This document shows, piece by piece, positions 1-64,000 of a stretch of DNA of 64,000 nt. The position numbers were made by a program, and so were the translations under genes. Below the pieces are notes generated by a model, which saw only the letters and a list, made by a program, of their open reading frames with translations, made no database searches and had not been told where the DNA came from. The DNA comes from a virus. Within the stretch, counting starts at the first letter, position 1; the number at the start of each line of letters is the position of its first letter. Location: positions 9,931 to 73,930 of IMG/VR virus record IMGVR_UViG_3300025137_000028. The stretch is one strand, 5' to 3'.

Positions 1-1
1 T

Positions 2-1387
2 GCCTCAGTGTATTATCTAGCTATGGGTAGATCGTATGCTTTTAGTACATCTACAAGACCAGACGGTAGAACAGAAGCAGAGGGATCTGATACTTCAGCT
101 CCTACACCAATAGATTCAATACAAGAAGAATTTTATTCTTTTGACGATTTCATGGCTGCTAAAAAAGTAACAAGTAATGACGTATCTTTCTCTATACCGA
201 GAAGAAACTGGACGACTGGCACAGTCTATGATTATTACAGACACGATTATGGTAATTTTGTTACAGGTGGTACAACAGTTCAATCAGCAAATAGTGGTGC
301 TGTAACATTATTTGACGCTACTTTTTATGTAATGTCATCCGACTTTAATATTTACAAAGTTTTAGATAATAATGGCAACGCTGCCTCAACAGTAGAACCA
401 TCAGGAACATCTAACTCTATTTTAACAACTGGTGACGGATACAAATGGAAATATATGTATTCTTTATCAGCTGCTCAAAGACAAAACTTTTTATCTACTG
501 ACTTTATGGCAGTAGCAACAAACTCAACAGTATCATCTGCTGCTACAGACGGTGCTGTAAATATTGTAAAAATTAAAACAGCAGGATCAGGTGGTTCTAA
601 CGGTTCACACACTAGTGTGCCAATTAGAGGCGATGGTTCAAGTGGCGCTGCTACTGTAACTGTATCAGGTGGAGCTGTGACGGCTGTAACTGTAACAAAC
701 GCAGGATCAGGTTACACATTTGCTTATATTAGAAACGCTGATATAGTAACTGCTGGTGCTACAAGTTTATCAGGTTCTGAATTAGACGTAATAATTGAAC
801 CAAAAGGCGGACACGGATTTAATGCTGTAAAAGAATTAGGTGGATTTTTTGTAATGTGTAATGTTAACTTTGAAGGAACAGAATCATCTAACTCAGGTGA
901 CTTTACAGTAGGACAAGATTTTAGAAGAATTGCTTTATTAAGAGATATACAAACAAGTGGATCAGCTTCTACAGCAACTACTTTAAGAGGTTCAAAAGCA
1001 ATATTACTTGCTAGTAACTCTGGTAACTTTACAGTAGATGAAGAAATAAATCAAGCTTCAACAGGTGCTGTAGGTGTAGTTGTTGAATGGGATTCATCAA
1101 ACAAAATTTTGTATTATGTACAGACAAGGCACAATGACGCAGGTGCCGATACAAATGGTAATCTAACAGCATTTTCTGGAACAAATGGTATAACAGGTCA
1201 AAGTTCTAGTGCCACAGGTACACCATCTAGTTCAACTTCAACAGTTGACAGTGTATCTTTTTCTAGTGGCTATGCTGCTCCAGAAATAGACGCAGACACA
1301 GGTGATGTATTATACATAGAAAATAGATCGCCAATAACAAGAGCTGCCGATCAAACAGAGAACGTAAAATTAATAATTGAGTTTTAG
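2..1387 (+). CDS. gp8: Baseplate wedge subunit gp8 (5'-truncated by window edge)
   Basis: Motifs IPRRNWTTGTVYDYY, GDGYKWKYMYS, GGHG and C-terminal IENRSPITRAADQTENVKLIIEF are typical of T4-like gp8; frame is open to the window start. Confidence 0.85.
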   Translation, partial: ASVYYLAMGRSYAFSTSTRPDGRTEAEGSDTSAPTPIDSIQEEFYSFDDFMAAKKVTSNDVSFSIPRRNWTTGTVYDYYRHDYGNFVTGGTTVQSANSGAVTLFDATFYVMSSDFNIYKVLDNNGNAASTVEPSGTSNSILTTGDGYKWKYMYSLSAAQRQNFLSTDFMAVATNSTVSSAATDGAVNIVKIKTAGSGGSNGSHTSVPIRGDGSSGAATVTVSGGAVTAVTVTNAGSGYTFAYIRNADIVTAGATSLSGSELDVIIEPKGGHGFNAVKELGGFFVMCNVNFEGTESSNSGDFTVGQDFRRIALLRDIQTSGSASTATTLRGSKAILLASNSGNFTVDEEINQASTGAVGVVVEWDSSNKILYYVQTRHNDAGADTNGNLTAFSGTNGITGQSSSATGTPSSSTSTVDSVSFSSGYAAPEIDADTGDVLYIENRSPITRAADQTENVKLIIEF

Positions 1388-1396
1388 AGGAAAATA

Positions 1397-4300
1397 ATGC
1401 CAAGTCCAACTGACTTTAACCTCACGCCTTATTATGATGACTTTACTGAAAGTAAAAACTTTCATAGAGTTTTATTTAGACCAGCGTTTGCTGTTCAGGC
1501 GAGAGAGTTAACACAATCACAATCGATATTACAAAATCAAATTGAAAGATTTGGTGATCATATGTTCAAACAAGGAGCTATGGTTATCCCAGGACAAGTC
1601 GGATTAGATACCTCATATTACGCTTTAAAATTAACTTCTAAATCAGCTGCTTCAATAAACACATATTTAAATACAACATTAACAGGTGCTTCATCTGGTG
1701 TTGTTGCTGATATTGTAGGAGTTGCCGCTACAGACGGTACTGATCCTGATACACTATTTGTTAAATATAATAAAACAGGTTCAAATAATACTGCTATAGA
1801 ATTTACAGATGGAGAAACTGCCACATCAAGTGCTGACGGTTCACCAACAGTTGTAGTTGCTACAACACATACTGGTTCTGCTGTCGGAGTAAAACAAGGT
1901 GTATATTACATTAATGGATTTTTTGTTCAAATAGCTGACACAACACTTGTTTTAGATAAGTACACAAACACACCATCTTACAGAATAGGATTTACAGTTA
2001 CAGAATCATTTGTAAACCCAGCAGACGATTCAAGTTTAAATGATAATGCCGCTGGTAGTTCAAATGTAAATGCTCCTGGTGCTCATAGATTTAAAATTTC
2101 ATTAACACTTGCTAAGAAAACATTATCAAGTACCGAAGACTCTAACTTCTTTGAAGTAATGAGAGTTGAAGATGGTCAAATTAGATCACAAATAAGATCA
2201 ACAGAATATAACGTATTAGAAGACACACTTGCTCGTAGAACATTTGACGAATCAGGTGATTATGTTTTAACAAATCCAGATTTTGATGTTAGACAACATT
2301 TAAGTTCAGGTAATAACAGAGGTATATTTACATCTGGTAACGGTGGTTCTGAGGCAAAACTTTCAATAGGTGTTTCACCATTTAAAGCTTATGTAAAAGG
2401 TTATGAATCAGAAATTTTATCAACAACATTTGTTGATGTAGATAAAGCCAGAGATTTTGATACTCAAAATAATAATAAAACAAGATTTAATTTAAAAAAC
2501 TTTGTTAATGTTACAAACGTTTTCGGATCACCTGATATAGGTTTTGTATCTGGTGACGTTGAAGCATTTAAAAAAGTTAGTTTATATAAAGACCCTACAG
2601 TTGCTAGAGGTACGGAAGTATCTACAGTAGGTAATAATGTACCTACAATAGGTAGAGCAAAGTCTCGTGGTTTTGAATATGTAACAGGTAGTGAAACAGA
2701 TGATATATTTGCTACAACAAATACTTACAGACATTATCTATTTGATGTAGAAATGTTTACTCATGTTGATTGTATAGGTTCTGCTTCATACACAACAGGT
2801 GAAATAGTTTCAGGTGCTACTTCAGGCGCAACTGCTACAGTTATGGCTGCTACAGTTACAAGATCAGTTGCTATAACTTCAATAACTGCTTCTAATACAG
2901 ACATGTCCGGAACATTTACTACAGCTGTTGTAACTTTAAACAATCACGGTTTAGTAGACGGACAACAAATTAATGTATCAGGTGGTTCTTTTCAAATAGA
3001 CTCAACTGCTTACACTGAAGGAACTTTTACTGCTAGAAATACTACAACTAATACATTTGAATTGTTTGACGCAACTGGTGATGATCCTGGGATGAACGTA
3101 ACTTCATTCTCTTCAGCACCTACAATAAAACATACAACACTTGTTTTAGCAAACGTAAGTGGATCATTTAGTGCTGGTGAAGTTATTACAGGACAATCTT
3201 CTAACGCTTCTTTATCAAGTCAGGCAGATAGAATTGGATTTAAAGCTGTAACTAGTTTTGACTTTAATCAAACTAAACAAATTGGTATGGCAGGATCACC
3301 TACTTATACTGCTGACACAGTAACAAATTCAACTTATGGATCAAACACTGATTTAACAGGTCAAATTTCAATAGCTGCCTCTGGTCAAACATTATTTGGT
3401 AAAGGTACTTTATTTAATTCAGAATTAAAAATTGGTGACAATGTATCATTTGTTAATGACGCAGGTACAACTATTAACAAAAGAATAAAATATATTCATT
3501 CTAATATTAAGGCACAAATAGATTCAGCAGTAACTAGTAGTGATGAAACAACTGGTTCGCCTATAACAAGAAAAAGAGCAAAATTACAAAATCCTGAAAA
3601 TAATATTTCATTATTTAAGTTACCTAACATTACAATTAAAACTTTAAAAACAACTGATAACTCAGGCTTAACAGATACTAACTTTGGTGTAAGAAGACAC
3701 TTTACAGGTACTTTATCATCTAATGGTGATGTAACGATTACAGCTGGTACTAACGAAGTATTTTCTTCTCAGTTAGAAAAAGATATTACAGCAACTGTTA
3801 TGACAACAGGCTCTGGTGGTACTGGTGCTATAGGTGATGTATTAAATACAAGTGGTAATAACCACGAAGGTGACGCTATCTATAACTTAGGTGGTTCGCC
3901 AACAGGCAAAACTTTACAATTAGATTTTGGTGCTAACTTTGCTGGTCATAAAGTAAAAATTTTAGCAACAGTAAGTAGATCAGTTGCTAACTCAAAATCA
4001 AAAACATTAAATTCAAGTTCAACAGTAAATATTACTTCACAATCTTTTATAGAAAACGGAATATTAGGATTAGGAAAAGCAGACGTTAAGACAATTAATA
4101 ATGTTTACATGTCTCCAGCATTCGGTACAACTGCTACAACTTCACATACAGACGTTACAGATAGATTTAGTTTAGATACAGGTCAAAGAGATAACTTTTA
4201 CGATATAGGAAGAATTAAATTAAAACCAGGTGCTTTAAAACCTACAGGTGAATTATTAGTTAATTTTGATTTCTTCTCTCATGGTTCTGGCGATTACTTT

Positions 4301-7300
4301 GATGTTGATTCATATTCAGGTGTTGTAGATTATGAAGATATACCTAGTTACACATCTGATACATCTGGTAAAAAATTTGAATTAAGAGATACAATAGATT
4401 TTAGACCTAGAGTTGATGACGCTTCAACAGTTCCAGGTAATACTTCAGGTTCAGATTTTGAAAGAAGTTATGATGGTACTGGTTCTGCTTCACATGATAT
4501 TGTAAAATTTGATACAGACGTTACAACAGATTTTGAGTTTTACTTAAACAGAATAGACAAAATTTTTATCACTAGAGAAGCTAAAATAAAAATATTAAAA
4601 GGTGCTTCAGCATTAAATCCTTTAGTGCCAGGCGATTTAGACGGACATTTACATTTAGCAACTTTAGATATACCTAGTTATACATTAGACACAAGAGACG
4701 TTATTGTAACTGAACAAGACAATAGACGTTTCACTATGAGAGACATAGGTAATTTAGAACAAAGAATACAAAACGTTGAATACTATACTCAACTTTCTTT
4801 ATTAGAAGCTAGTGCTCAATCTTTACAAATACAAGATTCAAATGGTTTAGATAGATTTAAAAACGGATTTATCGTTGATAACTTTACTGGTCACAATATA
4901 GGTGATGTAGGTAATAACGATTATAAAATTTCTATTGACAGAGGTAGAGGTGAAGGAAGACCTATGTTCAATGAAGACATTATTGAATTTGAAGAAGTTG
5001 ATGATGACGGTACAGCGATAGTAGCAGCTGATAGAACAGCAGCTAGTTATCAAAAAACTGGCGATTTAATTACACTACCTTACACAGAGGTAACTGCTAT
5101 AGATCAACCATTAGCAACTAAGACAGAAAATTTACAACCATTTATGATTTTCAATTGGATAGGTAGTATTGAATTAGATCCACCATTAGATGAATGGAAA
5201 GAAACTAATAGAGCACCTGAGTTAGTTGTTAACATGAATGGTACTTTTGATAACTTGGCTATATCCAGAGGTTTAGATAATACTAATATTACATCAATAC
5301 CTTTCGGTACAGAGTGGAATGAATGGCAAGATCAATGGACAGGTAATCCTAGAACGACTAGCAGACGGATAGGAAATCAAATTACTACAACAAGCACAGT
5401 TGATGTAGTTCAAACAAGAGGAGGAATTAGAACAAATATAATTCCTCAAACTCAAAGACAAAGTTTAGGTGATAGAGTTTTAGCAGTTAACTTTGTACCA
5501 TTTATTAGAAGTAGAGATATTACTTTTACTGCTCAAGGTATGAGACCAAACACAAGAGTTTTTGGTTTCTTTGATAATATAGACGCTTCAACTTATATAA
5601 CTCCTAGTGGGGGATCGTTAGGTGGTAATGTAGTTACAGATTCAAACGGTGCCGTAACAGGTACTTTTTCTATACCTGATCCAACAGTTGACGCAAATCC
5701 AAGATGGCGTACAGGTACAAGAGTATTCAGATTAACAAACTCATCTACAAATGCTGATTTAACATCTTCAAGTACGGCAACATCTGCTGAAGCAGATTAT
5801 GTTGCTAGAGGTTTACAAGAAACTGTAGGAGATGTAGTTGTTTCAACTAGAGAGGCAAGAGTTGTTAGAACAAATGTATCTGATACAAGTAGAACAACTA
5901 GAATTACAGGAAGATCAGTAAGAAATGTACCTAATCCAGATCCACTAGCTCAATCATTTTTAATAGATGATCCAGAAGGTATTTTTGTAACTAGTGTTGA
6001 TTGTTTCTTTGCTACTAAATCAACTACTATACCTGTTAAAGTTCAACTTAGAACAATGGTAAACGGTTATCCTAGTGATGAATTATTACCATTTGCTGAA
6101 AAATATTTAAATCCTGGTTCAGTAAATACTAGTACAGACGGAACAAGTGCTACTACATTTACATTTGATTCACCTGTTTACTTAAAAGAAGGTACTGAAT
6201 ATTGTTTAGTATTAAAATCTGACTCAGACGATTATACTACTTACGTTGCTAGATTAGGTGGTACTAATTTAAGTTCAGATAGAACAGTATCAAAACAACC
6301 TGCTACAGGTATCTTATTCAAATCAGCAAACAATAGAACTTGGAATGCTGAACAATTAGAAGATTTAAAATTCAAATTAAAAAAAGCCTCGTTTACAACA
6401 AACACAACAGGTACATTAACTTTAGCAAATAAAGATAATCCTGTTAGAACATTAGGCACAAATCCATTAAGAACATTTAACGGTACAGGTCTTATCAGAG
6501 TATTCCATAAAAATCACGGTTTACATTCTACAAGTGATAATGTAACTATTGCTGGTATATCTTCAGGCACATACAACGGTATTGCTCATAGTGCTATAAA
6601 TGGTACATATACAAGTATTTCAAACATCACATTAGATAGTTACGATATAACGACTGGCGGTACTGCCAATGCGACTGGTGATGTAGGTGGTACAACTGTA
6701 ACAGCAACGGAGAATAGACAATTTGATGTTTTACAATTACAATTAGGAACGATTACTCAACCTGATACTACTTTAACTACAACACTTAGAACAACAAGCG
6801 GTAAATCAGTTCACGGAACAGAAACACCATTTACTGTACAAAGTTCTTCAAACGCTACAACAGTTGTGTTAAAAGATAACATTTACTTTAATGAACCTAA
6901 ATTAGTTGCTAGTTCTATAAATCAAACTAACGAAATGTCAAGTTCTAAATCTATGTTTGTAAATGTATCTTTAATAACTACAAAAGCAAACGTATCTCCT
7001 GTTATTGATTTAAAAAGAGTTAATGCTTTTGCTATACAAAACAGATTAAATAATCCTTCAGTTTCATCAACTAATACATTTACAGGTGATGGTTCAACAA
7101 CAGGATTTACACTATCAGGCACACCAACAAGTGTTCACATATTGTCAATTAAAAAAGACGGATTAAAATTACAACCTGTTGATGACTTTACAGTTTCAGG
7201 TACAACTTTAACAATGGGTACAGCACCAGCAAGTGGGGCAAAAGTAATTGCTAAAATTACAAATACGGTAGACTTTGAAGAAGATACAGCAATAGAGGGT

Positions 7301-7675
7301 GGATCATCTGCTGGTTCTTACTTAACAAGACCAATAAATTTAGAAAATCCATCAACTGCTTTAGACATAAGAATTGCTGCTAGTATAAGAACAACATCTA
7401 GTTTAAAAGCTTTCTTTAGAATTACAGGTGGTGAAGTAACTGAAAGAATAGAAGATATAGAATATACGCCGTTTAATACAGACGGTTCATCTGATACAAC
7501 AATCACACCAAGTGAAAATGATCAAGTATTAGATGATGAATTTAAAGATCATAAGTTTTCTGTATCAGGTTTACAAGAATTTACATCTTTTCAAATTAAA
7601 TTTGTATTCACAGGTACTAACTCTTGTTTACCAGCAAGAATTAAAGATTTAAGAGGTATTGCTTTGGCGGTTTAA
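1397..7675 (+). CDS. Large virion structural protein, VrlC/DUF4815-like
   Basis: N-terminal PYYDDF...VLFRP...QARELTQ.QSILQNQI, RRTFDESG, DPLAQSF and C-terminal DLRGIALA; usual position after gp8 in marine T4-like phages. Confidence 0.8.
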   Translation: MPSPTDFNLTPYYDDFTESKNFHRVLFRPAFAVQARELTQSQSILQNQIERFGDHMFKQGAMVIPGQVGLDTSYYALKLTSKSAASINTYLNTTLTGASSGVVADIVGVAATDGTDPDTLFVKYNKTGSNNTAIEFTDGETATSSADGSPTVVVATTHTGSAVGVKQGVYYINGFFVQIADTTLVLDKYTNTPSYRIGFTVTESFVNPADDSSLNDNAAGSSNVNAPGAHRFKISLTLAKKTLSSTEDSNFFEVMRVEDGQIRSQIRSTEYNVLEDTLARRTFDESGDYVLTNPDFDVRQHLSSGNNRGIFTSGNGGSEAKLSIGVSPFKAYVKGYESEILSTTFVDVDKARDFDTQNNNKTRFNLKNFVNVTNVFGSPDIGFVSGDVEAFKKVSLYKDPTVARGTEVSTVGNNVPTIGRAKSRGFEYVTGSETDDIFATTNTYRHYLFDVEMFTHVDCIGSASYTTGEIVSGATSGATATVMAATVTRSVAITSITASNTDMSGTFTTAVVTLNNHGLVDGQQINVSGGSFQIDSTAYTEGTFTARNTTTNTFELFDATGDDPGMNVTSFSSAPTIKHTTLVLANVSGSFSAGEVITGQSSNASLSSQADRIGFKAVTSFDFNQTKQIGMAGSPTYTADTVTNSTYGSNTDLTGQISIAASGQTLFGKGTLFNSELKIGDNVSFVNDAGTTINKRIKYIHSNIKAQIDSAVTSSDETTGSPITRKRAKLQNPENNISLFKLPNITIKTLKTTDNSGLTDTNFGVRRHFTGTLSSNGDVTITAGTNEVFSSQLEKDITATVMTTGSGGTGAIGDVLNTSGNNHEGDAIYNLGGSPTGKTLQLDFGANFAGHKVKILATVSRSVANSKSKTLNSSSTVNITSQSFIENGILGLGKADVKTINNVYMSPAFGTTATTSHTDVTDRFSLDTGQRDNFYDIGRIKLKPGALKPTGELLVNFDFFSHGSGDYFDVDSYSGVVDYEDIPSYTSDTSGKKFELRDTIDFRPRVDDASTVPGNTSGSDFERSYDGTGSASHDIVKFDTDVTTDFEFYLNRIDKIFITREAKIKILKGASALNPLVPGDLDGHLHLATLDIPSYTLDTRDVIVTEQDNRRFTMRDIGNLEQRIQNVEYYTQLSLLEASAQSLQIQDSNGLDRFKNGFIVDNFTGHNIGDVGNNDYKISIDRGRGEGRPMFNEDIIEFEEVDDDGTAIVAADRTAASYQKTGDLITLPYTEVTAIDQPLATKTENLQPFMIFNWIGSIELDPPLDEWKETNRAPELVVNMNGTFDNLAISRGLDNTNITSIPFGTEWNEWQDQWTGNPRTTSRRIGNQITTTSTVDVVQTRGGIRTNIIPQTQRQSLGDRVLAVNFVPFIRSRDITFTAQGMRPNTRVFGFFDNIDASTYITPSGGSLGGNVVTDSNGAVTGTFSIPDPTVDANPRWRTGTRVFRLTNSSTNADLTSSSTATSAEADYVARGLQETVGDVVVSTREARVVRTNVSDTSRTTRITGRSVRNVPNPDPLAQSFLIDDPEGIFVTSVDCFFATKSTTIPVKVQLRTMVNGYPSDELLPFAEKYLNPGSVNTSTDGTSATTFTFDSPVYLKEGTEYCLVLKSDSDDYTTYVARLGGTNLSSDRTVSKQPATGILFKSANNRTWNAEQLEDLKFKLKKASFTTNTTGTLTLANKDNPVRTLGTNPLRTFNGTGLIRVFHKNHGLHSTSDNVTIAGISSGTYNGIAHSAINGTYTSISNITLDSYDITTGGTANATGDVGGTTVTATENRQFDVLQLQLGTITQPDTTLTTTLRTTSGKSVHGTETPFTVQSSSNATTVVLKDNIYFNEPKLVASSINQTNEMSSSKSMFVNVSLITTKANVSPVIDLKRVNAFAIQNRLNNPSVSSTNTFTGDGSTTGFTLSGTPTSVHILSIKKDGLKLQPVDDFTVSGTTLTMGTAPASGAKVIAKITNTVDFEEDTAIEGGSSAGSYLTRPINLENPSTALDIRIAASIRTTSSLKAFFRITGGEVTERIEDIEYTPFNTDGSSDTTITPSENDQVLDDEFKDHKFSVSGLQEFTSFQIKFVFTGTNSCLPARIKDLRGIALAV

Positions 7676-7676
7676 T

Positions 7677-7898
7677 ATGAGTTTAATTAAAGTAAAAAAT
7701 TTTGATAGTTTAGGTAGAGATATTAGAAGTGGTGCTATTGTTAATACAAATACAAGTGAATATAGTTTATACATGAATAGATTAAAACTAAGAGAACAAC
7801 AAAATGATAAGTTAAGAAACGCTTGTAAAGAAATAAATACTTTAAAGATAGAATTAAGAGAAATAAAAAATTTATTAAAAAAGGTAGTAGGTAAGTAA
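7677..7898 (+). CDS. Conserved hypothetical protein (coiled coil)
   Basis: ATG at 7677 just after the upstream stop; RDIRSGAIVN motif then a coiled-coil-like segment. Confidence 0.7.
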   Translation: MSLIKVKNFDSLGRDIRSGAIVNTNTSEYSLYMNRLKLREQQNDKLRNACKEINTLKIELREIKNLLKKVVGK

Positions 7899-8446
7899 TG
7901 GCTGTAAGATCAGTAGGAACAAATGATACACTAGAAACGTTTAGAAGTACGTTTAATAGTCACGCAACAGACACAGGTGATCTATCTAATTTAAATACAA
8001 CTGACTCAAGTTCGTTAGTTGCTGCTATTAATGAGGCAAAAGCTGGTACATCTACATTTACACTTAGAGATACGTCATCATCTACACAAACAATAACAGG
8101 TGGTGATACACTGAACGTTGAAGGTTCAGGTGGAGTATCTATGACAGTTAGTGCTACAGACACATTAACTGCCTCTTTAGACTCAACAATCACAGGTTTA
8201 ACAAGTTTAACTTCAACTGCTTTAGTAGGTAGTACATCTGTTACAGCAGGAACATTATTTTTAACTGAAAATAGAATTAGAACAACTGATAGTTCGATAT
8301 TGAATTTACAAGATATTATTGGAGTAACAAGTGCTGGTGCGATAAGTGGCGTATCTACTTTAGAAGCTTCTTCGGATATCACTATAAATAGTATAAGTGT
8401 GGCAACAAAACCTTTCGCTATCGCACAAGCAGTAGCATTAGGATAA
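7898..8446 (+). CDS. Virion structural / short fibre-like protein
   Basis: Ser/Thr-rich; TGDLSNLNTT..SSLVAAINE segment; C-terminal FAIAQAVALG. Confidence 0.6.
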   Translation: MAVRSVGTNDTLETFRSTFNSHATDTGDLSNLNTTDSSSLVAAINEAKAGTSTFTLRDTSSSTQTITGGDTLNVEGSGGVSMTVSATDTLTASLDSTITGLTSLTSTALVGSTSVTAGTLFLTENRIRTTDSSILNLQDIIGVTSAGAISGVSTLEASSDITINSISVATKPFAIAQAVALG

Positions 8447-8485
8447 TAAATAAAGATAAATAGTAACAAATAAAGGTAATTAACA

Positions 8486-8854
8486 ATGGCTAACGATTTT
8501 AAAAGATTCGCTGTACCTAATATAGCAACAGCAACAGGTGCCTCAGGCAATGCTGTCTATACAGTACCAGCTGGCGCAAGTTCAAGTGCTTTAGAATCTA
8601 TCGTAATCGGAATAACAATCTGTAATAAAAACTCCTCAGAGAGAACAGTAGGTATATTCTTAGATAACGAAGATGGTTCTAATGACGTGTATATTACAAA
8701 TGGATTAAAAGTTCCAGGTAATACTACAGTTGAGATCATGCAAGGTAATAAATTAGTTCTACAAAACGATGGTTCAAACGCTGACGTTTTAAGAGCTGAA
8801 GCTTCAGCAGGTTCTTCAATTGACGTAACAGTTTCAGTATTAGAAGACGTATAA
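8486..8854 (+). CDS. Virion structural protein (beta-rich)
   Basis: MANDFK start, YTVPA motif, beta-strand pattern; AAAGGT SD-like sequence. Confidence 0.55.
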   Translation: MANDFKRFAVPNIATATGASGNAVYTVPAGASSSALESIVIGITICNKNSSERTVGIFLDNEDGSNDVYITNGLKVPGNTTVEIMQGNKLVLQNDGSNADVLRAEASAGSSIDVTVSVLEDV

Positions 8855-8866
8855 TAGGGATTCACA

Positions 8867-9109
8867 ATGGTAAGATATATAAATGGAAAAGATAGACCTA
8901 CAGAGGTCAATACAAGACAGAATACAGGTGACGGTTCTACAACTGGTTTTACTGTAACACAAGGTATGACTGCTAATAAAGTAATAGTTTCTGTAAATGG
9001 TCTAGTACAAGAATCTTCTAACGATTTTTCAATCTCAGGCACTACATTAACTTTTGGTACGGCACCAAACAGTGGGGATGACGTTAACATAATAGAATTA
9101 CCAGTATAA
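8867..9109 (+). CDS. Small structural protein, stand-alone TGDGSTT beta domain
   Basis: Aligns by eye with a domain near the C-terminus of the VrlC-like protein. Confidence 0.6.
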   Translation: MVRYINGKDRPTEVNTRQNTGDGSTTGFTVTQGMTANKVIVSVNGLVQESSNDFSISGTTLTFGTAPNSGDDVNIIELPV

Positions 9110-9119
9110 GGATTAAACA

Positions 9120-10655
9120 ATGGTTCAAAAAATAAGAAGTAATCAAACAGATTTTACAAGTGATGATGACGCTATATTAATACCTAAGGGTACTTCAGCA
9201 CAAGGCTCTACAGTAACGGCAGGTGCTCTAAGATATAATACAACAACAGGTAGACTAGAAGTAGCCGATGGTTCTGCTTACGTTGGTGTAGGTATAGAAA
9301 TTCCTACAATTACTAGTGTTAGCCCTACAAACATAAACGCAAATGTTGACGGTGCTACAACAGACGTTGTTGTTACAGGTACAGGTTTTACAACAGGTGC
9401 TGTTGTTAAATTTATTGGTAATGACGCTTCATCTGTTACAGCAACTACAACAACAAGAAATTCAGCAACACAATTAACTGCTCGTGTTACAAATGCTAAC
9501 TTAGCTTCATCAAAAGAACCATTTGATGTTAAAGTTGAATTAGTTGAAGGTGTACAGACACAAATAGACAATCAAATTTCAATTAACGCTACTCCTGCTT
9601 TTATTACATCTGCTGGTTCTTTAGGATCATTTGAAGATGATGAAAGATCAGGTATCAGTATAGTAGTAGGGGCAACAGACGAAGAGTCTGCTGGTCCAGT
9701 TTTATTCAGAGTAGCAACTGGTGATTCATTACCAGCTGGTTTAGCTTTAACAAGTAATGACAATGATACTTGTACAATCGCTGGCGACGCTACAGCAGTA
9801 GATGACGATACTACAACAAGTTTTGACATTGAAGCTTCAGACGCTGCTTCAAACGTAACAACAAGATCATTTACAATCGCTATCCTTGCTAATAAATCTC
9901 AACAATTTAATGCTAACGGTACATTTGCTGTACCAACTGGTGTTACTGCTGTTCAGTTATTAGTTGTAGGATCCGGTGGTACTGGAGGAACAGGTGGCGG
10001 AGGCGGTGCTGGATTATGTTTCACAAACTCATTCTCAGTTTCCCCTGGTGGTACAGTAGCTGTTACAGTTGCTGGACTAAACAATAATAGACAAACATTC
10101 CCAGCCCCTAATACTCAATCTCGTGGTGCTTCAGGTGACTCATCTGTATTCAATACGACTGTAACTGCCATTTCTGGTGGCGGTGGCGGAGGTCCAGGTG
10201 GGCAGAATGACGCACAGTTACCAGGTAAAGACGGTGGATCAGGCGGCGGAGGCGGAGCCACGGGCGGTAAAGGTGGTTTCTATTCTGGTGGTCAAGGTAC
10301 ACAAGGTGCTTCTGGTGGTGTTCCAGGTTTTGGTAATGACGGTGGTGCTGGTTCAGGTACAGGAAATAACGGAACAAATGGTGGCGGTGGCGGAGGTGCT
10401 GGTGCTGCTGGCGGTAACGCAAATGCTTTACAAAACTCAAAAGGTGCTGGCGGTGACGGTAAACTATTTAATATAGCTGACGGTTCAACTAACGTTGGAT
10501 ACGCTGGAGGTATGGGTGGTTCTACTACTAGTACAGCCTTTGGTGCTGTTAACCCAGGTAGTCCAAACACAATGACTGATCCTCAACACGCAAACAGAGG
10601 TGGTGCTGGAAGCGGACAAGCCGCTGCTGGTGTTGTTATTGTTCGTTGGTCATAA
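9120..10655 (+). CDS. Tail fibre / adhesin-like protein with Ig-like domains and a glycine-rich C-terminal domain
   Basis: PTITSVSP (IPT/TIG-like), LPAGLAL cadherin-like domain, Gly-rich region ending GVVIVRW. Confidence 0.7.
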   Translation: MVQKIRSNQTDFTSDDDAILIPKGTSAQGSTVTAGALRYNTTTGRLEVADGSAYVGVGIEIPTITSVSPTNINANVDGATTDVVVTGTGFTTGAVVKFIGNDASSVTATTTTRNSATQLTARVTNANLASSKEPFDVKVELVEGVQTQIDNQISINATPAFITSAGSLGSFEDDERSGISIVVGATDEESAGPVLFRVATGDSLPAGLALTSNDNDTCTIAGDATAVDDDTTTSFDIEASDAASNVTTRSFTIAILANKSQQFNANGTFAVPTGVTAVQLLVVGSGGTGGTGGGGGAGLCFTNSFSVSPGGTVAVTVAGLNNNRQTFPAPNTQSRGASGDSSVFNTTVTAISGGGGGGPGGQNDAQLPGKDGGSGGGGGATGGKGGFYSGGQGTQGASGGVPGFGNDGGAGSGTGNNGTNGGGGGGAGAAGGNANALQNSKGAGGDGKLFNIADGSTNVGYAGGMGGSTTSTAFGAVNPGSPNTMTDPQHANRGGAGSGQAAAGVVIVRWS

Positions 10656-10686
10656 AAAATTAATTATATAATAATAGGAGTATATT

Positions 10687-11235
10687 ATGAGTGAAGAAGA
10701 ATTTAAGCCGATAGTGGATAATAAAACTGGTGAAAAAAGGGCATTAAAACCGGACGAACCAATTTACGAGGCAAGTAAAGACCCTAAGGGCAATGGTAAA
10801 GTGGTTAGTAATACATCTGGTGAGCCTATCATTCACAGTTTTACATTTGATAAAGTTGATCCAGACGATCAAAAAGTAGTTGAAGAAGTTATTAGATTAT
10901 TAAAACATTATCATAACAAACAGTGGCAAATTCCTCAAATTATTGAACAATTAAAACTTAAATTTAAACTAAAAGATCGTAAGTGGTTTAGAGTTGAAGA
11001 ATCATTATGGCACAATTTAACTAAAGATAAAAATTTAGGTGCTAGTGTTCAAGGTTATAGAATTTGTGGTGATACAAACGTACCACATATAGCCTTTTCA
11101 GCAGACGCTGATTACTTAGATCATTTTATTATGGAATTAGCAAACGACATTAAAAATGAAGTTATTAATTCACAAATGAGTGATGAACAGTTTAGACAAA
11201 ATGTATTAAAGAGGTCAAAAGAAAATAAAGAGTAA
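10687..11235 (+). CDS. Hypothetical protein
   Basis: 182-aa ORF with strong SD (TAGGAG); no family recognised. Confidence 0.65.
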   Translation: MSEEEFKPIVDNKTGEKRALKPDEPIYEASKDPKGNGKVVSNTSGEPIIHSFTFDKVDPDDQKVVEEVIRLLKHYHNKQWQIPQIIEQLKLKFKLKDRKWFRVEESLWHNLTKDKNLGASVQGYRICGDTNVPHIAFSADADYLDHFIMELANDIKNEVINSQMSDEQFRQNVLKRSKENKE

Positions 11236-11240
11236 ATGTT

Positions 11241-11591
11241 ATGGCAGTTACACAAAAAACAGCACTTAATTTTGCGATGGATCAAGGCGCTGATTTTTCT
11301 AAAAATTTTACTATAACAACAGACGGCTCTACGGCTTACGATATTTCAAGTCTTACACTTCAAGCAGAAATGAGAAAAGGGTACGATAGTACCACAGTTA
11401 CAGCAACTTTTGCTGCTTCAGTAGTCACTGGTTCAAGTGGCATATACAAACTAGTATTAACAAACGAAGAAACTGCTGATATAACAGCAGGTCGTTATGT
11501 GTATGATGTAGAATTAAGATTAGCAGATTCTACTTTAGAGAAAGTTCATTATGGTATTATAACGGTTCTTCCAGAAGTAACTAAACTATAA
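11241..11591 (+). CDS. Virion structural protein (BppU N-terminal-like)
   Basis: DQGADF, AEMRK and GRYVYDVEL motifs common in phage tail and baseplate accessory proteins. Confidence 0.55.
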   Translation: MAVTQKTALNFAMDQGADFSKNFTITTDGSTAYDISSLTLQAEMRKGYDSTTVTATFAASVVTGSSGIYKLVLTNEETADITAGRYVYDVELRLADSTLEKVHYGIITVLPEVTKL

Positions 11592-13102
11592 TGTCAAATT
11601 CACTAGAAGATTTTTTCAACAAACTCGCAGGCAAAGATATTCTCAAAGAAATGAGAGACGAAGAACAATCGAAGATTGATTCTGAAGCAAAACTTTTAGC
11701 AGATCAACAAGAAAAAGAAAAAGTTGAAAAAGAAAAAAAAGAATTATCAGAGTCAGAAAAGTTAAACGCCTTAGAACAATTATTTGATTTACCTAAATTT
11801 GAGGTAATAGCTAAACAAGAAGTAGATAAAACTAGACCATCTACTTTAGAAGAAAAAGAATTAAAAGATACTTTAAAAATTTTATCAACATCTGTTGAAG
11901 AATATCAAAAACAAAAAGTATCTGAATTAGATATTGATGAAGTCGATTATAAAAAATATTTAGAAACTAAAAAACCTGTTAGTGAAGATAAACTTGTTAC
12001 ACAAATAGAACAATTTTTAAGTGATACTTATTTTCCTCCTAAAGAAGAAATAACACCTATTGAAGAAGTTATAGACGCTAAGTATTTAAATAAAAGAGAA
12101 AATGTCTATGAGCCATTAGAGCCAGGTTTAGTAGAAGATGTTAAATCATTTATCGAAACAAAATTAGAACCTCAACCTTATATGAAAATGAACGTAGGTG
12201 ATCCGATTAAACCTACAGAAAATTATGTAAGTAGAGAAGAAATATTAAAAACTCTAACTAAGAGAGCGAGGTCACTAAAAGAACAATTAGATGGCGGTAG
12301 TATATCTATTGAAGAGTTAACAAAAGAATTTAGTAGATTTAAACAATTAACAAATTTACAACTTCAATCTATTGGTGGCGGTGGTTCAACTAAAATATCA
12401 GAAATGGATGACGTTGATATTTCAGCACAAGCTGATGGCTTTGCTTTAAAATATAATGGTACAACAGGCAAATATGATTTTGGCGAAGTAGCCTCAGATT
12501 TATCTGCTGTAGATCAAAGTATATTACCAGACGCTAGTGGTACAAGAGATATAGGATCAACAGAAAAAATATGGAACAATGGATATTTTAATAATGTTTA
12601 TGTTTCAGGTTCAACTTTAGAAGTTTCAAATGACGCTGTTTTAAAAGGCGATATTCAATTAGGGGTAAACTTAGGCGATTCTACTGAGGATACTATTAAT
12701 GTTCAAGGTAGATTTATTTCTAGTTTAGAACCTTTAACAACAGAAACATATAATTTAGGATCACAAAATAAAAGATGGAAAGAAATATTTTTATCTGGTA
12801 ACACGATTGATTTAGGTGGTGCTACAATAAGTGGCGATGGCACAGGTTCTATTGCTATATCATCAACAGGTGTTACGTTACCTGCTGGTTCTAAAGTAGG
12901 TTCTCAAAACATTGCTGAATCAGACGCAGATACAGGTATCGCAACTAGAAGTGTACCTTTATTTACTGCTGCTGGTGGTTTAAGTACAGCGGCAAAAACA
13001 TTTACATTTGCTGCTCAATCAGGTCGTGGTGCTCAAGTGTTTTCATCATTTAAAAAGGCAGATGGTTCAACAGCAGGTAAATTTGAGATATTTACATTCT
13101 AA
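11591..13102 (+). CDS. Two-part protein: acidic helical N-half plus fibre-like C-half
   Basis: E/K-rich first ~260 aa, GGGG linker, then repeats like ILPDASGTRDIGS..KIW and LEPLTTETYNLGS.NKRW. Confidence 0.6.
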   Translation: MSNSLEDFFNKLAGKDILKEMRDEEQSKIDSEAKLLADQQEKEKVEKEKKELSESEKLNALEQLFDLPKFEVIAKQEVDKTRPSTLEEKELKDTLKILSTSVEEYQKQKVSELDIDEVDYKKYLETKKPVSEDKLVTQIEQFLSDTYFPPKEEITPIEEVIDAKYLNKRENVYEPLEPGLVEDVKSFIETKLEPQPYMKMNVGDPIKPTENYVSREEILKTLTKRARSLKEQLDGGSISIEELTKEFSRFKQLTNLQLQSIGGGGSTKISEMDDVDISAQADGFALKYNGTTGKYDFGEVASDLSAVDQSILPDASGTRDIGSTEKIWNNGYFNNVYVSGSTLEVSNDAVLKGDIQLGVNLGDSTEDTINVQGRFISSLEPLTTETYNLGSQNKRWKEIFLSGNTIDLGGATISGDGTGSIAISSTGVTLPAGSKVGSQNIAESDADTGIATRSVPLFTAAGGLSTAAKTFTFAAQSGRGAQVFSSFKKADGSTAGKFEIFTF

Positions 13103-13113
13103 TGAATAAATTA

Positions 13114-13121
13114 TATAAATA
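13114..13121 (+). promoter_or_regulatory. T4-type late promoter
   Basis: Intergenic TATAAATA. Confidence 0.7.
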
Positions 13122-13141
13122 TTGTAATTAATAGGAGAGTT

Positions 13142-13921
13142 ATGAGTATAAAAACACCAATAAGAACTGTATTTGATGATAGTAATAATGCTACAGGTTT
13201 AGCAGAATATCAATCAGGTGAATTTATCGGATTGACACATGGTGGTATTGGTGCTTCGTTATCAATAGGTAGTGCTGGGCAAGTTTTAAAAGTTAATTCA
13301 GGTGCTAGTGCTTTAGAGTTTGGTAACGTTGAGGCAGTCTTTAATATTGATGGTATGACAGACGGTTCTGGCATAACTATCGTAGACGCAGACGACTTTG
13401 CCATTTCAGACGCAGGTGTTGAAAAGAGAGTTAATGCTTCACAAATAGCAACGTATGTACAGAGTGGTGTATCAGGTGATATTACTATTTCAGGTGGTAC
13501 AGCTGCTATTGCTTCAGGTGTAATTGTAAACGCAGACGTTAATGCTAGTGCTGCTATCGCATTTAGTAAGATGGCAAATTTAACTGTTTCACGTGCTTTA
13601 GTATCTGACGGAAGTGGAGATGTATCTGTTAGTGCTGTAACGGCAACAGAAATAGGATATTTAGATGGTGTTTCATCTGCTATTCAAACACAAATAGATT
13701 CAAAACAAGCAACGTTAACAGGAGGTGCGACAACAATCGCTTCTTCAAATTTAACTGTTTCCAGAGCTTTACAATCTAATGGCGCAGGTAAAGTGGAAGT
13801 TAGTGATGTTACAACAACTGAACTTGGTTACTTAGATGGCGTAACAGGCGCTATTCAAACACAGTTAAATACAAAAACTACGCCAGCATTCGCTATATCA
13901 TCTGCCATCGCTCTCGGTTAA
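13142..13921 (+). CDS. Fibre-like virion protein with an internal 57-aa duplication
   Basis: GQVLKVNSGASALEF fibre motif; duplicated NLTVSRAL...GYLDGV..AIQTQ; late promoter upstream. Confidence 0.65.
   Translation: MSIKTPIRTVFDDSNNATGLAEYQSGEFIGLTHGGIGASLSIGSAGQVLKVNSGASALEFGNVEAVFNIDGMTDGSGITIVDADDFAISDAGVEKRVNASQIATYVQSGVSGDITISGGTAAIASGVIVNADVNASAAIAFSKMANLTVSRALVSDGSGDVSVSAVTATEIGYLDGVSSAIQTQIDSKQATLTGGATTIASSNLTVSRALQSNGAGKVEVSDVTTTELGYLDGVTGAIQTQLNTKTTPAFAISSAIALG
13577..13876 (+). repeat. Diverged intragenic duplication with a 171-nt period
   Basis: NLTVSRALVSDGSGDVSVSAVTATEIGYLDGVSSAIQTQIDSK (13577) vs NLTVSRALQSNGAGKVEVSDVTTTELGYLDGVTGAIQTQLNTK (13748). Confidence 0.85.
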
Positions 13922-13950
13922 TAGATAAATAGTATAAAGAGGAATAAACA

Positions 13951-14766
13951 ATGGCAAAACCATCAAGCAGAGCGAATCTAAAAGAATATGCTTTAAGAGC
14001 ATTAGGTAAACCTGTCATAGAAATAAATGTTGATGACGACCAGTTAGACGATAGACTGGACGAAGCATTACAATACTATGCTCAATTTCACTATGATGGT
14101 ATTAGAAGAACATATTTAAAATATAAATTAACAGCAGCCGATAAAACTCGATTATCAACTGTTAATGGTGCTACTGAAACAGCAACAGATGCATCAGGCG
14201 ACACAACAACTTGGTTTGAAGATAACAGTTATCTTTCAGTACCAGAATCCATTATTTCAGTCATTAATATTTTTCCTTTTTCAGATAAAGGTAATCTAAA
14301 CATATTTGATGTTAGATACCAACTTAGATTAAATGATCTTTATGATTTCTCTTCAACGTCTGTAATCAATTATGATATAGTAATGAGACAATTAGATTTT
14401 TTAGATCATATATTAGTAGGTGAAAAACCAATAAGATTTAATCAACACGATAACAGATTATACATTGATATGGATTGGTCAAATGATTTACAAGAAGATG
14501 AATTTATTGTTATTGAGTGTTATAGAAAATTAGATCCATCTGTTTACACAGACGTTTTTGATGACATATATTTAAAAAGATATGTTACTGCTTTATTTAA
14601 AAAACAATGGGGCGCTAACTTATCAAAATTTAATGGGGTAACTATGATAGGTGGTGTAAGTTTAAATGGTCAACAAATTTACAGTGAAGCATTAACAGAT
14701 ATAGAAAAATTAGAAACAGAAATAAGATCCACATACGAGTTAAACCCTGCTATAATGATAGGATAA
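13951..14766 (+). CDS. gp13: Neck protein gp13
   Basis: LRALGKPVIEINVDDDQ and KKQWGANLSKF motifs; synteny. Confidence 0.92.
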   Translation: MAKPSSRANLKEYALRALGKPVIEINVDDDQLDDRLDEALQYYAQFHYDGIRRTYLKYKLTAADKTRLSTVNGATETATDASGDTTTWFEDNSYLSVPESIISVINIFPFSDKGNLNIFDVRYQLRLNDLYDFSSTSVINYDIVMRQLDFLDHILVGEKPIRFNQHDNRLYIDMDWSNDLQEDEFIVIECYRKLDPSVYTDVFDDIYLKRYVTALFKKQWGANLSKFNGVTMIGGVSLNGQQIYSEALTDIEKLETEIRSTYELNPAIMIG

Positions 14767-14770
14767 TGCC

Positions 14771-15556
14771 ATGCCAGTTAACCATTACTTTCAAGGCGGA
14801 AACGGCATAGGCTCAGCTGCTGAAAAAAAACTTTATGAAAATCTTATCATAGAGGGTCTTAAAATATACGGACATGACGTATATTATTTACCAAGAACAT
14901 TAGTTAATAAAGATTTAATTTTAGGCGAAGATGTTGCGTCTAAATTTAACTCTGCTTATTTAGCAGAAATGTATATGGAAGCTCAGACAGGTTTTGCTGG
15001 CGAACAAGAAATAATTAATAAATTTGGTTTAGAAATTAGAGAAGACACAACTTTTTGTGTATCAAAAAGAAGATGGAATGATTTAGTTGATGACCCTGCT
15101 ACACTAATTAAAACAGGTAGACCTAATGAAGGCGATATAATTTATATGCCTTTAATGAATAGTTATTTTGAGATACAGTTTGTTGAAGATCAGGAGCCAT
15201 TCTTTCAATTAGGCAATCTACCTATTTACAAACTAAGAGTAACACGTTGGGAATACAGTTCAGAAAGATTAGACACAGGTGTTTCAGATGTTGACGCTGC
15301 TGAAGATAAGTATTCTTTAGATCAACTTGCTCATCAAATGAGTTTAGAAAATGAAGACGGCGCAATACTATTAGAAAACGATAGTGCTTCATCCGAAAAT
15401 AATTATCTAATACTAGAAACATATAACTTACAAACTCAATCAACTTATGCTAGTAATAATGATTTAGACGCTCAAGCTGGTTTTGACACATCATCAACAG
15501 CAGATGACATATTAGATTTTACTGAACGTAATCCGTTCGGAGAGGTAGACTTTTAA
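14771..15556 (+). CDS. gp14: Neck protein gp14
   Basis: YGHDVYYLPR, RPNEGDIIY, PFFQLG and NPFGE motifs. Confidence 0.92.
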   Translation: MPVNHYFQGGNGIGSAAEKKLYENLIIEGLKIYGHDVYYLPRTLVNKDLILGEDVASKFNSAYLAEMYMEAQTGFAGEQEIINKFGLEIREDTTFCVSKRRWNDLVDDPATLIKTGRPNEGDIIYMPLMNSYFEIQFVEDQEPFFQLGNLPIYKLRVTRWEYSSERLDTGVSDVDAAEDKYSLDQLAHQMSLENEDGAILLENDSASSENNYLILETYNLQTQSTYASNNDLDAQAGFDTSSTADDILDFTERNPFGEVDF

Positions 15557-16362
15557 TGTTAGGAACATATTTTTACAACGAAAGTATGAGAAGAATGACT
15601 GTAGGATTCGGTCAAATCTTTAACAATATACAAATCAAAAGAAAAGATAGTAATGGTAGTGTTGTTCAATCAATTAAAGTGCCATTAGCTTATGGTCCTA
15701 AAGAAAAGTTTTTAGTCAGATTAGATCAACAATCAAGTTTAAATAATAGAGAGTTTGCTATTACTTTACCTCGTATGGGTTTTGATATTGCTGGTATTAC
15801 TTATGACGCAAGTAGAAAGTTAACTAGAACACAAAAATTTAAAAAAGTAAAATCAGATACAGATGGTAAAATATTAGATTATAATTTCTCACCTGTACCA
15901 TATAATATATCTTACAATTTATATTCTTTCACAGCGAGTGCTGAGGCAGGTTTACAAGTAATAGAACAAATATTACCTTATTTTCAACCTGACTTTACTG
16001 TAACTGTAAATGTAATACCTGAATTGGGTATTAAGAGAGACGTGCCAGTAGTTTTAAATACTGTTACTTATGAAGACACTTATAATGGTGACTTCACACA
16101 AAGAAGATCCGTTATCTATACATTAAATTTTACAGCTAAAATGTACTTATATGGACCGTCTAATACTCAAAAAGTTATTAAAACAGTTCAGTCTGATTTA
16201 TATTCAAATACAGATACAACAAATAAAACAAGAGAAGAAAGAATTACAGTAACACCTAGTCCTACAACTGCTAACGCAGATGATGATTTCGGTTTTACAA
16301 CTTCAATAGATTTCTTTGAAGATGGCAAAAAATATAACGTGACAACAGATAGTGATGAATAA
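15556..16362 (+). CDS. gp15: Tail sheath stabiliser / terminator gp15
   Basis: VPLAYGPKEKFL, LPRM and EQILPYFQP motifs. Confidence 0.92.
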   Translation: MLGTYFYNESMRRMTVGFGQIFNNIQIKRKDSNGSVVQSIKVPLAYGPKEKFLVRLDQQSSLNNREFAITLPRMGFDIAGITYDASRKLTRTQKFKKVKSDTDGKILDYNFSPVPYNISYNLYSFTASAEAGLQVIEQILPYFQPDFTVTVNVIPELGIKRDVPVVLNTVTYEDTYNGDFTQRRSVIYTLNFTAKMYLYGPSNTQKVIKTVQSDLYSNTDTTNKTREERITVTPSPTTANADDDFGFTTSIDFFEDGKKYNVTTDSDE

Positions 16363-16363
16363 T

Positions 16364-16822
16364 ATGACAAAACTAGAAGATACAATGAATGAGATATTAG
16401 GTATAGATAGTAAACAACCAGTTGTTCAAAAAGAATTTAAACCTGCTGTACCTAGAGTAGAAAAAAAAGAAAGTCCAGATGTAGATAATGATTACAAATA
16501 TAGTAGAGAAAACTATTATAATCTTATTGAAAGAGGACAAGAAGCAATTGAAGGTATATTAGATATTGCGAGAGAGGGTCAACACCCTAGAGCATATGAA
16601 GTTGCTGGTCAATTGATAGGACAAGTAGGTCAAACAGTAGATAAATTACAAGACTTACAAAAGAAACTAAAAGATTTAAAAGATTTGCCTAAAACAGCAA
16701 ACGCACAAATTAAAAATGCTTTGTTTGTAGGTTCTACTGCTGAATTACAGAAAATGTTAAAAAATGAAAATATTAAAAGCAAAAACATCACACCCAAAGA
16801 AACAGACGTTTCAGATAAGTAA
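16364..16822 (+). CDS. gp16: Terminase small subunit gp16
   Basis: DYKYSREN, HPRAYEV and FVGSTAELQKML motifs; start 16364 preferred over 16352. Confidence 0.9.
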   Translation: MTKLEDTMNEILGIDSKQPVVQKEFKPAVPRVEKKESPDVDNDYKYSRENYYNLIERGQEAIEGILDIAREGQHPRAYEVAGQLIGQVGQTVDKLQDLQKKLKDLKDLPKTANAQIKNALFVGSTAELQKMLKNENIKSKNITPKETDVSDK

Positions 16823-17066
16823 ATTATCATTTATCAATTATTACTTAGAATATAATACTGGTATTATAAAAGATATATATAATAAGGGTATTATGAATGA
16901 TCCTATCGAAATAGAAAAAAGAAAAATAAGTGAAGTGCCTAGATTCGGTGCTGTAGGTGTGAAATATAAAGAAAAAGATTTAGTTGTATTAAAGGGTAGT
17001 CAAAGAATAACTACCGCCATTAAACTAGGGTGTACACATATTGAAGGAGTAATAATAAATGAGTGA
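16764..17066 (+). CDS. Hypothetical protein with a ParB/Srx-like motif
   Basis: VLKGSQRITTAIKLG.THIEGVII resembles the ParB-N G..R..A...LG pattern. Confidence 0.45.
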   Translation: MKILKAKTSHPKKQTFQISKLSFINYYLEYNTGIIKDIYNKGIMNDPIEIEKRKISEVPRFGAVGVKYKEKDLVVLKGSQRITTAIKLGCTHIEGVIINE

Positions 17067-17673
17067 TGTTGTATCTGTTGTAACAAAAAATAAAGATAAA
17101 GATGAAGACGGAAGAATTATAAAAATTTATGATAACTTTTTAGATCATAATGATAGAGACAATTTAGAAAATGGATTATTTAATGAGACTTTTCCGTGGT
17201 ACTACAATAAACATACAGTTTATCCAGGTAACAAGTATTTTAAAAATGATGAGAAAAATTTATATGACAATGATCAGTTTACTCATGGTTTTACAGTGGG
17301 TAATAAAGTAAATTCTGATTACGCTAATCTAGCATTAATGGTGTGGACTAACTTTTGTAATAAAGTAGGTAACAATCATTATCAAGTATTAAGAATGAAA
17401 GCAAATTTAGTTTTTTCAAATAATAAAATGAGTAATAATTCTTATTCAATACCTCACATTGACTTAGACGAAGAACATCAAACTTTAATTTATTATGTAA
17501 ATCATTGTGATGGTGATTTGTTTTTGTTTAGTAAAGATGATTCTGATAATGTTAAAAAAAGAATTGAAACTAAAAGAGGTAGATTAGTTTGGTTTAAAGA
17601 GCCAATATTACATGCTGCTGGTCATCCTAATTTATTTGATAAAAGATGTTCAGTAGTTATTAACTTTAAGTAA
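17059..17673 (+). CDS. 2OG-Fe(II) oxygenase
   Basis: PHID...IYYVN..DG...H...R.V.N triad pattern. Confidence 0.75.
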   Translation: MSDVVSVVTKNKDKDEDGRIIKIYDNFLDHNDRDNLENGLFNETFPWYYNKHTVYPGNKYFKNDEKNLYDNDQFTHGFTVGNKVNSDYANLALMVWTNFCNKVGNNHYQVLRMKANLVFSNNKMSNNSYSIPHIDLDEEHQTLIYYVNHCDGDLFLFSKDDSDNVKKRIETKRGRLVWFKEPILHAAGHPNLFDKRCSVVINFK

Positions 17674-17678
17674 AACAT

Positions 17679-19307
17679 ATGAGTGACGCATATTTAGGAA
17701 ACCCTAATTTAAAAAAAGTAAATACTCCACAAGAGTTTACTAAAGAACAGATATTAGAATATCAAAAGTGTAGTAATGATCCTCTGTACTTTATGGAAAC
17801 TTATGTACAGATTGTATCACTTGATGAGGGTCTTATACCTTTTAAAATGTATGACTTTCAAAAACGTATCGTAAAAACAATACACGAAAATAGATTTACT
17901 ATTTGTAAACTGCCTAGACAGTCAGGTAAATCAACAACAACTATTTCTTATCTATTACATTATGCGTTGTTTAATCCTAATTCAAATATTGCTATACTTG
18001 CCAACAAAAGTTCTACTGCTAGAGACATATTAGGAAGACTACAACTTGCTTATGAAAATTTACCTAAGTGGTTACAACAAGGTGTACTTAACTGGAATAA
18101 AGGTAATATTGAATTAGAAAACAAATCAACCATAGTTGCTGCTGCCACATCTTCAAGTGCTATTCGAGGAGGTTCATATAACATTATATTCCTTGATGAG
18201 TTTGCTTTCGTTCCAGCAAATATTGCTGAACAGTTTTTCAGTTCAGTTTATCCTACAATTTCATCTGGTAAAAAAACAAAAATGGTTATTGTATCTACTC
18301 CTCACGGAATGAACATGTACTATAAATTATGGATGGATGCTGACAGTGGAAGAAATGATTACATACCGATAGAAGTACATTGGAGTGAAGTTCCTGGTAG
18401 AGATGAAGAATGGAAAGAAGCAACTATTAGAAATACAAGTCCTGAGCAGTTTCAGTCTGAGTTTGAATGTGAGTTTTTAGGTAGTATAGATACTTTAATA
18501 TCACCATCAAAAATTAAAACTTTAGCTCATAAAACACCTATTGAGTCAAACGCAAGTGTTGATATTTACGAGAGACCTATAAAGAATCATACTTATGTTT
18601 GTACAGTTGATGTAGCAAGAGGTACTATAAAAGATTACTCAGCATTTGTTGTATTTGATGTTACACAAATGCCTTACAGAGTTGTAGCAAAATATAGAAA
18701 CAATGAAATCAAACCATATGTTTTTCCTAATATCATATCTAAAATTGCTAAAGCATATAACACTGCTCATCTTTTAGTTGAAGTCAATGATTTAGGACAA
18801 CAAGTATCAGACGCTTTACATTTTGAAATAGAGTATGATAATTTATTAATGACAACTCAAAGAGGTAGAGCAGGTCAATTACTTGGTGCTCAATTTAGTG
18901 GTAGAGGTACATCACTAGGTGTTAGAATGACTAAACAGATTAAAAAACTAGGTTGTTCTAACTTTAAAACGTTAGTAGAAAGTGATAAGTTAATTATTAA
19001 CGATTTTAATATTATAGAAGAAATGTCAACTTTTAGTAGAAGAGGTACTAGTTGGCAAGCTGAAGACGGTTGTAATGATGACTTAATTACATGTTTAATT
19101 ATATTTGGTTGGCTATCTAATCAAGCATATTTTAAAGAAATGACCAATACAAACGTTAGAAATCAATTATATATAGAACAAGAAAAACTAATAGAACAAG
19201 ATATGGCACCATTTGGTTTCATAGATGATGGTACACCAGACGAAGAACAACCATTTTCAGATGAATATGGTACAGTATGGCATCCTGTTACACGAAAAGG
19301 ACTGTAA
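17679..19307 (+). CDS. gp17: Terminase large subunit gp17
   Basis: YLGNPNLK, PRQSGKST Walker A, LDEFAF, VDVARG nuclease motif. Confidence 0.97.
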   Translation: MSDAYLGNPNLKKVNTPQEFTKEQILEYQKCSNDPLYFMETYVQIVSLDEGLIPFKMYDFQKRIVKTIHENRFTICKLPRQSGKSTTTISYLLHYALFNPNSNIAILANKSSTARDILGRLQLAYENLPKWLQQGVLNWNKGNIELENKSTIVAAATSSSAIRGGSYNIIFLDEFAFVPANIAEQFFSSVYPTISSGKKTKMVIVSTPHGMNMYYKLWMDADSGRNDYIPIEVHWSEVPGRDEEWKEATIRNTSPEQFQSEFECEFLGSIDTLISPSKIKTLAHKTPIESNASVDIYERPIKNHTYVCTVDVARGTIKDYSAFVVFDVTQMPYRVVAKYRNNEIKPYVFPNIISKIAKAYNTAHLLVEVNDLGQQVSDALHFEIEYDNLLMTTQRGRAGQLLGAQFSGRGTSLGVRMTKQIKKLGCSNFKTLVESDKLIINDFNIIEEMSTFSRRGTSWQAEDGCNDDLITCLIIFGWLSNQAYFKEMTNTNVRNQLYIEQEKLIEQDMAPFGFIDDGTPDEEQPFSDEYGTVWHPVTRKGL

Positions 19308-19318
19308 GTTAATGGTCT

Positions 19319-19326
19319 TATAAATA
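19319..19326 (+). promoter_or_regulatory. T4-type late promoter (gp18)
   Basis: Intergenic TATAAATA. Confidence 0.8.
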
Positions 19327-19408
19327 TCTGTATAAAAAGTTTTGACTATGGGCGTAAGAAAACTTACGATTAATGACGAAATAATAAGAAAAAATTAGGA
19401 GAAACCTT

Positions 19409-21349
19409 ATGGCATTTCAAGTATCACCAGGTGTTCTCGTACAGGAAAGAGATTTAACTAGAATCATTCCTGCCGTATCAACATCAATAGGGGCAGCAGC
19501 GGGTCAATTCGCTAAAGGTCCAGTTGATGATGTTGTGGCAATTTCTAGTGAGCAAGAATTGGTAGACACATTTGGAAAACCCGACTCAACTACGTTTGAG
19601 TGGTTTTTTTCAGCTGCTAACTTCTTAGCATACTCTAACTCTTTGAGAGTAGTACGAGCTAACAATACTGGTTTAGTAAACGCAAATACAGGTGGTTCAT
19701 CTACATTAATTAAAAATATAGACGACTACCGGGACAACTACGCTGATGGTTCTTTAAACACAGGAACTTTCACAGCAAGAACAGCCGGCGCATGGGGAAA
19801 CAATTTATTAGTTTCTACATGTCCAAGTGCTTTAGCATTTGAACAAAAAACTGGCGACACAGGTCTTGCTTCACTAGTAGATGACGCTTCGGCTGCTATC
19901 GGAGACACAGTAATTAGTGTTGACGATGGTACTGAGTTTAGTGTAGGAGACATTATAGAGTTTTCTGCTACAGCTTCAACAGGCGACTTTACAGTAAACG
20001 AAAAATATAGAATAACAGGAATTTCAACAAACGCTTTAACGATAGTACAGCATCCTAGAGGATCTGGTGGATTGTTAACGGCAGTTGTTGATAACGCACA
20101 CGTCAAAAGAAGATGGAGATATTTTGAATCAGTAGACGGCGCACCAGGAACATCACCTTGGACATCTGATAGATCAGGTGCTAATGATGAAATACACATT
20201 GTCGTAGTAGACGAAGACGGTGGTATATCTGGCGAGCCAGGAAGAGTAATAGAAACTTATTCAAAAGTATCTAAAGCTGCTGACGCTAAAACTCCACAAG
20301 GTGACACAAACTATTACCCAACAGTAATACAAAATAAATCAAGTAACATTTTCTGGACAGATCATAATTCATCAGGATCAAATTGGGGTTCAAACGCAAC
20401 AGGAGTAACTTTTACTGCTGTAAATGCTCCAACTAATGAATCTTTATCTGCTGGAAGTGATGGTTCTACTGCTACAGTAGGCGAAATCAAAACTGCTTTT
20501 GAAAAATACTCAGACGCAGAAACAGTTGATGTAAGTCTAATTATAGCTGGTAAAGGTAACTCAACTCACATTGATAACCTAATTACTATCGCAGAAAACA
20601 GAAAAGACGCTGTGGTTTTTGCTTCACCTGAAAGAGCAGACGTTGTAGGAATAACTAACTCAAACACGCAAACTAATAATGTTATTGACTTCTTTAATAA
20701 TGTAAGATCATCTTCTTATGTTGTTTTTGATAGTGGTTACAAATATGTGTATGACAGATACAATGACTTATACAGATATGTACCATTAAACGGAGATATC
20801 GCTGGTTTGGCTGCTAGAACTGATCTAGTCGCAGACACATGGTTCTCACCTGCTGGATTTAACAGAGGTGTAATCAGAGGTGCCGTGAAACTTGCTTACA
20901 ATCCTACACAAACACAAAGAGATCAATTGTATCCAAGTAGAATTAATCCAGTATCAACGTTCCCAGGACAAGGTACTGTTTTATTCGGAGACAAAACTGG
21001 TCTAACTTCACCAAGTGCTTTTGACAGAATAAACGTTAGAAGACTGTTTATTACTTTAGAAAAGGCAATATCAACTGCTTCTAAATTTCAACTCTTTGAG
21101 TTCAATGATGAATTTACAAGAGCTAACTTTAGAAACATTGTAGAACCTTTCCTAAGAGAAGTACAAGGTAGAAGAGGTATCACAGACTTTTTAGTAGTAT
21201 GTGATGAAACTAACAACACAGGCGAAGTAATTGATAGAAACGAATTTATTGCTGAGATTTTTGTAAAACCAGCAAGAAGTATCAATTTTATTACATTACA
21301 ATTTATCGCAACTAGAACTGGCGTGGCTTTTGAAGAAGTCGCAGGTTAA
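19409..21349 (+). CDS. gp18: Tail sheath protein gp18
   Basis: SPGVLVQERD, WFSPAG, FDRINVRRLF and KPARSINFI motifs. Confidence 0.97.
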   Translation: MAFQVSPGVLVQERDLTRIIPAVSTSIGAAAGQFAKGPVDDVVAISSEQELVDTFGKPDSTTFEWFFSAANFLAYSNSLRVVRANNTGLVNANTGGSSTLIKNIDDYRDNYADGSLNTGTFTARTAGAWGNNLLVSTCPSALAFEQKTGDTGLASLVDDASAAIGDTVISVDDGTEFSVGDIIEFSATASTGDFTVNEKYRITGISTNALTIVQHPRGSGGLLTAVVDNAHVKRRWRYFESVDGAPGTSPWTSDRSGANDEIHIVVVDEDGGISGEPGRVIETYSKVSKAADAKTPQGDTNYYPTVIQNKSSNIFWTDHNSSGSNWGSNATGVTFTAVNAPTNESLSAGSDGSTATVGEIKTAFEKYSDAETVDVSLIIAGKGNSTHIDNLITIAENRKDAVVFASPERADVVGITNSNTQTNNVIDFFNNVRSSSYVVFDSGYKYVYDRYNDLYRYVPLNGDIAGLAARTDLVADTWFSPAGFNRGVIRGAVKLAYNPTQTQRDQLYPSRINPVSTFPGQGTVLFGDKTGLTSPSAFDRINVRRLFITLEKAISTASKFQLFEFNDEFTRANFRNIVEPFLREVQGRRGITDFLVVCDETNNTGEVIDRNEFIAEIFVKPARSINFITLQFIATRTGVAFEEVAG

Positions 21350-21369
21350 TAGTAGAGGAGAAATAAAAA

Positions 21370-21897
21370 ATGGCAAACATTTCAGACTTCAAAGCTAAAC
21401 TTGCTGGCGGTGGCGCTAGAAATAATCAGTTTAAGGTTACAATGCCTTTCCCTGGTTACTCGCAAGTTGGTGGAGAAATAGAAGACTTGGCTTTCTTATG
21501 TACAGCAACAAGTATACCGGCAATGAACGTTGCTGAAGTACCTGTTAATTTCAGAGGAAGACCAATTTATATCGCAGGTGACAGATCATTTGACACTTGG
21601 CCGATTACTGTACTAAATGATACAGATTTCAAATTAAGAAACGCATTTGAAAGATGGCAAAATGGTATCAACAATATGTCAGACAATGAAGGATTAACAA
21701 ATCCTGCTGACTATCAAGTTGACGCTTTTATAGATCACTTAGACAGAAATGGTAATACTATTAAGTCTTACACATTGAGAGGATTATTTCCGATATCAAT
21801 ATCAGAAATAGGACTATCATACGCTCCGACAACGGACGTTGAGACTTTTGGTGTAACGTTTAGATACCAATTCTTTGAATCGAATACTACTACTTAA
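21370..21897 (+). CDS. gp19: Tail tube protein gp19
   Basis: GGARNNQF, FRGR..IAGDR and LRNAFERW motifs. Confidence 0.95.
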   Translation: MANISDFKAKLAGGGARNNQFKVTMPFPGYSQVGGEIEDLAFLCTATSIPAMNVAEVPVNFRGRPIYIAGDRSFDTWPITVLNDTDFKLRNAFERWQNGINNMSDNEGLTNPADYQVDAFIDHLDRNGNTIKSYTLRGLFPISISEIGLSYAPTTDVETFGVTFRYQFFESNTTT

Positions 21898-21934
21898 TAT
21901 CTTGTATAAGTATTAAGACAGGAGATAAAATATT

Positions 21935-23455
21935 ATGGCTGAACTATTTGGATTTAGTATCACACGTGCTAAGAAGCAAGAAGATCCTAAACAAAGCTTT
22001 ACAGTAAAACAAGCGGATGACGGTACTCAAACCGTCGCCGCTGGTGGTTATTTTGGTCAGTACCTTGACATGGAAGGTACTGCCAAAACAGAGGCAGATT
22101 TAATCCGTAGATACAGAGAGATTTCAATTCATCCTGAATGTGACATGGCAATAGAAGATATTGTTAATGAAGCAATCGTGGCTAATGAATTGAAAGACGC
22201 TGTTAGGATTAACATTGATCAATTGCCTTACGGTAAAGATATAAGAGTTAAAATTGAAGACGAGTTTAAACAAGTATTAAGATTATTAAACTTTAATACA
22301 AAAGGGCATGACATCTTTAGAAGATGGTATGTTGACGGAAGAATGTTCTATCAAAAGATTATTGATAGAGATAGTCCTAAAAAAGGGATTACAGAATTAA
22401 AATACATTGATCCTAGAAAGATCAAAAAAATAAGAGAAGTTAGAAAAAAAAGACCTGAGGGTGCTTTAAGTCCTAACAGTATGTCAGCTATTGATGAGTA
22501 TGTAGAATACTATCTATTCAATGAAAGAGGCATACCAGGTACTACTTCAGGTATGGGTATTAAAATCGCACCCGACACTATCGCATTTTGTCCTTCTGGT
22601 TTAATAGATCAGAATAAAAACATGGTGTTATCTTATTTACATAAGGCAATTAAACCTGTCAATCAATTAAGAATGATTGAAGACGCTGCTGTTATTTACA
22701 GAATCGCAAGAGCGCCTGAAAGACGTATCTTTAAAATTGATGTTGGTAATTTACCTAAAGTAAAAGCTGAACAATATTTAAGAGACGTAATGGCAAGATA
22801 TAGAAATAAACTTGTCTATGACGCTTCTACTGGTGAAATAAGAGACGATAGAAACTATATGTCAATGTTAGAAGACTTTTGGTTACCTAGTAGAGAAGGT
22901 GGCAGAGGTACTGATATAACAACTTTACCTGGTGGACAAAACTTAGGTGAGATTACAGACATAGAGTATTTTCAAAAGAAATTATATAGATCATTAAACG
23001 TACCGGCAAGTAGATTAGAAGGCTCACAAGGTTTTAATTTAGGTAGATCAACAGAGATTACTAGAGACGAACTTAAATTTACAAAATTTGTACAGAGACT
23101 TAGAAAGAAATTTACAGAATTATTTAATGACATATTAAGAACCCAATTAGTATTAAAAGGCATTATTGCTGAAACTGATTGGTCAACAATAAGAGATAAC
23201 TTACAATATGACTTCATACAAGATGGTCATTTTTCTGAATTAAAACAAACAGAAATGATGAGAGAACGATTAGGTTTAGCCAATGAAATGAGAGATTATA
23301 TAGGTAAGTTTTACTCAGTTAACTATGTTAGAAAACATGTGTTGAAACAAAACCAAAGAGAAATAGAAGATATGGATAAAGATATTAGAAAAGAAATTAA
23401 AGATAAAATTATCCAAGATCCTATGGCACAAGTTACTAACAGTGAAGATTTATAA
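21935..23455 (+). CDS. gp20: Portal vertex protein gp20
   Basis: IYRIARAPERRIFKIDVGNLP and EDFWLPSREGGRGT motifs. Confidence 0.97.
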   Translation: MAELFGFSITRAKKQEDPKQSFTVKQADDGTQTVAAGGYFGQYLDMEGTAKTEADLIRRYREISIHPECDMAIEDIVNEAIVANELKDAVRINIDQLPYGKDIRVKIEDEFKQVLRLLNFNTKGHDIFRRWYVDGRMFYQKIIDRDSPKKGITELKYIDPRKIKKIREVRKKRPEGALSPNSMSAIDEYVEYYLFNERGIPGTTSGMGIKIAPDTIAFCPSGLIDQNKNMVLSYLHKAIKPVNQLRMIEDAAVIYRIARAPERRIFKIDVGNLPKVKAEQYLRDVMARYRNKLVYDASTGEIRDDRNYMSMLEDFWLPSREGGRGTDITTLPGGQNLGEITDIEYFQKKLYRSLNVPASRLEGSQGFNLGRSTEITRDELKFTKFVQRLRKKFTELFNDILRTQLVLKGIIAETDWSTIRDNLQYDFIQDGHFSELKQTEMMRERLGLANEMRDYIGKFYSVNYVRKHVLKQNQREIEDMDKDIRKEIKDKIIQDPMAQVTNSEDL

Positions 23456-23467
23456 TAGGAGAATAAA

Positions 23468-23791
23468 ATGACAGAGAATACAACTAAAGACTTTATTGAC
23501 AATTTAGCTCAAGGTAAAAATGATGACGCTGGTGAAGCGTTTAAAAATGCTTTAAGAGGTAAAGTTGGTGATAGTTTAGATCAAATGAGAAAAGATTTAG
23601 CAGGAAATTTATTTAATGGCGATGGTACAGTAAATACAGATAACGCTGAGCCTTATAGTGATCCTAAACCAGAGATTGCTGATGTAGGAACATTCAATCA
23701 GGATGGAACTATAGCACTTAAAAAAGACGGACAAGCAGATATAGATTTGACTCAGCCGTCTCCAACAGGTGTTGACATAGAAAATGCCTAA
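23468..23791 (+). CDS. Acidic prohead-core-like hypothetical protein
   Basis: Position after gp20 (gp67-like slot); TAGGAG SD. Confidence 0.5.
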   Translation: MTENTTKDFIDNLAQGKNDDAGEAFKNALRGKVGDSLDQMRKDLAGNLFNGDGTVNTDNAEPYSDPKPEIADVGTFNQDGTIALKKDGQADIDLTQPSPTGVDIENA

Positions 23792-24023
23792 AGTCAGTAA
23801 TCTTTTTGAACAAAAAAAGATAGTAAATTCAAAGGCTTACAATTCTTTAACGCCTAAAATGAAAGAGGCAGTTGAAGAAATGTTTAAAATGATTAACAAC
23901 AAAGGCAACATTATTTTCAATGTAGAAAATGCTGTTGAAAGAGTTGCTGAAATAAAGAAAATTAATAAAGAAGAACTATATCAATATATTGAAAAAGAAA
24001 CAAACGAACAATTAGGAGTGTAA
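23784..24023 (+). CDS. Hypothetical protein
   Basis: 79-aa ORF overlapping its neighbour in the head module. Confidence 0.6.
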   Translation: MPKVSNLFEQKKIVNSKAYNSLTPKMKEAVEEMFKMINNKGNIIFNVENAVERVAEIKKINKEELYQYIEKETNEQLGV

Positions 24024-24024
24024 A

Positions 24025-24294
24025 ATGGCATATCAAGGATCTTTCAAATTAAAAGGCGCTACTACATCTGCTGGGTCAACAATTTCAGCAAGTAATTTCG
24101 GTAGAGCTCATTTTGTAAGAGTACAAGCACAGGCAGCCGCTAACACTGTAACAGTTGTTAACTCAGATGACGAAGCTATAGGAACTTGTATATTAGTAAC
24201 AGCAGGTGACTCAATAGTAATAGAAAAATCGCCTGGCGATAAAGTATCAACATCTGGTAATGCTGTAGGCAGTGCTGTTGCTAGAACTGGTTAA
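24025..24294 (+). CDS. Small beta-rich putative virion protein
   Basis: TAGGAG SD; Ala/Gly/Ser-rich; head module. Confidence 0.55.
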   Translation: MAYQGSFKLKGATTSAGSTISASNFGRAHFVRVQAQAAANTVTVVNSDDEAIGTCILVTAGDSIVIEKSPGDKVSTSGNAVGSAVARTG

Positions 24295-24299
24295 TAATT

Positions 24300-24665
24300 A
24301 TGGCAATAACTACGACACAAGTGGTTGATGATAGTTTTAAAACTATTACATTTGCTAAGGGCATAGGTAATGAAAGTGAACAAACTTTTGTTGAAACACA
24401 AAATTTATTAAATGCTTCAAGTGAACCCAAAGTGTCTATTGCTAATTTAGAATTTGAAATAATAGGTACAGGTACTTGTACTATATTTTTTAAAAATGAT
24501 ACGACAAAAAAGGTTGAGATTAGTGGTAGAGGTAACTATGGTCTTAAACCTAAAGAAGAAAAAATAAAGAACGTGATAGGTGATATTTTATTAACAAGTG
24601 ACAGTAATGTGTCAACTTATAATATTATATTAGAAACACATAAAGAAGAGGGATTTAATGGCTGA
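24300..24665 (+). CDS. Putative virion protein, paralog of the next gene
   Basis: Shares SG.G.(Y/F)...GD(I/V)LL..Y.I pattern with 24658..25050. Confidence 0.55.
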   Translation: MAITTTQVVDDSFKTITFAKGIGNESEQTFVETQNLLNASSEPKVSIANLEFEIIGTGTCTIFFKNDTTKKVEISGRGNYGLKPKEEKIKNVIGDILLTSDSNVSTYNIILETHKEEGFNG

Positions 24666-25050
24666 TACAGTAACAAGTCAAACTATAGCAGATACATCTG
24701 GTCTAAAGTTTACAGTAAAACTTACTAACTTTTCAGATGGTACTGGTGAAACACAAGTTAAAAAAGTAGACGCTTCAGAGCTTACTTTTATGACTGAGGA
24801 TGGCAATAGAAAAATTAGTAAAATATGGTATTCAGTAAATACAGCAAATCCTAAATCAGCTGTTGAGTTAATATGGGATGGTGCTACAGACGCAACTGCC
24901 GTATTTTTAAGTGGTCAAAGTCACTTTGATTTTAGACCATCAGGTAGTGAAATAACTAACAGTGCTACTACACCTACTGGTGATGTATTATTAAGTACAC
25001 ATAACTTTGCTATTGGAGATAATTACACAATAGTTATAGAGTTTAGATAA
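24658..25050 (+). CDS. Putative virion protein
   Basis: MADTVTSQTI, SDGTGE..V.KVDASEL and TGDVLLST; beta-rich. Confidence 0.6.
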   Translation: MADTVTSQTIADTSGLKFTVKLTNFSDGTGETQVKKVDASELTFMTEDGNRKISKIWYSVNTANPKSAVELIWDGATDATAVFLSGQSHFDFRPSGSEITNSATTPTGDVLLSTHNFAIGDNYTIVIEFR

Positions 25051-25057
25051 AAAAACT

Positions 25058-25065
25058 TATAAATA
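25058..25065 (+). promoter_or_regulatory. T4-type late promoter (gp21)
   Basis: Intergenic TATAAATA. Confidence 0.8.
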
Positions 25066-25089
25066 GTAACATATAAGAAGAGAGAACTT

Positions 25090-25734
25090 ATGAAACTAAT
25101 ATCGGAAGAAATACAACAAGCCGAATATCTGATCGAAGAGAAAGACGGTACAAAAGAATATAAGATAAAAGGTATATTCTTACAGTCTAATATCAAAAAC
25201 AGAAACGGTCGTATATATCCAAAAGAAATCTTAGACAAAGAAGTCAAAAGATATAACGCAGAATTTATCAATAAACACAGAGCATTCGGTGAGTTAGGAC
25301 ATCCTGACGGACCAACTGTCAACTTGGAAAGAGTTAGTCACATGGTGAAAAAACTCTATCCAGACGGTGATAATTTTATTGGTGAAGCTAAGATAATGAA
25401 TACACCATACGGTAAGATTGTAAAAGGTCTTATTGACGAGGGTGCCCAATTAGGAGTATCTAGTCGTGGTATGGGTTCGTTACAGCAAAAAAATGGCGCA
25501 AACTATGTAGGAAGAGATTTCTACTTAGCTACAGCAGCTGACATTGTAGCTGACCCCTCAGCTCCTGACGCTTTCGTTGAAGGCATTATGGAAAATAAAG
25601 AGTGGGTATGGGACAGTGGTGTTCTAGTTGAAAAAGACGTAGAAGCTTGGAAACTAGAGCTAATTAAAACAAAAAAACGAGCATTAGAAGAGAAGAAATT
25701 AGAAATCTTTAAATCTATGCTTATAAAACTTTAA
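25090..25734 (+). CDS. gp21: Prohead protease gp21
   Basis: NRNGRIYP, GELGHP, GVSSRGMGS and DIVADPSAPDA motifs. Confidence 0.97.
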   Translation: MKLISEEIQQAEYLIEEKDGTKEYKIKGIFLQSNIKNRNGRIYPKEILDKEVKRYNAEFINKHRAFGELGHPDGPTVNLERVSHMVKKLYPDGDNFIGEAKIMNTPYGKIVKGLIDEGAQLGVSSRGMGSLQQKNGANYVGRDFYLATAADIVADPSAPDAFVEGIMENKEWVWDSGVLVEKDVEAWKLELIKTKKRALEEKKLEIFKSMLIKL

Positions 25735-25737
25735 TTT

Positions 25738-25745
25738 TATAAATA
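25738..25745 (+). promoter_or_regulatory. T4-type late promoter (gp22/gp23)
   Basis: Intergenic TATAAATA. Confidence 0.8.
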
Positions 25746-25795
25746 TCTAGCAAAGTAAAAATAACTAGTTATTTTAATTAAGAGGAGATTTCTCA

Positions 25796-26926
25796 ATGGC
25801 CGAAACAGAAAAACAAGTAGAGGCGTTAGAAAAGGAAATTAGCGAAGCGGGAAATCCGAACGCTGATGCTCCAAAAAAGAATGCTGTAGCGGCAGAACCA
25901 AGCCCATTGAAAAATGACGCTGAGGATCTAGGCGCACCAGTTGTTAAACCAACAGACAGCAATCCTAACGCAACTAAAAAAGTTAGTCAAGTTTCAGACG
26001 TTGTGTCAAAATCAAGTGCCGTTGGCTCAGAGCCATCACATTTGAAGACAGCAAAAGAAGGAACTGACGCAGAGAAATCAGAAAAAGACGACAAGGCAGA
26101 AGCAATGCACGACAAAGATGAGAAGAAAAAAGAAATGAAAGCAGGTTACAAAATGGAATCAGCTGACAATTCTGAAGAATCTTATGATGTTAAAGCAGAC
26201 GTTGACGCATTAGTCGGAGATTCTGATCTATCTGAAGAGTTTAAAGAAAAGGCTGCTACTATTTTTGAAGCTGCTATTAAATCTAAAGTGAAAGCTGAAA
26301 CAGCTAAACTTGAAGAAGAATACGCTAAAAAATTAGAAGAAAGCCAAGAATCTTTCAAAGGTGAATTAAGCGAAAAAGTTGACTCATATCTAAACTACGT
26401 TGTAGAAGAGTGGATGAAAGAAAATGAAATCGCTATTGAAAGAGGAATCAAAGGTGAGATCGCTGAAGACTTTATCGGTGGTCTTAAAAAACTATTTGAA
26501 GATCATTACATTGATGTTCCAGATGAAAAATATAACGTCTTGGAAGATCAAGCTTCTAAAATAGAAGTCTTAGAGAAGAAACTTAACGAAGAAATCGAAA
26601 AGAATGTTGACCTTCATAAGAGTAACAGTGAGTTAAAAAGACAAGACATCATAGATGAAATGTCAACTGACCTTGCTGATACTGCTAAAGAAAAGTTTGA
26701 CGGACTTATTGAATCAGTTGAGTATTCTACTGAGAACGACTTTAGAAAAAAAGTAGTGACAATCAAAGAGTCTTACTTTGGTGATAAACAAGAAGTTAAA
26801 AGTGATGATATAGATGATGTAGCGGCAGGCGGTGAACTAACTGAAAATGTTGATTTATCGAATGCTATGGCTGCTTATACCGCCGCTATTAAAAAAACAA
26901 AAGACATTAAATTGTCTAAAAAATAA
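25796..26926 (+). CDS. gp22: Prohead core scaffold gp22
   Basis: LSEEFKEKAATIFEAA and VDSYLNYVVEEW motifs; synteny. Confidence 0.95.
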   Translation: MAETEKQVEALEKEISEAGNPNADAPKKNAVAAEPSPLKNDAEDLGAPVVKPTDSNPNATKKVSQVSDVVSKSSAVGSEPSHLKTAKEGTDAEKSEKDDKAEAMHDKDEKKKEMKAGYKMESADNSEESYDVKADVDALVGDSDLSEEFKEKAATIFEAAIKSKVKAETAKLEEEYAKKLEESQESFKGELSEKVDSYLNYVVEEWMKENEIAIERGIKGEIAEDFIGGLKKLFEDHYIDVPDEKYNVLEDQASKIEVLEKKLNEEIEKNVDLHKSNSELKRQDIIDEMSTDLADTAKEKFDGLIESVEYSTENDFRKKVVTIKESYFGDKQEVKSDDIDDVAAGGELTENVDLSNAMAAYTAAIKKTKDIKLSKK

Positions 26927-26949
26927 TAAAATAGAGGGAGAAAACAAAA

Positions 26950-28302
26950 ATGTTTTTATCTGAACAAGTAGAAAAAAAATGGCAGCCAGTCCTAGAGCAT
27001 CCTGATTTACCAAAAATCAATGATTCTTACAGACGTGCCGTTACAAGCGTAATCTTGGAAAACCAAGAGAAAAGTTTAAGAGAAGATAAGGCGTTCATCT
27101 CGGAAGCTGCCCCTGCTAACGCAACAGGCGCTAACGTTGACAATTGGGATCCAATCCTAATTTCATTAGTAAGAAGAGCAATGCCAAATCTTATCGCATA
27201 TGACATATGTGGAGTACAACCAATGACTGGTCCAACTGGTTTAATATTTGCTATGAGAAGCAGATACACAAGCCAAACTGGAACAGAAGCGATGTTTGAC
27301 GAAGCTGATACAGATTTCTCTAGTAGAAATGCTGCTGGTGACTCAACAACAAATACTGGTGTAACTGAACAAAGAGGTACTAACCCAGCAATTCTTAACG
27401 ACAGCCCAACAGCTGGACAAGAATATTCAACTGGTCAAGGTATGACAAGAGCTTACGGCGAAGCATTAGGTGATTCATCTAACAATGCTTTTGCTGAAAT
27501 GGCTTTCTCAATTGAGAAATCAACTGTGACTGCTAGAAGTAGAGCTCTTAAAGCTGAGTACACAATGGAATTAGCCCAAGACTTAAAAGCTATCCATGGT
27601 TTAGACGCTGAGACTGAATTGGCTAACATCCTATCTGCTGAGATCCTTGCTGAGATCAACAGAGAAGTTGTAAGAACAATTTACATCAATGCTGAAAAAG
27701 GTGCTTCTGCTAACACTGGTACAATTAACACAACAACTGAAGGTATCTTTGATTTAGATACAGACTCTAACGGAAGATGGTCTGTTGAAAGATTTAAAGG
27801 TCTTATGTTCCAAGTTGAGAGAGAAGCTAACGCTATCGCTCAAAGAACAAGAAGAGGAAAAGGAAATATCCTTATTACTTCTTCGGACGTTGCGTCTGCT
27901 TTACAAATGGCAGGTGTACTAGACTATGCTCCAGCATTAAACAACAACCTAAACGTTGACGACACAGGCAATACTTTTGCTGGTGTATTAAACGGTAGAT
28001 ACAAAGTATACATTGACCCATATGCTGCTAACCAAACTGGTAAGCAATATTTTGTGGTTGGTTACAAAGGTACTTCACCGTATGACAGTGGTTTATTCTA
28101 CTGCCCATATGTACCACTACAAATGGTTAGAGCCGTTGGACAAGACACATTCCAACCTAAAATCGGTTTCAAAACAAGATATGGTTTACAAGCCAATCCT
28201 TTTGCTGAAGCTGGTTCAGGTGATAATGCTGTTATCAATGGTTCTGGAAATGCTAACGCTAACAGATACTACAGAAGAGTACAAGTTACAAACTTAATGT
28301 AA
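26950..28302 (+). CDS. gp23: Major capsid protein gp23
   Basis: GVQPMTGPTGLIFAMR, RALKAEYTMELAQDLKAIHGLDAE and FQPKIGFKTRYG motifs. Confidence 0.98.
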   Translation: MFLSEQVEKKWQPVLEHPDLPKINDSYRRAVTSVILENQEKSLREDKAFISEAAPANATGANVDNWDPILISLVRRAMPNLIAYDICGVQPMTGPTGLIFAMRSRYTSQTGTEAMFDEADTDFSSRNAAGDSTTNTGVTEQRGTNPAILNDSPTAGQEYSTGQGMTRAYGEALGDSSNNAFAEMAFSIEKSTVTARSRALKAEYTMELAQDLKAIHGLDAETELANILSAEILAEINREVVRTIYINAEKGASANTGTINTTTEGIFDLDTDSNGRWSVERFKGLMFQVEREANAIAQRTRRGKGNILITSSDVASALQMAGVLDYAPALNNNLNVDDTGNTFAGVLNGRYKVYIDPYAANQTGKQYFVVGYKGTSPYDSGLFYCPYVPLQMVRAVGQDTFQPKIGFKTRYGLQANPFAEAGSGDNAVINGSGNANANRYYRRVQVTNLM

Positions 28303-28321
28303 TATTTGTTTACAATCTTAT

Positions 28322-28352
28322 AAAAAGGGGGCTTTATGCCCCCTTTTTTTTT
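28322..28352 (+). terminator. Rho-independent terminator after gp23
   Basis: AAAAAGGGGGC-TTTAT-GCCCCCTTTTT hairpin with a long T tract. Confidence 0.9.
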
Positions 28353-28377
28353 GGTCGCATAAATAAATTAAACACAT

Positions 28378-28623
28378 ATGATAGGAAGAATAATGAACTA
28401 CAAATTTACAGCAATTATAATTGTATTATTTGTATTATTTACACTGTTAGTTTCTGATAAAAAAGAAACTAATTATTTCTGGTTTGTGCCTGGTGTTGAT
28501 TTAGAGAAAAAGATATTAGAGAAAAAACAAGAACAAGAAAACTTGACTGAAACTGAGAAGAAAATGGAAAAGGTAGCCACTGAGAAAGAGTGGGAAGAAG
28601 TAGATAAAAAAACAGATAAATAG
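28378..28623 (+). CDS. Small membrane-anchored hypothetical protein
   Basis: Hydrophobic FTAIIIVLFVLFTLLV followed by a charged helix. Confidence 0.6.
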   Translation: MIGRIMNYKFTAIIIVLFVLFTLLVSDKKETNYFWFVPGVDLEKKILEKKQEQENLTETEKKMEKVATEKEWEEVDKKTDK

Positions 28624-28627
28624 TAGT

Positions 28628-29251
28628 ATGACAACTATTAACAGTTATAATAGACAACCAACAAAACTTGATTATGCGTCACCAACGCAGTTTAAGTTTA
28701 GTATAATTAAGTTACCTAAAGTAGAGTTTTTTGTGACAGACATTAATTTGCCTGGCATAGAATTAGCTTCATTAACACAAAACACTACACTTAAACAAAT
28801 ACCTATACCTGGTAATGATCTACAATACGATCCACTAACACTATCATTTATGGTAGATGAAAACTTTGAAAACTACCAAGAAATACATGGTTGGTTAGTT
28901 GGATTAGGTTATCCTAGAGACAATTCAGAATTTAGAAATCTAGCTCAATCAGGTAATGATAGATTTCCTAACTCTTCTCAAAGTGTAAGTACAGAGATAG
29001 GTAAAGTTAAATATAAGGCTGCTCAAGCAGGTGGTACTTATAGTGACGCTACTCTTACTACTTTAACAAGTAAAAATAATTCACAATTAGAAGTAAGATT
29101 TAGAGACATATATCCTACTAAATTGTCAGGATTAGCATTTACACAACAAGCAGGTGATATAAATTATCTTACTGCTACTGTTGATTTTAATTATTTGGTT
29201 TATGACTTTGCTACTGTAGGTAACAGTAGAACAAGTGTGACTACAAGCTAA
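28628..29251 (+). CDS. gp3: Tail completion / tube terminator gp3
   Basis: SPTQFKF...PKVEFF...NLPGI and F.VDENFENY.EIHGW motifs. Confidence 0.88.
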   Translation: MTTINSYNRQPTKLDYASPTQFKFSIIKLPKVEFFVTDINLPGIELASLTQNTTLKQIPIPGNDLQYDPLTLSFMVDENFENYQEIHGWLVGLGYPRDNSEFRNLAQSGNDRFPNSSQSVSTEIGKVKYKAAQAGGTYSDATLTTLTSKNNSQLEVRFRDIYPTKLSGLAFTQQAGDINYLTATVDFNYLVYDFATVGNSRTSVTTS

Positions 29252-29257
29252 CCAAAC

Positions 29258-29286
29258 TTTACATTTTTAAAGTTTTGTGTTATAAT
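29258..29286 (+). promoter_or_regulatory. Sigma70-type promoter for the carbamoyltransferase-uvsY operon
   Basis: TTTACA-N17-TATAAT with extended TG. Confidence 0.7.
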
Positions 29287-29304
29287 GAAAGAAAATGAGG
29301 TTAT

Positions 29305-30915
29305 ATGATTATTATAGGATTAAATAGACATCACAACGGAAATGCCTGTATTTTAGAAGATGGCAAAATCACTTATTCAACCGAAGAAGAAAGATTAAAT
29401 CGTCACAAATACGAGGGCTCACCTTTTTTAAATTTACTAAAAATTAAAGACTTAGCACCACATATAGATGGTGTAGCTATTGCTGGTTTTGATGGCTTAG
29501 TACCATTTGAAAGAAATACAGATATTAATTTCTATGAAATGTTTTTTAACAGATTGTATAAAAATAAATTTGTAAATAGAACTTATGATAAAGTTCATCA
29601 TCTAACACATGCTGCTGGTGCTTTTTACAACTCTGGTTTTGAAGAGGCAATATCTGTTGTATTTGATGGTGACGGCTCTTTTTTTAAAGAAGGTATAGAA
29701 AAATATTCTGCTTTTCATTGTAAACATCCTTACGACATAAACAAATTAGAAAAAGAATTTTTTGATTATGATGAACCATACAGTAAAACAAATACTCTAA
29801 GTTTAGGTAATTACTTCGCTGCTATAGCAGATCATTTTGGAATGAATCCTTTATTTGACGCAGGTAAAGTTATGGCACTTGCTTCTTATGGCAAAAATAT
29901 TATAGAAGACTTTGATAGTTTTTTTGATCACAATTATTTTATAGAACCTAGAGTAGTTAGAATGAGTTGTTTAAATCAAAATCACCCTATGTTTGAGAAA
30001 ACTAGATTAATGAATGATTTTCAGGCGTCTGCTGATTTAGCATTAACAGTACAAACACTTACTGAAAATAAAATGATTAAAAAAATACATGATTTAATAG
30101 ATAAACATAATGTAAAAAATATCTGTTTATCAGGTGGCTATGCTTTAAATTGTGTTGCTAATTTTAAGTTAAGACAAAGTTTACCTGAAGATATAAACTT
30201 GTATGTAGAACCTGTATCACATGACGCTGGTACGGCAATAGGGGCTGCTAAATTATTATACCATGAACTGAGAAGTATAGAAGGTATAAAAGATGATCCT
30301 ATTATACCTCAAACAACAATTAAATATGGGTTTCAAAATTATTATCCTAACTCATATGATTTTGCTAGATTTAAAAAAACAAAGGTTACAAATAAAGATG
30401 TAGCAAAAAAATTATCAGAAAATAAGATAGTTGCTTTGTTTAAGGGTAAATCAGAGTTAGGTCCTAGAGCATTAGGCAATAGAAGTATATTGTTTAATCC
30501 TAATAATTCAAAAGCAAAAGACACTGTAAACAAAGTTAAAAATAGAGAATCTTATAGACCTTTTGCTGGCACAATATTACATGAAGATTGTAAACAGTAT
30601 TTTGACATGAACGTATTAGATGAGTCGCCATTTATGATGTATGCTGTAAAAGCAAAAAATTATTCTTTAAAAGGCATTAGACATGTTGACGGAACTTGTA
30701 GAATACAAACTTTAAAAAAAGAACAAGACACTGTTTTTTATGACTTAATAAAAGAGTTTAAACAAATAACAAATATACCTTGTTTATTAAATACATCATT
30801 TAACTTATCAGGTGACCCAATGGTAGAAACGTTAGATGACGCTGTAAAAACATTTGAAAACTCAGAGATAGATTGTTTATATTTACCTGAGTTATATATA
30901 TTACTAGAAAAATAA
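29305..30915 (+). CDS. O-carbamoyltransferase (NodU/CmcH family)
   Basis: EEER..R.K, HHLTHA, DGDG, GKVMALA, SGGYALNC, ELGPRALGNRSI, RPFA and LNTSFN motifs. Confidence 0.93.
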   Translation: MIIIGLNRHHNGNACILEDGKITYSTEEERLNRHKYEGSPFLNLLKIKDLAPHIDGVAIAGFDGLVPFERNTDINFYEMFFNRLYKNKFVNRTYDKVHHLTHAAGAFYNSGFEEAISVVFDGDGSFFKEGIEKYSAFHCKHPYDINKLEKEFFDYDEPYSKTNTLSLGNYFAAIADHFGMNPLFDAGKVMALASYGKNIIEDFDSFFDHNYFIEPRVVRMSCLNQNHPMFEKTRLMNDFQASADLALTVQTLTENKMIKKIHDLIDKHNVKNICLSGGYALNCVANFKLRQSLPEDINLYVEPVSHDAGTAIGAAKLLYHELRSIEGIKDDPIIPQTTIKYGFQNYYPNSYDFARFKKTKVTNKDVAKKLSENKIVALFKGKSELGPRALGNRSILFNPNNSKAKDTVNKVKNRESYRPFAGTILHEDCKQYFDMNVLDESPFMMYAVKAKNYSLKGIRHVDGTCRIQTLKKEQDTVFYDLIKEFKQITNIPCLLNTSFNLSGDPMVETLDDAVKTFENSEIDCLYLPELYILLEK

Positions 30916-30925
30916 TGGAGATATA

Positions 30926-31354
30926 ATGACACTTGAAGAACTACAAGACTTGGCTGAAAAAGACCTCAAAATAAACGATACTGAACTAGATTTAGAATCA
31001 TTAAAAACTCCTCAGTTACATAACAAATATATGAAACACTTAACAAAGTTTAAGTTGATGTTAAGTAAATCAGAGGCTGATTATAGAACAATGAAAAGAG
31101 AAAAATGGGAATACTATACAGGCAAAGCACCTGCTGAAGTATATGCTGTAAAACCTTTTGATTTAAAAATTATGAGAACTGATTTAGACAAATATTTAGA
31201 TTCAGATATAGATTTACAAAGAGCAAAACAAAAAGTAGATTACTTAGAAACAGTTATTGATTTTTTAGATAGAACAATAAGAGGTATATCAAACCGAGGA
31301 TTTACAATAAAAAATGCTATTGACTGGCGTAAGTTTACTAGTGGTGCTATTTAA
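30926..31354 (+). CDS. uvsY: Recombination mediator UvsY
   Basis: PQLHNKY, KWEYYTGKA and IKNAIDWRKF motifs. Confidence 0.92.
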   Translation: MTLEELQDLAEKDLKINDTELDLESLKTPQLHNKYMKHLTKFKLMLSKSEADYRTMKREKWEYYTGKAPAEVYAVKPFDLKIMRTDLDKYLDSDIDLQRAKQKVDYLETVIDFLDRTIRGISNRGFTIKNAIDWRKFTSGAI

Positions 31355-32076
31355 TGACAAACTACTGGTATTACTGGCACTTTAAGTCCGTTGTCTCAAA
31401 AGAAAACTGTAATCGCATATTAGAGTTAGGTAAAGAAAAACTAGCAAGACAACAATTAAGTGGTAAATCTACAGCTGCTACTACAAAAGGCGGTAATACA
31501 AAAGATAAAATGGCAGAGGCTATTGCCCAATCAGACAAAACAGTACAAGAAACAAAAGATCAAAAGACTTATGTAAGAGATAGTACAACTTGTTTTTTAA
31601 ATGAACAATGGGTCTATGACATAATTCAACCTTTAGTAAGTCAAGCAAATACAAATGCTGGTTGGGATTATGATTATGATTACTTTGAATCTGTACAATT
31701 TACAAAATATGATCCAGGTCAATTTTATGGCTGGCACCATGATGGTGGCTCATGTAAACATTCAGCTTATAAGTTTAAACATGACTATACACCAAGTGAT
31801 GGTTTTCAACACACTAACAATCAAAAAATGGCTAATAAAGTTAGAAAGTTAAGTTTTACATTAAACTTAGTTGATGGTGATGAATATGCTGGTGGTGATT
31901 TAAAATTTGATTATGGTCCTCATAGTGATGGTGAGAGATTTAATACCTGTACTGAAATAAGACCACAAGGTTCAGCAATAGTATTTCCTAGTTATATGTA
32001 TCATCAAGTAACACCTGTAACTAAAGGCACAAGATATTCACTTGTAAATTGGATAATAGGAAACCCATTTAGATGA
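31354..32076 (+). CDS. 2OG-Fe(II) oxygenase (prolyl-4-hydroxylase-like)
   Basis: QFTKY..GQFYGWHHD, RKLS, GG.L and FPS..HQVTPVTKGTRYSLV motifs. Confidence 0.9.
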   Translation: MTNYWYYWHFKSVVSKENCNRILELGKEKLARQQLSGKSTAATTKGGNTKDKMAEAIAQSDKTVQETKDQKTYVRDSTTCFLNEQWVYDIIQPLVSQANTNAGWDYDYDYFESVQFTKYDPGQFYGWHHDGGSCKHSAYKFKHDYTPSDGFQHTNNQKMANKVRKLSFTLNLVDGDEYAGGDLKFDYGPHSDGERFNTCTEIRPQGSAIVFPSYMYHQVTPVTKGTRYSLVNWIIGNPFR

Positions 32077-32783
32077 AACACGAATATTCAATAAAATATG
32101 CTAACGAAGGATACGCTGTTATAAAAAATTATTTAAATGATCAAACTAAAAATTTGTTATTTAATCATACATTGTTAAAAAGACAAGTTAGTAGATATAT
32201 GTGGAAAGAAAAACAAAAATTATTTTCGCCATATATGTATGGTTATCCTTTTGGTGATGTTCAGGTTAAAGGTAGTTATTGTCACTATTCAGATCCTATA
32301 TTTGAGTCTTTACTTTATAGTAGTACAAAAGACATGTCAAATTATACAAATAAAAAATTACATCCTACTTATACCTATTATCGTGTATATGAACCAGGTG
32401 CTGTTATGAAAGAACATGTAGATAGAGATAGTTGTAAACATTCTATGACATTGTGTTTAGGCTATACAGATAAAGTCTGGCCGATATACCTTGAAGGCAC
32501 ACCTATAAATTTAGAGCCAGGTGATTTATTAGTTTATAGAGGTGATAAATTAAAACATTGGCGTGATCCTTTACCAAGTGGTTATCACTCACAAGTATTT
32601 TTACATTATATTGAAGAAGGTGCTGAAAATTGGGAAAGAGATAAGTTTGATACTAGACCTTTATTAATGTTAGATGGAAGATTTAAAACTTGGTCTGATA
32701 AAGGGTTGCCAACTGATAAAAATATAATGGAATATTTAAAACAATCTGAATATGACTACAACAAGATACATAATAATAGATAA
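32073..32783 (+). CDS. 2OG-Fe(II) oxygenase
   Basis: RVY..G..MKEHVDR.SC, HWR and QVFLHY motifs. Confidence 0.75.
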   Translation: MKHEYSIKYANEGYAVIKNYLNDQTKNLLFNHTLLKRQVSRYMWKEKQKLFSPYMYGYPFGDVQVKGSYCHYSDPIFESLLYSSTKDMSNYTNKKLHPTYTYYRVYEPGAVMKEHVDRDSCKHSMTLCLGYTDKVWPIYLEGTPINLEPGDLLVYRGDKLKHWRDPLPSGYHSQVFLHYIEEGAENWERDKFDTRPLLMLDGRFKTWSDKGLPTDKNIMEYLKQSEYDYNKIHNNR

Positions 32784-34242
32784 AAAAAACGAAGTCTATC
32801 TCAAAATAGAAGCGGATGCTGATATTAGAAGAGAGTTAGGTGAATACTTTACATTTGAGGTGCCTGGGTTTAAGTTTATGCCTCAGTATAGAAGTAGAGT
32901 ATGGGACGGTAAAATTAGATTGTTTTCATATGCTTCAGGTCAAATATATACAGGTTTATATCCTTATGTAGTAAATTGGTGTAACGAAAATAAAGTACAA
33001 ATAGTTGATGGTACAAAAATAAAAGACACTGATATAGACGAAAGTAAATTAGACAATCTTATTAAAGCGCTTAAGTTACCACACGAAGTTAGAGATTATC
33101 AAAGAGAAGCATTTAAACATTCAATAGAAAAAAATCGTTGTTTACTAGTATCGCCTACTGCTTCAGGCAAATCACTTATCATATATTTGATGTTAATATT
33201 TAATTTATTAAGATTAAAAGATACTAAACAAGATAAGATATTAATAATAGTACCTACAACATCACTAGTAGAACAATTATATAAAGACTTTAAAGATTAT
33301 GGGTATAATAGTGACAGAAACGTACATAGAATATATCAAGGACATGATAAAGATACAAATAAAAGAGTAATTATATCAACATGGCAGTCGATCTATAAGT
33401 TGCCAAAAGTATGGTTTAAACAGTTTGGCATGGTCATAGGTGACGAAGCACACTTATTTAAGGCAGTTAGTCTATCAAAAATAATGACTAAACTAGAAAC
33501 TTGTAAATACAGAGTAGGTTTGACAGGTACACTTGATGGCACTAAGACACATAAGTTAGTATTAGAGGGTCTATTTGGTACAGTTAACAAAGTCGTATCT
33601 ACAAGTGAATTACAAGAAAAGAAACAATTAGCTGAATTAAAGATAATGTGTCTAGTATTACAACATGATAAAACTTCACGTCATTTTTTAAAAGATAAAA
33701 CATATCAGGAAGAAATGGATTATCTTGTTTCAAATACTGCTAGGAATAAATACATACGGAATTTGTGCTTATCATTAAGAGGCAACTCACTTTGTCTATT
33801 TCAATATGTTGAAAAACACGGCGAAATCCTAAAGAAGTTAATCGAAGAAAAGGCAGGAGACCGTAAAATATTTTTCATCTATGGAGGAGTAGAAGCACAT
33901 GAACGAGAACAAGTTAGAGCCATTACAGAGAAGTCGGATAACGCAATTATTATCGCTTCTTACGGCACCTTTAGCACTGGTATTAATATCCGTAACTTAC
34001 ACAATATTGTTTTTAGTAGCCCTAGTAAAAGTCCTATAAGAGTTTTACAATCTATCGGTAGAGGATTGCGACTAAAAGACAATAAACTAAACGCCACATT
34101 ATACGACATATCAGACGATTTATCTTACAATGATAAAGAGAATTATACTCTAGCACACTTTAGAGAACGAATAAATATATACAATGGTGAAAACTTTGAT
34201 TATGAAATTCATAACATAGAGATAAAAAATGGCTCAAAATAA
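32752..34242 (+). CDS. uvsW: SF2 helicase UvsW
   Basis: WDGKIRLF, PTASGKS, DEAH and QSIGRGLR motifs. Confidence 0.96.
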   Translation: MTTTRYIIIDKKNEVYLKIEADADIRRELGEYFTFEVPGFKFMPQYRSRVWDGKIRLFSYASGQIYTGLYPYVVNWCNENKVQIVDGTKIKDTDIDESKLDNLIKALKLPHEVRDYQREAFKHSIEKNRCLLVSPTASGKSLIIYLMLIFNLLRLKDTKQDKILIIVPTTSLVEQLYKDFKDYGYNSDRNVHRIYQGHDKDTNKRVIISTWQSIYKLPKVWFKQFGMVIGDEAHLFKAVSLSKIMTKLETCKYRVGLTGTLDGTKTHKLVLEGLFGTVNKVVSTSELQEKKQLAELKIMCLVLQHDKTSRHFLKDKTYQEEMDYLVSNTARNKYIRNLCLSLRGNSLCLFQYVEKHGEILKKLIEEKAGDRKIFFIYGGVEAHEREQVRAITEKSDNAIIIASYGTFSTGINIRNLHNIVFSSPSKSPIRVLQSIGRGLRLKDNKLNATLYDISDDLSYNDKENYTLAHFRERINIYNGENFDYEIHNIEIKNGSK

Positions 34243-34660
34243 TAAAATAGAAATAAAGATAGTTAAACTTGTAAATGGTGATGACGTTGTTTGTGCTTTT
34301 CCTATAGAACAACTACCAGAAAAATCTCCATTAATTAGATTATTTAAACCTCTACAAATTAAATATGTACCACAATTAACACCTGCTGGATTTAAAGATT
34401 ATGTAGCACTAATAAAATGGGCTGCCTATACTCCTGATGTTGTTATTACTATCCCAAAAGATAAGATATTAACTATAACAAACGCAGGTAATGAAATGAT
34501 AAAATCATACAATCACATCGCCAATGGGTATGATGATTTGAGAGTGCCGACTCGGGAGACAAATAAACAATATGCTAGAGAAAAATTTAGTGATGAAGAA
34601 CAGGAAGAAATAAATGAGTTGTTTCAGGACTTTGCTGAAGATAAGAAAACAATACATTAG
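34229..34660 (+). CDS. Conserved hypothetical protein (Sm-like fold candidate)
   Basis: IVKLVNGDDVV motif; usual slot between uvsW and gp55. Confidence 0.65.
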   Translation: MAQNNKIEIKIVKLVNGDDVVCAFPIEQLPEKSPLIRLFKPLQIKYVPQLTPAGFKDYVALIKWAAYTPDVVITIPKDKILTITNAGNEMIKSYNHIANGYDDLRVPTRETNKQYAREKFSDEEQEEINELFQDFAEDKKTIH

Positions 34661-34694
34661 CTTTAAGCAATATTCTATAAACGGCTACACGCCC

Positions 34695-34722
34695 ATTATA
34701 CATAAAATTTATTAAAAGTCAA
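34695..34722 (-). promoter_or_regulatory. Antisense sigma70-type promoter
   Basis: Minus strand TTGACT-N16-TATAAT followed by GC-rich GGGCGT. Confidence 0.65.
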
Positions 34723-34756
34723 TGTTGGTTTATTTGGCAAATATTACGCTAAAACA

Positions 34757-34785
34757 TTGACAATTAAAGTGAAAGGTGTTATATT
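34757..34785 (+). promoter_or_regulatory. Sigma70-type promoter of gp55 (predicted leaderless)
   Basis: TTGACA-N17-TATATT with TG extension; 6 nt between the -10 and the ATG. Confidence 0.75.
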
Positions 34786-34791
34786 AATACT

Positions 34792-35331
34792 ATGACTATA
34801 AAAAGAATTAAAGAGCATTATGTAGATAACAAATTGTTTTTAGAGGCAATGACTGCCTACAAAAAAGAAGTAAAAAAAGCATTAAGAACAAAAAAAGATA
34901 AACCACCTGTAACCGATTACATTGGTAGTTGTTTTTTAAAGATAGCAAATCATTTATCTTACAGACCTAATTTCATCAATTATACATTTAGAGACGATAT
35001 GGTTAGTGACGGTATAGAAAACTGTTTACAATACCTAGACAATTTTGATCCAGCAAAATCTAAGAATCCATTTGCTTATTTTACACAAATTATATTCTAT
35101 GCTTTTGTAAGAAGAATCCAAAAAGAAAAGAAACAAGTTACTATCAAACATAGACTTATTATGGATAATAACTTAGATGATTACGCTTTACAACCACAAG
35201 ATAGAGAAGGCGAATATACTAATCAGTTTAAAGAGTTTTTACAAAAAAATCTAAAGATGGACGAACAACCTAAAAAAGAAAAGAAACCAAGAAAGAAAAA
35301 AACTGTTAAGTCATCTAAATTCTTTATATAA
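34792..35331 (+). CDS. gp55: Late sigma factor gp55
   Basis: HYVDNK, RPNFINYT and NPFAYFTQI...RRIQKEKKQ motifs. Confidence 0.96.
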   Translation: MTIKRIKEHYVDNKLFLEAMTAYKKEVKKALRTKKDKPPVTDYIGSCFLKIANHLSYRPNFINYTFRDDMVSDGIENCLQYLDNFDPAKSKNPFAYFTQIIFYAFVRRIQKEKKQVTIKHRLIMDNNLDDYALQPQDREGEYTNQFKEFLQKNLKMDEQPKKEKKPRKKKTVKSSKFFI

Positions 35332-35333
35332 TT

Positions 35334-36407
35334 ATGAAAATAGCCCTATTGAATGATACACACTTTGGTGTGAGGAATGATAGTCCTGCCTTTAGAGATT
35401 ATCAAATTAAATTTTATGATGAAGTATTTTTTCCGTACTTAAAAGAAAACAATATTACAAACTTAATACATTTAGGTGATGTAACTGATAGAAGAAAGTT
35501 TATTAACTTTCATACTTCTAGTGTGTTTAGAGAAAAGTTTTGGAAAAGATTATGGGAAATGAAGATTGATACCCATATAATAATAGGTAACCACGATACT
35601 TATTTTAAAAATACAAACAAAGTAAATTCAGTAGATGAGTTGTGTTCAACATTTGATGGTGTACACGAACCATTTATCTACACAGGTCCTAAAGAAGTAG
35701 AATTAGGTGGTTGTCGTATGTTATTTTTACCATGGATATGTGATGATAATTATGAAGACTCAATTTATGCGATAGATAATTCAACAGCAGATATTTGTTT
35801 TGGGCATTTAGAAGTAAAAGGTTTTGAGATGCAAAAGGGATTATTTAACGAACATGGTTTAGAACCAACACAATTTAAAAGATTTGAAAAAGTTATGTCT
35901 GGTCACTTTCATAAAAAATCAGATGATGGTCGTATCTATTATCTTGGCTCACAATATGAAATGACTTGGTCAGATTATAAAGATCCTAAAGGGTTTCATA
36001 TTTTTGATACAGAAACAAGAGAACTTACAAGAGTAACTAATCCTCTTAGAATGTTTAAAAAGATTCTCTATAATGATACTAAAGAAGATTACTCTACAAA
36101 AGACTTATCAGATTTTGAAAACAAGATAGTAAAAATCTTTGTTACTAATAGAACAAACGAAGAAATGTTTAATAATCTATTAGATAAATTACAAAACAAA
36201 GTAAATGTACATGAGGTAAATGTTATAGAAGATGTACAAAGTGATATGACATCTAGTGTTAGAGAAGATATATTAGATCAAGGCGAAGATACTATAACAT
36301 TTTTAAATAATTATGTAGATCAAATACAAACAGATTTAGATAGACAAAAACTAAAAGAGTTTATCAAAGAAACATATGTAGAGGCAAACGATCATTATGC
36401 TGGATAA
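35334..36407 (+). CDS. gp47: Recombination endonuclease gp47 (Mre11-like)
   Basis: DTHFG, LGD, GNHD and SGHFH metallophosphoesterase motifs. Confidence 0.95.
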   Translation: MKIALLNDTHFGVRNDSPAFRDYQIKFYDEVFFPYLKENNITNLIHLGDVTDRRKFINFHTSSVFREKFWKRLWEMKIDTHIIIGNHDTYFKNTNKVNSVDELCSTFDGVHEPFIYTGPKEVELGGCRMLFLPWICDDNYEDSIYAIDNSTADICFGHLEVKGFEMQKGLFNEHGLEPTQFKRFEKVMSGHFHKKSDDGRIYYLGSQYEMTWSDYKDPKGFHIFDTETRELTRVTNPLRMFKKILYNDTKEDYSTKDLSDFENKIVKIFVTNRTNEEMFNNLLDKLQNKVNVHEVNVIEDVQSDMTSSVREDILDQGEDTITFLNNYVDQIQTDLDRQKLKEFIKETYVEANDHYAG

Positions 36408-37041
36408 ATCAATATTAAATTATAAAAACTTGAATTGGGGACCATATGTTCTTTGTACATCATTGCCTGATTATATAACAGACAAAATGTTAGAAGAAGG
36501 ACGTAAGTGTAAAGATACAGCTAATCATAAATTAGCAGGTCATCTAAAGTTTCAGTTTTCATATTCTACAGAAATTCAACAATGGTTTTATAATGAGATA
36601 ACACCGGTATTAGAATTGTATATAGAAGAACATTGTAAGTTTCACGGACATGACATTGTTCAACAAAGAAAACTAGAAGCATTAGATTTATGGGTAAACT
36701 TTATGAAAAAAGGTGACTTTAATCCTCCTCATACTCACGCAGGTGATTATTCTTTTGTTTATTACCTAGATGTGCCAGATGAGTTAAGAAAAGAACAAGA
36801 AGATTACAAAGGCTCAGATGTGTCAGGACCAGGTGGTATAACTATATTGTATGGCGAGTCAACTAGACCTAAATGGACTACTTGTGCTCACGGTTTAAAT
36901 CCTAAAAAAGGTGCGTTTATGATGTTCCCTGCTTTACTACAACATACAGTAGCGCCTTTTAAATCTGATATTACAAGAGTTAGTGTATCAGGTAATTTAA
37001 GAACATTAAACCATGAGATAATAACTAACAATTATTTTTAG
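36397..37041 (+). CDS. 2OG-Fe(II) oxygenase
   Basis: WVNF...FNPPHTH...SFVYY...FPA.LQH.V...RVSVSGN. Confidence 0.8.
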   Translation: MLDKSILNYKNLNWGPYVLCTSLPDYITDKMLEEGRKCKDTANHKLAGHLKFQFSYSTEIQQWFYNEITPVLELYIEEHCKFHGHDIVQQRKLEALDLWVNFMKKGDFNPPHTHAGDYSFVYYLDVPDELRKEQEDYKGSDVSGPGGITILYGESTRPKWTTCAHGLNPKKGAFMMFPALLQHTVAPFKSDITRVSVSGNLRTLNHEIITNNYF

Positions 37042-37042
37042 T

Positions 37043-38758
37043 ATGATAAGATTTAAAAAAATTAAGTGGAAAAATTTTCTGTCAACAGGTAATACACCAA
37101 TAGAAGTTGACTTAGATAAATCAAACACAACACTTGTTATAGGTACAAACGGTTCAGGCAAGTCAACTTTACTAGACGCCATGACTTTTGTTTTATTTAA
37201 TAGACCATTTAGAATAATAAAAAAAGAACAAATGGTTAATACGATAAACAATGGTGAAGCATTAGTAGAAATAGAATTTTCAATAGGTACTAAACAATAT
37301 AAAGTTATTAGAGGTATTAAACCTAACATATTTGAAATATATGAAGACGATCAATTAATAAACCAAGACGCTTCTAGTATTGATTATCAAAAGATATTAG
37401 AAAGAAATATAATGAGATTAAGTTATAGATCATTTATTCAAGTAGTAATATTAGGGTCATCATCTTACGAGCCATTTATGAAAATGAAATCTCGTTATAG
37501 AAAAGAAGCAGTTGAAGAGATACTTGACATAAAAGTATTTTCACATATGGACTGGATGTTAAGAGATCAACAATCTGTTTTAAATAAAAAGATTATAGAA
37601 GTTAAACATAATGCTGATCTAGTAAAATCTAAGTATGAATTAGAAAGTAAACACTTTAATGAAATAAAGAATAGAAATACAGATGATAAGACACAAAAAG
37701 AACAACAGTTAGATAAATTAAACTTAGATAAAAAAGATTACTTAGAAAAGATACAAAAATTAGATGGTGAATATACACAACTAAAAGAACAAACAATTGA
37801 TAAAGGTCCTCAAACAACAAGATTAACTCAATTAGAAAAACTAGAAACAAAGATAGAACAAAATTTAGAAACTCATACAAAGAATTTAGAGTTTTTTGAA
37901 GAAAATGATACCTGTCCTACTTGTACACAACCAATTGATGAAACATTTAAATTAGGAAAACAAGAAGAACTAAAGAGTAAAGTTGTTACCTTAAATGAAG
38001 GTATGAAAAAATTAGTAGAAGAAATATCTACTACTGAAACTAAATTATCAGAAATTAATTCTATATCTGAAAAAATGTCAGATTTAAATATAGAAATGTC
38101 AAAAGTTAATACATCAATAAATGAACTTAAAAAATTTAGTGACAATCTACATAATGAGATATTATTGTTAGATAACAAAAAAGAGGACAGTGATAATATA
38201 GAAAAACAATTAGAAGAATTAAAAGTTAATTTAGAACAATCACAAGTTGATTTAGATAAAATTACCGAAGAAAAAACATATATTGATACAGTTAGAGAAA
38301 TACTATCTGAAAAAGGTGCTAAAACAAAAATTATTAAAAAGTATTTACCTATAATGAATACTTTAATAAATCAATACTTACAAGATATGAACTTCTTTGT
38401 TAACTTTCATTTAGATGAAGAGTTTAACGAGACAATAAAAAGTAGATTTAGAGATACTTTTAATTACAATAATTTTAGTGAGGGTGAAAAACTAAGAATA
38501 GATTTAGCATTGCTATTTACTTGGCGACAGATTGCTAAAATGAAAAATAGTACAAATACAAACGTTTTAATATTAGATGAAATATTTGATAGCTCATTAG
38601 ATGGTCAAGGTACAGATGACTTCTTTAAAATTATTAAATCACTATCAAAAGAAAATATCTTTATTATATCACATAAGGGCGATATACTATTTGATAAATT
38701 TACTAATATCATAAAATTTGATAAAATAAATAACTTTACGAGGTTACAGAATGTCTAA
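37043..38758 (+). CDS. gp46: Recombination ATPase gp46 (Rad50-like)
   Basis: NGSGKST, CPTC hook, FSEGEK signature and LDE motifs. Confidence 0.96.
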   Translation: MIRFKKIKWKNFLSTGNTPIEVDLDKSNTTLVIGTNGSGKSTLLDAMTFVLFNRPFRIIKKEQMVNTINNGEALVEIEFSIGTKQYKVIRGIKPNIFEIYEDDQLINQDASSIDYQKILERNIMRLSYRSFIQVVILGSSSYEPFMKMKSRYRKEAVEEILDIKVFSHMDWMLRDQQSVLNKKIIEVKHNADLVKSKYELESKHFNEIKNRNTDDKTQKEQQLDKLNLDKKDYLEKIQKLDGEYTQLKEQTIDKGPQTTRLTQLEKLETKIEQNLETHTKNLEFFEENDTCPTCTQPIDETFKLGKQEELKSKVVTLNEGMKKLVEEISTTETKLSEINSISEKMSDLNIEMSKVNTSINELKKFSDNLHNEILLLDNKKEDSDNIEKQLEELKVNLEQSQVDLDKITEEKTYIDTVREILSEKGAKTKIIKKYLPIMNTLINQYLQDMNFFVNFHLDEEFNETIKSRFRDTFNYNNFSEGEKLRIDLALLFTWRQIAKMKNSTNTNVLILDEIFDSSLDGQGTDDFFKIIKSLSKENIFIISHKGDILFDKFTNIIKFDKINNFTRLQNV

Positions 38759-39296
38759 AGATTTACAATTAATACCACCTAACGATCCAAGAGTTTGTTC
38801 AGCAATCGCACCATTTAGTGACGATATGTTAAAAGAACACAATCTAAAAGATAGACAAGAACTATCTGATAATATGTTTGAATTAATGTTTAAATATGGT
38901 GGTATAGGGTTATCAGCAAATCAAGTAGGTTTACCTTTTAATATGTTTGTTATGGGTGGGCATCCTGAATTAGAAAAAGGTTTAAGAATGACTTGTTTTA
39001 ATCCTATGATTATATCAGCTAGTGAAGAAACAATTGTTATGAAAGAAGGTTGTTTAACTTTTCCTTTTATGTTCTTATCTATTACAAGACCTAGAAAAGT
39101 TGTAGTAAAATATGAAGATGAAAAAGGTGATCTAAAAGAAGGTCATTTAGACGGCATGATTAGTCGTATTTTTCAACATGAACACGATCACATGTTAGGT
39201 AGATTATTTACAGAGAGAGCTAGTAAACTTAAACTAAAGAGGGCAAATATATATGCTAAAAAACAAATCAAAAAAATATCGAAAAGAAAAAAATAA
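38751..39296 (+). CDS. def: Peptide deformylase
   Basis: GIGLSANQVG, EGCLT and QHEHDH motifs. Confidence 0.95.
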   Translation: MSKDLQLIPPNDPRVCSAIAPFSDDMLKEHNLKDRQELSDNMFELMFKYGGIGLSANQVGLPFNMFVMGGHPELEKGLRMTCFNPMIISASEETIVMKEGCLTFPFMFLSITRPRKVVVKYEDEKGDLKEGHLDGMISRIFQHEHDHMLGRLFTERASKLKLKRANIYAKKQIKKISKRKK

Positions 39297-39417
39297 AATT
39301 TTTGAACATAATCCTAGTACAGGAGTTATTAGATGGCGTTATGTTGGTGAATCACCAGACAAGTTTGGCTGGCCGAACTATGGAAGAATATTAAAGAATG
39401 TCAAAAAACGAAATTAA
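39253..39417 (+). CDS. Small hypothetical protein (54 aa, not in ORF track)
   Basis: Hand translation MLKNKSKKYRKEKNKIFEHNPSTGVIRWRYVGESPDKFGWPNYGRILKNVKKRN fills the gap between def and the next gene. Confidence 0.5.
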   Translation: MLKNKSKKYRKEKNKIFEHNPSTGVIRWRYVGESPDKFGWPNYGRILKNVKKRN

Positions 39418-40018
39418 AAAATTATTTCCTACACCCTTATACATAGGTAACATAGGTGTAAATGAAGACTGGCTAACTTATATTAATTCATTAGATTTTG
39501 AGTTAACTTATTTAAAAAACGGTTTACAAACACAAGACAGACATATACTTTTACATAAAGAATTATCATCATTAAAGAAAAAAATAGATGATGAGTTTGA
39601 GATATATGCTAGAGATAAACTTAGAATAAATAAAAAACATAATTTTGAAATGATAAACTCATGGTGTAATATACATAATCAAGGACATGTAGCACAACCA
39701 CATCATCATCAAAATAGTATGTTTAGTGGTGTGTATTATTTACAATCAACAGAGAATACAGGTGCTATTAAGTTTAATCAAAGTCCTTTTAAGAGTTGGA
39801 ATAATATTATGATTAAATTAGAAATAGATGAAGGAAATGAATTTAATAATGATGAATGTATAATTAATCCTATGCCTGGTACAGTAGTGTTATTTCCGTC
39901 TTGCGTTTCACATGAAACAGATGTAAACAATACAACACATCAAAGATATTCACTTGCCTTTAATTACTTTCCTAGAGGTCAGTTTGGTGATAAAGAATCA
40001 TACTTGGAGATAAAATAA
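39398..40018 (+). CDS. 2OG-Fe(II) oxygenase (TIGR02466-like)
   Basis: LFPTP, SWCN...HHH.NS.FSGVYY and FPS..H...RYSLAFN motifs. Confidence 0.85.
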   Translation: MSKNEIKKLFPTPLYIGNIGVNEDWLTYINSLDFELTYLKNGLQTQDRHILLHKELSSLKKKIDDEFEIYARDKLRINKKHNFEMINSWCNIHNQGHVAQPHHHQNSMFSGVYYLQSTENTGAIKFNQSPFKSWNNIMIKLEIDEGNEFNNDECIINPMPGTVVLFPSCVSHETDVNNTTHQRYSLAFNYFPRGQFGDKESYLEIK

Positions 40019-40617
40019 TGAATGTAGAAATTACAGATGACTTTATAGGAATATTTGATAATTTTTTTACAGACGAATATATTGAAAATTATATTACTTA
40101 CTTTGAAAAAATGAATAAAAACAATTTAACTTTCAAAAGAGAGTTTAGTCCTAGCCATGAAGTTGATGACACAGCATTTGATGAGCTTTCAGAACCATTT
40201 TATATAAAAGAATTACCTGTACATTACATGGCAAAAAATTTTATTGATATATTTTTTAATCAAAAACATGGACCATATCAAAGATATATTGAAAAGTTTA
40301 GTATTTTAAAAACACAAGGTAGACACTCAATATTTGATATAAAGATACAAAAGACAGAGCCAGGTCAAGGGTATCATATTTGGCATGTAGAAAATAGCCA
40401 ATTAACTAGTAGAAATAGAGTTACTGCTTTTACATTGTACTTAAATGATGTAGAAGATGGTGGCGAGACAGAGTTTTTATATCAAAAAAGAAGAATTAAA
40501 CCTAAGAAAAATAGATTAGTTATTTGGCCTGCTCATTTTACTCATGTACATAGAGGAAATCCACCCTTATCAAATGACAAATATATTTTAACTGGTTGGA
40601 CTGAATACTCTTATTAA
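40018..40617 (+). CDS. 2OG-Fe(II) oxygenase
   Basis: GYHIWHVE, YLNDVEDGGETEF and HRGNPP..KYILTGW motifs. Confidence 0.9.
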   Translation: MNVEITDDFIGIFDNFFTDEYIENYITYFEKMNKNNLTFKREFSPSHEVDDTAFDELSEPFYIKELPVHYMAKNFIDIFFNQKHGPYQRYIEKFSILKTQGRHSIFDIKIQKTEPGQGYHIWHVENSQLTSRNRVTAFTLYLNDVEDGGETEFLYQKRRIKPKKNRLVIWPAHFTHVHRGNPPLSNDKYILTGWTEYSY

Positions 40618-41132
40618 TGAAAATACAAGTTGACGATTATAAATTTTACAGACATACAAACTTTATGGATAAATCCTATAAAGAAAAGTATATTTCTGAT
40701 ATTGATAAAGTCATATCAGACGGACATGTAGCTAGTAGTAATGTGCCACCTTTACAAACTAAAACAGACTTATATGATCATGTAAAATTTTTAAATCGTT
40801 GGATTGAACTACAAATAAAAATAAAAACAATTATAGAAGAAAATATAGGTAAAGTACAACTCACTGAAAGTTGGGCAAATATTAGTAGAGAAGATAATAG
40901 ATTTAGTTTTCATACACACAAAAGAGATATAACTGCTGTATATTATTTAAAAAACAATTATACTAATTACGGCACACAAATAGATGATAAAGTAATTATA
41001 CCTGGTTTAGAAAACTCAGTGTTAATATTTGATGGCAAGATAAATCATAGTATTATTAATATGCCTTTTGAGTTAGCAGTACACCCACACAACAATAGAT
41101 ATTCAGTAGTATTTGATTATGACACCATATAA
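40617..41132 (+). CDS. 2OG-Fe(II) oxygenase-like protein
   Basis: SWAN...FHTH...AVYY...GT...IFDG...H...RYSVVF. Confidence 0.65.
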   Translation: MKIQVDDYKFYRHTNFMDKSYKEKYISDIDKVISDGHVASSNVPPLQTKTDLYDHVKFLNRWIELQIKIKTIIEENIGKVQLTESWANISREDNRFSFHTHKRDITAVYYLKNNYTNYGTQIDDKVIIPGLENSVLIFDGKINHSIINMPFELAVHPHNNRYSVVFDYDTI

Positions 41133-41871
41133 TTTTCCTAAATTAGTTATTGAACAACATGATGGCTTTCATATAGTAAGAGACGACTTACTAGAAGGTG
41201 GTTCTAAAAGAAGATTTGTAGATAGGTATATGAGAGAAGAGATAGAAGAAGGTGCCGAAGAGTTTGTATATGGCGGTTGTCCAGCAAACGGTTATGCTCA
41301 ATTATCTCTTACATTACAAGCGAATCACTATGGTAAAAAAGCTGTTTTTTTCATGGCTAAAAGATCATTAGATAATTTACACCCTTATCAAAAACAAGCA
41401 TTAGACTATGGTGCTGACATTAGGTGGGTACCTAATGGTATGTTACAAGTCACAAAAGCAAGAGCCAGAGAGTATTTTTATGAGGATCCTATAAGACGTA
41501 GAATATTACCATTAGGGCTAGAAGAAAAAAGAGTATTTGAAGATATAAGGGACCTTGCCAAAAACATAGAAATAGTGTATAGTATAAAGATTAGTGAAAT
41601 TTGGTCAGTAGGATCAAGTGGCACTTTAACAAGAGGATTACAAATGGCGTTTCCAGACAAAGAAGTACATTGTGTTTCAGTAGGTCACAAAATGGCTCAA
41701 CATGAAATAGGAAGAGCAAATTTGTATTTAAGTAAATATAAGTTTACACAAGAAGTTAAAGAAGAAGATAAACCACCTTTTCCATCTGTGCCGACTTATG
41801 ACGCAAAAGCATGGTCAATTATGAAAGAACATGCTAAACCAAACGCACTATTTTGGAATGTAGGAAAATGA
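41119..41871 (+). CDS. PLP-dependent enzyme, fold type II (ACC deaminase / D-cysteine desulfhydrase-like)
   Basis: RDDLL.GGSKRR (PLP lysine), GSSGT phosphate loop, YDAKAW and LFWN motifs. Confidence 0.8.
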   Translation: MTPYNFPKLVIEQHDGFHIVRDDLLEGGSKRRFVDRYMREEIEEGAEEFVYGGCPANGYAQLSLTLQANHYGKKAVFFMAKRSLDNLHPYQKQALDYGADIRWVPNGMLQVTKARAREYFYEDPIRRRILPLGLEEKRVFEDIRDLAKNIEIVYSIKISEIWSVGSSGTLTRGLQMAFPDKEVHCVSVGHKMAQHEIGRANLYLSKYKFTQEVKEEDKPPFPSVPTYDAKAWSIMKEHAKPNALFWNVGK

Positions 41872-42053
41872 CATATAAAACACACGAAGAAAAACAAAAA
41901 GTATTAGACGAAAAAATGAAAAAGTTTTTAGAGAAAGGTAAGTCAATTGAAAAACTACCACCTGGCTCTGCTTACAATCTAGGATCACTAGACTTTCATG
42001 GCAAACCTAGATATACAGCTTTAGAAATTAAAGCAGGTAAAGACAAAAAATGA
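41868..42053 (+). CDS. Small hypothetical protein
   Basis: FLEKGKSIEKLP motif; ATGA overlaps at both ends. Confidence 0.6.
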   Translation: MTYKTHEEKQKVLDEKMKKFLEKGKSIEKLPPGSAYNLGSLDFHGKPRYTALEIKAGKDKK

Positions 42054-42199
42054 GTAGAGGTGTATTAAAAATTATAGCTAAGTTAAGAATGCTATGGGCA
42101 GACATAAGAGGTCATCATGGCAAAGTATGGGATTATGAACCTGGTGATTATTATATGGGTAGCCATAAAGGTCATAAAAAACATCAAAAGAAAAAATGA
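42050..42199 (+). CDS. Small hypothetical protein (49 aa, not in ORF track)
   Basis: MSRGVLKIIAKLRMLWADIRGHHGKVWDYEPGDYYMGSHKGHKKHQKKK; ATGA overlaps with both neighbours. Confidence 0.6.
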   Translation: MSRGVLKIIAKLRMLWADIRGHHGKVWDYEPGDYYMGSHKGHKKHQKKK

Positions 42200-43275
42200 G
42201 TGATATATTACAAAACACACACGATACAATAAAAGACAAAGGCTTTCCTTATTATCCTAAAGATAAGAAATGGCGAGACGACAAGTATAATCTTTTAATG
42301 GCATTTAAAAGAGATACTATGATAGATAGAAAAACTAAAGTCATAGGTCAATCTGCTCATGGTTTAAATCTCGCATGGTCTTATATGGAACATGCTTGGG
42401 GTATTAAGTGTGGTAAAATGAAGACACCTATGGAAGTTTGGGATGATGAAGAACATCTTAAAAAAGGTATAAACAAAATTTTAACAGGCACATTTTTTAC
42501 ACAAAAGAAACCACACGAAATAACAGACTCAGATATGAGATCAATGTTAAGAAGATACTCAGGCACACAAATGGTTTCTAATTTTAGACCTACGGCTGCC
42601 GCTGCCTTATATGATGTATTTGTAGAAAAAGATAGTCCTTTAGAAGGCACAACGGCAGGTTTAGTATGGGATCCTAGTATGGGTTATGGTGGTAGATTAT
42701 TAGGGGCAATTGCTGCTGGTGTTAATTACATAGGCACAGATCCTTGTATACCGACATACGATGGTTTACAAAACATATTAATGGATTATGGTCATACACA
42801 CAAACAATATTCATTACTAAGACAAGGTAGTGAAACGTATATACCTGAAGAAAATAGTTTAGACTTTGTATTTACAAGTCCACCTTACTTTGGTTGGGAA
42901 GCATATGGTGATGAGCCAGAACAATCTAGTATTAAGTTTAATACAAGTGATATGTGGAAAGAACACTTTTTAAAGAAGACAATTGCTAATGCTTATAAAG
43001 GTTTAAAACCAGGTAAACATTTAGCACTTAATGTTGCTAATACAAAACAGTATAAAACGTTTGAAGAGGATACTGTACAATTAGCCATTGATTGTGGTTT
43101 TGAACATACTGATACTTGGTGGTTGTCATTATCTACACAACAAGGTGGATCAGAAACATCAACATTAGATGGTGAAATAACTGAAAAGAAACAAACACAA
43201 AGATATATGGGCAAGTTTGAAAGACCGAATCAATCAGGTAGAAAGTTTGAACCTACGTTTATATTTACAAAATGA
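42196..43275 (+). CDS. DNA amino-methyltransferase (SPPY type)
   Basis: SAM motif DPSMGYGG, YIGTDP, catalytic FTSPPYF. Confidence 0.85.
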   Translation: MSDILQNTHDTIKDKGFPYYPKDKKWRDDKYNLLMAFKRDTMIDRKTKVIGQSAHGLNLAWSYMEHAWGIKCGKMKTPMEVWDDEEHLKKGINKILTGTFFTQKKPHEITDSDMRSMLRRYSGTQMVSNFRPTAAAALYDVFVEKDSPLEGTTAGLVWDPSMGYGGRLLGAIAAGVNYIGTDPCIPTYDGLQNILMDYGHTHKQYSLLRQGSETYIPEENSLDFVFTSPPYFGWEAYGDEPEQSSIKFNTSDMWKEHFLKKTIANAYKGLKPGKHLALNVANTKQYKTFEEDTVQLAIDCGFEHTDTWWLSLSTQQGGSETSTLDGEITEKKQTQRYMGKFERPNQSGRKFEPTFIFTK

Positions 43276-43290
43276 GAACAAAACAAGAAC
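43276..43290. promoter_or_regulatory. Alphaproteobacterial-type LexA (SOS) box
   Basis: GAAC-AAAACAA-GAAC matches GAAC-N7-GAAC; intergenic, upstream of a promoter. Confidence 0.6.
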
Positions 43291-43333
43291 ATAAATAGTC
43301 AAAAACCTAGTAAATATAGGGATATATAAACGC

Positions 43334-43362
43334 TTGACTTTTGAAACGTTTTCCTATATTAT
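43334..43362 (+). promoter_or_regulatory. Sigma70-type promoter (predicted leaderless)
   Basis: TTGACT-N17-TATTAT; 6 nt to ATG 43369. Confidence 0.7.
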
Positions 43363-43368
43363 AATAGT

Positions 43369-45636
43369 ATGACTACACAAATAAACATTAATACTAAATC
43401 TCAATTAGCAAAACTTATTGCTACAGAAAATCTTACAGTACAACATAACAACGTCAAAACTGCTAGTTTTGATACATTAAATAGAATACTTACTTTACCT
43501 ATTTTTAAAATACAAACAGGTGACATATACGATATGTTAATAGCACATGAATGTTCACATGCTTTATTTACACCTACTAAAAGTTGGCAAACAATTGCTA
43601 GTGATGATGAGTTAAGAGCTTATGTAAATGTTATTGAAGATTGTCGTATAGATAAAAAAATTCAAAAGAAATATCCAGGTGTTGTTAAAAACTATTTACA
43701 AGGGTTTGATGACATGATGTCTAAAAACTTCTTTGGTTTAGATGGCAAAGATGTTAATACAGACTTAATGTTAATTGATAAAATTAATATGTACTACAAA
43801 TCTTCAAAAAGATTAGACATTAAATTTAATGCTTCAGATAAACTATGGATTAAAAAAGTTGATGAAGTAAAATCTTTTAAAGATGTTGTTCAATTAGCCA
43901 AAAAGATGTTAGATTGGCAGAAAAAACAATTACAGAAATTAAAAAAACTACCTGATTTTGATACACATCCTTTAGTTGAAAACTATAATTTAGATAAAAA
44001 CAAAGACTCAGATAATAATGTTAACACTAAAGATAGTGATTCTGCTGATAACAAATCAGACAATTCTAATGAATCAAATGAAGATGGTACAGATGAAAAA
44101 GACGGTTCTTCTTTAAATGATACAAATGAAGGTGATTCAAAATCAGATGAAAAAGATAGTGAACAAATTGCTAATGATCTAGGTGCTGGGTCAGGTGCTA
44201 CTAAGGGTTTTAGTAAATTGAAAGCAGTAACTAATATTAGTTTAGATAGTAATAAAGAAAGATTATATGATAATAGTAAATCATTTAATTATTGTTCTTT
44301 GCCAGATGTTAAATTAAAAAATGTTATTATTGATTACAAGAAATTTATTAAAGATATGAGATCACATATTGCTTTAAAAAGAAAAGAAGGTTTAAGTGGT
44401 GATATAACTCAATATATTAATTGGTTAAAAAATGATTTTACTAAGTTTAAAACTGATAACAAAAAAACTGTAATGTATCTTGTTAAAGAATTTGAAATGA
44501 AAAAAGCTGCCACTGCTTATAAAAAATCTTCTACTGATAAAACAGGTGTTATTGATCCTCTTAAATTAAAAAATTACAAATTTAGTGATGATATATTTAA
44601 AAGATTAACTGTATTGCCTGATTCTAAAAATCATGGTATGATAATGTTATTAGATTGGTCAGGTTCTATGAGTGATATATTGATGAAAACAGTAGAACAA
44701 TTAATTAACTTAGTTTCATTTTGTCAAAAGATTAATATACCATATGAAGTTTACTTTTTTAATAGTACAAGAGACTCAACAAGAGGACTTGATAAAACAT
44801 GTTTTAATTATAAACATGGCGATATGGTATTTGACAATTTTGTGTTAGTTAATATCGCTAGCCATAGAATGAATAAAAGAGATTTAGATGAGTCTTTAAT
44901 GTATCTATACAGTATGGCAGATTATTTTTCTGATAGATATAGTTCTTGGAGAGACTTAAATAATGATTATCAAAAAGGTCACAATTACGGTATGCCAGAT
45001 AACTATTGGTTAGGTAATACACCTTTAAATGAGGCGCTAGTTGCTTGTGATAAAGTAATTAAATTATTCAAACAAAAATATAATATTGAAAAACTAAGTT
45101 TTATTACTCTTACTGACGGTGCTTCAAATTATACTAGAGGTAAAGTTGAGAATACAGATACCGGATTAGAAAGAGGTGATATGCCTTATGACGGTGTGCT
45201 TGTTATTAAAGACGGTAAAAAATCTTATGTTATAGATAAAGATGATGAACACTATTATTCAGGTGAAAAAGTTACTTCTTCTATTTTACATGTAATTAAG
45301 AAAAAACACAATGTTAAAACTATCGGTTTTTATATGATTAAAAGAACAAGAGGTTATGAGACAAGTAGATTTTTCAGTACAATGGGTAGAGATAGTGATA
45401 AGGCTTTAAAAAGAAAACAAGCTTTTGCTAAAGATAAAGTATGTACAGTTGATAAAAAAGGTTATGATGAATACTTTTTAGTTAATGTTAAAAACATGGC
45501 AGTACAAAATACTGACTTGTCATCATTAAAAAGTGATATGAAGGCTGGTAGAATCAAACAAATATTCAGTAAAAGTATGAAAGGACGAATCACTTCCAGA
45601 GTGCTTTTAAACAAATTTATACAGAATGTCGCTTAA
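43369..45636 (+). CDS. CobT-like protein: HExxH metallopeptidase-like N-domain plus vWA domain
   Basis: HECSH, NVIED.RI, MIDAS DWSGS, TPL and LTDG motifs; next to a MoxR-type ATPase. Confidence 0.8.
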   Translation: MTTQININTKSQLAKLIATENLTVQHNNVKTASFDTLNRILTLPIFKIQTGDIYDMLIAHECSHALFTPTKSWQTIASDDELRAYVNVIEDCRIDKKIQKKYPGVVKNYLQGFDDMMSKNFFGLDGKDVNTDLMLIDKINMYYKSSKRLDIKFNASDKLWIKKVDEVKSFKDVVQLAKKMLDWQKKQLQKLKKLPDFDTHPLVENYNLDKNKDSDNNVNTKDSDSADNKSDNSNESNEDGTDEKDGSSLNDTNEGDSKSDEKDSEQIANDLGAGSGATKGFSKLKAVTNISLDSNKERLYDNSKSFNYCSLPDVKLKNVIIDYKKFIKDMRSHIALKRKEGLSGDITQYINWLKNDFTKFKTDNKKTVMYLVKEFEMKKAATAYKKSSTDKTGVIDPLKLKNYKFSDDIFKRLTVLPDSKNHGMIMLLDWSGSMSDILMKTVEQLINLVSFCQKINIPYEVYFFNSTRDSTRGLDKTCFNYKHGDMVFDNFVLVNIASHRMNKRDLDESLMYLYSMADYFSDRYSSWRDLNNDYQKGHNYGMPDNYWLGNTPLNEALVACDKVIKLFKQKYNIEKLSFITLTDGASNYTRGKVENTDTGLERGDMPYDGVLVIKDGKKSYVIDKDDEHYYSGEKVTSSILHVIKKKHNVKTIGFYMIKRTRGYETSRFFSTMGRDSDKALKRKQAFAKDKVCTVDKKGYDEYFLVNVKNMAVQNTDLSSLKSDMKAGRIKQIFSKSMKGRITSRVLLNKFIQNVA

Positions 45637-45667
45637 AATGTCAATAAAACTAGGGTTATTTAATGGC

Positions 45668-45696
45668 TTGACAATCGTACAAAAAGGTGATACCAT
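45668..45696 (+). promoter_or_regulatory. Sigma70-type promoter
   Basis: TTGACA-N17-TACCAT with TG extension. Confidence 0.65.
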
Positions 45697-45727
45697 ATAT
45701 TAATAAATGAAGAAAGGACAATACACT

Positions 45728-46951
45728 ATGTTAAATGTAAAACAACAAGACTTTGTTAATCATGCTTATAAGCTGTTTAATAAAGACGTTTTAACTATTG
45801 ATGAGTTAAAACAAGCCAATAAAAAGTTTGGCTGTAAGTATCCACCACAATGGTTGACTAAAAATAAAGACTATAAAGTTGATACTAAAAAATATAAATT
45901 GCCACTAGATGGTGATTTAACTGTATCTACTCAACCAGAGACGGAAAAAGTATTAGATACTAAAGTACCTGAAGTAGAAAAGACTCAGACCGAGGCTGCC
46001 TATGTAGTTTCATCTTTAGTTGGCAATATTGTGCCGAAAAAAGATCCTGTCTTTGTTTCTTTCGGTAACTATACAGATGTAAAATCTATTATCAAGTCAG
46101 GCAAATTTTATCCTGTGTTTATTACAGGCTTGTCTGGTAACGGTAAAACAATGGGTGTTACTCAGGCTTGTGCCGAAAACAAAAAAGAATTAATCAGAGT
46201 AAACATTACAATTGAAACAGATGAAGATGATTTACTAGGTGGTTATAGACTTAAAGATGGTCATACTGTCTGGCAGAATGGTCCTGTTATTGAGGCAATG
46301 GAGAGAGGTGCTGTCTTGTTATTAGATGAGATTGACCTTGCTTCTAATAAGATAATGTGTTTACAACCGATATTAGAAGGTTCAGGTGTGTTTGTTAAAA
46401 AGATTAACAAGTATATAAAACCTAAAGACGGCTTTAACGTGTTTGCTACTGCCAATACTAAAGGGCAAGGTAGTGAAGATGGTAAGTTTATCGGTACTAA
46501 TATTCTTAATGAGGCATTTTTAGAAAGATTTCCTGTTACTTTTGAACAGAAATATCCTTCAGTTTCAATTGAGAAAAAAATACTTAACAACACTTTAAAA
46601 GTTGCTGGTAAATCAGATGTTAAGTTTGTTGACAAGTTAACTACTTGGGCAGACGTTATCAGAAAAACTTATTTTGACGGTGGTGTTGATGAGATTATCT
46701 CAACTAGAAGACTGGTTCATATAGTTCAAGCTTTTGCTATCTTTGGCAATAAGATGAAAGCTGTTGAAGTATGTACTAATAGATTTGATGATGATACAAA
46801 AAATTCGTTTGTTGAGTTATATACTAAAGTTGACGCTGGTGCCAATGCTGAAAGCATTATGGAAGACCAGAAGAAAGCTGATTTAGCTGAACAATTGGAT
46901 GACAATGATAGTGAGTCTGATAGTGAGGAAGATGATTCTGATACTATTTAA
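45728..46951 (+). CDS. cobS: CobS-like MoxR AAA+ ATPase
   Basis: GLSGNGKT, LLDEID, TANTKG and EAFLERF motifs; start chosen from AAAGGA SD (45707 possible). Confidence 0.88.
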   Translation: MLNVKQQDFVNHAYKLFNKDVLTIDELKQANKKFGCKYPPQWLTKNKDYKVDTKKYKLPLDGDLTVSTQPETEKVLDTKVPEVEKTQTEAAYVVSSLVGNIVPKKDPVFVSFGNYTDVKSIIKSGKFYPVFITGLSGNGKTMGVTQACAENKKELIRVNITIETDEDDLLGGYRLKDGHTVWQNGPVIEAMERGAVLLLDEIDLASNKIMCLQPILEGSGVFVKKINKYIKPKDGFNVFATANTKGQGSEDGKFIGTNILNEAFLERFPVTFEQKYPSVSIEKKILNNTLKVAGKSDVKFVDKLTTWADVIRKTYFDGGVDEIISTRRLVHIVQAFAIFGNKMKAVEVCTNRFDDDTKNSFVELYTKVDAGANAESIMEDQKKADLAEQLDDNDSESDSEEDDSDTI

Positions 46952-47036
46952 ATCTATCCGTAGTGTAGTCCTTGGTGGTGGGGTTGTGCCCACCACCGTT
47001 CATACGCTATATAACTTGAAGGGAGGTATATAAATT

Positions 47037-47234
47037 ATGAGAGTTGATGTTAGAAACAATAATGTAGAACAAGCATTAAGAGTTTTAAAGAAAAAATTAA
47101 TGAAAGATGGTCGTCTTAAAGAATTAAAAGAAAGAGCATATTATATTAAACCCTCTGAGTTGAAAAGAGAAGCAAAAAAACGTGGTATTATTAACTATAA
47201 AAAGAACAAAAAAAAACTAGATCAACAACGTTAG
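47037..47234 (+). CDS. rpsU: Ribosomal protein bS21
   Basis: VRNNNVEQALRVLKKK...ELKER.YY.KPS..KR matches bS21; GGGAGG SD. Confidence 0.92.
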   Translation: MRVDVRNNNVEQALRVLKKKLMKDGRLKELKERAYYIKPSELKREAKKRGIINYKKNKKKLDQQR

Positions 47235-47237
47235 AAG

Positions 47238-47396
47238 TTTTTTACGCTGTTTTTGTTGTATATATATTATTGAGGTGGCAATTCATAAGTCCGCTTCAGC
47301 GTAAAAAAGGGAGCCAAGAAACCCGATTTATAAAGTCAAACTTGGCGTCGCTAGGTGATATTTGATACTTTGACACCTTGACAAAATAAAGTATCG
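47238..47396 (+). ncRNA. Candidate structured RNA in the rpsU-hsp20 intergenic region
   Basis: Several nested or alternative stems (see findings); no family recognised. Confidence 0.4.
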
Positions 47397-47410
47397 TACA
47401 TATATAAATA
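47378..47410 (+). promoter_or_regulatory. Overlapping host-type and late promoters of hsp20
   Basis: TTGACA-N17-TATATA plus TATAAATA at 47403-47410. Confidence 0.65.
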
Positions 47411-47415
47411 ACTAT

Positions 47416-47468
47416 GATATGCTCATAAGAGGTATCAAATTTAAACTTGCTTAACAAAGGAGATTAAC
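47416..47468 (+). promoter_or_regulatory. ROSE-like RNA thermometer in the hsp20 5' UTR
   Basis: Hairpin GATATGCTC-ATAA-GAGGTATC, then CTTGCTT-AACA-AAGGAG pairing UUGCU with the SD (bulged G). Confidence 0.65.
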
Positions 47469-47921
47469 ATGACAGATCACAAAGCAATTCACTCAATTTT
47501 TACTGGACTAAAACCGTTTACTGTAGGGTTTGACGATATGTTTGACCATTTAGATATGGTACACAATCACATTCCACATTTAACGGCTAATAACTATCCG
47601 CCATACAATATTGTAAAGACAGGCTCTTTAACATATGACATAGAAGTGGCATTGGCTGGTTATAATAAGAAAGATGTACAAGTAACTTATGAGAATAATA
47701 TGATTAAAATTAACTCTGTAAAAAGTAAAGACGAAAAAGAAGTTGAAGACAATGACGGAATATTACATAAAGGCATTGCTAAAAGAAACTTCTATAAATC
47801 TTTTACTATAGCAGAGGATATTGAGGTAAAAGGTGCTGAATTAAAAGATGGACTTTTAAGAGTATCTTTAGAAAAAATTGTTCCAGACCATAAGAAGGCT
47901 AGAACTATCAATATCAAATAA
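47469..47921 (+). CDS. hsp20: Small heat-shock protein Hsp20 (IbpA-like)
   Basis: NYPPYNI, EVALAG, HKGIAKR.F and DGLL motifs. Confidence 0.95.
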   Translation: MTDHKAIHSIFTGLKPFTVGFDDMFDHLDMVHNHIPHLTANNYPPYNIVKTGSLTYDIEVALAGYNKKDVQVTYENNMIKINSVKSKDEKEVEDNDGILHKGIAKRNFYKSFTIAEDIEVKGAELKDGLLRVSLEKIVPDHKKARTINIK

Positions 47922-47929
47922 TAAATCTT

Positions 47930-47963
47930 AAAGGGCGGAGAGCATTGACTTTCCGCCTTTTTT
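47930..47963 (+). terminator. Rho-independent terminator overlapping the -35 of the dam promoter
   Basis: AAGGGCGGAGAG-CATTGA-CTTTCCGCCTTT plus T tract; TTGACT(47945)-N17-TACTAT. Confidence 0.8.
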
Positions 47964-47979
47964 AATATACTATATCATT

Positions 47980-48771
47980 ATGTTTAGTTATCTCGGTGGT
48001 AAAAAATTTCAAGCCAAATGGATTGGCTCACACTTTCCTACATCTAAAAAATATGTTGAACCTTTTGGTGGTGCTTTTTGGGTATATTTTCAAAATGGCA
48101 TAGAGTTTGATAAGAACGTTTATAACGACTACAATAGATTTTTAACTAATATATTTTACTGTGCTAGAAATAAAACTAATCAATTTGTAAAAGAATTAAA
48201 AAAATATGAAACACAAAAAAGAGATTTATTTGAACAGATAAAAGATGAATTAGTACCCTTAAACTACAACTTTGAATTAGGTGATGTAGAAAAGGCAGCG
48301 AAATATCTTTATATAGAATTAAATACTTTTAGTGGTTTAACAATAGAAAAAGCAAAATTTGTTGATTTAAAAGGTAAGTATAAATCAAAGTACACACAAT
48401 TTATAGAAAAAGTTATACATCCTAGATGGCAGTATAAACTACAAACAATTACTAATATAGAAAATCAATCATTTCAAAACTGTATATTAGAACATGATAC
48501 ACCAGATACTCTTTTTTATTGTGATCCACCTTACTTTAAAAAAGAATCATACTATACAAAAGACTTTCCTCAAACCGAACACAAAAAACTTGCTAAGTTA
48601 TTAAAGTCAATCAAAGGTAAATTTGTGTTGTCTTATTATGAATTTGATGACTTAGAAAAATGGTTTCCTAAAGATCAATATACTTGGCAGGAACGAGAGT
48701 TTAATAAACAAAACAGTAGTAAAAAAGTAAATACTGACAAAGGTAAAGAAATTATTATAATGAATTTCTAG
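47980..48771 (+). CDS. dam: DNA adenine methyltransferase (Dam/D12 family)
   Basis: YLGGK, YVEPFGG and YCDPPY motifs; target sequence unknown. Confidence 0.9.
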   Translation: MFSYLGGKKFQAKWIGSHFPTSKKYVEPFGGAFWVYFQNGIEFDKNVYNDYNRFLTNIFYCARNKTNQFVKELKKYETQKRDLFEQIKDELVPLNYNFELGDVEKAAKYLYIELNTFSGLTIEKAKFVDLKGKYKSKYTQFIEKVIHPRWQYKLQTITNIENQSFQNCILEHDTPDTLFYCDPPYFKKESYYTKDFPQTEHKKLAKLLKSIKGKFVLSYYEFDDLEKWFPKDQYTWQEREFNKQNSSKKVNTDKGKEIIIMNF

Positions 48772-48774
48772 TTA

Positions 48775-48782
48775 TATAAATA
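48775..48782 (+). promoter_or_regulatory. T4-type late promoter
   Basis: TATAAATA 5 nt before ATG 48788. Confidence 0.7.
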
Positions 48783-48787
48783 TTGCT

Positions 48788-50077
48788 ATGATTAGTTTCA
48801 AGCAGTATTTAAAAGACGAAAAATTTGATAGACTTTCTGAGTTAGAAGAAGGATTATTCAGTGGTTTTATCTCTTTTATAAGAAGTGCTTTTAACAAAGT
48901 TGTTAATGCTTTTAAGTCAGCATTTAGAGCCATTGCTTCTAAACTAGGTTTTGGGCAAACTATATCTATGAAAATAAGTACAGGATTAACTGAAGCAAAT
49001 GAGACAGGACAAGATAGTAAATCCAGACTAGGTTACTATTCAGAATATGTTTGTGGTGTTGAATTAGCAAAACTTATTGAAAGTAGAGACTTAAAATTAC
49101 CTAGTTCTTCAACAAGTAATTCACTTAATAAAGTTAGACAAAATTTTGTAAATACTAAACTAAAAACTTTATCTAACTTTAAATCATTAAGTTCAGAAAT
49201 TAAAAGAATGGAAGACGCTGGTAGGGCGATGGCAGATAAGATATTCTCTGACATGTTAACTGAAACAGCAGATTTAAAAGTAACACAATTTGATATTACT
49301 TTAACAGGTGATAGTTTAAAAGGTACTGGTAAAGCAGACATAGTATTAAGAGCTAGAAAAAAATCTAAGAACGAGATAGTGGCAGAAATCGCTGCTTCTT
49401 TAAAAGCATACAGAGGTGCTTCAATCAATCTAGCAAACTCAACATTAATTAGTTTCTTTGCTTCACTTACAGGTGATAAACAGTTTACTTCAAAAGCATT
49501 AGAGAAGTCTCAAACTATTATATTTGACAGTATGGTAAAAGCTGCTGTATCAGATGGCATGAGTAAAGCAGAAGCGATAGAGTTTCTAGCAAAGAAAACT
49601 TTAAATGCTACAGAGAAAAAGAAATTTAAAAAATATAAAGACTTTGGTCGTAAAGTTTCTAAAGAATCACAAATCAATACTGCTAAAATAATAGTAGATG
49701 AATTTAATAAGATATACAAATCAAGTAAAGCAAAAATTAATACTAACTTAATTAAACTGATAGGTATGGACGGCGAAGATGATTTTTATGCTGCTATAGG
49801 CGAGGGTAAAAAGATGAGAGTTATATCATCTAAACAAAGTCCTGACATGAAAAAGTTTGTAAAAGACATTAGAAATAAAAATTTAAATGTAACAATGGTA
49901 CCAAAACCTGGTTCTGCTGGCAGAGCTAGTGTATCAGTTACATTATCAATAGGTACAGAAATACTTACAACATCATCATTAACTATGACCGATACAGGCA
50001 TAGGTAGTGCTGGTATGACTAAATCAAAAGGTGCGATAAAAACTAACTTTTGGTTTAACTTTAATGACATTGCCTAA
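48788..50077 (+). CDS. Hypothetical protein, possible PD-(D/E)XK nuclease with an internal-head-protein-like N-terminus
   Basis: MISFKQYL..E start; GYYSE...KADIVL...ASLK spacing is restriction-endonuclease-like. Confidence 0.5.
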   Translation: MISFKQYLKDEKFDRLSELEEGLFSGFISFIRSAFNKVVNAFKSAFRAIASKLGFGQTISMKISTGLTEANETGQDSKSRLGYYSEYVCGVELAKLIESRDLKLPSSSTSNSLNKVRQNFVNTKLKTLSNFKSLSSEIKRMEDAGRAMADKIFSDMLTETADLKVTQFDITLTGDSLKGTGKADIVLRARKKSKNEIVAEIAASLKAYRGASINLANSTLISFFASLTGDKQFTSKALEKSQTIIFDSMVKAAVSDGMSKAEAIEFLAKKTLNATEKKKFKKYKDFGRKVSKESQINTAKIIVDEFNKIYKSSKAKINTNLIKLIGMDGEDDFYAAIGEGKKMRVISSKQSPDMKKFVKDIRNKNLNVTMVPKPGSAGRASVSVTLSIGTEILTTSSLTMTDTGIGSAGMTKSKGAIKTNFWFNFNDIA

Positions 50078-50083
50078 CCAGCA

Positions 50084-50112
50084 TTGACTTTTATTATGAC
50101 CTGTGATATATT
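50084..50112 (+). promoter_or_regulatory. Sigma70-type promoter of the gp45 operon
   Basis: TTGACT-N17-TATATT with TG extension. Confidence 0.7.
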
Positions 50113-50120
50113 AATAGATT

Positions 50121-50387
50121 ATGAAATACAATGAAGATAAAATCTTAAAAGAGATAGACGAATATATTAAATCTACTTATGGTCAGCATTACTCAAAAGG
50201 TAAAGATGGCTTTCAAGTTTTAGATTTACTTAAAACTCTCAACGTAGGACAAGATTTTTGTCATGCTAACGCAATTAAATATTTGTGTAGGTATGGTAAG
50301 AAGAACGGCCATAATAGAGCTGACTTATTAAAAGCAGTTCATTATGTAATATTATTATTAAATTATGATAAGGAGAAGGTGAAATGA
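50121..50387 (+). CDS. DUF3310-like conserved phage protein
   Basis: TYGQHY, NAIKYLCRYGKKNG and DLLKAVHY motifs. Confidence 0.8.
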   Translation: MKYNEDKILKEIDEYIKSTYGQHYSKGKDGFQVLDLLKTLNVGQDFCHANAIKYLCRYGKKNGHNRADLLKAVHYVILLLNYDKEKVK

Positions 50388-51043
50388 ACATAAGCACAGA
50401 TACAATTGCTGTACTGAAAAATTTTTCAGACATTAATCAAAACATATTGATTAAACCAGGTAATGTGGTACAGACAATTTCTACAATGAAGAATATTTTA
50501 GCAGAGGCTGAAATAACAGAAAAATTTGATAGTGAGTTTGCTATCTATGATTTACCTGAATTTTTAAGATCAGTTGAATTATTTGATAAACCACAACTTA
50601 AATTTAATGGCGAATCAAATGTTAAAATTGAGAGTGGCGCTCAATCAGTAAAATACTTTTTTGCTGATAAATCAGTTATAGTTGCTCCTAAGAAAAGCAT
50701 TAATATGCCTGATAAACATGTTACATTTACTTTGAAAAAAGATGTGTTTACTCAGTTAATGAAAGGTGCTACAACACTTAACTTACCAGACATTGCTGTT
50801 AAAGGTGATGGTAGTAAGATTACATTAGTCGCTACTGATAAGAAAAACAAATCATCAAACGATTATTCATTAGTTATAGGTGAAACAGATAAAGAATTTT
50901 CTGCTTTCTTTAAAACAGAAAACTTTAAACAAGTTGTTGATGATTATGATGTAGCTATTTCTAAACAAAAAATATCACATTTTGTTAATAGAAATAAATC
51001 AATACAATATTGGATTGCTTTAGAACCTGATTCAGAGTTTTAA
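50384..51043 (+). CDS. gp45: Sliding clamp gp45
   Basis: LKNFSDINQ, FAIYDL.EFL and YWIALE motifs. Confidence 0.95.
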   Translation: MNISTDTIAVLKNFSDINQNILIKPGNVVQTISTMKNILAEAEITEKFDSEFAIYDLPEFLRSVELFDKPQLKFNGESNVKIESGAQSVKYFFADKSVIVAPKKSINMPDKHVTFTLKKDVFTQLMKGATTLNLPDIAVKGDGSKITLVATDKKNKSSNDYSLVIGETDKEFSAFFKTENFKQVVDDYDVAISKQKISHFVNRNKSIQYWIALEPDSEF

Positions 51044-51046
51044 ATT

Positions 51047-51565
51047 ATGAGAGTTGATTTATTTTCAACTCCCATATTGATAGATGACTTTGATATTACT
51101 AAGTTAAAATTTGTAGAAGAAGGTCAGCAAACCCAATTTGGCAGTGAAATAAAAACCAGTCATGGTTTTACTAACATTATAGAAAAAGATAGTTTAGATT
51201 ATTTCTACAATAAGATAGTAAGTAATTTAGATCAAGTTATTTCCCAATCATATCATGTTAAAGCAGATAATATATGGCGTAACTACTATAAAGAAGGTGA
51301 CTGGCAAGAAAAACACACCCATATAGGTTCTGACTTTTCATTTATAATTTATGATAGTGTAAAGTCTAATACTTGGTTTGTTCACCCAGCACACTATTTA
51401 ATACAAGAAAAATATAAAGATAAAAAACTATTTGATACAGAGGTAAAACCTCATATCAATTATGGTCAGATTTGTATTTTTCCTAGTTACTTAGAGCATT
51501 ATGTGTCTAAAGCTGAAAGTCAATCAACAACTATATCAGGTAATTTAAGTATAGAAATAAAATGA
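51047..51565 (+). CDS. 2OG-Fe(II) oxygenase
   Basis: W.N.Y...QEKHTH..SFIIY...FPSYLEH.V...TISGN. Confidence 0.75.
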   Translation: MRVDLFSTPILIDDFDITKLKFVEEGQQTQFGSEIKTSHGFTNIIEKDSLDYFYNKIVSNLDQVISQSYHVKADNIWRNYYKEGDWQEKHTHIGSDFSFIIYDSVKSNTWFVHPAHYLIQEKYKDKKLFDTEVKPHINYGQICIFPSYLEHYVSKAESQSTTISGNLSIEIK

Positions 51566-52899
51566 GTTTATACGATTTTGATAACCCTACAGCAAAGACT
51601 AAAAGAATATTAGTCTATCCTAATATTACTTTTGCTAAAGATTTATCTAAAGATAGTTATATTCAAGTAATTAAAAAACACATAACATTGTTAAATGAAA
51701 TAAGAGACGATCTCTGGTTTTATTTAATATTACCTAAAGAGGTGCCAGAGTTAGCATTTGATAATGTTACACAATTGTTTTTAGATTTGCCTACTCACCC
51801 TCCTACTATGAGGGCACATTTTGATTCACAAGCTATTAAAAAACTTGTACCTAAAAACATAGATATAGACTTGGTCATGTCACATCTACCAGAACATACC
51901 TATGACTTAAAAAATGTTTTGTATAATGTAACTAATCATGTACCTAAATTTTTTGGTTACTGTCATTGGTTTGATTTAAAAGCAGTAGCAAACTGGCATA
52001 TGAATAGTTTTAAAAAGAATATTGTAGGTGTTTTAGAAATGGATAGATGTTATTTAAATACAGAGAGTCAAAAGAAATTAGTTATTGAAGAAGCAAAAGA
52101 AACTTTTAGTGACAGAGTAATATGGGATTTAGATAAAAAATTAACAGTTCAACATTTAGGTGTAGATGAAAAAGATATTGTAAAAGATATAAAAAGAGTA
52201 GAAGAAAAAATTATAGTATTCAATCATAGACCAGACACATACAAACATTACAAAGAATTTTTAAAAGTATGTGATAAACTATATGAACAAAGACAAGATT
52301 TTAAAGTGTGGGTACCTTTGGCAAGTAAAGCAGATAGAGAATATATAACAACTGAAAGTGGTGATAAAGATTTTTATTATAAAAAACTACAAGATTGTTA
52401 CATAGGTTATTCACCTAAACAATCTTATGGTGGGTGGTCTGTTGCGACAACAGATGGTATGATGAATGGTATACCTTATTTAATGTATGACGCTGACTAT
52501 TACAGAGAGTTATGGGATAAGGGTGTCTTTGTAAAAAATGATGATGAATTATTAGAAAAATTAAACTTCTATTTAGATAATGAATATAATAGAAATGTTT
52601 TAGCAGATGAAAGTTTACAACACATAAGATATAGATTAATTTTTAAAGACGAAGTAAAACAAATGAGTGATTACATAGATGAATTACATGATACTTTACC
52701 TAAGGTAAAAACCTCAGAAAAGATAAAAGAGATTATAAGTTGGATACAAAAAGAAAAACGTGTATCTAAAAGTGAAATTATGAAGAGATTAGGTTGGGGA
52801 GTAGGTATTAAGTGGACACAATATCGTGCCACACTATTGACTCACCCTAACATTTATGATATACTATCAAAAGATCCTGTATATTGTTGGATCGATTAA
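51562..52899 (+). CDS. GT-B glycosyltransferase with a possible C-terminal winged helix
   Basis: IVFNHR...K and YGGWSVATTDGMMNG.P resemble GT4 donor-binding motifs. Confidence 0.7.
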   Translation: MSLYDFDNPTAKTKRILVYPNITFAKDLSKDSYIQVIKKHITLLNEIRDDLWFYLILPKEVPELAFDNVTQLFLDLPTHPPTMRAHFDSQAIKKLVPKNIDIDLVMSHLPEHTYDLKNVLYNVTNHVPKFFGYCHWFDLKAVANWHMNSFKKNIVGVLEMDRCYLNTESQKKLVIEEAKETFSDRVIWDLDKKLTVQHLGVDEKDIVKDIKRVEEKIIVFNHRPDTYKHYKEFLKVCDKLYEQRQDFKVWVPLASKADREYITTESGDKDFYYKKLQDCYIGYSPKQSYGGWSVATTDGMMNGIPYLMYDADYYRELWDKGVFVKNDDELLEKLNFYLDNEYNRNVLADESLQHIRYRLIFKDEVKQMSDYIDELHDTLPKVKTSEKIKEIISWIQKEKRVSKSEIMKRLGWGVGIKWTQYRATLLTHPNIYDILSKDPVYCWID

Positions 52900-52918
52900 T
52901 TGAAAAGGAGTTTATATT

Positions 52919-53863
52919 ATGTCAGATTTTTTATGGGTTGAAAAGTATCGACCTAAAAAAATTAGTGATTGTATTCTTACACAAGAACTGAAAGATACAT
53001 TTACAAAATTTTTAGAACAAAAAGAAATACCTAATTTACTATTATCAGGTACAGCAGGTACAGGTAAAACTACTGTTGCTCGTGCTTTATGTGAAGAGTT
53101 AGGTACAGATTACATTATCATTAATGGTTCAGATGAAGGTAGACAGATTGATACACTTAGAAGTAAGATCAAAAACTTTGCCGCCACTGTATCACTTACC
53201 GAAGACGCCAATCATAAAGTTGTAATTATAGACGAGGCAGATTACATGAATGCTGACAGTGTTCAACCTGCTTTAAGAAACTTTATAGAAACATTTTATA
53301 ATAACTGTAGATTTATATTTACTTGTAATTATAAGAACAAAATTATACCAGCCTTACATAGTCGTTGTACAGTTATTGATTTTAAAATTGTAAATGGTCA
53401 AAGAGTTAAAACTGCTACTGCCTTTCTTAAAAGACTAGAGGGTATTCTAAATGATGAACAAGTAGGTTTTGATAAGAAAGTATTAGCAGAGTTAATACAA
53501 AAATATTATCCTGACTTTAGAAGAACAATAAACGAGTTACAAAGATATGCTGTAAGAGGTAAGATAGACAGTGGTATTTTGTTTAGTTTATCTGAGGTAA
53601 ATCATAAAGAGTTAATGCTGACTTTAAAAGAAAAACGTTTTAATGATATGAGAAAATGGGTTGTACAAAACTTAGACAAAGAACCATCACATTTATTTAG
53701 AACCATTTATGATGTATTGTATAAAGAATTAGATCCTAAGGCAGTACCACAAGCAATATTAATTATTGCTGGCTATCAATATAAAGCTGCCTTTGTTGCT
53801 GACCAAGAGATTAATATGGTCGCATGTTTAACTGAAATAATGGCGAGTTGTAAGTTTAGGTAA
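52919..53863 (+). CDS. gp44: Clamp loader large subunit gp44
   Basis: WVEKYRP, GTGKTT, DEAD and SRC motifs. Confidence 0.97.
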   Translation: MSDFLWVEKYRPKKISDCILTQELKDTFTKFLEQKEIPNLLLSGTAGTGKTTVARALCEELGTDYIIINGSDEGRQIDTLRSKIKNFAATVSLTEDANHKVVIIDEADYMNADSVQPALRNFIETFYNNCRFIFTCNYKNKIIPALHSRCTVIDFKIVNGQRVKTATAFLKRLEGILNDEQVGFDKKVLAELIQKYYPDFRRTINELQRYAVRGKIDSGILFSLSEVNHKELMLTLKEKRFNDMRKWVVQNLDKEPSHLFRTIYDVLYKELDPKAVPQAILIIAGYQYKAAFVADQEINMVACLTEIMASCKFR

Positions 53864-53867
53864 GACT

Positions 53868-53975
53868 ATGCCTCATAAAAAAAATCCTATAGCAAAAGAA
53901 GTAAGAACACCTAAGTATAAACCAAGAGTAGTAAAACCTAAAAAAGGTAAAGGTAGTTTTAAAAGAAAAAAGTAA
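53868..53975 (+). CDS. arfA: ArfA-like alternative ribosome-rescue factor (35 aa, not in ORF track)
   Basis: MPHKKNPIAKEVRTPKYKPRVVKPKKGKGSFKRKK carries the ArfA core N.I......P....RV...KKGKGS(Y/F).RK; its stop overlaps the next ATG. Confidence 0.72.
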   Translation: MPHKKNPIAKEVRTPKYKPRVVKPKKGKGSFKRKK

Positions 53976-54601
53976 TGATAGAAAAAGAAGTAATAAATGA
54001 AATGAAAGAGTTACAACCCTTTCACAAAGAGAACCTTATAAAAGGTTTATATTCTTGGCAAGAGTTTGAACAACTGATTAATTTAAGACCATTTGTAAAC
54101 AGTAAAAGATTTCATATAATTACAGATAAGATATTTAATTGGCAATCTAGTTTTTGGGCGTCTGATAAATTCTCATATCCAGTAGATTTAGTTGTAGATG
54201 AAACACAAAACAACATGGCATATTTAAGTGATTGTAGTAGAGCAAGTAAAAATATTAATGCTGTTTGTGAATGGCTAGAATATAGATTAAAAATGCCAAC
54301 AGACGCACACATTTATTTTTCGTTAAATAAAGAAAGTAAATCTTTTGATAAACATATAGATGAAGCACACAATCTTATTGTACAGATAGAAGGTCAAACT
54401 AGATTTAAGATATATAACTTAGAAGATGATTTAATAATAGACAAAGTATTAAGTAAGAATGACGCTGTGTTTATACCTAAAGGATATGCTCATCAAGCAG
54501 AGTCACTAAATAAAAGATTATCAATTAGTTTTCCTATGAAACCTGGTGATAGTAAAGAACAAGAATTTGAAAGTAGAAAATGGATAGAGTTCAACGAATA
54601 G
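53975..54601 (+). CDS. JmjC/cupin 2OG oxygenase (YcfD/RoxA-like)
   Basis: HIY.S...SFDKHID...LIVQIEG...F.IY and FIPKG.AH.A...S.SF match the cupin_4 pattern. Confidence 0.75.
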   Translation: MIEKEVINEMKELQPFHKENLIKGLYSWQEFEQLINLRPFVNSKRFHIITDKIFNWQSSFWASDKFSYPVDLVVDETQNNMAYLSDCSRASKNINAVCEWLEYRLKMPTDAHIYFSLNKESKSFDKHIDEAHNLIVQIEGQTRFKIYNLEDDLIIDKVLSKNDAVFIPKGYAHQAESLNKRLSISFPMKPGDSKEQEFESRKWIEFNE

Positions 54602-55167
54602 AATATTGGCACTGGTCAGCTGGCGAAATCTTTAACACAAATTATTTTGAAGGTCCAGATGATATAAAACAACTTCACAGTGTTATTAAAGATAATTTAA
54701 ACAAAGACATAAAAGATTTACCTGCTAGTGGTGTGCCAAAAACTTCTAAAGTAGATTTTATTTCATACAAACCATTACGACCATACCTTATTAATTTAGA
54801 ACAAAGAATTAAATGGTGTAACAATGAACACTTTGGTTTTAATTTACATGAATTTACAGATTTTGATTCAGTACATCTAAATACATATAGCTCATCAAAC
54901 TCTGGCGAGTATGGTTGGCATAGTGATGTAGCAGATGGTGATAAACCGTGGGATATAAAATTTACAGTATTGATAAATGTATCGCAAAATTCTTATACAG
55001 GTGGTGACTTTCAGTTTATGTTAAATGGCGAACAAGATGTACCTGAGTTTAAAAACTGTGGTGATGTAATTATGTTTAGATCACACTTACAACATAGAGT
55101 AAAACCTATGATATTAGGTGAAAGACAAACATTATCTTTATTTGTGATAGGACCTAAATTTCAATGA
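54580..55167 (+). CDS. 2OG-Fe(II) oxygenase (prolyl-4-hydroxylase-like)
   Basis: EYGWHSD, GGDF and F.S...HRVKP...GER motifs. Confidence 0.85.
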   Translation: MDRVQRIEYWHWSAGEIFNTNYFEGPDDIKQLHSVIKDNLNKDIKDLPASGVPKTSKVDFISYKPLRPYLINLEQRIKWCNNEHFGFNLHEFTDFDSVHLNTYSSSNSGEYGWHSDVADGDKPWDIKFTVLINVSQNSYTGGDFQFMLNGEQDVPEFKNCGDVIMFRSHLQHRVKPMILGERQTLSLFVIGPKFQ

Positions 55168-55559
55168 GTTATGAATTAAAAGATTATCTGAACGCAATCA
55201 ACTTTTCAAAAGTTAATTTACTAGATACAGATGACGAGACGTGGGCAAAGAAATATCCACCTTATGTAATTAATAAGTGCTTGTCTATGTTCTATGATTG
55301 TATCGCACAAGCAAATGAAATGAATGGCTATCACTTCTTAGATAAGAAAGTTCAGTTTCATTTTTACATAAATAGTATCAGAAAAAGAAAGCGATTTGGT
55401 GGTAAGTGGCTATCACAAGCCAAATTGAAGAATTTAGAGTATGTAAAAGAGTATTATGGATATAGCAATGAGAAGGCTAAGGACGCTCTCAATATACTTA
55501 CAGAAAAACAAATTGAAGTTATTAAAGAATCCTTGAATAAAGGTGGGAGAACAAAATGA
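55164..55559 (+). CDS. gp62: Clamp loader small subunit gp62
   Basis: YPPYVINKCLS, RKRKRF and YYGYSNEKA motifs. Confidence 0.93.
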   Translation: MSYELKDYLNAINFSKVNLLDTDDETWAKKYPPYVINKCLSMFYDCIAQANEMNGYHFLDKKVQFHFYINSIRKRKRFGGKWLSQAKLKNLEYVKEYYGYSNEKAKDALNILTEKQIEVIKESLNKGGRTK

Positions 55560-55993
55560 GTGAAGAGATAAAATGGTCGCCTGAGAGTATGTTAGAGGTA
55601 ACAATCAAACAACCAGACGACTTCTTAAAAATTAGAGAGACACTTACGAGAATAGGTGTTGCCAGTAGAAAAGATAAGACACTATATCAATCGTGTCACA
55701 TATTACACAAACAAGGTAAATACTTTATAACACATTTTAAAGAATTGTTTGCCTTAGATGGAAAAAAATCAACGTTAGTTGTTAATGATATTCAAAGAAG
55801 AAACACTATAGCAATATTATTACAAGATTGGAATTTGATAGATATAGTTGATAAATCTAACACGGAAGATAAAGCACCTTTATCACAAATAAAAGTATTA
55901 CCTTTTAAAGAAAAACCAGAGTGGACTTTATCAGCAAAATATAATATTGGTAAAAAAGTAGAGACTAATGAAGAAGTTAAAGATGAGAAATAA
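55556..55993 (+). CDS. regA: Translational repressor RegA
   Basis: DDFLKIRETLTRIG and QSCHILHKQG.YFI.HFKELF motifs. Confidence 0.96.
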   Translation: MSEEIKWSPESMLEVTIKQPDDFLKIRETLTRIGVASRKDKTLYQSCHILHKQGKYFITHFKELFALDGKKSTLVVNDIQRRNTIAILLQDWNLIDIVDKSNTEDKAPLSQIKVLPFKEKPEWTLSAKYNIGKKVETNEEVKDEK

Positions 55994-57490
55994 ATGGAAG
56001 TTTCTAAATTTAAAGAGTTTATTAGTGAAGATAGAAGTATAGATAGAAAAGATAAATCTATTACTATTGCTATCATCACAATAGCAGATTCAAAAGACCC
56101 TAAAGAAAATACAACTGCTGATCTTATACAAAAAGCGTGTAAGAAAAAAGGCTTAAAATGTATTATTGTAAATACTAAATCTACAATCATAACAGATAAA
56201 GATGAAGATAAAAATACTTTAACTGTTTATAATTATGATGGTAAAAATAGTGAACACACTTTCACTGGTAAAGATACAATTTGTTTTACAAGAGGTGGTG
56301 CTTTAGAAGATGAAGCAGGACTATCTCTAATATCTTCATTTCAAAACTCACAAGCATTTATGTTAAACACAAGAGCGGCAATGCTTACTTGTGATAACAA
56401 ACTTACAGCTGCTTTGTTGTTTGAAAAGTTTGGGTTACCTACACCTAAAACATCTTATGTTTCTAATGAGAATAATATTAAGACTGCTTTAGATATGGTA
56501 GGCGGTAAATTTCCTGTGATAATGAAAACACTTACAGGTACACAAGGTGTTGGTGTTATTAAAATTGAGAGTTATGAAGGTCTAGTGGCAACTTTACAAG
56601 CAATGTGGAAACTAGAAGCAGAAATATTATTACAAGAGTATATGCCTTCTAAGTTTGATGTAAGAACGGTAGTAGTAGATAATAAAATATTTGCTAGTAC
56701 AAAAAGAACTCACAGCTCTTATGACTTTAGATCAAACACACATAGAGGGGCAGAGGCAGAACCATATACTATAGATGATGAAGAAAGAGAATTAATATTA
56801 AAGGCAGCCAGAGTTTCTAAAGCATATTATGTAGGAGTAGATCATATAATATTTAATAATAAACCATATCTATTAGAGATTAACGGTAGTCCAGGTTCAG
56901 GTGCTGATTACGAGGGGTATCAACATAGAGATTATTACGCTGACGCAGAGCCAGCAGGTAGAATTGATGGCGAAAAAGTAATAGAAAATTTAATTGATTA
57001 TGTTTCAGAAAGAAAAAATTGGGATAGACAATCACTTTTAGAAACTGGTTGGTTAGAAACAGTTGATTTAGATGAAGTGGGTAAAGTAAGAGTTAAGTTT
57101 GATACTGGTAACGGTTCAGCTGCTTGTGCCTTACACGCAGACAAAATTTTAGAAGATGGTAAGATTGTTAAATGGAAATATGATGGCAAGACTTATAGTA
57201 AACCTAGACATGGTACAAGTAAAGTGTTTAGATCAAATGCTACTAACGAACCATCAGAGGTAAGACCAACTATATTAATGGACTTAACATTTAATGGTTT
57301 TACATATAAAAATATAGAGATTGGTTTAGACCAAAGACCTAGATCAGGTTCAGACCTACTAGTCAATAGAGATTTAATGCGACAGATGAATATTAGTGTC
57401 AACCCTAATAGAACGTTTGTATTAAGTAAAAGAATAAGACCCATTGAAAAAGATGGTAAAAAAGATAAAATTGGCTTTGAAAAGAAATAA
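55994..57490 (+). CDS. RimK-like ATP-grasp ligase fused to a RimB-like retropepsin-type protease
   Basis: ATP-grasp motifs DNK, FPV..K..GTQG.GV, QEY, FRSN.HRG and EINGSPG; C-domain GWLETV...KFDTGN...RP...L..R. Confidence 0.85.
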   Translation: MEVSKFKEFISEDRSIDRKDKSITIAIITIADSKDPKENTTADLIQKACKKKGLKCIIVNTKSTIITDKDEDKNTLTVYNYDGKNSEHTFTGKDTICFTRGGALEDEAGLSLISSFQNSQAFMLNTRAAMLTCDNKLTAALLFEKFGLPTPKTSYVSNENNIKTALDMVGGKFPVIMKTLTGTQGVGVIKIESYEGLVATLQAMWKLEAEILLQEYMPSKFDVRTVVVDNKIFASTKRTHSSYDFRSNTHRGAEAEPYTIDDEERELILKAARVSKAYYVGVDHIIFNNKPYLLEINGSPGSGADYEGYQHRDYYADAEPAGRIDGEKVIENLIDYVSERKNWDRQSLLETGWLETVDLDEVGKVRVKFDTGNGSAACALHADKILEDGKIVKWKYDGKTYSKPRHGTSKVFRSNATNEPSEVRPTILMDLTFNGFTYKNIEIGLDQRPRSGSDLLVNRDLMRQMNISVNPNRTFVLSKRIRPIEKDGKKDKIGFEKK

Positions 57491-57494
57491 AACC

Positions 57495-57523
57495 TTGACA
57501 AGGACGATAAAGAGTGATATAAT
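57495..57523 (+). promoter_or_regulatory. Consensus sigma70 promoter of the gp43 operon
   Basis: TTGACA-N17-TATAAT with TG extension. Confidence 0.85.
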
Positions 57524-57546
57524 TAAACAATAATCAAGGAGATATA

Positions 57547-57864
57547 ATGCAAGAAGTGAAGTTATTAAGATTGACCACTGGCGAAGATGTAATTGCTAAA
57601 GTGGGTGAGAACGACCAAGGTGTAAGTTTACATAAACCATTTGTAATCATACCACAACAATCAGCACCAGGAAAACCTATACAACTTATGATGAGTTTGT
57701 ATAATGCGTTTGGTAAGAGTGATACAATTACTCTAGCAAAAGATAAGATTGTTTTTACTACAGAACCAAAAGATGATCTTGTAAAATCGTATGAGGCAAA
57801 TACTAGTACGATAATTCAATCAAAATCAAATCTAATTACAGAAAACAAACTACCTAAACTTTAA
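57547..57864 (+). CDS. Conserved hypothetical protein (Sm-like fold candidate)
   Basis: VKLLRLTTGEDVIA motif; AAGGAG SD. Confidence 0.7.
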   Translation: MQEVKLLRLTTGEDVIAKVGENDQGVSLHKPFVIIPQQSAPGKPIQLMMSLYNAFGKSDTITLAKDKIVFTTEPKDDLVKSYEANTSTIIQSKSNLITENKLPKL

Positions 57865-57866
57865 TA

Positions 57867-58202
57867 GTGATTACTGTTTACTTTGTAAGAGACGGCTCTA
57901 AAATACGAGTTGATGTTCCTGTGAACACAACTCTTATGGAAGCAGCTAAACAAAGTGATGTACCTATACATGAAATACCTGCTGATTGTGGTGGGTCTTG
58001 TGCTTGTTGTACATGTCACATCCATTTAACTGATCAATGGGTTGACAAACTAGGTAAAATAGATTATAATGGCTTAGAAACTAGTTTGATAGAATATGAA
58101 AAAAATTATGTAGAGGGTATAAGCAGACTTGCTTGTCAAATACAATTGAAACCTGAACATGATGGACTAATAGTGAATTTATTAAAACATGAACTTTTAT
58201 AA
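57867..58202 (+). CDS. fdx: 2Fe-2S ferredoxin (adrenodoxin/Fdx type)
   Basis: CGGSCACCTCH...SRLACQ; GTG start. Confidence 0.92.
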   Translation: MITVYFVRDGSKIRVDVPVNTTLMEAAKQSDVPIHEIPADCGGSCACCTCHIHLTDQWVDKLGKIDYNGLETSLIEYEKNYVEGISRLACQIQLKPEHDGLIVNLLKHELL

Positions 58203-60675
58203 AAATGTAATAGAACATCACGGCAAGTTGCTTGTTCGTGGCGTTAGAGACGGCAAAGACTATAAAGAAAAAATAGATTATAGTCCTACTCTTTATGCTA
58301 TGACACAAGAAGAAAGTCAATTTAAAACTTTACAAGGTCAAAACTTAAAACCTATTACTTTCGGTAATATCAAAAAAGCAAGAGATTTTAAAAGACATTA
58401 TAATACAGGTAACGCACCAATCTATGGTATGGATCGTTATCACTATCAGTACATATCAGATAAACATCCTAATGAAATTGATTTTAAAAAAGAAGCAATT
58501 AAAATATTTACTTTAGATATTGAAACTAGTTGTGAAAATGGATTTCCAGATGTAGAAAATCCTATTGAAGAAATACTTTGTCTTACTGTTAAAAATCAAT
58601 CTAATAAACAAATCATAACTTGGGGTACAGGTGAGTTTACAACAAGAAGAGAAGATGTTTATTATATTAAATGTAATACAGAAAAACAATTGATTATGGA
58701 ATTTATGAAGTTCTGGATTAAAAATTATCCAGATGTCATAACAGGTTGGAATACTAAATTTTTTGATTTACCATATCTAGTAAACAGAATAAGAATGTTA
58801 ACAGATGAAAAAGTTATTAAAAGATTATCGCCTTGGAATTTAATTGAAAGATCAGAAATAACTAGTTGGGGAAGAAACCAAACTGTTTATCATCTATTAG
58901 GTATTGTTATGTTAGATTACATGGATTTGTATCGTAAGTTTATACCTGCTAAGCCAGAGAGTTATAAACTAAATTACATAGGTAAAATAGAACTAGGTGA
59001 AGTAAAAGATGATAATCCATATGAAACATTTAAAGACTGGTATACAAAAGACTTTCAATCATTTGTTGATTATAATATACAAGACGTTGAGATTGTTGAT
59101 AAGTTAGAAGATAAACTAAAACTTATTGAACTTATATTAACTATGGCGTATGAAGCAAAGATCAATTATGATGATGTATTCTCACAAGTTAGATTTTGGG
59201 ATACTCTAATCTATAATCATCTAAGAAAAAAGAATATAGTCATACCACCTAAAGAAGATAATATAAAAGAATTTAAATATGACGGTGCTTATGTAAAAGA
59301 ACCTTTAGTAGGTTTACATAAATGGGTTGTGTCATTTGATATTAACTCTCTATATCCTCATTTAATAATGCAATATAATATTTCGCCAGAAAAAATTATA
59401 GGTGTTAAAAGTAATGGTATTAATGTAGATAAACTTTTAAATCATGCTACGCCACTTACACATTTAAAAACTGAAGGTGCTACTATAACTCCTAACGGTG
59501 CTATTTTCAAAACAGACAATCAAGGTTTCTTACCTGAGATTATGGAAAAGATGTATGGGGATCGTGTTGTTTATAAAAAGAAAATGATGATAGCAAAAAC
59601 AGAATATAATAAAACAAAAGACCCTCAACTATTAAAAGAAATTAGTAGATGTCATAATATTCAGTATTCTAAAAAGATAGGTCTTAACAGTGCTTACGGC
59701 GCTGTAGGTAATCAATATTTTAGATACTATGATGTAAGACAAGCAAGTGCTATCACATCAGCAGGTCAATTTGTAATTAGATATATTGAAAAATCTGTAA
59801 ATGAATTTATGAATGATATATTAAAAACACATAACAAAGTTGATTATATTGTTGCGTCTGATACAGATTCAATTTATTTGACTTTAGATAAACTTGTTGA
59901 AAAATTTTGTAAAGATAAAACTAAAGAACAAATTATAAATTTTATTGATAAAGTTGTTGATGGTAAAATTGAACCATTTATTGAAAAATGTTTTAAAGAA
60001 GTTGCTGAATACACAAATGCTTTTCAACAAAAAATGGTAATGAAACGAGAAGTAATCGCAGATAAGGGTATCTGGACTGCTAAAAAAAGATATATTCTTA
60101 ATGTGTTAGATGAAGAAGGTATTAGATTAGATGACCCTAAATTAAAGATTATGGGTATTGAGGCAGTTAGATCATCAACACCTGAAGTATGCCGAGGTAA
60201 AATTAAAGAATGTATTAAAATGATTATGACTAAAGATGAAGCAGACGTACAAAAGTTTATTGCTGATTTTAAGAAAGAATTTTTTACAATGAAAGCAGAA
60301 CAAATATCTTTTCCTAGAAGTTGTAATAATATTAAAAAATATAGAGATAGTAATAGTGTGTTTATTAAAGGTTCGCCTATTCATGTAAAAGGTGCTTTAA
60401 TTTACAATCATCAAATAAAAGAAAAAGGTTTAGATCATAAGTATCCTTATATTAATGATGGCGATAAGATTAAGTTTATTAAATTAATAGGGGCAAATCC
60501 ATTTAAGTTTGATGTAATAAGTTATGTTACAACACTACCAAGTGAGTTTAAACTACAAGATTATATTGATTATGAAACTCAGTTTGAAAAAACTTTTATT
60601 GATCCTATTAGTTTTATACTTAACTCTATTGGCTGGTCAGCTGAACCTAAGGCAAGTTTAGAAAGTTTTTTTTAA
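58189..60675 (+). CDS. gp43: Family B DNA polymerase gp43
   Basis: DIET exonuclease, SFDINSLYP, K...NSAYG and DTDS motifs. Confidence 0.98.
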   Translation: MNFYKNVIEHHGKLLVRGVRDGKDYKEKIDYSPTLYAMTQEESQFKTLQGQNLKPITFGNIKKARDFKRHYNTGNAPIYGMDRYHYQYISDKHPNEIDFKKEAIKIFTLDIETSCENGFPDVENPIEEILCLTVKNQSNKQIITWGTGEFTTRREDVYYIKCNTEKQLIMEFMKFWIKNYPDVITGWNTKFFDLPYLVNRIRMLTDEKVIKRLSPWNLIERSEITSWGRNQTVYHLLGIVMLDYMDLYRKFIPAKPESYKLNYIGKIELGEVKDDNPYETFKDWYTKDFQSFVDYNIQDVEIVDKLEDKLKLIELILTMAYEAKINYDDVFSQVRFWDTLIYNHLRKKNIVIPPKEDNIKEFKYDGAYVKEPLVGLHKWVVSFDINSLYPHLIMQYNISPEKIIGVKSNGINVDKLLNHATPLTHLKTEGATITPNGAIFKTDNQGFLPEIMEKMYGDRVVYKKKMMIAKTEYNKTKDPQLLKEISRCHNIQYSKKIGLNSAYGAVGNQYFRYYDVRQASAITSAGQFVIRYIEKSVNEFMNDILKTHNKVDYIVASDTDSIYLTLDKLVEKFCKDKTKEQIINFIDKVVDGKIEPFIEKCFKEVAEYTNAFQQKMVMKREVIADKGIWTAKKRYILNVLDEEGIRLDDPKLKIMGIEAVRSSTPEVCRGKIKECIKMIMTKDEADVQKFIADFKKEFFTMKAEQISFPRSCNNIKKYRDSNSVFIKGSPIHVKGALIYNHQIKEKGLDHKYPYINDGDKIKFIKLIGANPFKFDVISYVTTLPSEFKLQDYIDYETQFEKTFIDPISFILNSIGWSAEPKASLESFF

Positions 60676-61298
60676 TGAGAGTATTACCACTATTTTCAAA
60701 AGTCTTTTATGAGACAGTATTAGATTTTTCAGATGATGATTTAAATATGTTTAAGTCTGTTATTGACACTTATGATATAGAGAGATCAGGTACAAAATTA
60801 GATACAAGTAATAATAGTTTATCTATCAAAACAAAAGAACTATTTAAAAATCCTACGTTTACAGAGTTAGTAAAAAAAATAAGTGATGAGTTTCTATTAT
60901 TTCAAAATAAGTATATGAAATATACTAATAATAATTTTGAGATAACAACCTCATGGGCAACAATAACAAAACCTAAACAAGAGTCTAATTTTCATAATCA
61001 TTTTAATAGTATGTACAGTGGCATATTCTATATAAACACACCTAAAAATTCAGGTAATATAATGTTTGAAGACTATAGAGATAAAAGATATAACTTAGAA
61101 CCGAACGAACACAATGAATATAATTCACATGCTTTTACGTTTGTACCTAAACCTAATATGTTGATATTATTTCCTAGTGAAATTCATCATAAGATTTTAA
61201 AAAATAATTCAAAAGAAGACAGGTATTCAATAGCGTTTAATATGATACCTAAAGGAGACATAGGATATGCTGGAAGCGATTCTTATTTTAGGGATTAG
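60675..61298 (+). CDS. 2OG-Fe(II) oxygenase (TIGR02466-like)
   Basis: HNH.NS.YSGIFY and FPS..HH...RYSIAFN; paralog of 39398..40018. Confidence 0.85.
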   Translation: MRVLPLFSKVFYETVLDFSDDDLNMFKSVIDTYDIERSGTKLDTSNNSLSIKTKELFKNPTFTELVKKISDEFLLFQNKYMKYTNNNFEITTSWATITKPKQESNFHNHFNSMYSGIFYINTPKNSGNIMFEDYRDKRYNLEPNEHNEYNSHAFTFVPKPNMLILFPSEIHHKILKNNSKEDRYSIAFNMIPKGDIGYAGSDSYFRD

Positions 61299-61416
61299 TT
61301 TACATTGGGGATTTGCTACAGGTGGCATATTAGCAATAAGAACTGATTGGTCTATACCTAGATTTATATTAATATGTTTAATGATGAGATATTTTTTATT
61401 AAGTTATGGCTTTTAA
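61267..61416 (+). CDS. Small two-helix membrane protein (49 aa, not in ORF track)
   Basis: MLEAILILGISLHWGFATGGILAIRTDWSIPRFILICLMMRYFLLSYGF; AGGAG upstream; fills the gap. Confidence 0.55.
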   Translation: MLEAILILGISLHWGFATGGILAIRTDWSIPRFILICLMMRYFLLSYGF

Positions 61417-61942
61417 TACAAAAGACAAATATGGTGTAATTTATGCTGATCCTCCTTGGTACTTTAAGAGTTACAGTAAAAAAGGTGAAGGTAGAAATGC
61501 TACACAACATTATCCTTGTATGAACCTTGAAGATATATGTAAGTTGCCAGTTAGTGAACTTGCTAATGACAACTCTGTATTGTTAATGTGGGTAGTTGAC
61601 CCATTATTAGATCAGGCATTTAAAGTAATAGACGCTTGGGGGTTCAAGTACAAGACAGTAGGTTTTACATGGGCAAAAACAAATAGTAAGAGTTTAGGTT
61701 TCTTTACAGGTTTAGGATATTGGACAAGATCAAATCCAGAAATGTGTTTACTTGCTACAAAAGGTAAACCAAAAAGAAACAGTAAGAGTATACCACAATT
61801 AGTGGTTGAACAAAGGCAAGAACATAGTAGAAAGCCAGATATTATATATAACCATATAGAAAATATGTTAGATGGTCCTTATGTTGAACTCTTTGCTCGT
61901 AGAAAAAGAAACAACTGGCATAGTTGGGGCAATGAAGTATGA
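61406..61942 (+). CDS. MT-A70 family N6-adenine methyltransferase
   Basis: IYADPPW, HY.CM, WGFKY and HSRKP...ELFAR...W.SWGNE motifs. Confidence 0.92.
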   Translation: MAFNTKDKYGVIYADPPWYFKSYSKKGEGRNATQHYPCMNLEDICKLPVSELANDNSVLLMWVVDPLLDQAFKVIDAWGFKYKTVGFTWAKTNSKSLGFFTGLGYWTRSNPEMCLLATKGKPKRNSKSIPQLVVEQRQEHSRKPDIIYNHIENMLDGPYVELFARRKRNNWHSWGNEV

Positions 61943-62025
61943 CCTTGACATTAGCAATATTTTATAGTATACTACCCCTATTATTTGTATGTTTATTATT
62001 ATGGATGTGGAACAATGAAAAGTGA
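61939..62025 (+). CDS. Possible 28-aa hydrophobic peptide
   Basis: MTLTLAIFYSILPLLFVCLLLWMWNNEK; ATGA overlap with the MT-A70 stop. Confidence 0.35.
   Translation: MTLTLAIFYSILPLLFVCLLLWMWNNEK
61945..61973 (+). promoter_or_regulatory. Sigma70-type promoter
   Basis: TTGACA-N17-TATACT. Confidence 0.7.
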
Positions 62026-63310
62026 TTTATATAATGAATTAAAACAATATGCCAATGAAGACAGATTGCCTGTTGTTGATTCTATACAGTTTAAAAGATT
62101 AACAGATACTTACACTAAAGAAGTGTTTAGAGAAACACTATCTGAATATATCGCTACAGAAAAACCAAAATTTCCTCTTAGAACTATCTCATTTGAAAAG
62201 ATGAGAGAGATATTTTTTAAATTAAAAAACTTTGATACTTCTAAGATATGTACACCTCAAAATCAAAATCAAAATCCTGTATTAGAAAAATATGAAGATT
62301 ACAAGTATCCTTATAAAACTCATGGTCTAGGTTTGATAGAATCATCATCACAATTCAATGACGCTTCAAATTACTTTCACCAAGATTTAAGATTAGATTG
62401 TGGCACTTGGCAGTTTAAGTCACCTAGAAACACTTGGGAAAACGGCACACCTAAAGAGATATGGTCAACATTAGGTGGTTTATGGCGTGGTGTAAATAGT
62501 TCAAAAGATTTATCACCTGATAGTTATATAGAAGTTATAAGATTAGGTACATATATCGCAACACAATTTAAACCTGTTGTAGCAAAAACTATTTACGATA
62601 TGACAGAGGCAGAAAAAGTATTAGATACTAGTTGTGGTTGGGGCGATAGATTGTGTGGTTTTTATTCATCAAACGCTAAGATGTATATAGGTTGTGATCC
62701 TAATCCTTACACATTTGAAAGATATAAACAACAAGTAAGAGACTATGAAAAAATATTAGGCAATGATAGTGTTAAGATTACTGAAAAACCAGATATGTTT
62801 ATATCTGAGGGCAAAAAACAAGTGATGATATTTAATAAAGGTGCTGAAGATTTACCTTACGATAAACTACCTAAAGTTGATGTAACATTTACAAGTCCAC
62901 CTTATTTCTCTACTGAAAAATATAACGCAGGTGGTGATAAAGAAGAAAATCAAAGTTGGGCTAAGTTTGATGAGTACAATAAATGGCGTGATGATTTTTA
63001 CTTACCTGTGTCTAAAAAATGTATGGATATATCTAAGTTTATTTTAATAAACATTATGGATCCAAAGATTAAAAATAAAAGATATTATTCTAGTGATGAG
63101 TTAGTTGATAGTATACCAGATAAATTCATAGGTCAAATAGGTATGAAGATTAGACAAAGACCTAAATCAGATAAACTTTTTGAAAGTGAAGAAGAAAAGA
63201 GAGCATTTGAATCTGCTACATATATAGAAAACGTATGGTGTTTCGGTCCTAAAGAACACGACTTTTTTAAACATAGTAGAAAGGCAACACTTGATAGTTT
63301 TTTTGAATAA
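62015..63310 (+). CDS. DNA amino-methyltransferase (SPPY type), paralog of 42196..43275
   Basis: TQFKP..A..IYD, DTSCGWG.RL, YIGCDP and FTSPPYF motifs; ATG 62015 preferred. Confidence 0.85.
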   Translation: MKSDLYNELKQYANEDRLPVVDSIQFKRLTDTYTKEVFRETLSEYIATEKPKFPLRTISFEKMREIFFKLKNFDTSKICTPQNQNQNPVLEKYEDYKYPYKTHGLGLIESSSQFNDASNYFHQDLRLDCGTWQFKSPRNTWENGTPKEIWSTLGGLWRGVNSSKDLSPDSYIEVIRLGTYIATQFKPVVAKTIYDMTEAEKVLDTSCGWGDRLCGFYSSNAKMYIGCDPNPYTFERYKQQVRDYEKILGNDSVKITEKPDMFISEGKKQVMIFNKGAEDLPYDKLPKVDVTFTSPPYFSTEKYNAGGDKEENQSWAKFDEYNKWRDDFYLPVSKKCMDISKFILINIMDPKIKNKRYYSSDELVDSIPDKFIGQIGMKIRQRPKSDKLFESEEEKRAFESATYIENVWCFGPKEHDFFKHSRKATLDSFFE

Positions 63311-63317
63311 ATAGACC

Positions 63318-63346
63318 TTGACATGGTAAAGAAAATAATGTATAAT
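63318..63346 (+). promoter_or_regulatory. Consensus sigma70 promoter of uvsX
   Basis: TTGACA-N17-TATAAT. Confidence 0.85.
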
Positions 63347-63380
63347 AACAACATAAAAAGTGATAAGGAGATATTAGAAT

Positions 63381-64000
63381 ATGAGCAATTTTCTAAAAGA
63401 CATAATTAAAGAAACAGGTAATGAATATGCTACATTAGTAGCAGACGGTGTTGATTCAGCAGACGTAACAAGTTTTATAGATACAGGTTCATATTCATTT
63501 AATGCTTTACTATCAGGTAGTATTTACGGTGGTATGCCAGCAAATAAAATTACAGCAATCGCTGGTGAAGCTGCTACAGGTAAAACATTTTTCGCCTTAG
63601 GTATCTGTAAAGCATTTTTAGATAAAAACAAAGACGCTGGTGTTATTTACTTTGAATCAGAGGGTGCTATCTCAAAAGATATGATTGAGAGTAGAGGTGT
63701 TGATTCTAGTAGAATGGTTATCGTACCAGTTGCTACAGTACAAGAATTTAGAAGTCAATCAATAAAAGTAATTGAAAAATATTTAGAACAATCAGAGTCA
63801 AGTAGAAAACCTTTGTTGTTTGTATTAGATAGTTTAGGTATGTTATCTACTACAAAAGAAATGGAAGATACGGCTGCTGGTAAAGAGACAAGAGACATGA
63901 CTAGATCACAAATAGTCAAGTCAACATTTAGAGTATTAACATTAAAATTAGGTAAGGCTGGCATTCCATTGATTATGACCAATCACACTTATGATGTTAT
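63381..64000 (+). CDS. uvsX: RecA-like recombinase UvsX (3'-truncated, not in ORF track)
   Basis: Hand translation [11 protein letters not shown]...[15 protein letters not shown]...[10 protein letters not shown]...LDSLGML...DMTR; TAAGGAG SD. Confidence 0.95.

Follow-up and report, generated by a model that had tools for sequence, protein, structure and literature searches.

The DNA analysed here, a stretch of 64,000 nt called the window below, covers ~40% of an uncultured pelagimyophage, a T4-like ocean phage whose relatives infect SAR11, the ocean's most abundant group of bacteria. Between the genes for hsp20 (47469-47921) and DUF3310/gp45 (50121-51043) lies an inserted gene for a D12-class methyltransferase (hereafter D12), followed by the gene for a protein that we call p48788 (Table 1). 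The PF02086 match of D12 scored 90 bits against a curated cut-off of 22 and spanned profile positions 1-241 of 253. The catalytic DPPY (D182-P-P-Y185) and the SAM-binding glycine motif (E27-P-F-G-G-A32) were invariant in 10 orthologues. In profile comparisons, its nearest solved relatives were the GATC enzymes DpnM (2dpm) and EcoDam (2g1p), with E values of 6e-12 to 1e-8; the names given to it in the sources were all generic, and a pattern search of 185,579 prokaryote species genomes found no close relative. T4 Dam is a phage orphan methyltransferase of the Dam family, and the D12 gene likewise belongs to a T4-like phage and sits in its replication/early region. D12 shares with T4 Dam, DpnM and EcoDam the PF02086 domain, the DPPY and SAM-binding motifs and a small size, but it is only distantly similar to them, and its presence goes with the loss of a palindrome rather than with its tolerance.

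Table 1. Features of the window discussed in the text
Feature	Position	Strand	Remarks
TGCA near-absence	1..64000	.	6 sites vs ~160-180 expected; z = -17.4 in the synonymous-codon shuffle
Residual TGCA, forced	8739..8742	+	ATC ATG CAA (Ile-Met-Gln), genuine + strand ORF 8486-8854
Residual TGCA, unforced	14190..14193	+	GAT GCA TCA (Asp-Ala), ORF 13951-14766, neck protein homologue
Residual TGCA, forced	26106..26109	+	ATG CAC (Met-His), prohead core gene 25796-26926
Residual TGCA, forced	35830..35833	+	ATG CAA (Met-Gln), recombination endonuclease homologue 35334-36407
Weak N6_N4 methyltransferase-like protein	42196..43275	+	homologues in TGCA-keeping relatives, e.g. L033
D12-class N6-adenine DNA methyltransferase, 263 aa	47980..48771	+	Pfam PF02086, E 2.7e-25; PADLOC MTase_II
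TATAAATA, T4-type late-promoter word	48775..48782	+	in the 16-nt gap from the D12 stop to the start of the 48788 gene
p48788, 429 aa, phage-only family	48788..50077	+	often, not always, beside the D12 methyltransferase
Residual TGCA, forced	57548..57551	+	start codon ATG followed by CAA, ORF 57547-57864
Residual TGCA, forced	59369..59372	+	ATG CAA (Met-Gln), DNA polymerase 58189-60675
MT-A70-family DNA methyltransferase	61406..61942	+	Pfam PF05063, E 7e-30
Weak N6_N4 methyltransferase-like protein	61985..63310	+	homologues in TGCA-keeping relatives L050, L053, L081

A preliminary description of the window, made by eye, had claimed a strong avoidance of TGCA and had listed six sites (8739, 14190, 26106, 35830, 57548 and 59369). 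Our count returned the same six and no others, where 178 were expected from a Markov model of order 2; the whole 73,930-bp contig held 7. Shuffling codons within genes gave an expectation of 184±11 (z = -16.5). When synonymous codons were shuffled and the proteins kept, 161±9 sites were expected (300 shuffles, lowest count 137; z = -17.4), and the observed/expected ratio (O/E), for which a value near 1 would speak against avoidance, was 0.037. Across null models O/E was 0.03-0.04, that is, a ~30-fold depletion, and TGCA ranked as the most depleted of the 136 reverse-complement-collapsed 4-mers. The most enriched 4-mers were its one-base neighbours, AGCA/TGCT (1.34) and GGCA/TGCC (1.46).

All three reading phases were depleted, and the loss was independent of frame and strand. 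The Ala codon GCA was used 372 times and, as first noticed by eye, almost never after a codon ending in T (NNT-GCA, 1 observed vs 151 expected). Gly-Ala and Asn-Ala codon pairs indeed dodged the word: GGT-GCA and AAT-GCA did not occur in the window, against 55 GGT-GCT and 38 AAT-GCT, and the GGC GCA pairs previously cited at 2825, 8573, 13781 and 25495 were all in place. TGCA occurred 0 times vs 11.5 expected as [TCG]TG-CAN, 0 vs 1.8 as TGC-ANN and 5 vs 20.5 as ATG-CAN, and was absent from the 3.4 kb of non-coding DNA. The idea that five survivors are forced by ATG followed by CAx also held, all being Met-Gln or Met-His, and the site at 14190, which sits inside ATGCAT, was the sole unforced one, as proposed. 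Among 4-bp palindromes, only TGCA (Met-His and Met-Gln, giving ATG-CAx) and GGCC (Trp-Pro, giving TGG-CCN) have forced dipeptides; because the junction letters of these dipeptides are fixed, the two words are not fully removable synonymously. The loss reached the proteins themselves: Met-His/Met-Gln dipeptides were ~4-fold depleted in the window (5 vs 21-24 expected, P<0.001), against 58 vs 56 expected in the phage Mosig taken as a control. In relatives carrying the D12 gene, unforced TGCA was down 22-fold and forced TGCA 3.7-fold.

The loss of TGCA was lineage-specific. The word is retained in close relatives whose codon usage is the same, and Mosig (595/628), HTVC008M and Melnitz keep it and lack other palindromes. 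We compared ~95 related IMG/VR loci in which the slot between hsp20 and gp45 was visible. TGCA O/E was 0.00-0.50 with D12 (median 0.07) vs 0.45-1.05 without it (median 0.76). Once duplicates were removed (28 vs 35 loci), D12 and TGCA gave an AUC of 0.00 (p = 1.4e-11). D12 was associated with none of the other palindromes save for a weak GATC trend (AUC 0.71, p 0.005). No discordant locus, that is, D12 with normal TGCA or purged TGCA without D12, was found among the ~95. The clamp-loader tree showed 6 changes of D12 state, at least 4 of them forced by well-supported branches, and TGCA followed each time. Two sister phages (L098, with D12, and L082, without) were 85% identical over 6,988 bp and had a TGCA O/E of 0.03 vs 0.76; the sole difference in gene content in the aligned stretch was a 2.1-kb cassette. 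Between them 23 of 24 TGCA sites were destroyed (conservation 0.04 vs a median of 0.56) and had become TGCT (7), CGCT (3), CGCA (3), AGCA (2), TTCA (2), TACA (2) or TGTA (1). What is new here is this link, found repeatedly and exclusively, between a single phage methyltransferase gene and the loss of TGCA. The MT-A70 gene is not linked to the purge, being conserved in relatives with and without it (present in Mosig, L008, L012, L017 and L050).

Because the presence of D12 goes exclusively with TGCA loss, we infer that the enzyme methylates the adenine of TGCA. Remoter D12 homologues (35-47% identity, 80 loci) had not lost the word (median 0.86), so the link is particular to one D12 subclade, which a change of specificity inside the family would lead one to expect. 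In two relatives (L162 and L200) D12 stood alone in the slot with TGCA at 0/12 and 0/25, which fits an orphan methyltransferase.

We wondered whether the depletion could be neutral or translational, produced by mutational decay, such as deamination of methylated C, or by a codon-pair bias. We give this null case hardly any credence: non-coding DNA and all reading frames are affected, relatives of equal codon usage keep the word, amino-acid changes are involved and the lost sites changed in all directions, not mainly from C to T. No supporting point was found, and sequence analysis, within its reach, refutes the idea. Independence of frame and strand, reach into amino acids, lineage specificity and the variety of sister-pair substitutions instead support the removal of TGCA by selection of the restriction-avoidance type.

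A link through host range was also considered. D12 might protect another site, for instance GATC as T4 Dam does, and the same hosts might separately restrict TGCA. The solved relatives of D12 are GATC methylases, as noted above, and many loci without D12 were fully purged of GATC, which was never the case with D12; a GATC-specific Dam would account for this incomplete GATC purge as well, which is a point against the reading preferred below. We nevertheless hold this co-adaptation to be improbable. No discordant locus turned up despite at least 4 independent state changes, the D12-bearing clades have no second avoided word in common, hence no single host 'barcode', and one clade (L100-L104 and L196-L198) has D12 and a GATC O/E of ~0.2.

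Alternatively, no nuclease would be needed if TGCA were the target of the orphan methylase and methylated sites did slight harm to transcription, replication or packaging; even weak selection would then remove them in very large populations, as has been proposed for CcrM and GANTC in Alphaproteobacteria. The exclusive association with D12 fits this, and so does the under-representation of GANTC/GAWTC reported where the orphan methyltransferase CcrM is present in Alphaproteobacteria, including SAR11 (PMC8919816). That depletion is 2-3-fold, in cellular genomes and tied to cell-cycle regulation, whereas here it is ~30-fold, in a lytic phage and alongside purges of classic restriction sites. Moreover, there would be no reason to retain a methylase whose targets all vanish, and what survives of TGCA lies dispersed at forced codon pairs rather than at regulatory positions. 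We consider this explanation very unlikely.

TGCA is the most extreme of ~10 different restriction-type words purged from the window, the others including TCWWGA (0/73), AGATCT, AGTACT, GAATTC, TACGTA, GATGC, GGCC and TCGA. Unrelated podophages of the same SAR11 host show total purges of other palindromes. These two observations lead us to favour an agent outside the phage. In the explanation that we prefer, and to which we would give an even chance, a TGCA-cutting, Type II-like endonuclease would be met outside the phage genome, in the population of its natural hosts or, possibly, in phages that compete with it. Selection would then remove every removable TGCA and thin out Met-His and Met-Gln, and D12 would methylate TGCA and so shield the irreducible ATG-CAx sites. 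One difficulty is that protection of a site by a methylase should ordinarily ease the selection against it.

A further point against this explanation is that neither a restriction enzyme specific for TGCA nor methylation of TGCA is known from SAR11. Systems for restriction-modification (R-M) are reported to be almost absent from this group (PMC7029224), and the methylomes of SAR11 metagenome-assembled genomes showed only GAWTC (PMC8919816). The survey of phage restriction-site avoidance by Rusinov et al. 2018 (PMC6286503) described similar features, namely a 4-bp Type II palindrome near-eliminated synonymously and several sites purged at once, in a set varying between relatives. The present case differs in having hosts reported as almost R-M-free (PMC7029224), in a purge that extends to amino acids and in its coupling to one methyltransferase gene, which that survey does not describe. 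SAR11 phages, both T4-like and unrelated podophages, bear the sharpest restriction footprint though their hosts are described as near R-M-free, and sister phages of 85% identity differ in which words are erased. Either there are unrecognised restriction activities in SAR11 populations, or phages restrict each other. The coupling further predicts TGCA specificity for an uncharacterised enzyme subclade. It also suggests a rule, that a word which cannot be removed synonymously, such as TGCA through Met-His/Met-Gln, needs a methylase as a second defence; this would account for the presence of a methylase alongside some purges and its lack in others.

Against an outside agent, D12 is in operon-like contact with a large ORF in many lineages, and this ORF looks like a nuclease partner. 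D12 could then supply the modification in a system that the phage encodes and directs at TGCA. As its nuclease p48788 would serve here, perhaps a late product packed into the capsid, and other ORFs in other lineages; host or competitor DNA would be degraded and the phage would be immune for want of sites. In a variant, a methyl-dependent nuclease would act on foreign TGCA that the methylase has marked. Two known Type II systems, CviRI of chlorella virus XZ-6E and HpyCH4V of Helicobacter pylori, recognise the word purged here; no homology is claimed. CviRI, which a virus encodes together with an adenine methylase, gives a precedent for a phage-borne system. The reported rarity of R-M in SAR11 (PMC7029224) points the same way. 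So does the order of D12 then ORF, with a spacing of 12-20 nt, conserved in two distant clades; the L094 and L102 clades share the gene order of the window. A different, 420-470-aa ORF lies upstream of D12 and overlaps it by 8 bp in L062, L165, L175-L182 and L193. It gave faint signals, GmrSD_N (E 0.44) in one family member and HNH_4 (E 0.004) in another, neither of which reached the cut-off, and a structure search with its AF2 model (pLDDT 60) found no clear match. Both partner families were found only in viral sequence.

Other observations make a phage-borne nuclease unlikely, though it stays the main rival. In about half of the D12-bearing lineages the slot contains no candidate partner, yet TGCA O/E there is 0-0.14. 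In particular, p48788 is missing from the slot in purged relatives with D12 (L162, L200, L163, L190 and the L030, L031 and L194 types); in the L030 and L194 types D12 is accompanied by a peroxiredoxin and TGCA is still absent. It was also looked for, and not found, in five longer records with D12, which are fragments. The three partner families are mutually unrelated, and phages with a TGCA O/E of 0.8-0.9 (L135, L143-L149) carry distant homologues of p48788 but no D12. An outside agent is needed anyway for the ~10 other words and the podophage purges. The preliminary description had inferred that a host restriction system or the phage's own nuclease targets TGCA, with the 48788 protein as a candidate. 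Its first part stands as far as avoidance selection goes, but p48788 is not required, the purge being equal in relatives with D12 only: the neighbouring methyltransferase, rather than p48788, tracks the purge.

p48788 itself gave no Pfam, PADLOC or PDB sequence match, and its AF2 model (pLDDT 68) found no clear match in a structure search. It contains invariant acidic/lysine blocks (D..KSRLGY.SE, FDI.LTGDS.KG..KAD.V and SLKAYK), whose D...KAD...SLK motifs are only suggestive of a nuclease. These blocks and the late-promoter word ahead of the gene speak for the phage-borne nuclease. Its N-terminal pattern (MISFKQYLKDE...), common within the window only to the 55994 protein, presumably resembles the T4 capsid-targeting sequence. 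T4 internal proteins such as IPI* are injected anti-restriction proteins that have such a sequence in common (PMC3012670). p48788 is like them in its hypervariable slot and in the T4-type late-promoter word directly upstream, and unlike T4 IPI in being much larger. A further idea, which we judge quite unlikely, is that the slot is a phage weapon joining an early TGCA methyltransferase to a late, capsid-delivered nuclease aimed at TGCA-bearing host or rival DNA. The nuclease (p48788, or the GmrSD/HNH-like ORF elsewhere) would cut unmethylated or methylase-marked TGCA, and self would be told from non-self by the erasure of TGCA from the phage's own genome. The copy of TATAAATA upstream of p48788 ends 5 nt before its ATG. 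It is one of 7 in the window, all on the + strand, the others preceding the genes at 8486, 13142, 19409 (sheath), 25090 (prohead protease), 25796 (prohead core) and 47469 (hsp20).

The source of the window is, on its sequence, a T4-like pelagimyophage. Its conserved genes are ~78% DNA-identical to those of the Pelagibacter phages Mosig and HTVC008M, and comparison with Mosig gave 54 reciprocal best hits, with a mean protein identity of 60% and the same gene order. GC content is 31.5%, and almost every gene is on the + strand. CheckV put the completeness of the 73,930-bp IMG/VR virus record, of which the window forms bases 9931-73930, at about 40%. Incidentally, minus-strand ORFs of 196 aa and 187 aa (7960-9120) overlap plus-strand ORFs 7898-8446 and 8486-8854; since the minus-strand translations look spurious, the tail-fibre-like plus-strand ORFs were taken as genes.

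The preliminary description had proposed that the window avoids TGCA through codon-pair choice. The six TGCA positions that it reported were exact: the window holds six sites and the whole contig seven. An order-2 Markov model predicted 178. Shuffling codons within genes gave 184±11 (z = -16.5), and a synonymous-codon shuffle that left every protein unchanged gave 161±9 (z = -17.4; lowest of 300 shuffles, 137), both shuffles taking simple ORFs of 50 aa or more on the + strand as genes. The observed/expected ratio (O/E) after codon-preserving shuffling, for which a value near 1 would speak against avoidance, was 0.037, that is, far from 1. Under the synonymous null, TGCA was the most depleted of all tetranucleotides, and the most enriched were its one-base neighbours AGCA/TGCT and GGCA/TGCC, as replacements of TGCA leave that footprint. 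The codon-pair examples cited earlier were correct on rechecking. The Ala codon GCA, used 372 times, follows a T-ending codon once vs 151 times expected. Likewise, TTG, CTG or GTG never precedes His or Gln (11.5 expected), TGC never precedes A (1.8 expected), and 3.4 kb of non-coding DNA contains no TGCA.

The proposed division into forced and avoidable sites also stood. Five of the six survivors consist of ATG followed by CAx (one being a start codon), which synonymous change cannot remove, and only 14190 (GAT GCA) was avoidable. An exhaustive check of the sixteen 4-bp palindromes found such irreducible contexts for TGCA (Met-His, Met-Gln) and GGCC (Trp-Pro) only. Protein shuffling predicted 21-24 Met-His/Gln dipeptides for the window, which has 5 (P<0.001), indicating that selection reached beyond codon choice; Mosig has 58 for 56 expected. 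We are highly confident that the lineage of the window is under selection against TGCA by a sequence-specific agent. Neutral or translational causes of the loss, excluded as far as sequence analysis allows, are barely conceivable.

The interval between hsp20 and gp45 (hereafter the slot) carries the gene of a D12-class N6-adenine methyltransferase (D12) and, 3′ of it, that of a 429-aa protein (p48788). IMG/VR relatives were surveyed by four anchors, namely the clamp loader (80 loci), p48788 (22 loci), a p48788 alignment (74 loci) and D12 (55 loci); the loci spanned 4-21 kb, and their O/E values are Markov-2. TGCA was lacking from every locus with a close p48788 homologue, and also from loci whose slot carried D12 only. 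Where the slot was fully visible, TGCA O/E ranged from 0.45 to 1.05 without D12 (~46 loci) and from 0.00 to 0.50 with D12 (~50 loci), most loci being fragments and absence meaning absence from the visible slot. After removal of duplicates (28 vs 35 loci), the median was 0.07 with D12 and 0.76 without (AUC 0.00, p = 1.4e-11); the loci are phylogenetically related, which the tree and sister pairs take into account and the p-values do not. None of the other fifteen palindromes was associated with D12 in the same deduplicated loci, except for a weak trend for GATC, which was less depleted when D12 was present (AUC 0.71). Unforced TGCA per kb was 22-fold rarer, and forced TGCA 3.7-fold rarer, in relatives with D12 than in those without.

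The clamp-loader tree has six changes of the D12 state, of which well-supported branches force at least four, and each is matched by a change in TGCA. A locus with an intermediate value (L187, O/E 0.50) is nested among relatives without D12. It could be that D12 and the TGCA purge merely coincide through shared hosts, an explanation we regard as improbable since discordant loci were completely lacking where the slot was visible. Moreover, no other avoided word was common to the D12-carrying clades, so it is not the full 'barcode' of one host that is simply shared. This exclusive and repeated link of one D12 subclade to TGCA loss argues that the D12 enzyme acts on TGCA. A weak point is that, among solved proteins, those closest to D12 are GATC enzymes. 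The names of 3,801 D12 homologues were generic throughout and indicated no specificity, and a pattern scan of 185,579 species genomes with the D12 alignment confirmed no relative in prokaryotes. A family-wide link was rejected, for distant homologues (35-47% identity, 80 loci in other phages) keep TGCA (median 0.86, minimum 0.48), and the link is specific to the subclade. We noticed that about one quarter of these distant loci (L203-L282) have zero GATC despite their Dam-family methyltransferase, for example L210 (0 observed/44 expected), L225 (0/57) and L241 (0/56); here, too, the loss of a palindrome may go together with a methylase.

A sister pair brought the D12 and TGCA states side by side. 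Over an alignment of 6,988 bp, L098, with D12, and L082, without, are 85.1% identical, the sole difference in the aligned stretch being a clean 2.1-kb insertion that is exactly D12 plus a p48788 homologue. Of the TGCA sites of L082, 23/24 are destroyed in L098, a conservation of 0.04, where other 4-mers have a median of 0.56. The replacements went in all directions (TGCT, CGCT, CGCA, AGCA, TTCA, TACA, TGTA), which indicates selection rather than C-to-T decay, and deamination or mutational decay was rejected on that ground. Reciprocally, all 15 ACGT sites retained in L098 are lost from L082.

A nuclease carried by the phage itself might be the agent, and D12 does have operon-like partners and a late promoter nearby. 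The p48788 gene starts 16 nt after D12, and the T4 late-promoter word TATAAATA lies in the gap (48775-48782). All seven copies of this word in the window are on the + strand, 5-95 nt upstream of a gene start, the other genes being those of sheath, prohead protease, prohead core and hsp20 and ORFs 8486 and 13142; they are consistent with T4-type late promoters. In other D12-carrying lineages, an ORF of 420-470 aa unrelated to p48788 overlaps the D12 start by 8 bp. It gave faint GmrSD_N and HNH_4 matches, no PDB profile match and no Foldseek match from a low-confidence model, and may be a nuclease partner. Its blocks read INDGKPLNE.EKRN and, at the C-terminus, YH.GH...N...N. Against a phage-borne nuclease, many D12 lineages are partner-less, and we deem it unlikely. 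D12 is the sole slot gene in L162 and L200, where TGCA stands at 0/12 and 0/25, and in the L030 and L194 types its only slot neighbour is a peroxiredoxin. Some phages with TGCA O/E values of 0.8-0.9 carry distant homologues of p48788. As a necessary cause of the purge, p48788 was rejected, since TGCA is purged without it and kept beside its distant homologues. Among the window genes without Mosig orthologues that were scanned with Pfam, none had a nuclease domain; they are mostly 2OG-Fe(II) oxygenases, the rest having no Pfam match.

As to p48788 itself, a deep HMM search gave a family of about 111 clusters, all unnamed and found in viral contigs only, with invariant acidic and lysine blocks. 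No homologue was found in cultured phages, and no prokaryotic relative was confirmed by a pattern scan of 185,579 species genomes. No Pfam or PADLOC match was obtained at the usual threshold, E up to 10 yielding meaningless weak Pfam matches, and PDB profiles gave a single match at E = 1.7. With its model (pLDDT 68), Foldseek found nothing in pdb at E <= 0.001, and a wide VIA-align search reached at best Z 5.6, for helical transporters, that is, noise level. Ten remote or longer family members had no informative Pfam domain. The N-terminus, MISFKQYLKDE, has a pattern common within the window only to the 55994 protein, and presumably resembles the T4 capsid-targeting sequence; capsid targeting of p48788 would be a lead. 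The internal proteins of T4 are diverse injected anti-restriction factors with only the capsid-targeting sequence in common (PMC3012670).

Coordinates of the methyltransferase gene, candidate partner and other ORFs, and late-promoter words
Feature	Position	Strand	Remarks
D12-class N6-adenine methyltransferase	47980-48771		PF02086; between hsp20 and gp45
p48788	48788-50077
RimK/ATP-grasp-like protein	55994-57490		N-terminus MEVSKFKEFISE; p48788-like N-terminal pattern
420-470-aa ORF family	L062:65-1327; L165:277-1638; L178:8596-10008		loci of relatives, outside the window
Other TATAAATA copies	8383, 13114, 19319, 25058, 25738, 47403	+

The best reading, to which we give an even chance, is an endonuclease outside the phage combined with D12. 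The endonuclease would exert the pressure against TGCA, and the D12 methyltransferase would shield the sites beyond removal, which would explain why a methylase accompanies the TGCA purge. Pressure of this kind would also have erased the other ten words in the window, as well as palindromes other than TGCA in unrelated pelagiphages. It weakens this reading that neither restriction nor methylation of TGCA is known in SAR11 (PMC7029224; PMC8919816). A model in which harmful methylation drives TGCA loss with no nuclease involved leaves the retention of the methylase without explanation, and we consider it very improbable. Restriction-site avoidance is a textbook phenomenon (PMC6286503). New are the setting, in phages whose host group is said to be without restriction-modification, the flip of the purge between 85%-identical sisters, its extension down to the amino-acid level, and the methyltransferase-purge coupling with its 'irreducible site' rationale.

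TCWWGA is absent from the window (0 vs 73 expected; TCAAGA 0/31, TCTAGA 0/21, TCTTGA 0/10.7, TCATGA 0/10.2). As TCCAGA (19/12), TCAGGA (8/12) and TCCTGA (11/15) are retained, the purge concerns a degenerate 6-bp palindrome narrower than TCNNGA. AGATCT (0/20), AGTACT (0/17), GAATTC (0/10) and TACGTA (0/10) are also fully purged. The non-palindromic GATGC/GCATC stands at 10/67 (z -11), and because of this purge Asp-Ala is written with GAC in 57 cases and with GAT in 4. Further depleted 4-mers are TCGA (17/73), CGCG (0/5) and, partly, AGCT (120/281); CTCC/GGAG has an O/E of 0.49. GGCC stands at 6/32, two of the six being forced Trp-Pro. Four of the six (21599, 25798, 32479, 39371; TTGGCCGA, ATGGCCGA and, twice, CTGGCCGA) share the context TGGCCGA, a motif that may have a function or be shielded; only the first of them is forced, and the other forced site, 40526 (TTGGCCTG), is without TGGCCGA.

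Mosig retains TGCA (595/628) and is missing GATC (19/366), ACGT (0/166) and CGCG; HTVC008M is without TCGA and GGCC, and Melnitz without GATC. The podophages HTVC011P, HTVC019P and HTVC010P (L284-L286) were isolated on the SAR11 strain of Mosig, Pelagibacter HTCC1062. Complete palindrome purges occur in this group too, and none of the three avoids TGCA. HTVC011P is purged of GATC (0/81) and TCGA (0/23), and HTVC019P of GATC (0/95), GCGC (0/33) and GGCC (0/20). Purges in Mosig-type phages, the window and podophages together indicate that restriction-type word erasure is general in unrelated pelagiphage families, the erased set being lineage-specific. Each palindrome behaves like an on/off character among close relatives. 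Among the podophages ACGT stands at 3/20, and the HTVC011P annotation includes an anti-restriction protein. CATG stands at 112/133 in the window vs 0/24-38 in the close relatives L091-L095 and L161, and L082 (0/35), like Mosig (L001-L003), has no ACGT left, its sister L098 having retained it.

Follow-up and report, generated by a model that had tools for sequence, protein, structure and literature searches.

Background

Phage genes for bS21 (Mizuno et al. 2019, cited in PMC7029224), peptide deformylase (PDF; Frank et al. 2013; PDB 3UWA) and ArfA have been described before, the first two as an earlier note on the DNA studied here had stated. S21 is also carried by the SAR11 siphovirus Kolga (PMC8163748), and both PDF and S21 are given as core in the PMP groups of Zaragoza-Solas et al. 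2020 (PMC7029224). PF03889-domain genes annotated as ArfA are borne by Citromicrobium phage RXM (g10; PMC8953757) and by pelagiphage HTVC027P (gp30), which infects SAR11 and expresses the gene early and late (PMC12753301); these are a siphovirus-like phage and a podovirus, respectively. The replication modules of pelagimyophages HTVC008M and Mosig have in common the order gp46-[2OG]-PDF-...-CobT-like-CobS-bS21-Hsp20-gp45-gp44-[2OG]-gp62-RegA-[RimK-like]-DUF6561-ferredoxin-gp43.

We have analysed a 64,000-nucleotide stretch of viral DNA (the window; IMG/VR record IMGVR_UViG_3300025137_000028, positions 9,931 to 73,930). The earlier note had proposed that eight kinds of translation-related genes within 19 kb form one ribosome-takeover programme. 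All eight components are present at 38751-57490, every one on the + strand (Table 1), including a hidden 35-aa ArfA-family ORF and a RimK-RimB fusion, and the general theme of several genes touching translation holds. We consider it likely, with a probability of about 0.7, that the region is an ordinary T4-type replication/recombination module whose variable slots hold independently gained and lost auxiliary genes. Our results concern gene identity, synteny, distribution and the host origin of ArfA; the biochemical activities and targets given below are all inferred.

Results and discussion

Table 1. Features of the replication module (window coordinates).
Feature	Position	Strand	Evidence
Peptide deformylase (PDF), basic C-terminal tail	38751..39296	+	PF01327 E 3.5e-37; TIGR00079 110 bits, above cut-off
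p54, small basic ORF	39253..39417	+	10 homologues, 76-86% identity
2OG-Fe(II) oxygenase (2OG-FeII_Oxy_5 / TIGR02466 type)	39398..40018	+	PF13759 E 5.6e-22; TIGR02466 82 bits, above cut-off
2OG-Fe(II) oxygenase, prolyl-4-hydroxylase (P4H)-type (2OG-FeII_Oxy_3)	40018..40617	+	PF13640 E 4.7e-14
Possible third 2OG oxygenase (weak)	40617..41132	+	PF13759 E 0.0011, below cut-off
p49, small basic ORF	42050..42199	+	36 homologues in gp44-anchored loci
Phage bS21	47037..47234	+	PF01165 E 2e-14; TIGR00030 48 bits vs cut-off 29
Hsp20 / IbpA-like small heat-shock protein	47469..47921	+	PF00011 E 4.3e-14
2OG-Fe(II) oxygenase, between gp45 and 445-aa gene	51047..51565	+	PF13759 E 3.3e-9
gp44 clamp-loader large subunit (backbone)	52919..53863	+	PF00004 + Gp44_lid
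ArfA-family peptide, 35 aa	53868..53975	+	PF03889 31 bits vs gathering score 25.5
Stand-alone JmjC catalytic domain	53975..54601	+	PF08007 E 6e-10
2OG-Fe(II) oxygenase, P4H-type family	54580..55167	+	PF13640 E 1.9e-8
gp62 clamp-loader small subunit (backbone)	55164..55559	+	PF16790 E 2e-7
RegA translational repressor	55556..55993	+	PF01818 E 5.6e-45
RimK-family ATP-grasp ligase + RimB-like retropepsin domain	55994..57490	+	PF08443 E 1.4e-36

The replication module and its core genes

The window phage is a pelagimyophage, that is, a SAR11-infecting T4-like myovirus. Its backbone order, gp46-PDF...CobT-CobS-bS21-Hsp20-gp45-gp44-gp62-RegA-[RimK]-gp43, is that of the standard pelagimyophage replication module and is identical in HTVC008M, Mosig and 80 gp44-anchored IMG/VR loci. 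The genes do lie together within 19 kb, as reported; their proximity is the inherited synteny of a T4-type replication module and no special aggregation. The window differs in that the gp44-gp62 slot also holds the ArfA-like and JmjC genes and that additional 2OG oxygenases follow PDF; HTVC008M lacks RimK and ArfA, and Mosig and Melnitz lack ArfA and the window-type JmjC. Behind gp44, the first gene of a tightly packed run reaching to RimK, the genes for ArfA, JmjC, 2OG oxygenase, gp62, RegA and RimK overlap closely (TAATG, ATGA and 22-nt overlaps) and are therefore probably co-transcribed in the window phage. A sigma70-like site (consensus match only) lies before gp44 at 52837-52865, and a late-promoter motif, TATAAATA, was noted at 47403 for the Hsp20 gene.

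PDF, bS21, Hsp20 and RegA are part of the backbone conserved in the lineage. bS21 and Hsp20 were found in 19 of 19 loci spanning CobS to gp45, bS21 also in HTVC008M, Mosig and Melnitz; PDF was present in 4/5 spanning loci and RegA in 75 of the 80 gp44-anchored loci, at the canonical T4 position (gp45-gp44-gp62-regA-gp43) that it also occupies in HTVC008M and Mosig. Because these lineage-core genes are vertically inherited at fixed syntenic positions, their co-occurrence carries no functional signal. Each most likely acts on its own. The window bS21 and PDF are of the same families as those described earlier. The PDF has the motifs GIGLSANQ, EGCLT and HEHDH, and its alignment takes in the segment that forms the C-terminal helix in the E. 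coli enzyme; the cyanophage S-SSM7 PDF (3uwa, 154 aa) ends sooner and has no long basic C-terminal tail. In the window protein 13 of the last 26 residues are K or R, and basic tails also occur in 10 homologues. The enzyme would deformylate nascent phage proteins, probably at the ribosome by way of this retained tail. The phage bS21 would take the place of host bS21 and bias initiation, Hsp20 would hold unfolded proteins, and RegA would repress early mRNAs as in T4.

The ArfA-like peptide

The ArfA-like ORF is below the size of usual ORF cut-offs. It has a TAA stop codon of its own, the last base of which is also the first of the JmjC ATG (TAATG). The peptide aligns ungapped over 31 residues to E. 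coli ArfA (PF03889; PDB 5MGP, 5MDV, 5U4I), namely residues 11-41 of chain 5mgp_w (12-42 in 5h5u_3). The two share the RV segment, which contacts RF2, and the KKGKGS(Y/F)xRK segment, located in the mRNA channel. It differs from the E. coli protein in having only 35 aa, with the N-terminal ~11 residues missing, in its own stop codon with no RNase III or non-stop regulation visible, in overlapping the next gene, and in its alphaproteobacterial host lineage; a 2024 survey recorded arfA in 0 of 2,376 alphaproteobacterial genomes (PMC11633108). What sets it apart from the genes of HTVC027P and RXM is its place within a myovirus clamp-loader operon.

At least 80 Pelagibacteraceae genomes carry chromosomal genes of 34-40 aa which are 71-91% identical to the window peptide, and the peptide is therefore host-derived. 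This identity, together with SAR11 and OM43 phages as the nearest cultured relatives, bears out the oligotrophic host proposed before. The short form occupies a conserved locus in SAR11, in one copy per genome; it is thus a native cellular factor and no phage truncation. Copied from the SAR11 chromosome, the mini-ArfA most likely serves to bring host RF2 to ribosomes that have stalled on truncated mRNAs. Alternatively, it could be a decoy or inhibitor that fills the empty mRNA channel or engages RF2 while leaving release unactivated, and so might, for example, block host trans-translation or shut off host translation. The missing N-terminal residues are those that become ordered once RF2 opens, and the residue aligned with E. 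coli A18 is Lys or Leu; the A18T change in E. coli ArfA abolishes RF2 activation (PMC8012679). Such a role is nonetheless unlikely, given that the same short form is the single-copy chromosomal version in SAR11 and that the RV and KKGKGS(F/Y)xRK core is conserved.

JmjC and other 2OG oxygenases

The JmjC gene encodes a stand-alone catalytic domain in which the triad H127-x-D129...H173 is invariant among 44 homologues. In Foldseek searches of the PDB with a structure model (pLDDT 95), approximately the top 40 matches were all ribosomal oxygenases, NO66, YcfD/RoxA and MINA53 (TMq 0.57-0.71, E 1e-10 to 1e-8); as modelled, the domain is closest in fold to these enzymes, with which it shares the JmjC double-stranded beta-helix and HxD...H triad. 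It has 208 aa, against 373-640 aa in the three enzymes, is 13-18% identical to them, and has neither the helical dimerisation domain nor the C-terminal winged-helix domain found in all characterised ribosomal oxygenases. Of the proposed RoxA-like enzyme, then, the kinship in fold stands, and only the catalytic domain is present. The prolyl-hydroxylase-like enzymes of the earlier note are indeed P4H-type and other 2OG oxygenases (starting at 39398, 40018, 40617, 51047 and 54580, the third weak). Together with the JmjC domain they are predicted to hydroxylate protein or other substrates.

Those substrates may well lie outside the ribosome. The JmjC and 2OG oxygenases, and possibly RimK-RimB, could act on other proteins, nucleic acids or metabolites, as may also hold for the numerous 2OG oxygenases of marine T4-like phages. 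In many phage contexts, JmjC homologues are grouped with further 2OG oxygenases: such genes were neighbours in 32/80 cases, as against 1/80 for ArfA, 1/80 for PDF and 3/80 for RimK. SAR11, unlike the phage, has no JmjC homologue (JmjC_2 in 0 of 5 genomes) and no strong RimK. Against this reading, the structures that best match the JmjC domain all belong to ribosomal oxygenases, and nothing positive was found for any alternative substrate. We regard it as a serious contender at slightly less than even odds.

The RimK-RimB fusion

The proposed fusion is borne out in both halves. The RimK domain (aa ~40-302) scores 141 bits against TIGR00768 (cut-off 143.4), and its top Foldseek matches are RimK (E 1e-21). 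The C-terminal RimB-like retropepsin domain (aa ~350-480) matches PDB entries 9g59 (E 1.3e-6), 9g58 and 2pma by profile (E 1e-6 to 2e-5 for the three), with D370, G372 and N373 invariant among homologues, 23 of 32 of which match PF05618. Pseudomonas RimK/RimB and the Desulfotalea RimBK hybrid (Little et al. 2025, PMC11957791) belong to the same two families, and RimBK likewise joins a RimK-family ATP-grasp to a PF05618 retropepsin-like domain with conserved D-T-G in one polypeptide. The domain order is reversed, RimB being C-terminal in the window and N-terminal in RimBK, and the window differs from both systems in having no RimA and in a conserved N-terminal 12-mer, MxVPKFKEFITE, present in 32/32 homologues.

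To our knowledge, the only established protein substrate of RimK is bS6, which argues against a non-ribosomal role for the fusion. The SAR11 bS6 tails that we read end in ...KN, not in the ...EE of a C-terminal Glu-Glu acceptor, and the supposed action of RimK on bS6 is therefore weakened. The fusion is predicted to add and trim alpha-linked glutamates; its substrate is probably something other than host bS6. It may be an enzyme packaged in the virion, or it may synthesise poly-alpha-glutamate: the 12-mer is conserved, a RimK homologue of Yersinia phage YerA41 is annotated as 'structural protein', and RimK together with RimB yields free poly-alpha-L-glutamate (PMC11957791).

Distribution among relatives

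The relatives are mostly short fragments, and the absences given here hold within the fetched flanks. Among 79 loci, the gp44-gp62 slot held nothing recognised in 39, p49 alone in 21, ArfA with p49 in 11, 2OG oxygenase, alone or alongside p49, in 6 and JmjC in 2; the window combination of ArfA, JmjC and 2OG was found in 0/79, and the ArfA-JmjC adjacency is unique to the window genome. The nearest relative (gp44 92% identical) reads gp44-JmjC-2OG-gp62 with no ArfA, and its oxygenase is an 87% identical homologue, in the same place, of that at 54580..55167. RimK occurs in 28/40 spanning loci, in two subtypes. ArfA-like genes were found on no fewer than 342 IMG/VR stretches, in at least three contexts. 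Further, 12 non-T4 records that carry such a gene lack bS21, PDF and RimK; of these, one of 210 kb is complete and one of 58.6 kb is 93% complete. One locus (L149) has ArfA and no RimK. Identity to SAR11 genes ranges from 71-91% for ArfA to 47-48% for bS21 and 37-41% for PDF, which fits separate acquisition histories.

Some of the listed genes are thus lineage-core, the others are add-ons scattered independently, and together they are no co-inherited "ribosome-takeover system". Independent, patchy distributions of ArfA, JmjC and RimK, the outcome of the co-occurrence comparison that the earlier note had suggested, are the pattern that it had named beforehand as telling against a single programme. 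A coordinated programme could still have been assembled piecemeal, with bS21 re-tooling initiation, mini-ArfA recycling stalled ribosomes, RimK-RimB, JmjC and P4H-type oxygenases modifying r-proteins, and PDF and Hsp20 handling nascent chains. The components look intact (PDF, JmjC and RimB catalytic motifs; ArfA core), the JmjC fold is nearest to ribosomal oxygenases, ArfA to RimK share one overlapping run with RegA, and three metatranscriptome libraries contain parts of this run with 0-1 differences (weak, as DNA carry-over is possible). However, the independent distributions, the ArfA-JmjC adjacency confined to one genome, the SAR11 bS6 tails and the missing JmjC domains make such a programme quite improbable.

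The preferred reading, in which several genes affect translation yet form no co-evolved or co-inherited unit, has its own difficulties. For a single genome, five to seven translation-linked genes are many, the ArfA to RimK genes lie in one probably co-transcribed run, and RimK is present in all 6 ArfA-positive loci that reach gp43, a small sample of close relatives (gp44 82-88% identical). Functional convergence on the ribosome is compatible with independent inheritance.

Small conserved ORFs

Two small basic ORFs accompany ArfA-like genes elsewhere. p54 has no Pfam or PHROG match and was not found in 5 SAR11 genomes with the query used; its conserved core is ERNPxTGVIRWRYxxESxxKFGWPNYGRIL, and in non-T4 phage contigs its homologues are the next genes downstream of ArfA-like ones. 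p49, with no family match, has the conserved motif ADIRGHHGKxWxYEPGDYYMG and in relatives stands immediately after ArfA-like or gp44. It follows ArfA-like in 11/11 ArfA-positive gp44-anchored loci and also in those T4-like ArfA-anchored loci that extend far enough.

Translation-related genes in the replication module

All of the genes that the earlier note had combined into one ribosome-takeover system are present in the window, as judged by profile, fold and motif evidence: those for peptide deformylase (PDF), bS21, Hsp20, an ArfA-like peptide, a JmjC protein, P4H-type 2OG-Fe(II) oxygenases (2OG), RegA and a RimK-RimB fusion. Their coordinates are collected in the table below. The proposal that they form a single system is not supported by their distribution, by synteny or by the bS6 sequences of the presumed host. 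Taken singly, the genes are phage auxiliary genes of known kinds, and each would most likely act on its own. If they did form one system, a virus would here be re-tooling host ribosomes in a new, multi-component way; the data give no support for this. This negative verdict saves effort on a "system" that consists of conserved synteny and independent add-ons.

Coordinates of the genes and conserved ORFs discussed in the text
Feature	Position	Strand	Evidence or description
PDF	38751-39296	+	PF01327, E 3.5e-37; TIGR00079 above cut-off
p54	39253-39417		Conserved small basic ORF, 48-54 aa
p49	42050-42199		Conserved small basic ORF, 45-51 aa
"Peptidase" and CobS-like ATPase pair	43369-46951		755-aa "peptidase" phrog_459, no Pfam match; AAA_5/CobS-like ATPase
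bS21	47037-47234	+	Family profile above cut-off
Hsp20	47469-47921	+	Family profile
ArfA-like peptide, 35 aa	53868-53975	+	PF03889; smaller than normal ORF cut-offs
JmjC protein, 208 aa	53975-54601	+	HxD...H triad; model; fold matches
RegA	55556-55993	+	E 5.6e-45
RimK-RimB, 498 aa	55994-57490	+	PF08443; C-terminal PF05618-type domain

Source phage and conserved backbone

The parent IMG/VR record is linear, 73.9 kb long and about 40% complete. The window has a GC content of about 30% and carries all genes on the + strand. The closest cultured relatives are the Pelagibacter phages HTVC008M and Mosig and the Methylophilales phage Melnitz, all Kyanoviridae, which match the window in patches only (72-77% nucleotide identity). 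The order of the backbone, gp46-[2OG]-PDF-...-CobT-like-CobS-bS21-Hsp20-gp45-gp44-[slot]-gp62-RegA-[RimK]-DUF6561-ferredoxin-gp43, is identical in HTVC008M and Mosig and recurs in 80 gp44-anchored IMG/VR loci; gp44 is part of the core, and its use as anchor introduces no bias toward accessory genes. The "peptidase" and the AAA_5/CobS-like ATPase form a conserved pair ahead of bS21 in all relatives, and the C-terminal tail of the ATPase is very acidic (...DDNDSESDSEEDDSDTI). A 66-aa ORF at 41853 matches the Pfam SutA-RBD family below the cut-off (E 0.006).

PDF, bS21, Hsp20 and RegA reach curated family thresholds and carry the key motifs. RegA occupies exactly the position of T4 regA. The PDF has all three catalytic motifs and a basic tail (K or R at 13 of the last 26 residues) that is retained in 10 homologues; it aligns through the C-terminal helix region of E. 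coli PDF, whereas the cyanophage S-SSM7 enzyme (3UWA) ends earlier. Both bS21 and Hsp20 were found at 19/19 loci spanning CobS to gp45, and PDF at 4/5 loci spanning gp46 to CobT. PDF is stated to be core to all pelagimyophages (PMC7029224); the PF01327 profile gave no match at E≤0.001 over the whole HTVC008M record (NC_020484.1). Identity to SAR11 proteins is 47-48% for the phage bS21 and 37-41% for the PDF, which points to different histories. These four proteins would act as they do in other pelagimyophages and T4.

Distribution of the accessory genes

The slot between the clamp-loader genes gp44 and gp62, which in the window holds ArfA-like, JmjC and 2OG genes, is variable among 79 loci. 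Nothing was recognised there in 39; p49 stands alone in 21, ArfA with p49 in 11, a 2OG gene in 6 and JmjC in 2, and none has the set found in the window. The nearest relative, the locus L002, whose gp44 is 92% identical, reads gp44-JmjC-2OG-gp62 and lacks ArfA. Adjacency of ArfA and JmjC was not seen in any of the 79 gp44-anchored, 73 ArfA-anchored or 80 JmjC-anchored loci; the two co-occur only in the locus L121, 4.3 kb apart. RimK is present at 28 of 40 loci spanning RegA to gp43, and one locus (L149) has ArfA but no RimK.

Co-occurrence across relatives thus does not extend beyond shared ancestry. ArfA, JmjC and RimK are distributed independently of one another, and such patchy, independent distributions are what the earlier note itself had named as speaking against its proposal. 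The core genes keep together by synteny only, and their co-occurrence is explained by vertical inheritance. An association of ArfA with RimK in a Fisher-type comparison (6/6 versus 22/34) was rejected as evidence, since the ArfA-positive loci are close relatives.

A looser functional convergence of these genes on translation is improbable. In its fullest form, to which we assign a probability of roughly 0.15, piecemeal-assembled ArfA-like, bS21, PDF, JmjC and RimK-RimB proteins would come together on the ribosome of infected SAR11 cells, and the 34-40-aa ArfA, found on SAR11 chromosomes and in at least three kinds of pelagiphage, would be a functional RF2-dependent rescue factor where Alphaproteobacteria have been scored as lacking arfA. 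If this were true, phage-driven ribosome rescue would be a common strategy in the most abundant virus-host pair of the ocean.

The ArfA-like peptide

The 35-aa peptide (here mini-ArfA) scores 31.0 bits against PF03889 (29.7 in a six-frame search; gathering score 25.5), while an NCBIfam search gave no match for it or for the JmjC protein. It aligns without gaps to 31 residues of E. coli ArfA as seen in PDB chains. In the mRNA-channel segment, KKGKGSFKRKK of the phage is aligned to KKGKGSYMRKG of E. coli, and K25, K26, G27, K28, G29, S30 and R33 are invariant among 8 phage copies. The RF2-recruiting beta-strand of E. coli ArfA (Q27-E30, QRVE) corresponds to PRVV in the phage, with the R and V kept. 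The activating N-terminal region of the E. coli protein comprises residues 1-14 and A18; the phage peptide has only 5 residues before the aligned core and a Lys opposite A18. On the strength of the conserved RV and KKGKGS(F/Y)xRK segments, and with the N-terminal activating part missing, mini-ArfA would most likely bring host RF2 to ribosomes left on truncated mRNAs. Its stop codon gives no sign of expression from a non-stop message truncated by RNase III, as in E. coli ArfA: the ORF ends at a TAA (53973-53975) that overlaps the following ATG. The SAR11 copies likewise end in stop codons.

A tblastn search of the phage collection with the peptide gave no match, probably owing to the low-complexity filter, and ArfA was therefore sought by motif and profile. 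The peptide is encoded in at least 342 IMG/VR stretches. The 73 further loci retrieved include T4-like contigs with ArfA behind gp44 and others with ArfA near gp46 and PDF. About 40 of the ArfA contigs have none of the window's 30 proteins in common with it, except sometimes p54. Twelve such non-T4 records, among them one of 210 kb that is complete and has terminal repeats and one of 58.6 kb that is 93% complete, lack bS21, PDF and RimK. ArfA is absent from HTVC008M, Mosig and Melnitz. It has been annotated in the pelagiphage HTVC027P, where it is expressed (PMC12753301), and in the Citromicrobium phage RXM (PMC8953757).

Species-representative bacterial genomes gave at least 438 ArfA-like matches, the best 80 of which all belong to Pelagibacteraceae (71-91% identity, 34-40 aa). 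These include complete chromosomes, and the gene is single-copy and holds a conserved position upstream of convergent pfkB-nth-dapB (L236-L315, the Pelagibacteraceae genomes; for example L275 at 2992-3114). Of five of these sequences, four reach the Pfam threshold. The length and conserved place of the chromosomal copies indicate that the short form is native to SAR11 and that the phage took its auxiliary gene from the host. A 2024 survey scored arfA in 0/2,376 Alphaproteobacteria (PMC11633108); given its spread through SAR11 and their phages despite such surveys, this host-derived peptide is worth bench work. At 7/80 SAR11 loci (L237, L238, L243, L252, L263, L267 and L271), one to three 2OG-FeII_Oxy_5-type genes lie between the ArfA-like gene and pfkB, on the opposite strand and 50-1000 nt downstream of the former; their products are 23-30% identical to the window protein encoded at 39398-40018.

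The RimK-RimB fusion

The RimK-type ATP-grasp domain scores 126 bits with PF08443 (cut-off 21), with TIGR00768 slightly under its cut-off (141.0 versus 143.4). RimK structures are the top Foldseek matches (E 1e-21, 27-30% identity, TMt 0.75-0.80). The C-terminal ~130 residues form a retropepsin domain of the PF05618/RimB type; its D-T-G-N motif is conserved, with D370, G372 and N373 invariant. The window copy alone falls under the PF05618 gathering score (19.5 bits versus 27), and 23/32 homologues match the family, with a best E of 3.5e-10. A profile of the domain family matches PDB 9g59 (E 1.3e-6), with kfDtGn aligned to kmDTGA. In the known RimBK hybrid the two domains stand in the opposite order (PMC11957791). 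Two subtypes of RimK occur, one sharing about 60-86% and the other about 30% identity with the window copy; HTVC008M has no RimK, and the Melnitz copy lacks the RimB domain.

The established acceptor of E. coli RimK is the C-terminal Glu-Glu of bS6. Three full-length SAR11 bS6 proteins end in KKENYKN, KKESVKN and KKEIAKN and a fourth tail in AKEKN, none with a terminal Glu-Glu, so the proposed action of RimK on bS6 is left with no canonical acceptor in the presumed host; this concerns that host and not the enzyme itself. RimK-RimB would most likely add and trim alpha-glutamates on some acceptor, or make poly-glutamate. Present in about 70% of related phages, with its reversed domain order and a presumed host that lacks the canonical acceptor, the fusion merits bench work. 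No strong RimK match was found in 5 SAR11 genomes; the PF08443 matches seen there, in ORFs of 305-318 aa (E 1e-12 to 1e-18), probably represent other ATP-grasp enzymes of the GshB or Ddl kind.

The RimK N-terminus, MxVPKFKEFITE (codons 1-12, 55994-56029), is conserved in 32/32 homologues of both subtypes, with M1, F6 and E12 invariant; model confidence is low in this segment. It resembles the capsid-targeting sequence of T4 internal proteins, cut by gp21 after Glu. The Yersinia phage YerA41 homologue carries the annotation "structural protein". Virions may contain the enzyme.

JmjC protein and 2OG oxygenases

The JmjC protein shares with the ribosomal oxygenases RoxA/YcfD, NO66 and MINA53 the JmjC fold and its 2-His-1-carboxylate Fe(II) triad (H127, D129 and H173, invariant in 44 sequences). 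Its model (pLDDT 95) has these enzymes as all of its best roughly 40 PDB matches (E 1e-10). The targets are 360-460 aa long (TMt 0.32-0.39), compared with 208 aa in the window. All characterised ribosomal oxygenases have helical dimerisation and C-terminal winged-helix domains, whereas the window protein consists of the barrel only. The target of RoxA is Arg81 of uL16; the name "L16 Arg81 hydroxylase" on some homologues is an automatic JGI annotation. Of the window's five 2OG oxygenase genes, two fall in PF13640, the P4H-type family. Other 2OG oxygenases are the commonest neighbours of JmjC (32 of 80 loci; ArfA 1, PDF 1, RimK 3). JmjC and 2OG proteins would be hydroxylases of protein or other substrates. 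The JmjC_2 profile found no gene in 5 SAR11 genomes; a stand-alone domain of ribosomal-oxygenase type, in phages of a host that lacks such an enzyme, is also worth bench work. HTVC008M (NC_020484.1) has a weak JmjC_2 match (24.7 bits) at 85854-86009, in gp105.

Transcription and expression

The genes gp44-ArfA-JmjC-2OG-gp62-RegA-RimK form a single packed run with stops overlapping starts, and in this genome they are therefore probably co-transcribed with the clamp loader. This arrangement is not conserved. Consensus promoter sites delimit at least 8 putative transcription units, among which gp44 to RimK alone is visibly one packed run. These units are tentative, since sigma70-like sites are no more frequent than in shuffled sequences (112 versus 112.5) and the T4-type late-promoter motif TATAAATA is under-represented (7 versus 15.9 expected). 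Only two TATAAATA sites fall within the region of these genes, at 47403-47410 upstream of hsp20, which also has a sigma70-like site (47370-47397), and at 48775-48782 upstream of a 429-aa gene at 48788.

In a public run, one DNA contig of 2 kb spans gp44 to gp62 with 6 differences. Three metatranscriptome libraries contain identical short pieces of gp44, JmjC, 2OG, gp62, RegA and RimK, a weak hint of expression; such contigs cannot demonstrate transcripts and may stem from DNA carry-over, and the uncovered parts mean nothing.

Small ORFs associated with ArfA

Two small basic ORFs accompany ArfA in different contigs. Neither was found in 5 SAR11 genomes. The first, p49, has the conserved sequence ADIRGHHGKxWxYEPGDYYMG and no family match; a protein atlas placed it in unnamed clusters only, below 0.9. 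It follows the ArfA-like gene in 11/11 ArfA-positive loci anchored on gp44, and likewise in those T4-like loci anchored on ArfA that extend far enough (L004, L015, L024-L028 and L130-L152). It also stands alone behind gp44 in 21 loci, and in the window it lies 11.7 kb from the ArfA-like gene. The second, p54 (ERNPxTGVIRWRYxxESxxKFGWPNYGRIL), is placed behind PDF in the window and immediately downstream of the ArfA-like gene in the non-T4 contigs L095, L098-L100, L102 and L104; L099 has GroES-like, ArfA-like and p54 genes in that order.

Follow-up and report, generated by a model that had tools for sequence, protein, structure and literature searches.

A 35-codon gene of the ArfA family in the clamp-loader operon of an uncultured pelagimyophage-like phage, with a probable origin in the SAR11 host lineage

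The clamp-loader operon of an uncultured phage contains a 35-codon gene whose product, judged by its sequence, belongs to the family of the alternative ribosome-rescue factor ArfA. The window analysed here is a stretch of 64,000 nucleotides, positions 9,931 to 73,930 of the IMG/VR virus record IMGVR_UViG_3300025137_000028. The explanation that we favor, with a probability of about 0.65, is that the gene is a real phage copy of the miniature ArfA of SAR11 bacteria, that its product is a predicted rescue factor recruiting the release factor RF2, and that its overlap with the next gene, which encodes a JmjC-type oxygenase, reflects packing. An ArfA on a phage is already known (gp30 of HTVC027P), and a host-derived arfA in a pelagimyophage-like phage is a new case.

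The arfA-like gene is located at 53868..53975 on the plus strand, stop codon included, and encodes a SAR11-type alternative ribosome-rescue factor A of 35 amino acids (aa). Upstream are gp45 (50384..51043), a 2OG oxygenase and a glycosyltransferase gene, and gp44, encoding the clamp-loader large subunit (52919..53863, plus strand; Pfam AAA and Gp44_lid; PHROG 168, E 6e-123). Downstream, all on the plus strand, are a 208-aa JmjC_2/cupin 2OG oxygenase (53975..54601; Pfam JmjC_2, 39 bits, cut-off 22), a 2OG-Fe(II) oxygenase (54580..55167; Pfam 2OG-FeII_Oxy_3, 35.6 bits; PHROG 61) and gp62, the clamp-loader small subunit (55164..55559; Pfam Phage_clamp_A; PHROG 225, E 1e-41). These are followed by regA (55556..55993) and by a RimK-like ATP-grasp gene on the plus strand (55994..57490; Pfam RimK, 126 bits). 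The gap between the gp44 stop and the arfA start is 4 nt, and the last A of the arfA TAA is also the first base of the JmjC ATG (TAATG). A putative Shine-Dalgarno-like AGGT (53858..53861, plus strand), read from the sequence, lies 7 nt 5' of the arfA ATG and overlaps the gp44 stop. An earlier note on this DNA had described an ORF between gp44 and gp62 with its TAA overlapping the oxygenase ATG; this arrangement was confirmed, and the translation is the 35-aa peptide quoted there. That note also called the gene hidden, which applies to the ORF track of its reader only, as gene callers had the gene on the same record.

The ORF represents a genuine gene. Its exact peptide is on record in six contigs, the 90%-identity cluster has 87 members, and close homologues are found in dozens of viral contigs as well as in SAR11 chromosomes. 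A separately assembled DNA contig from run X2, which may be the source sample, covers 53463-55454 with six differences, so the gene order at arfA is not an assembly artefact. The nearest cultured relatives of the window are the T4-like pelagimyophages Mosig EXVC030M and HTVC008M, with a best identity of 76.5% in the clamp-loader region.

Regarding the family, the peptide scores 31.0 bits against Pfam ArfA (PF03889; cut-off 25.5, E 1.7e-7), so the profile search that the earlier note had proposed returned a match. In a six-frame search with the same profile the window ORF scores 29.7 bits and, of 14 control genomes, E. coli alone exceeds the cut-off, which argues that the match reflects more than lysine richness. 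A phmmer search against all PDB sequences gave six distinct matches, every one of them an ArfA. All 47 aligned viral homologues match PF03889; N6 is kept in at least 90% of them and A9 is invariant, the tail motif alone having been used to find the set. Syntenic copies, also proposed earlier, do exist: arfA directly follows gp44 in two other viral contigs (L010 and L014) and adjoins gp62 in a third (L116). The ArfA assignment is therefore borne out by the above-cut-off profile, the ArfA-only PDB matches and conservation. Three other searches gave little: no NCBIfam model matches the window peptide or the SAR11 ArfAs, PHROGs gave weak matches to the window peptide (E 0.035), and a low-complexity-filtered tblastn search of the phage collection with the peptide as query gave no match. 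As blastn does find HTVC027P, the filter is probably responsible for the tblastn result.

Two explanations would deny the ORF its place in the family. One is that the frame is open by chance in a spacer between genes, as its very short length and the AT-rich DNA would allow; this is hardly credible, since the protein is conserved across phages and hosts at the length of the host gene and passes a curated profile cut-off, and since contigs either have or lack the gene as a precisely bounded cassette. The other is that the gene encodes a lysine-rich nucleic-acid-binding micro-protein whose likeness to ArfA is convergent or compositional. Fifteen of its 35 residues are Lys or Arg, and the empty filtered tblastn, the lack of an NCBIfam match and the weak PHROGs matches fit such a protein. 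We nevertheless consider it improbable, because the gap-free alignment to E. coli ArfA also covers the non-basic N, I, P, aromatic, V and G-x-G-S positions, the profile was specific in the six-frame control, and N6 and A9 are conserved outside the motif by which the homologues were found. The belonging of the ORF to the ArfA family is thus retained, at the level of sequence.

Phage residues 4-34 align without gaps to E. coli ArfA 12-42, with 15 of 31 positions identical. The peptide keeps the equivalents of E. coli N14, I16, P23, F25 (as Tyr), R28 and V29 and of KKGKGS(Y/F)xRK. The basic C-terminal segment (K25-K26-G27-K28-G29-S30-F31-x-R33-K34), aligned to E. coli K33..K42, is the predicted mRNA-channel segment; these positions are invariant in the homologue alignment (A2), which is in part forced by the search pattern. 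In the mid-region, P15, Y17, R20 and V21 align with the E. coli A-site/decoding-centre residues P23, F25, R28 and V29. Cryo-EM of the E. coli complex placed the ArfA C-terminus in the mRNA tunnel and H21-E30 in the A site, with P23 packed on A1492/A1493, A18 in the core of the N-terminal minidomain, and the hydrophobic patch L19, L24 and F25 of that minidomain in contact with RF2 W319 (PMC5378476). The hydrophobic character of the minidomain is not found in the phage peptide, where E. coli I11, A18, L19 and L24 correspond to H3, K10, E11 and K16, and the N-terminus is eight residues shorter. By sequence, then, the predicted ribosome-docking half is conserved and the predicted RF2-activating half is conserved in part. 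Because the host ArfAs show the same mismatch, it marks a subfamily and is no defect of the phage copy; the shorter N-terminus and the charged residues at the A18, L19 and L24 positions nevertheless mean that RF2 activation may differ or fail, and so divergent an N-terminus would be compatible with a variant mechanism.

The usual account of ArfA assigns it to beta- and gammaproteobacteria. When a sample of Alphaproteobacteria was searched in six frames with PF03889, seven of 401 genomes exceeded the cut-off. Two of these seven, and a third genome just under the cut-off, are 1.2-1.3 Mb in size with arfA loci of 25-30% GC, and exact look-ups assigned their ArfA proteins to Pelagibacteraceae / HIMB114. 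Pelagibacterales proteins of 35-40 aa had already been named "alternative ribosome rescue factor ArfA" by NCBI and IMG. Within Pelagibacterales, the order of genome G118, 201 genomes were sampled: 103 yielded a single match each at E<=1e-3, and 49 exceed the cut-off; one of the 103, G510, is unpublished, and the claim on host distribution stands without it. About half of the sampled genomes of this order thus carry an ArfA-like ORF, beyond the usual beta- and gammaproteobacterial range.

We read 32 of the host arfA loci. Their modal ORF length is 35 aa, and over 30 anchored positions the window peptide is 67-87% identical to the host proteins. The gene adjoins adenosine kinase in 28 of the 32 loci and nth (endonuclease III) in 25, a recurrence which argues for conserved chromosomal synteny and not for a prophage. 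From the shared length, the identity and the host synteny, the window gene appears to be a copy of the mini-ArfA of the host lineage, that is, an auxiliary gene of host-lineage origin. SAR11 (Pelagibacterales) is the probable host of this uncultured phage. RF2 (TIGR00020) exceeds its cut-off in three of three SAR11 genomes tested, and in the one RF2 that was read, that of G118, a Trp is kept at the switch-loop position of E. coli W319, so that the host lineage has an RF2 partner with this residue, as E. coli does. The Pelagibacterales proteins (EMH80712.1 of HIMB114 and MDA7564416.1 are examples) share with the phage copy the length of 35 aa and the N-x-I-A, P-K-Y-K and R-V-V-K-P-KKGKGSFKRKK motifs, and the genes of both end in a true stop codon and have no hairpin. 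They differ in the first four N-terminal residues and in location, the phage gene being in a T4-like clamp-loader operon and the bacterial gene beside adenosine kinase and nth. The earlier proposal of a minimal, tail-less phage ArfA holds as to the short form. This form is no innovation of the phage, since 35 aa is the modal length in Pelagibacterales chromosomes; the tail-less form is inherited.

A back-translated motif scan of IMG/VR found at least 116 viral contigs with the motif. Most of the viral matches listed are ORFs of 33-60 aa with the pattern NP(I/V)A(K/R)...(V/I)VKPKKGKGS(Y/F)xRK, and the phage copies closest to the window gene among the matches listed (L068, L071, L033 and L102) have quite different gene neighbourhoods. 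In the cultured pelagiphage HTVC027P, gp30 was annotated as ArfA and reported as expressed during infection (PMC12753301, ISME Commun 2025). It is homologous to the window gene, with 81% nucleotide identity over 84 nt and a nearly identical NPVAKEVRTPKYK core in common, and both are thus ArfA homologues on SAR11 phages. The HTVC027P protein, however, has 58 aa with a 24-residue N-terminal extension, carries KKGRGS in place of KKGKGS, and scores 20.2 bits, under the Pfam cut-off that the window gene exceeds; HTVC027P is also another type of phage, in which gp30 adjoins the small terminase gene. A subgroup of phage ArfAs to which gp30 belongs (L033:175-381(-), L102:3899-4102(-) and L167:2426-2602(+)) has a conserved N-terminal extension, KWDGRSRP...Y.EN..RIF; four members of the homologue alignment also match Pfam DUF7230. 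A gp30-like arfA with an apparent frameshift is present in a 6.5-kb scaffold of Flavobacterium sp. SCGC AAA160-P02 (L122 / L126, ~2860-2950); phage DNA carried along with the sorted cell, or else a sequencing error, may account for this single-cell copy.

Compared with E. coli ArfA (YhdL, PF03889; PDB 5MGP, 5U4I, 5MDV, 5H5U and 7OJ0), the phage peptide has in common the KGKGS motif and the equivalents of P23, F25, R28 and V29. It is much shorter, 35 aa against 72 aa encoded and 52-55 mature; it lacks residues 1-8 and the C-terminal 44-72, and A18, L19 and L24 are replaced in it by K, E and K. ArfT of Francisella tularensis is a release-factor-dependent rescue factor of 40 aa whose gene has a normal stop codon (PMC6299226). 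It resembles the phage ArfA in its very small size, its basic KGKGS-like tail, its normal stop codon and the absence of RNase III regulation. The sequence relationship between the two is undetectable past the basic tail, and ArfT accepts either RF1 or RF2. No experiment on a phage or SAR11 ArfA came to light in the literature.

ArfA-like segments also appear in other protein contexts. Many viral contigs, such as L060:979-1332(-), L054:7716-8141(+), L007:3691-4431(-) and L075:3790-4449(+), encode an above-cut-off ArfA-like N-terminal module fused to a conserved C-terminal domain, which has the motif NYTKP..RK..F..IKAGGKGG.PGQWSARKAQ and no Pfam match. In L077:3077-3772(+) an ArfA-like N-terminus (28.5 bits) is in frame with a domain like C-5 cytosine DNA methylase, by true fusion or by a missed stop or frameshift. 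KKGKGS(Y/F)xRK alone follows two kinds of unrelated N-termini, ..EL.EYL.FKRRG.. and ..IPWNTG.R.H.., in proteins classed as type B (L005, L015, L036 and L065) and type C (L008, L026 and L113), and in L012, L041 and L025 it lies inside longer proteins of 150-200 aa that end in PLF. Motif-only proteins with unrelated N-termini score 21-25 bits on PF03889, the motif giving much of the Pfam score, and KKGKGS(Y/F)xRK therefore behaves like a portable module.

In E. coli, RNase III truncates the arfA message, and ArfA is translated from the resulting non-stop form. The phage arfA ends in a true TAA stop, and no internal hairpin or non-stop design was found in it (folding z = 0.29 against dinucleotide shuffles), so there is no evident tmRNA-linked control of the E. 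coli kind. A crude test with mononucleotide shuffles likewise found no hairpin in the host SAR11 arfA loci (median z ~ -0.25). The non-stop hairpin regulates some ArfAs and is not a feature that defines the family. With its own stop, no hairpin and a position in the gp44-gp62 operon, the phage arfA is probably made together with the replication genes, and not solely upon failure of trans-translation. RNA contigs cover parts of gp44 and of the 2OG gene but no more than 38 nt of arfA, the latter possibly derived from a host or another phage; a contig joint that skips 1607 was disregarded because one of its sides was 28, under 30. In runs X2 and X4, over window positions 53810-53990, the depth of contigs with at least 90% likeness rises sharply over arfA, with loose ends from 53876. 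This rise and the loose ends suggest that the short arfA sequence is common to other host or phage contexts in the same marine samples.

The gene that overlaps arfA encodes a protein with an AF2 model of high confidence (pLDDT 94.8). Its iron triad, HxD...H (H127, D129 and H173), is invariant in 50 homologues, which have 170-250 aa. The best PDB folds in Foldseek are those of NO66, YcfD and MINA53 (E ~1e-11, TMq 0.6-0.7). The phage protein shares with YcfD/RoxA, NO66 and MINA53 the Pfam JmjC_2 domain, the triad and the closest structural match. At the same time its identity to them is 13-18%, and its 208 aa cover about a third of targets of 360-460 aa (TMt 0.32-0.39), so that the three-domain architecture of the ribosomal oxygenases is not reproduced: the phage protein is the catalytic barrel alone, whereas they add dimerisation and winged-helix domains. 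"RoxA-like fold" is consequently a fair description of the predicted model. The earlier description of a RoxA/YcfD-like oxygenase is upheld as regards the catalytic-domain fold, the two further domains being absent, and a role as ribosome-modifying partner of ArfA is not supported. Within 16 kb, the plus strand of the window holds no fewer than five 2OG-Fe(II)/cupin oxygenase genes (39398-40018, 40018-40617, 51047-51565, 53975-54601 and 54580-55167), and with so many in the window one of them next to arfA is expected by chance.

The earlier note had gone further and paired arfA with the JmjC gene as a ribosome-modifying enzyme, in effect a coupled unit for ribosome takeover in which rescue would go together with the hydroxylation of uL16 or another ribosomal protein. 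The TAATG overlap, the nearness of the JmjC model to ribosomal oxygenases, and the presence in the phage of bS21, a peptide deformylase and a RimK-like ligase would be in keeping with such a unit. Related viruses, however, separate the two genes. In L004, the closest relative found (JmjC 90% and gp44 92% identical), the gp44 stop overlaps the JmjC start and arfA is absent as a clean 115-bp indel; conversely, L010 and L014 have gp44-arfA-gp62-regA-RimK with neither the JmjC nor the second oxygenase gene, as does L116 for arfA-gp62-regA-RimK, its contig ending before gp44. No JmjC homologue was found in the fetched flanks of the viral arfA loci among the 116 matches listed, the SAR11 chromosomal arfA has adenosine kinase and nth beside it and no JmjC gene, and both genes are missing from the gp44/gp62 slot of Mosig and HTVC008M. 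As the two genes occur separately in relatives, the gap between gp44 and gp62 is a slot of variable content, with cargo genes that assort independently of one another. Since the JmjC protein is also without the two additional domains of ribosomal oxygenases, the coupled unit is very unlikely; a ribosome-modifying role for the JmjC protein as partner of ArfA is not supported, and the TAATG overlap is ordinary tight packing and no functional unit. A further alternative accepts that the peptide binds the mRNA channel and proposes that, instead of recruiting a release factor, it acts there as an inhibitor or competitor, tmRNA-SmpB or host initiation being examples of what it might block. It gains some plausibility from the charged residues that replace the RF2-activating A18, L19 and L24 of E. 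coli, from the N-terminus shortened by eight residues, and from the many viral proteins that carry the basic-tail motif behind unrelated N-termini. We give this alternative a small chance, since identity reaches 87% between the peptide and the product of a single-copy host gene in conserved synteny, and such a gene is unlikely to encode a translation inhibitor; the equivalents of P23, F25, R28 and V29 are kept, as is the Trp contact in the one host RF2 read (G118).

The reading that we prefer remains a rescue factor of host-lineage origin, and RF2-dependent rescue by the phage ArfA is likely by analogy with E. coli. Where a ribosome has reached the 3' end of a broken message and stalled, the basic tail of the phage peptide around KKGKGSF would enter its empty mRNA channel, and the Pro/aromatic mid-region (P15, Y17, R20 and V21) would sit in the A site. 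Host RF2 would then be recruited and the peptide released, and the freed ribosome would become available to phage messages. That the peptide binds the ribosome, that RF2 is needed, when the gene is expressed and what the phage gains are all predictions, the mechanism being projected by homology to E. coli ArfA. A more far-reaching proposal, which we put forward tentatively and as possible more than probable, is that the SAR11-type 35-aa ArfA, copied repeatedly by SAR11 myo- and podophages, is the smallest release-factor-dependent rescue factor known; that it activates its release factor differently or accepts RF1, as ArfT does; and that the phage supplies it constitutively, without a tmRNA-linked brake, to recycle ribosomes off degraded host messages in a ribosome-poor host.

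Several other translation or proteostasis genes are dispersed in the phage besides arfA, and joint action is not implied by their presence. Pfam matches identify, on the plus strand, a peptide deformylase (38751-39296), ribosomal protein bS21 (47037-47234) and Hsp20 (47469-47921). The RimK-like gene (55994-57490, plus strand) encodes a 498-aa RimK-family ATP-grasp ligase with a weak C-terminal match to a Zn_protease-like domain (E 0.033); it is kept after regA in L004, L010, L014 and L116, and its Mosig counterpart is annotated "glutathione synthetase".

The gene is a further clear example of a pattern that has received little study, that of phages with a ribosome-rescue factor of their own, and the phage copy is traced, by sequence comparison, to the miniature ArfA of the host lineage; the idea of an ArfA-oxygenase takeover of the ribosome is removed as unsupported. 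A peptide of 35 aa can be synthesised chemically, so that the mechanism of a minimal ArfA is directly testable in vitro. SAR11 cells are slow-growing and ribosome-poor, and for that reason the freeing of stalled ribosomes could limit the yield of the phages that infect them.
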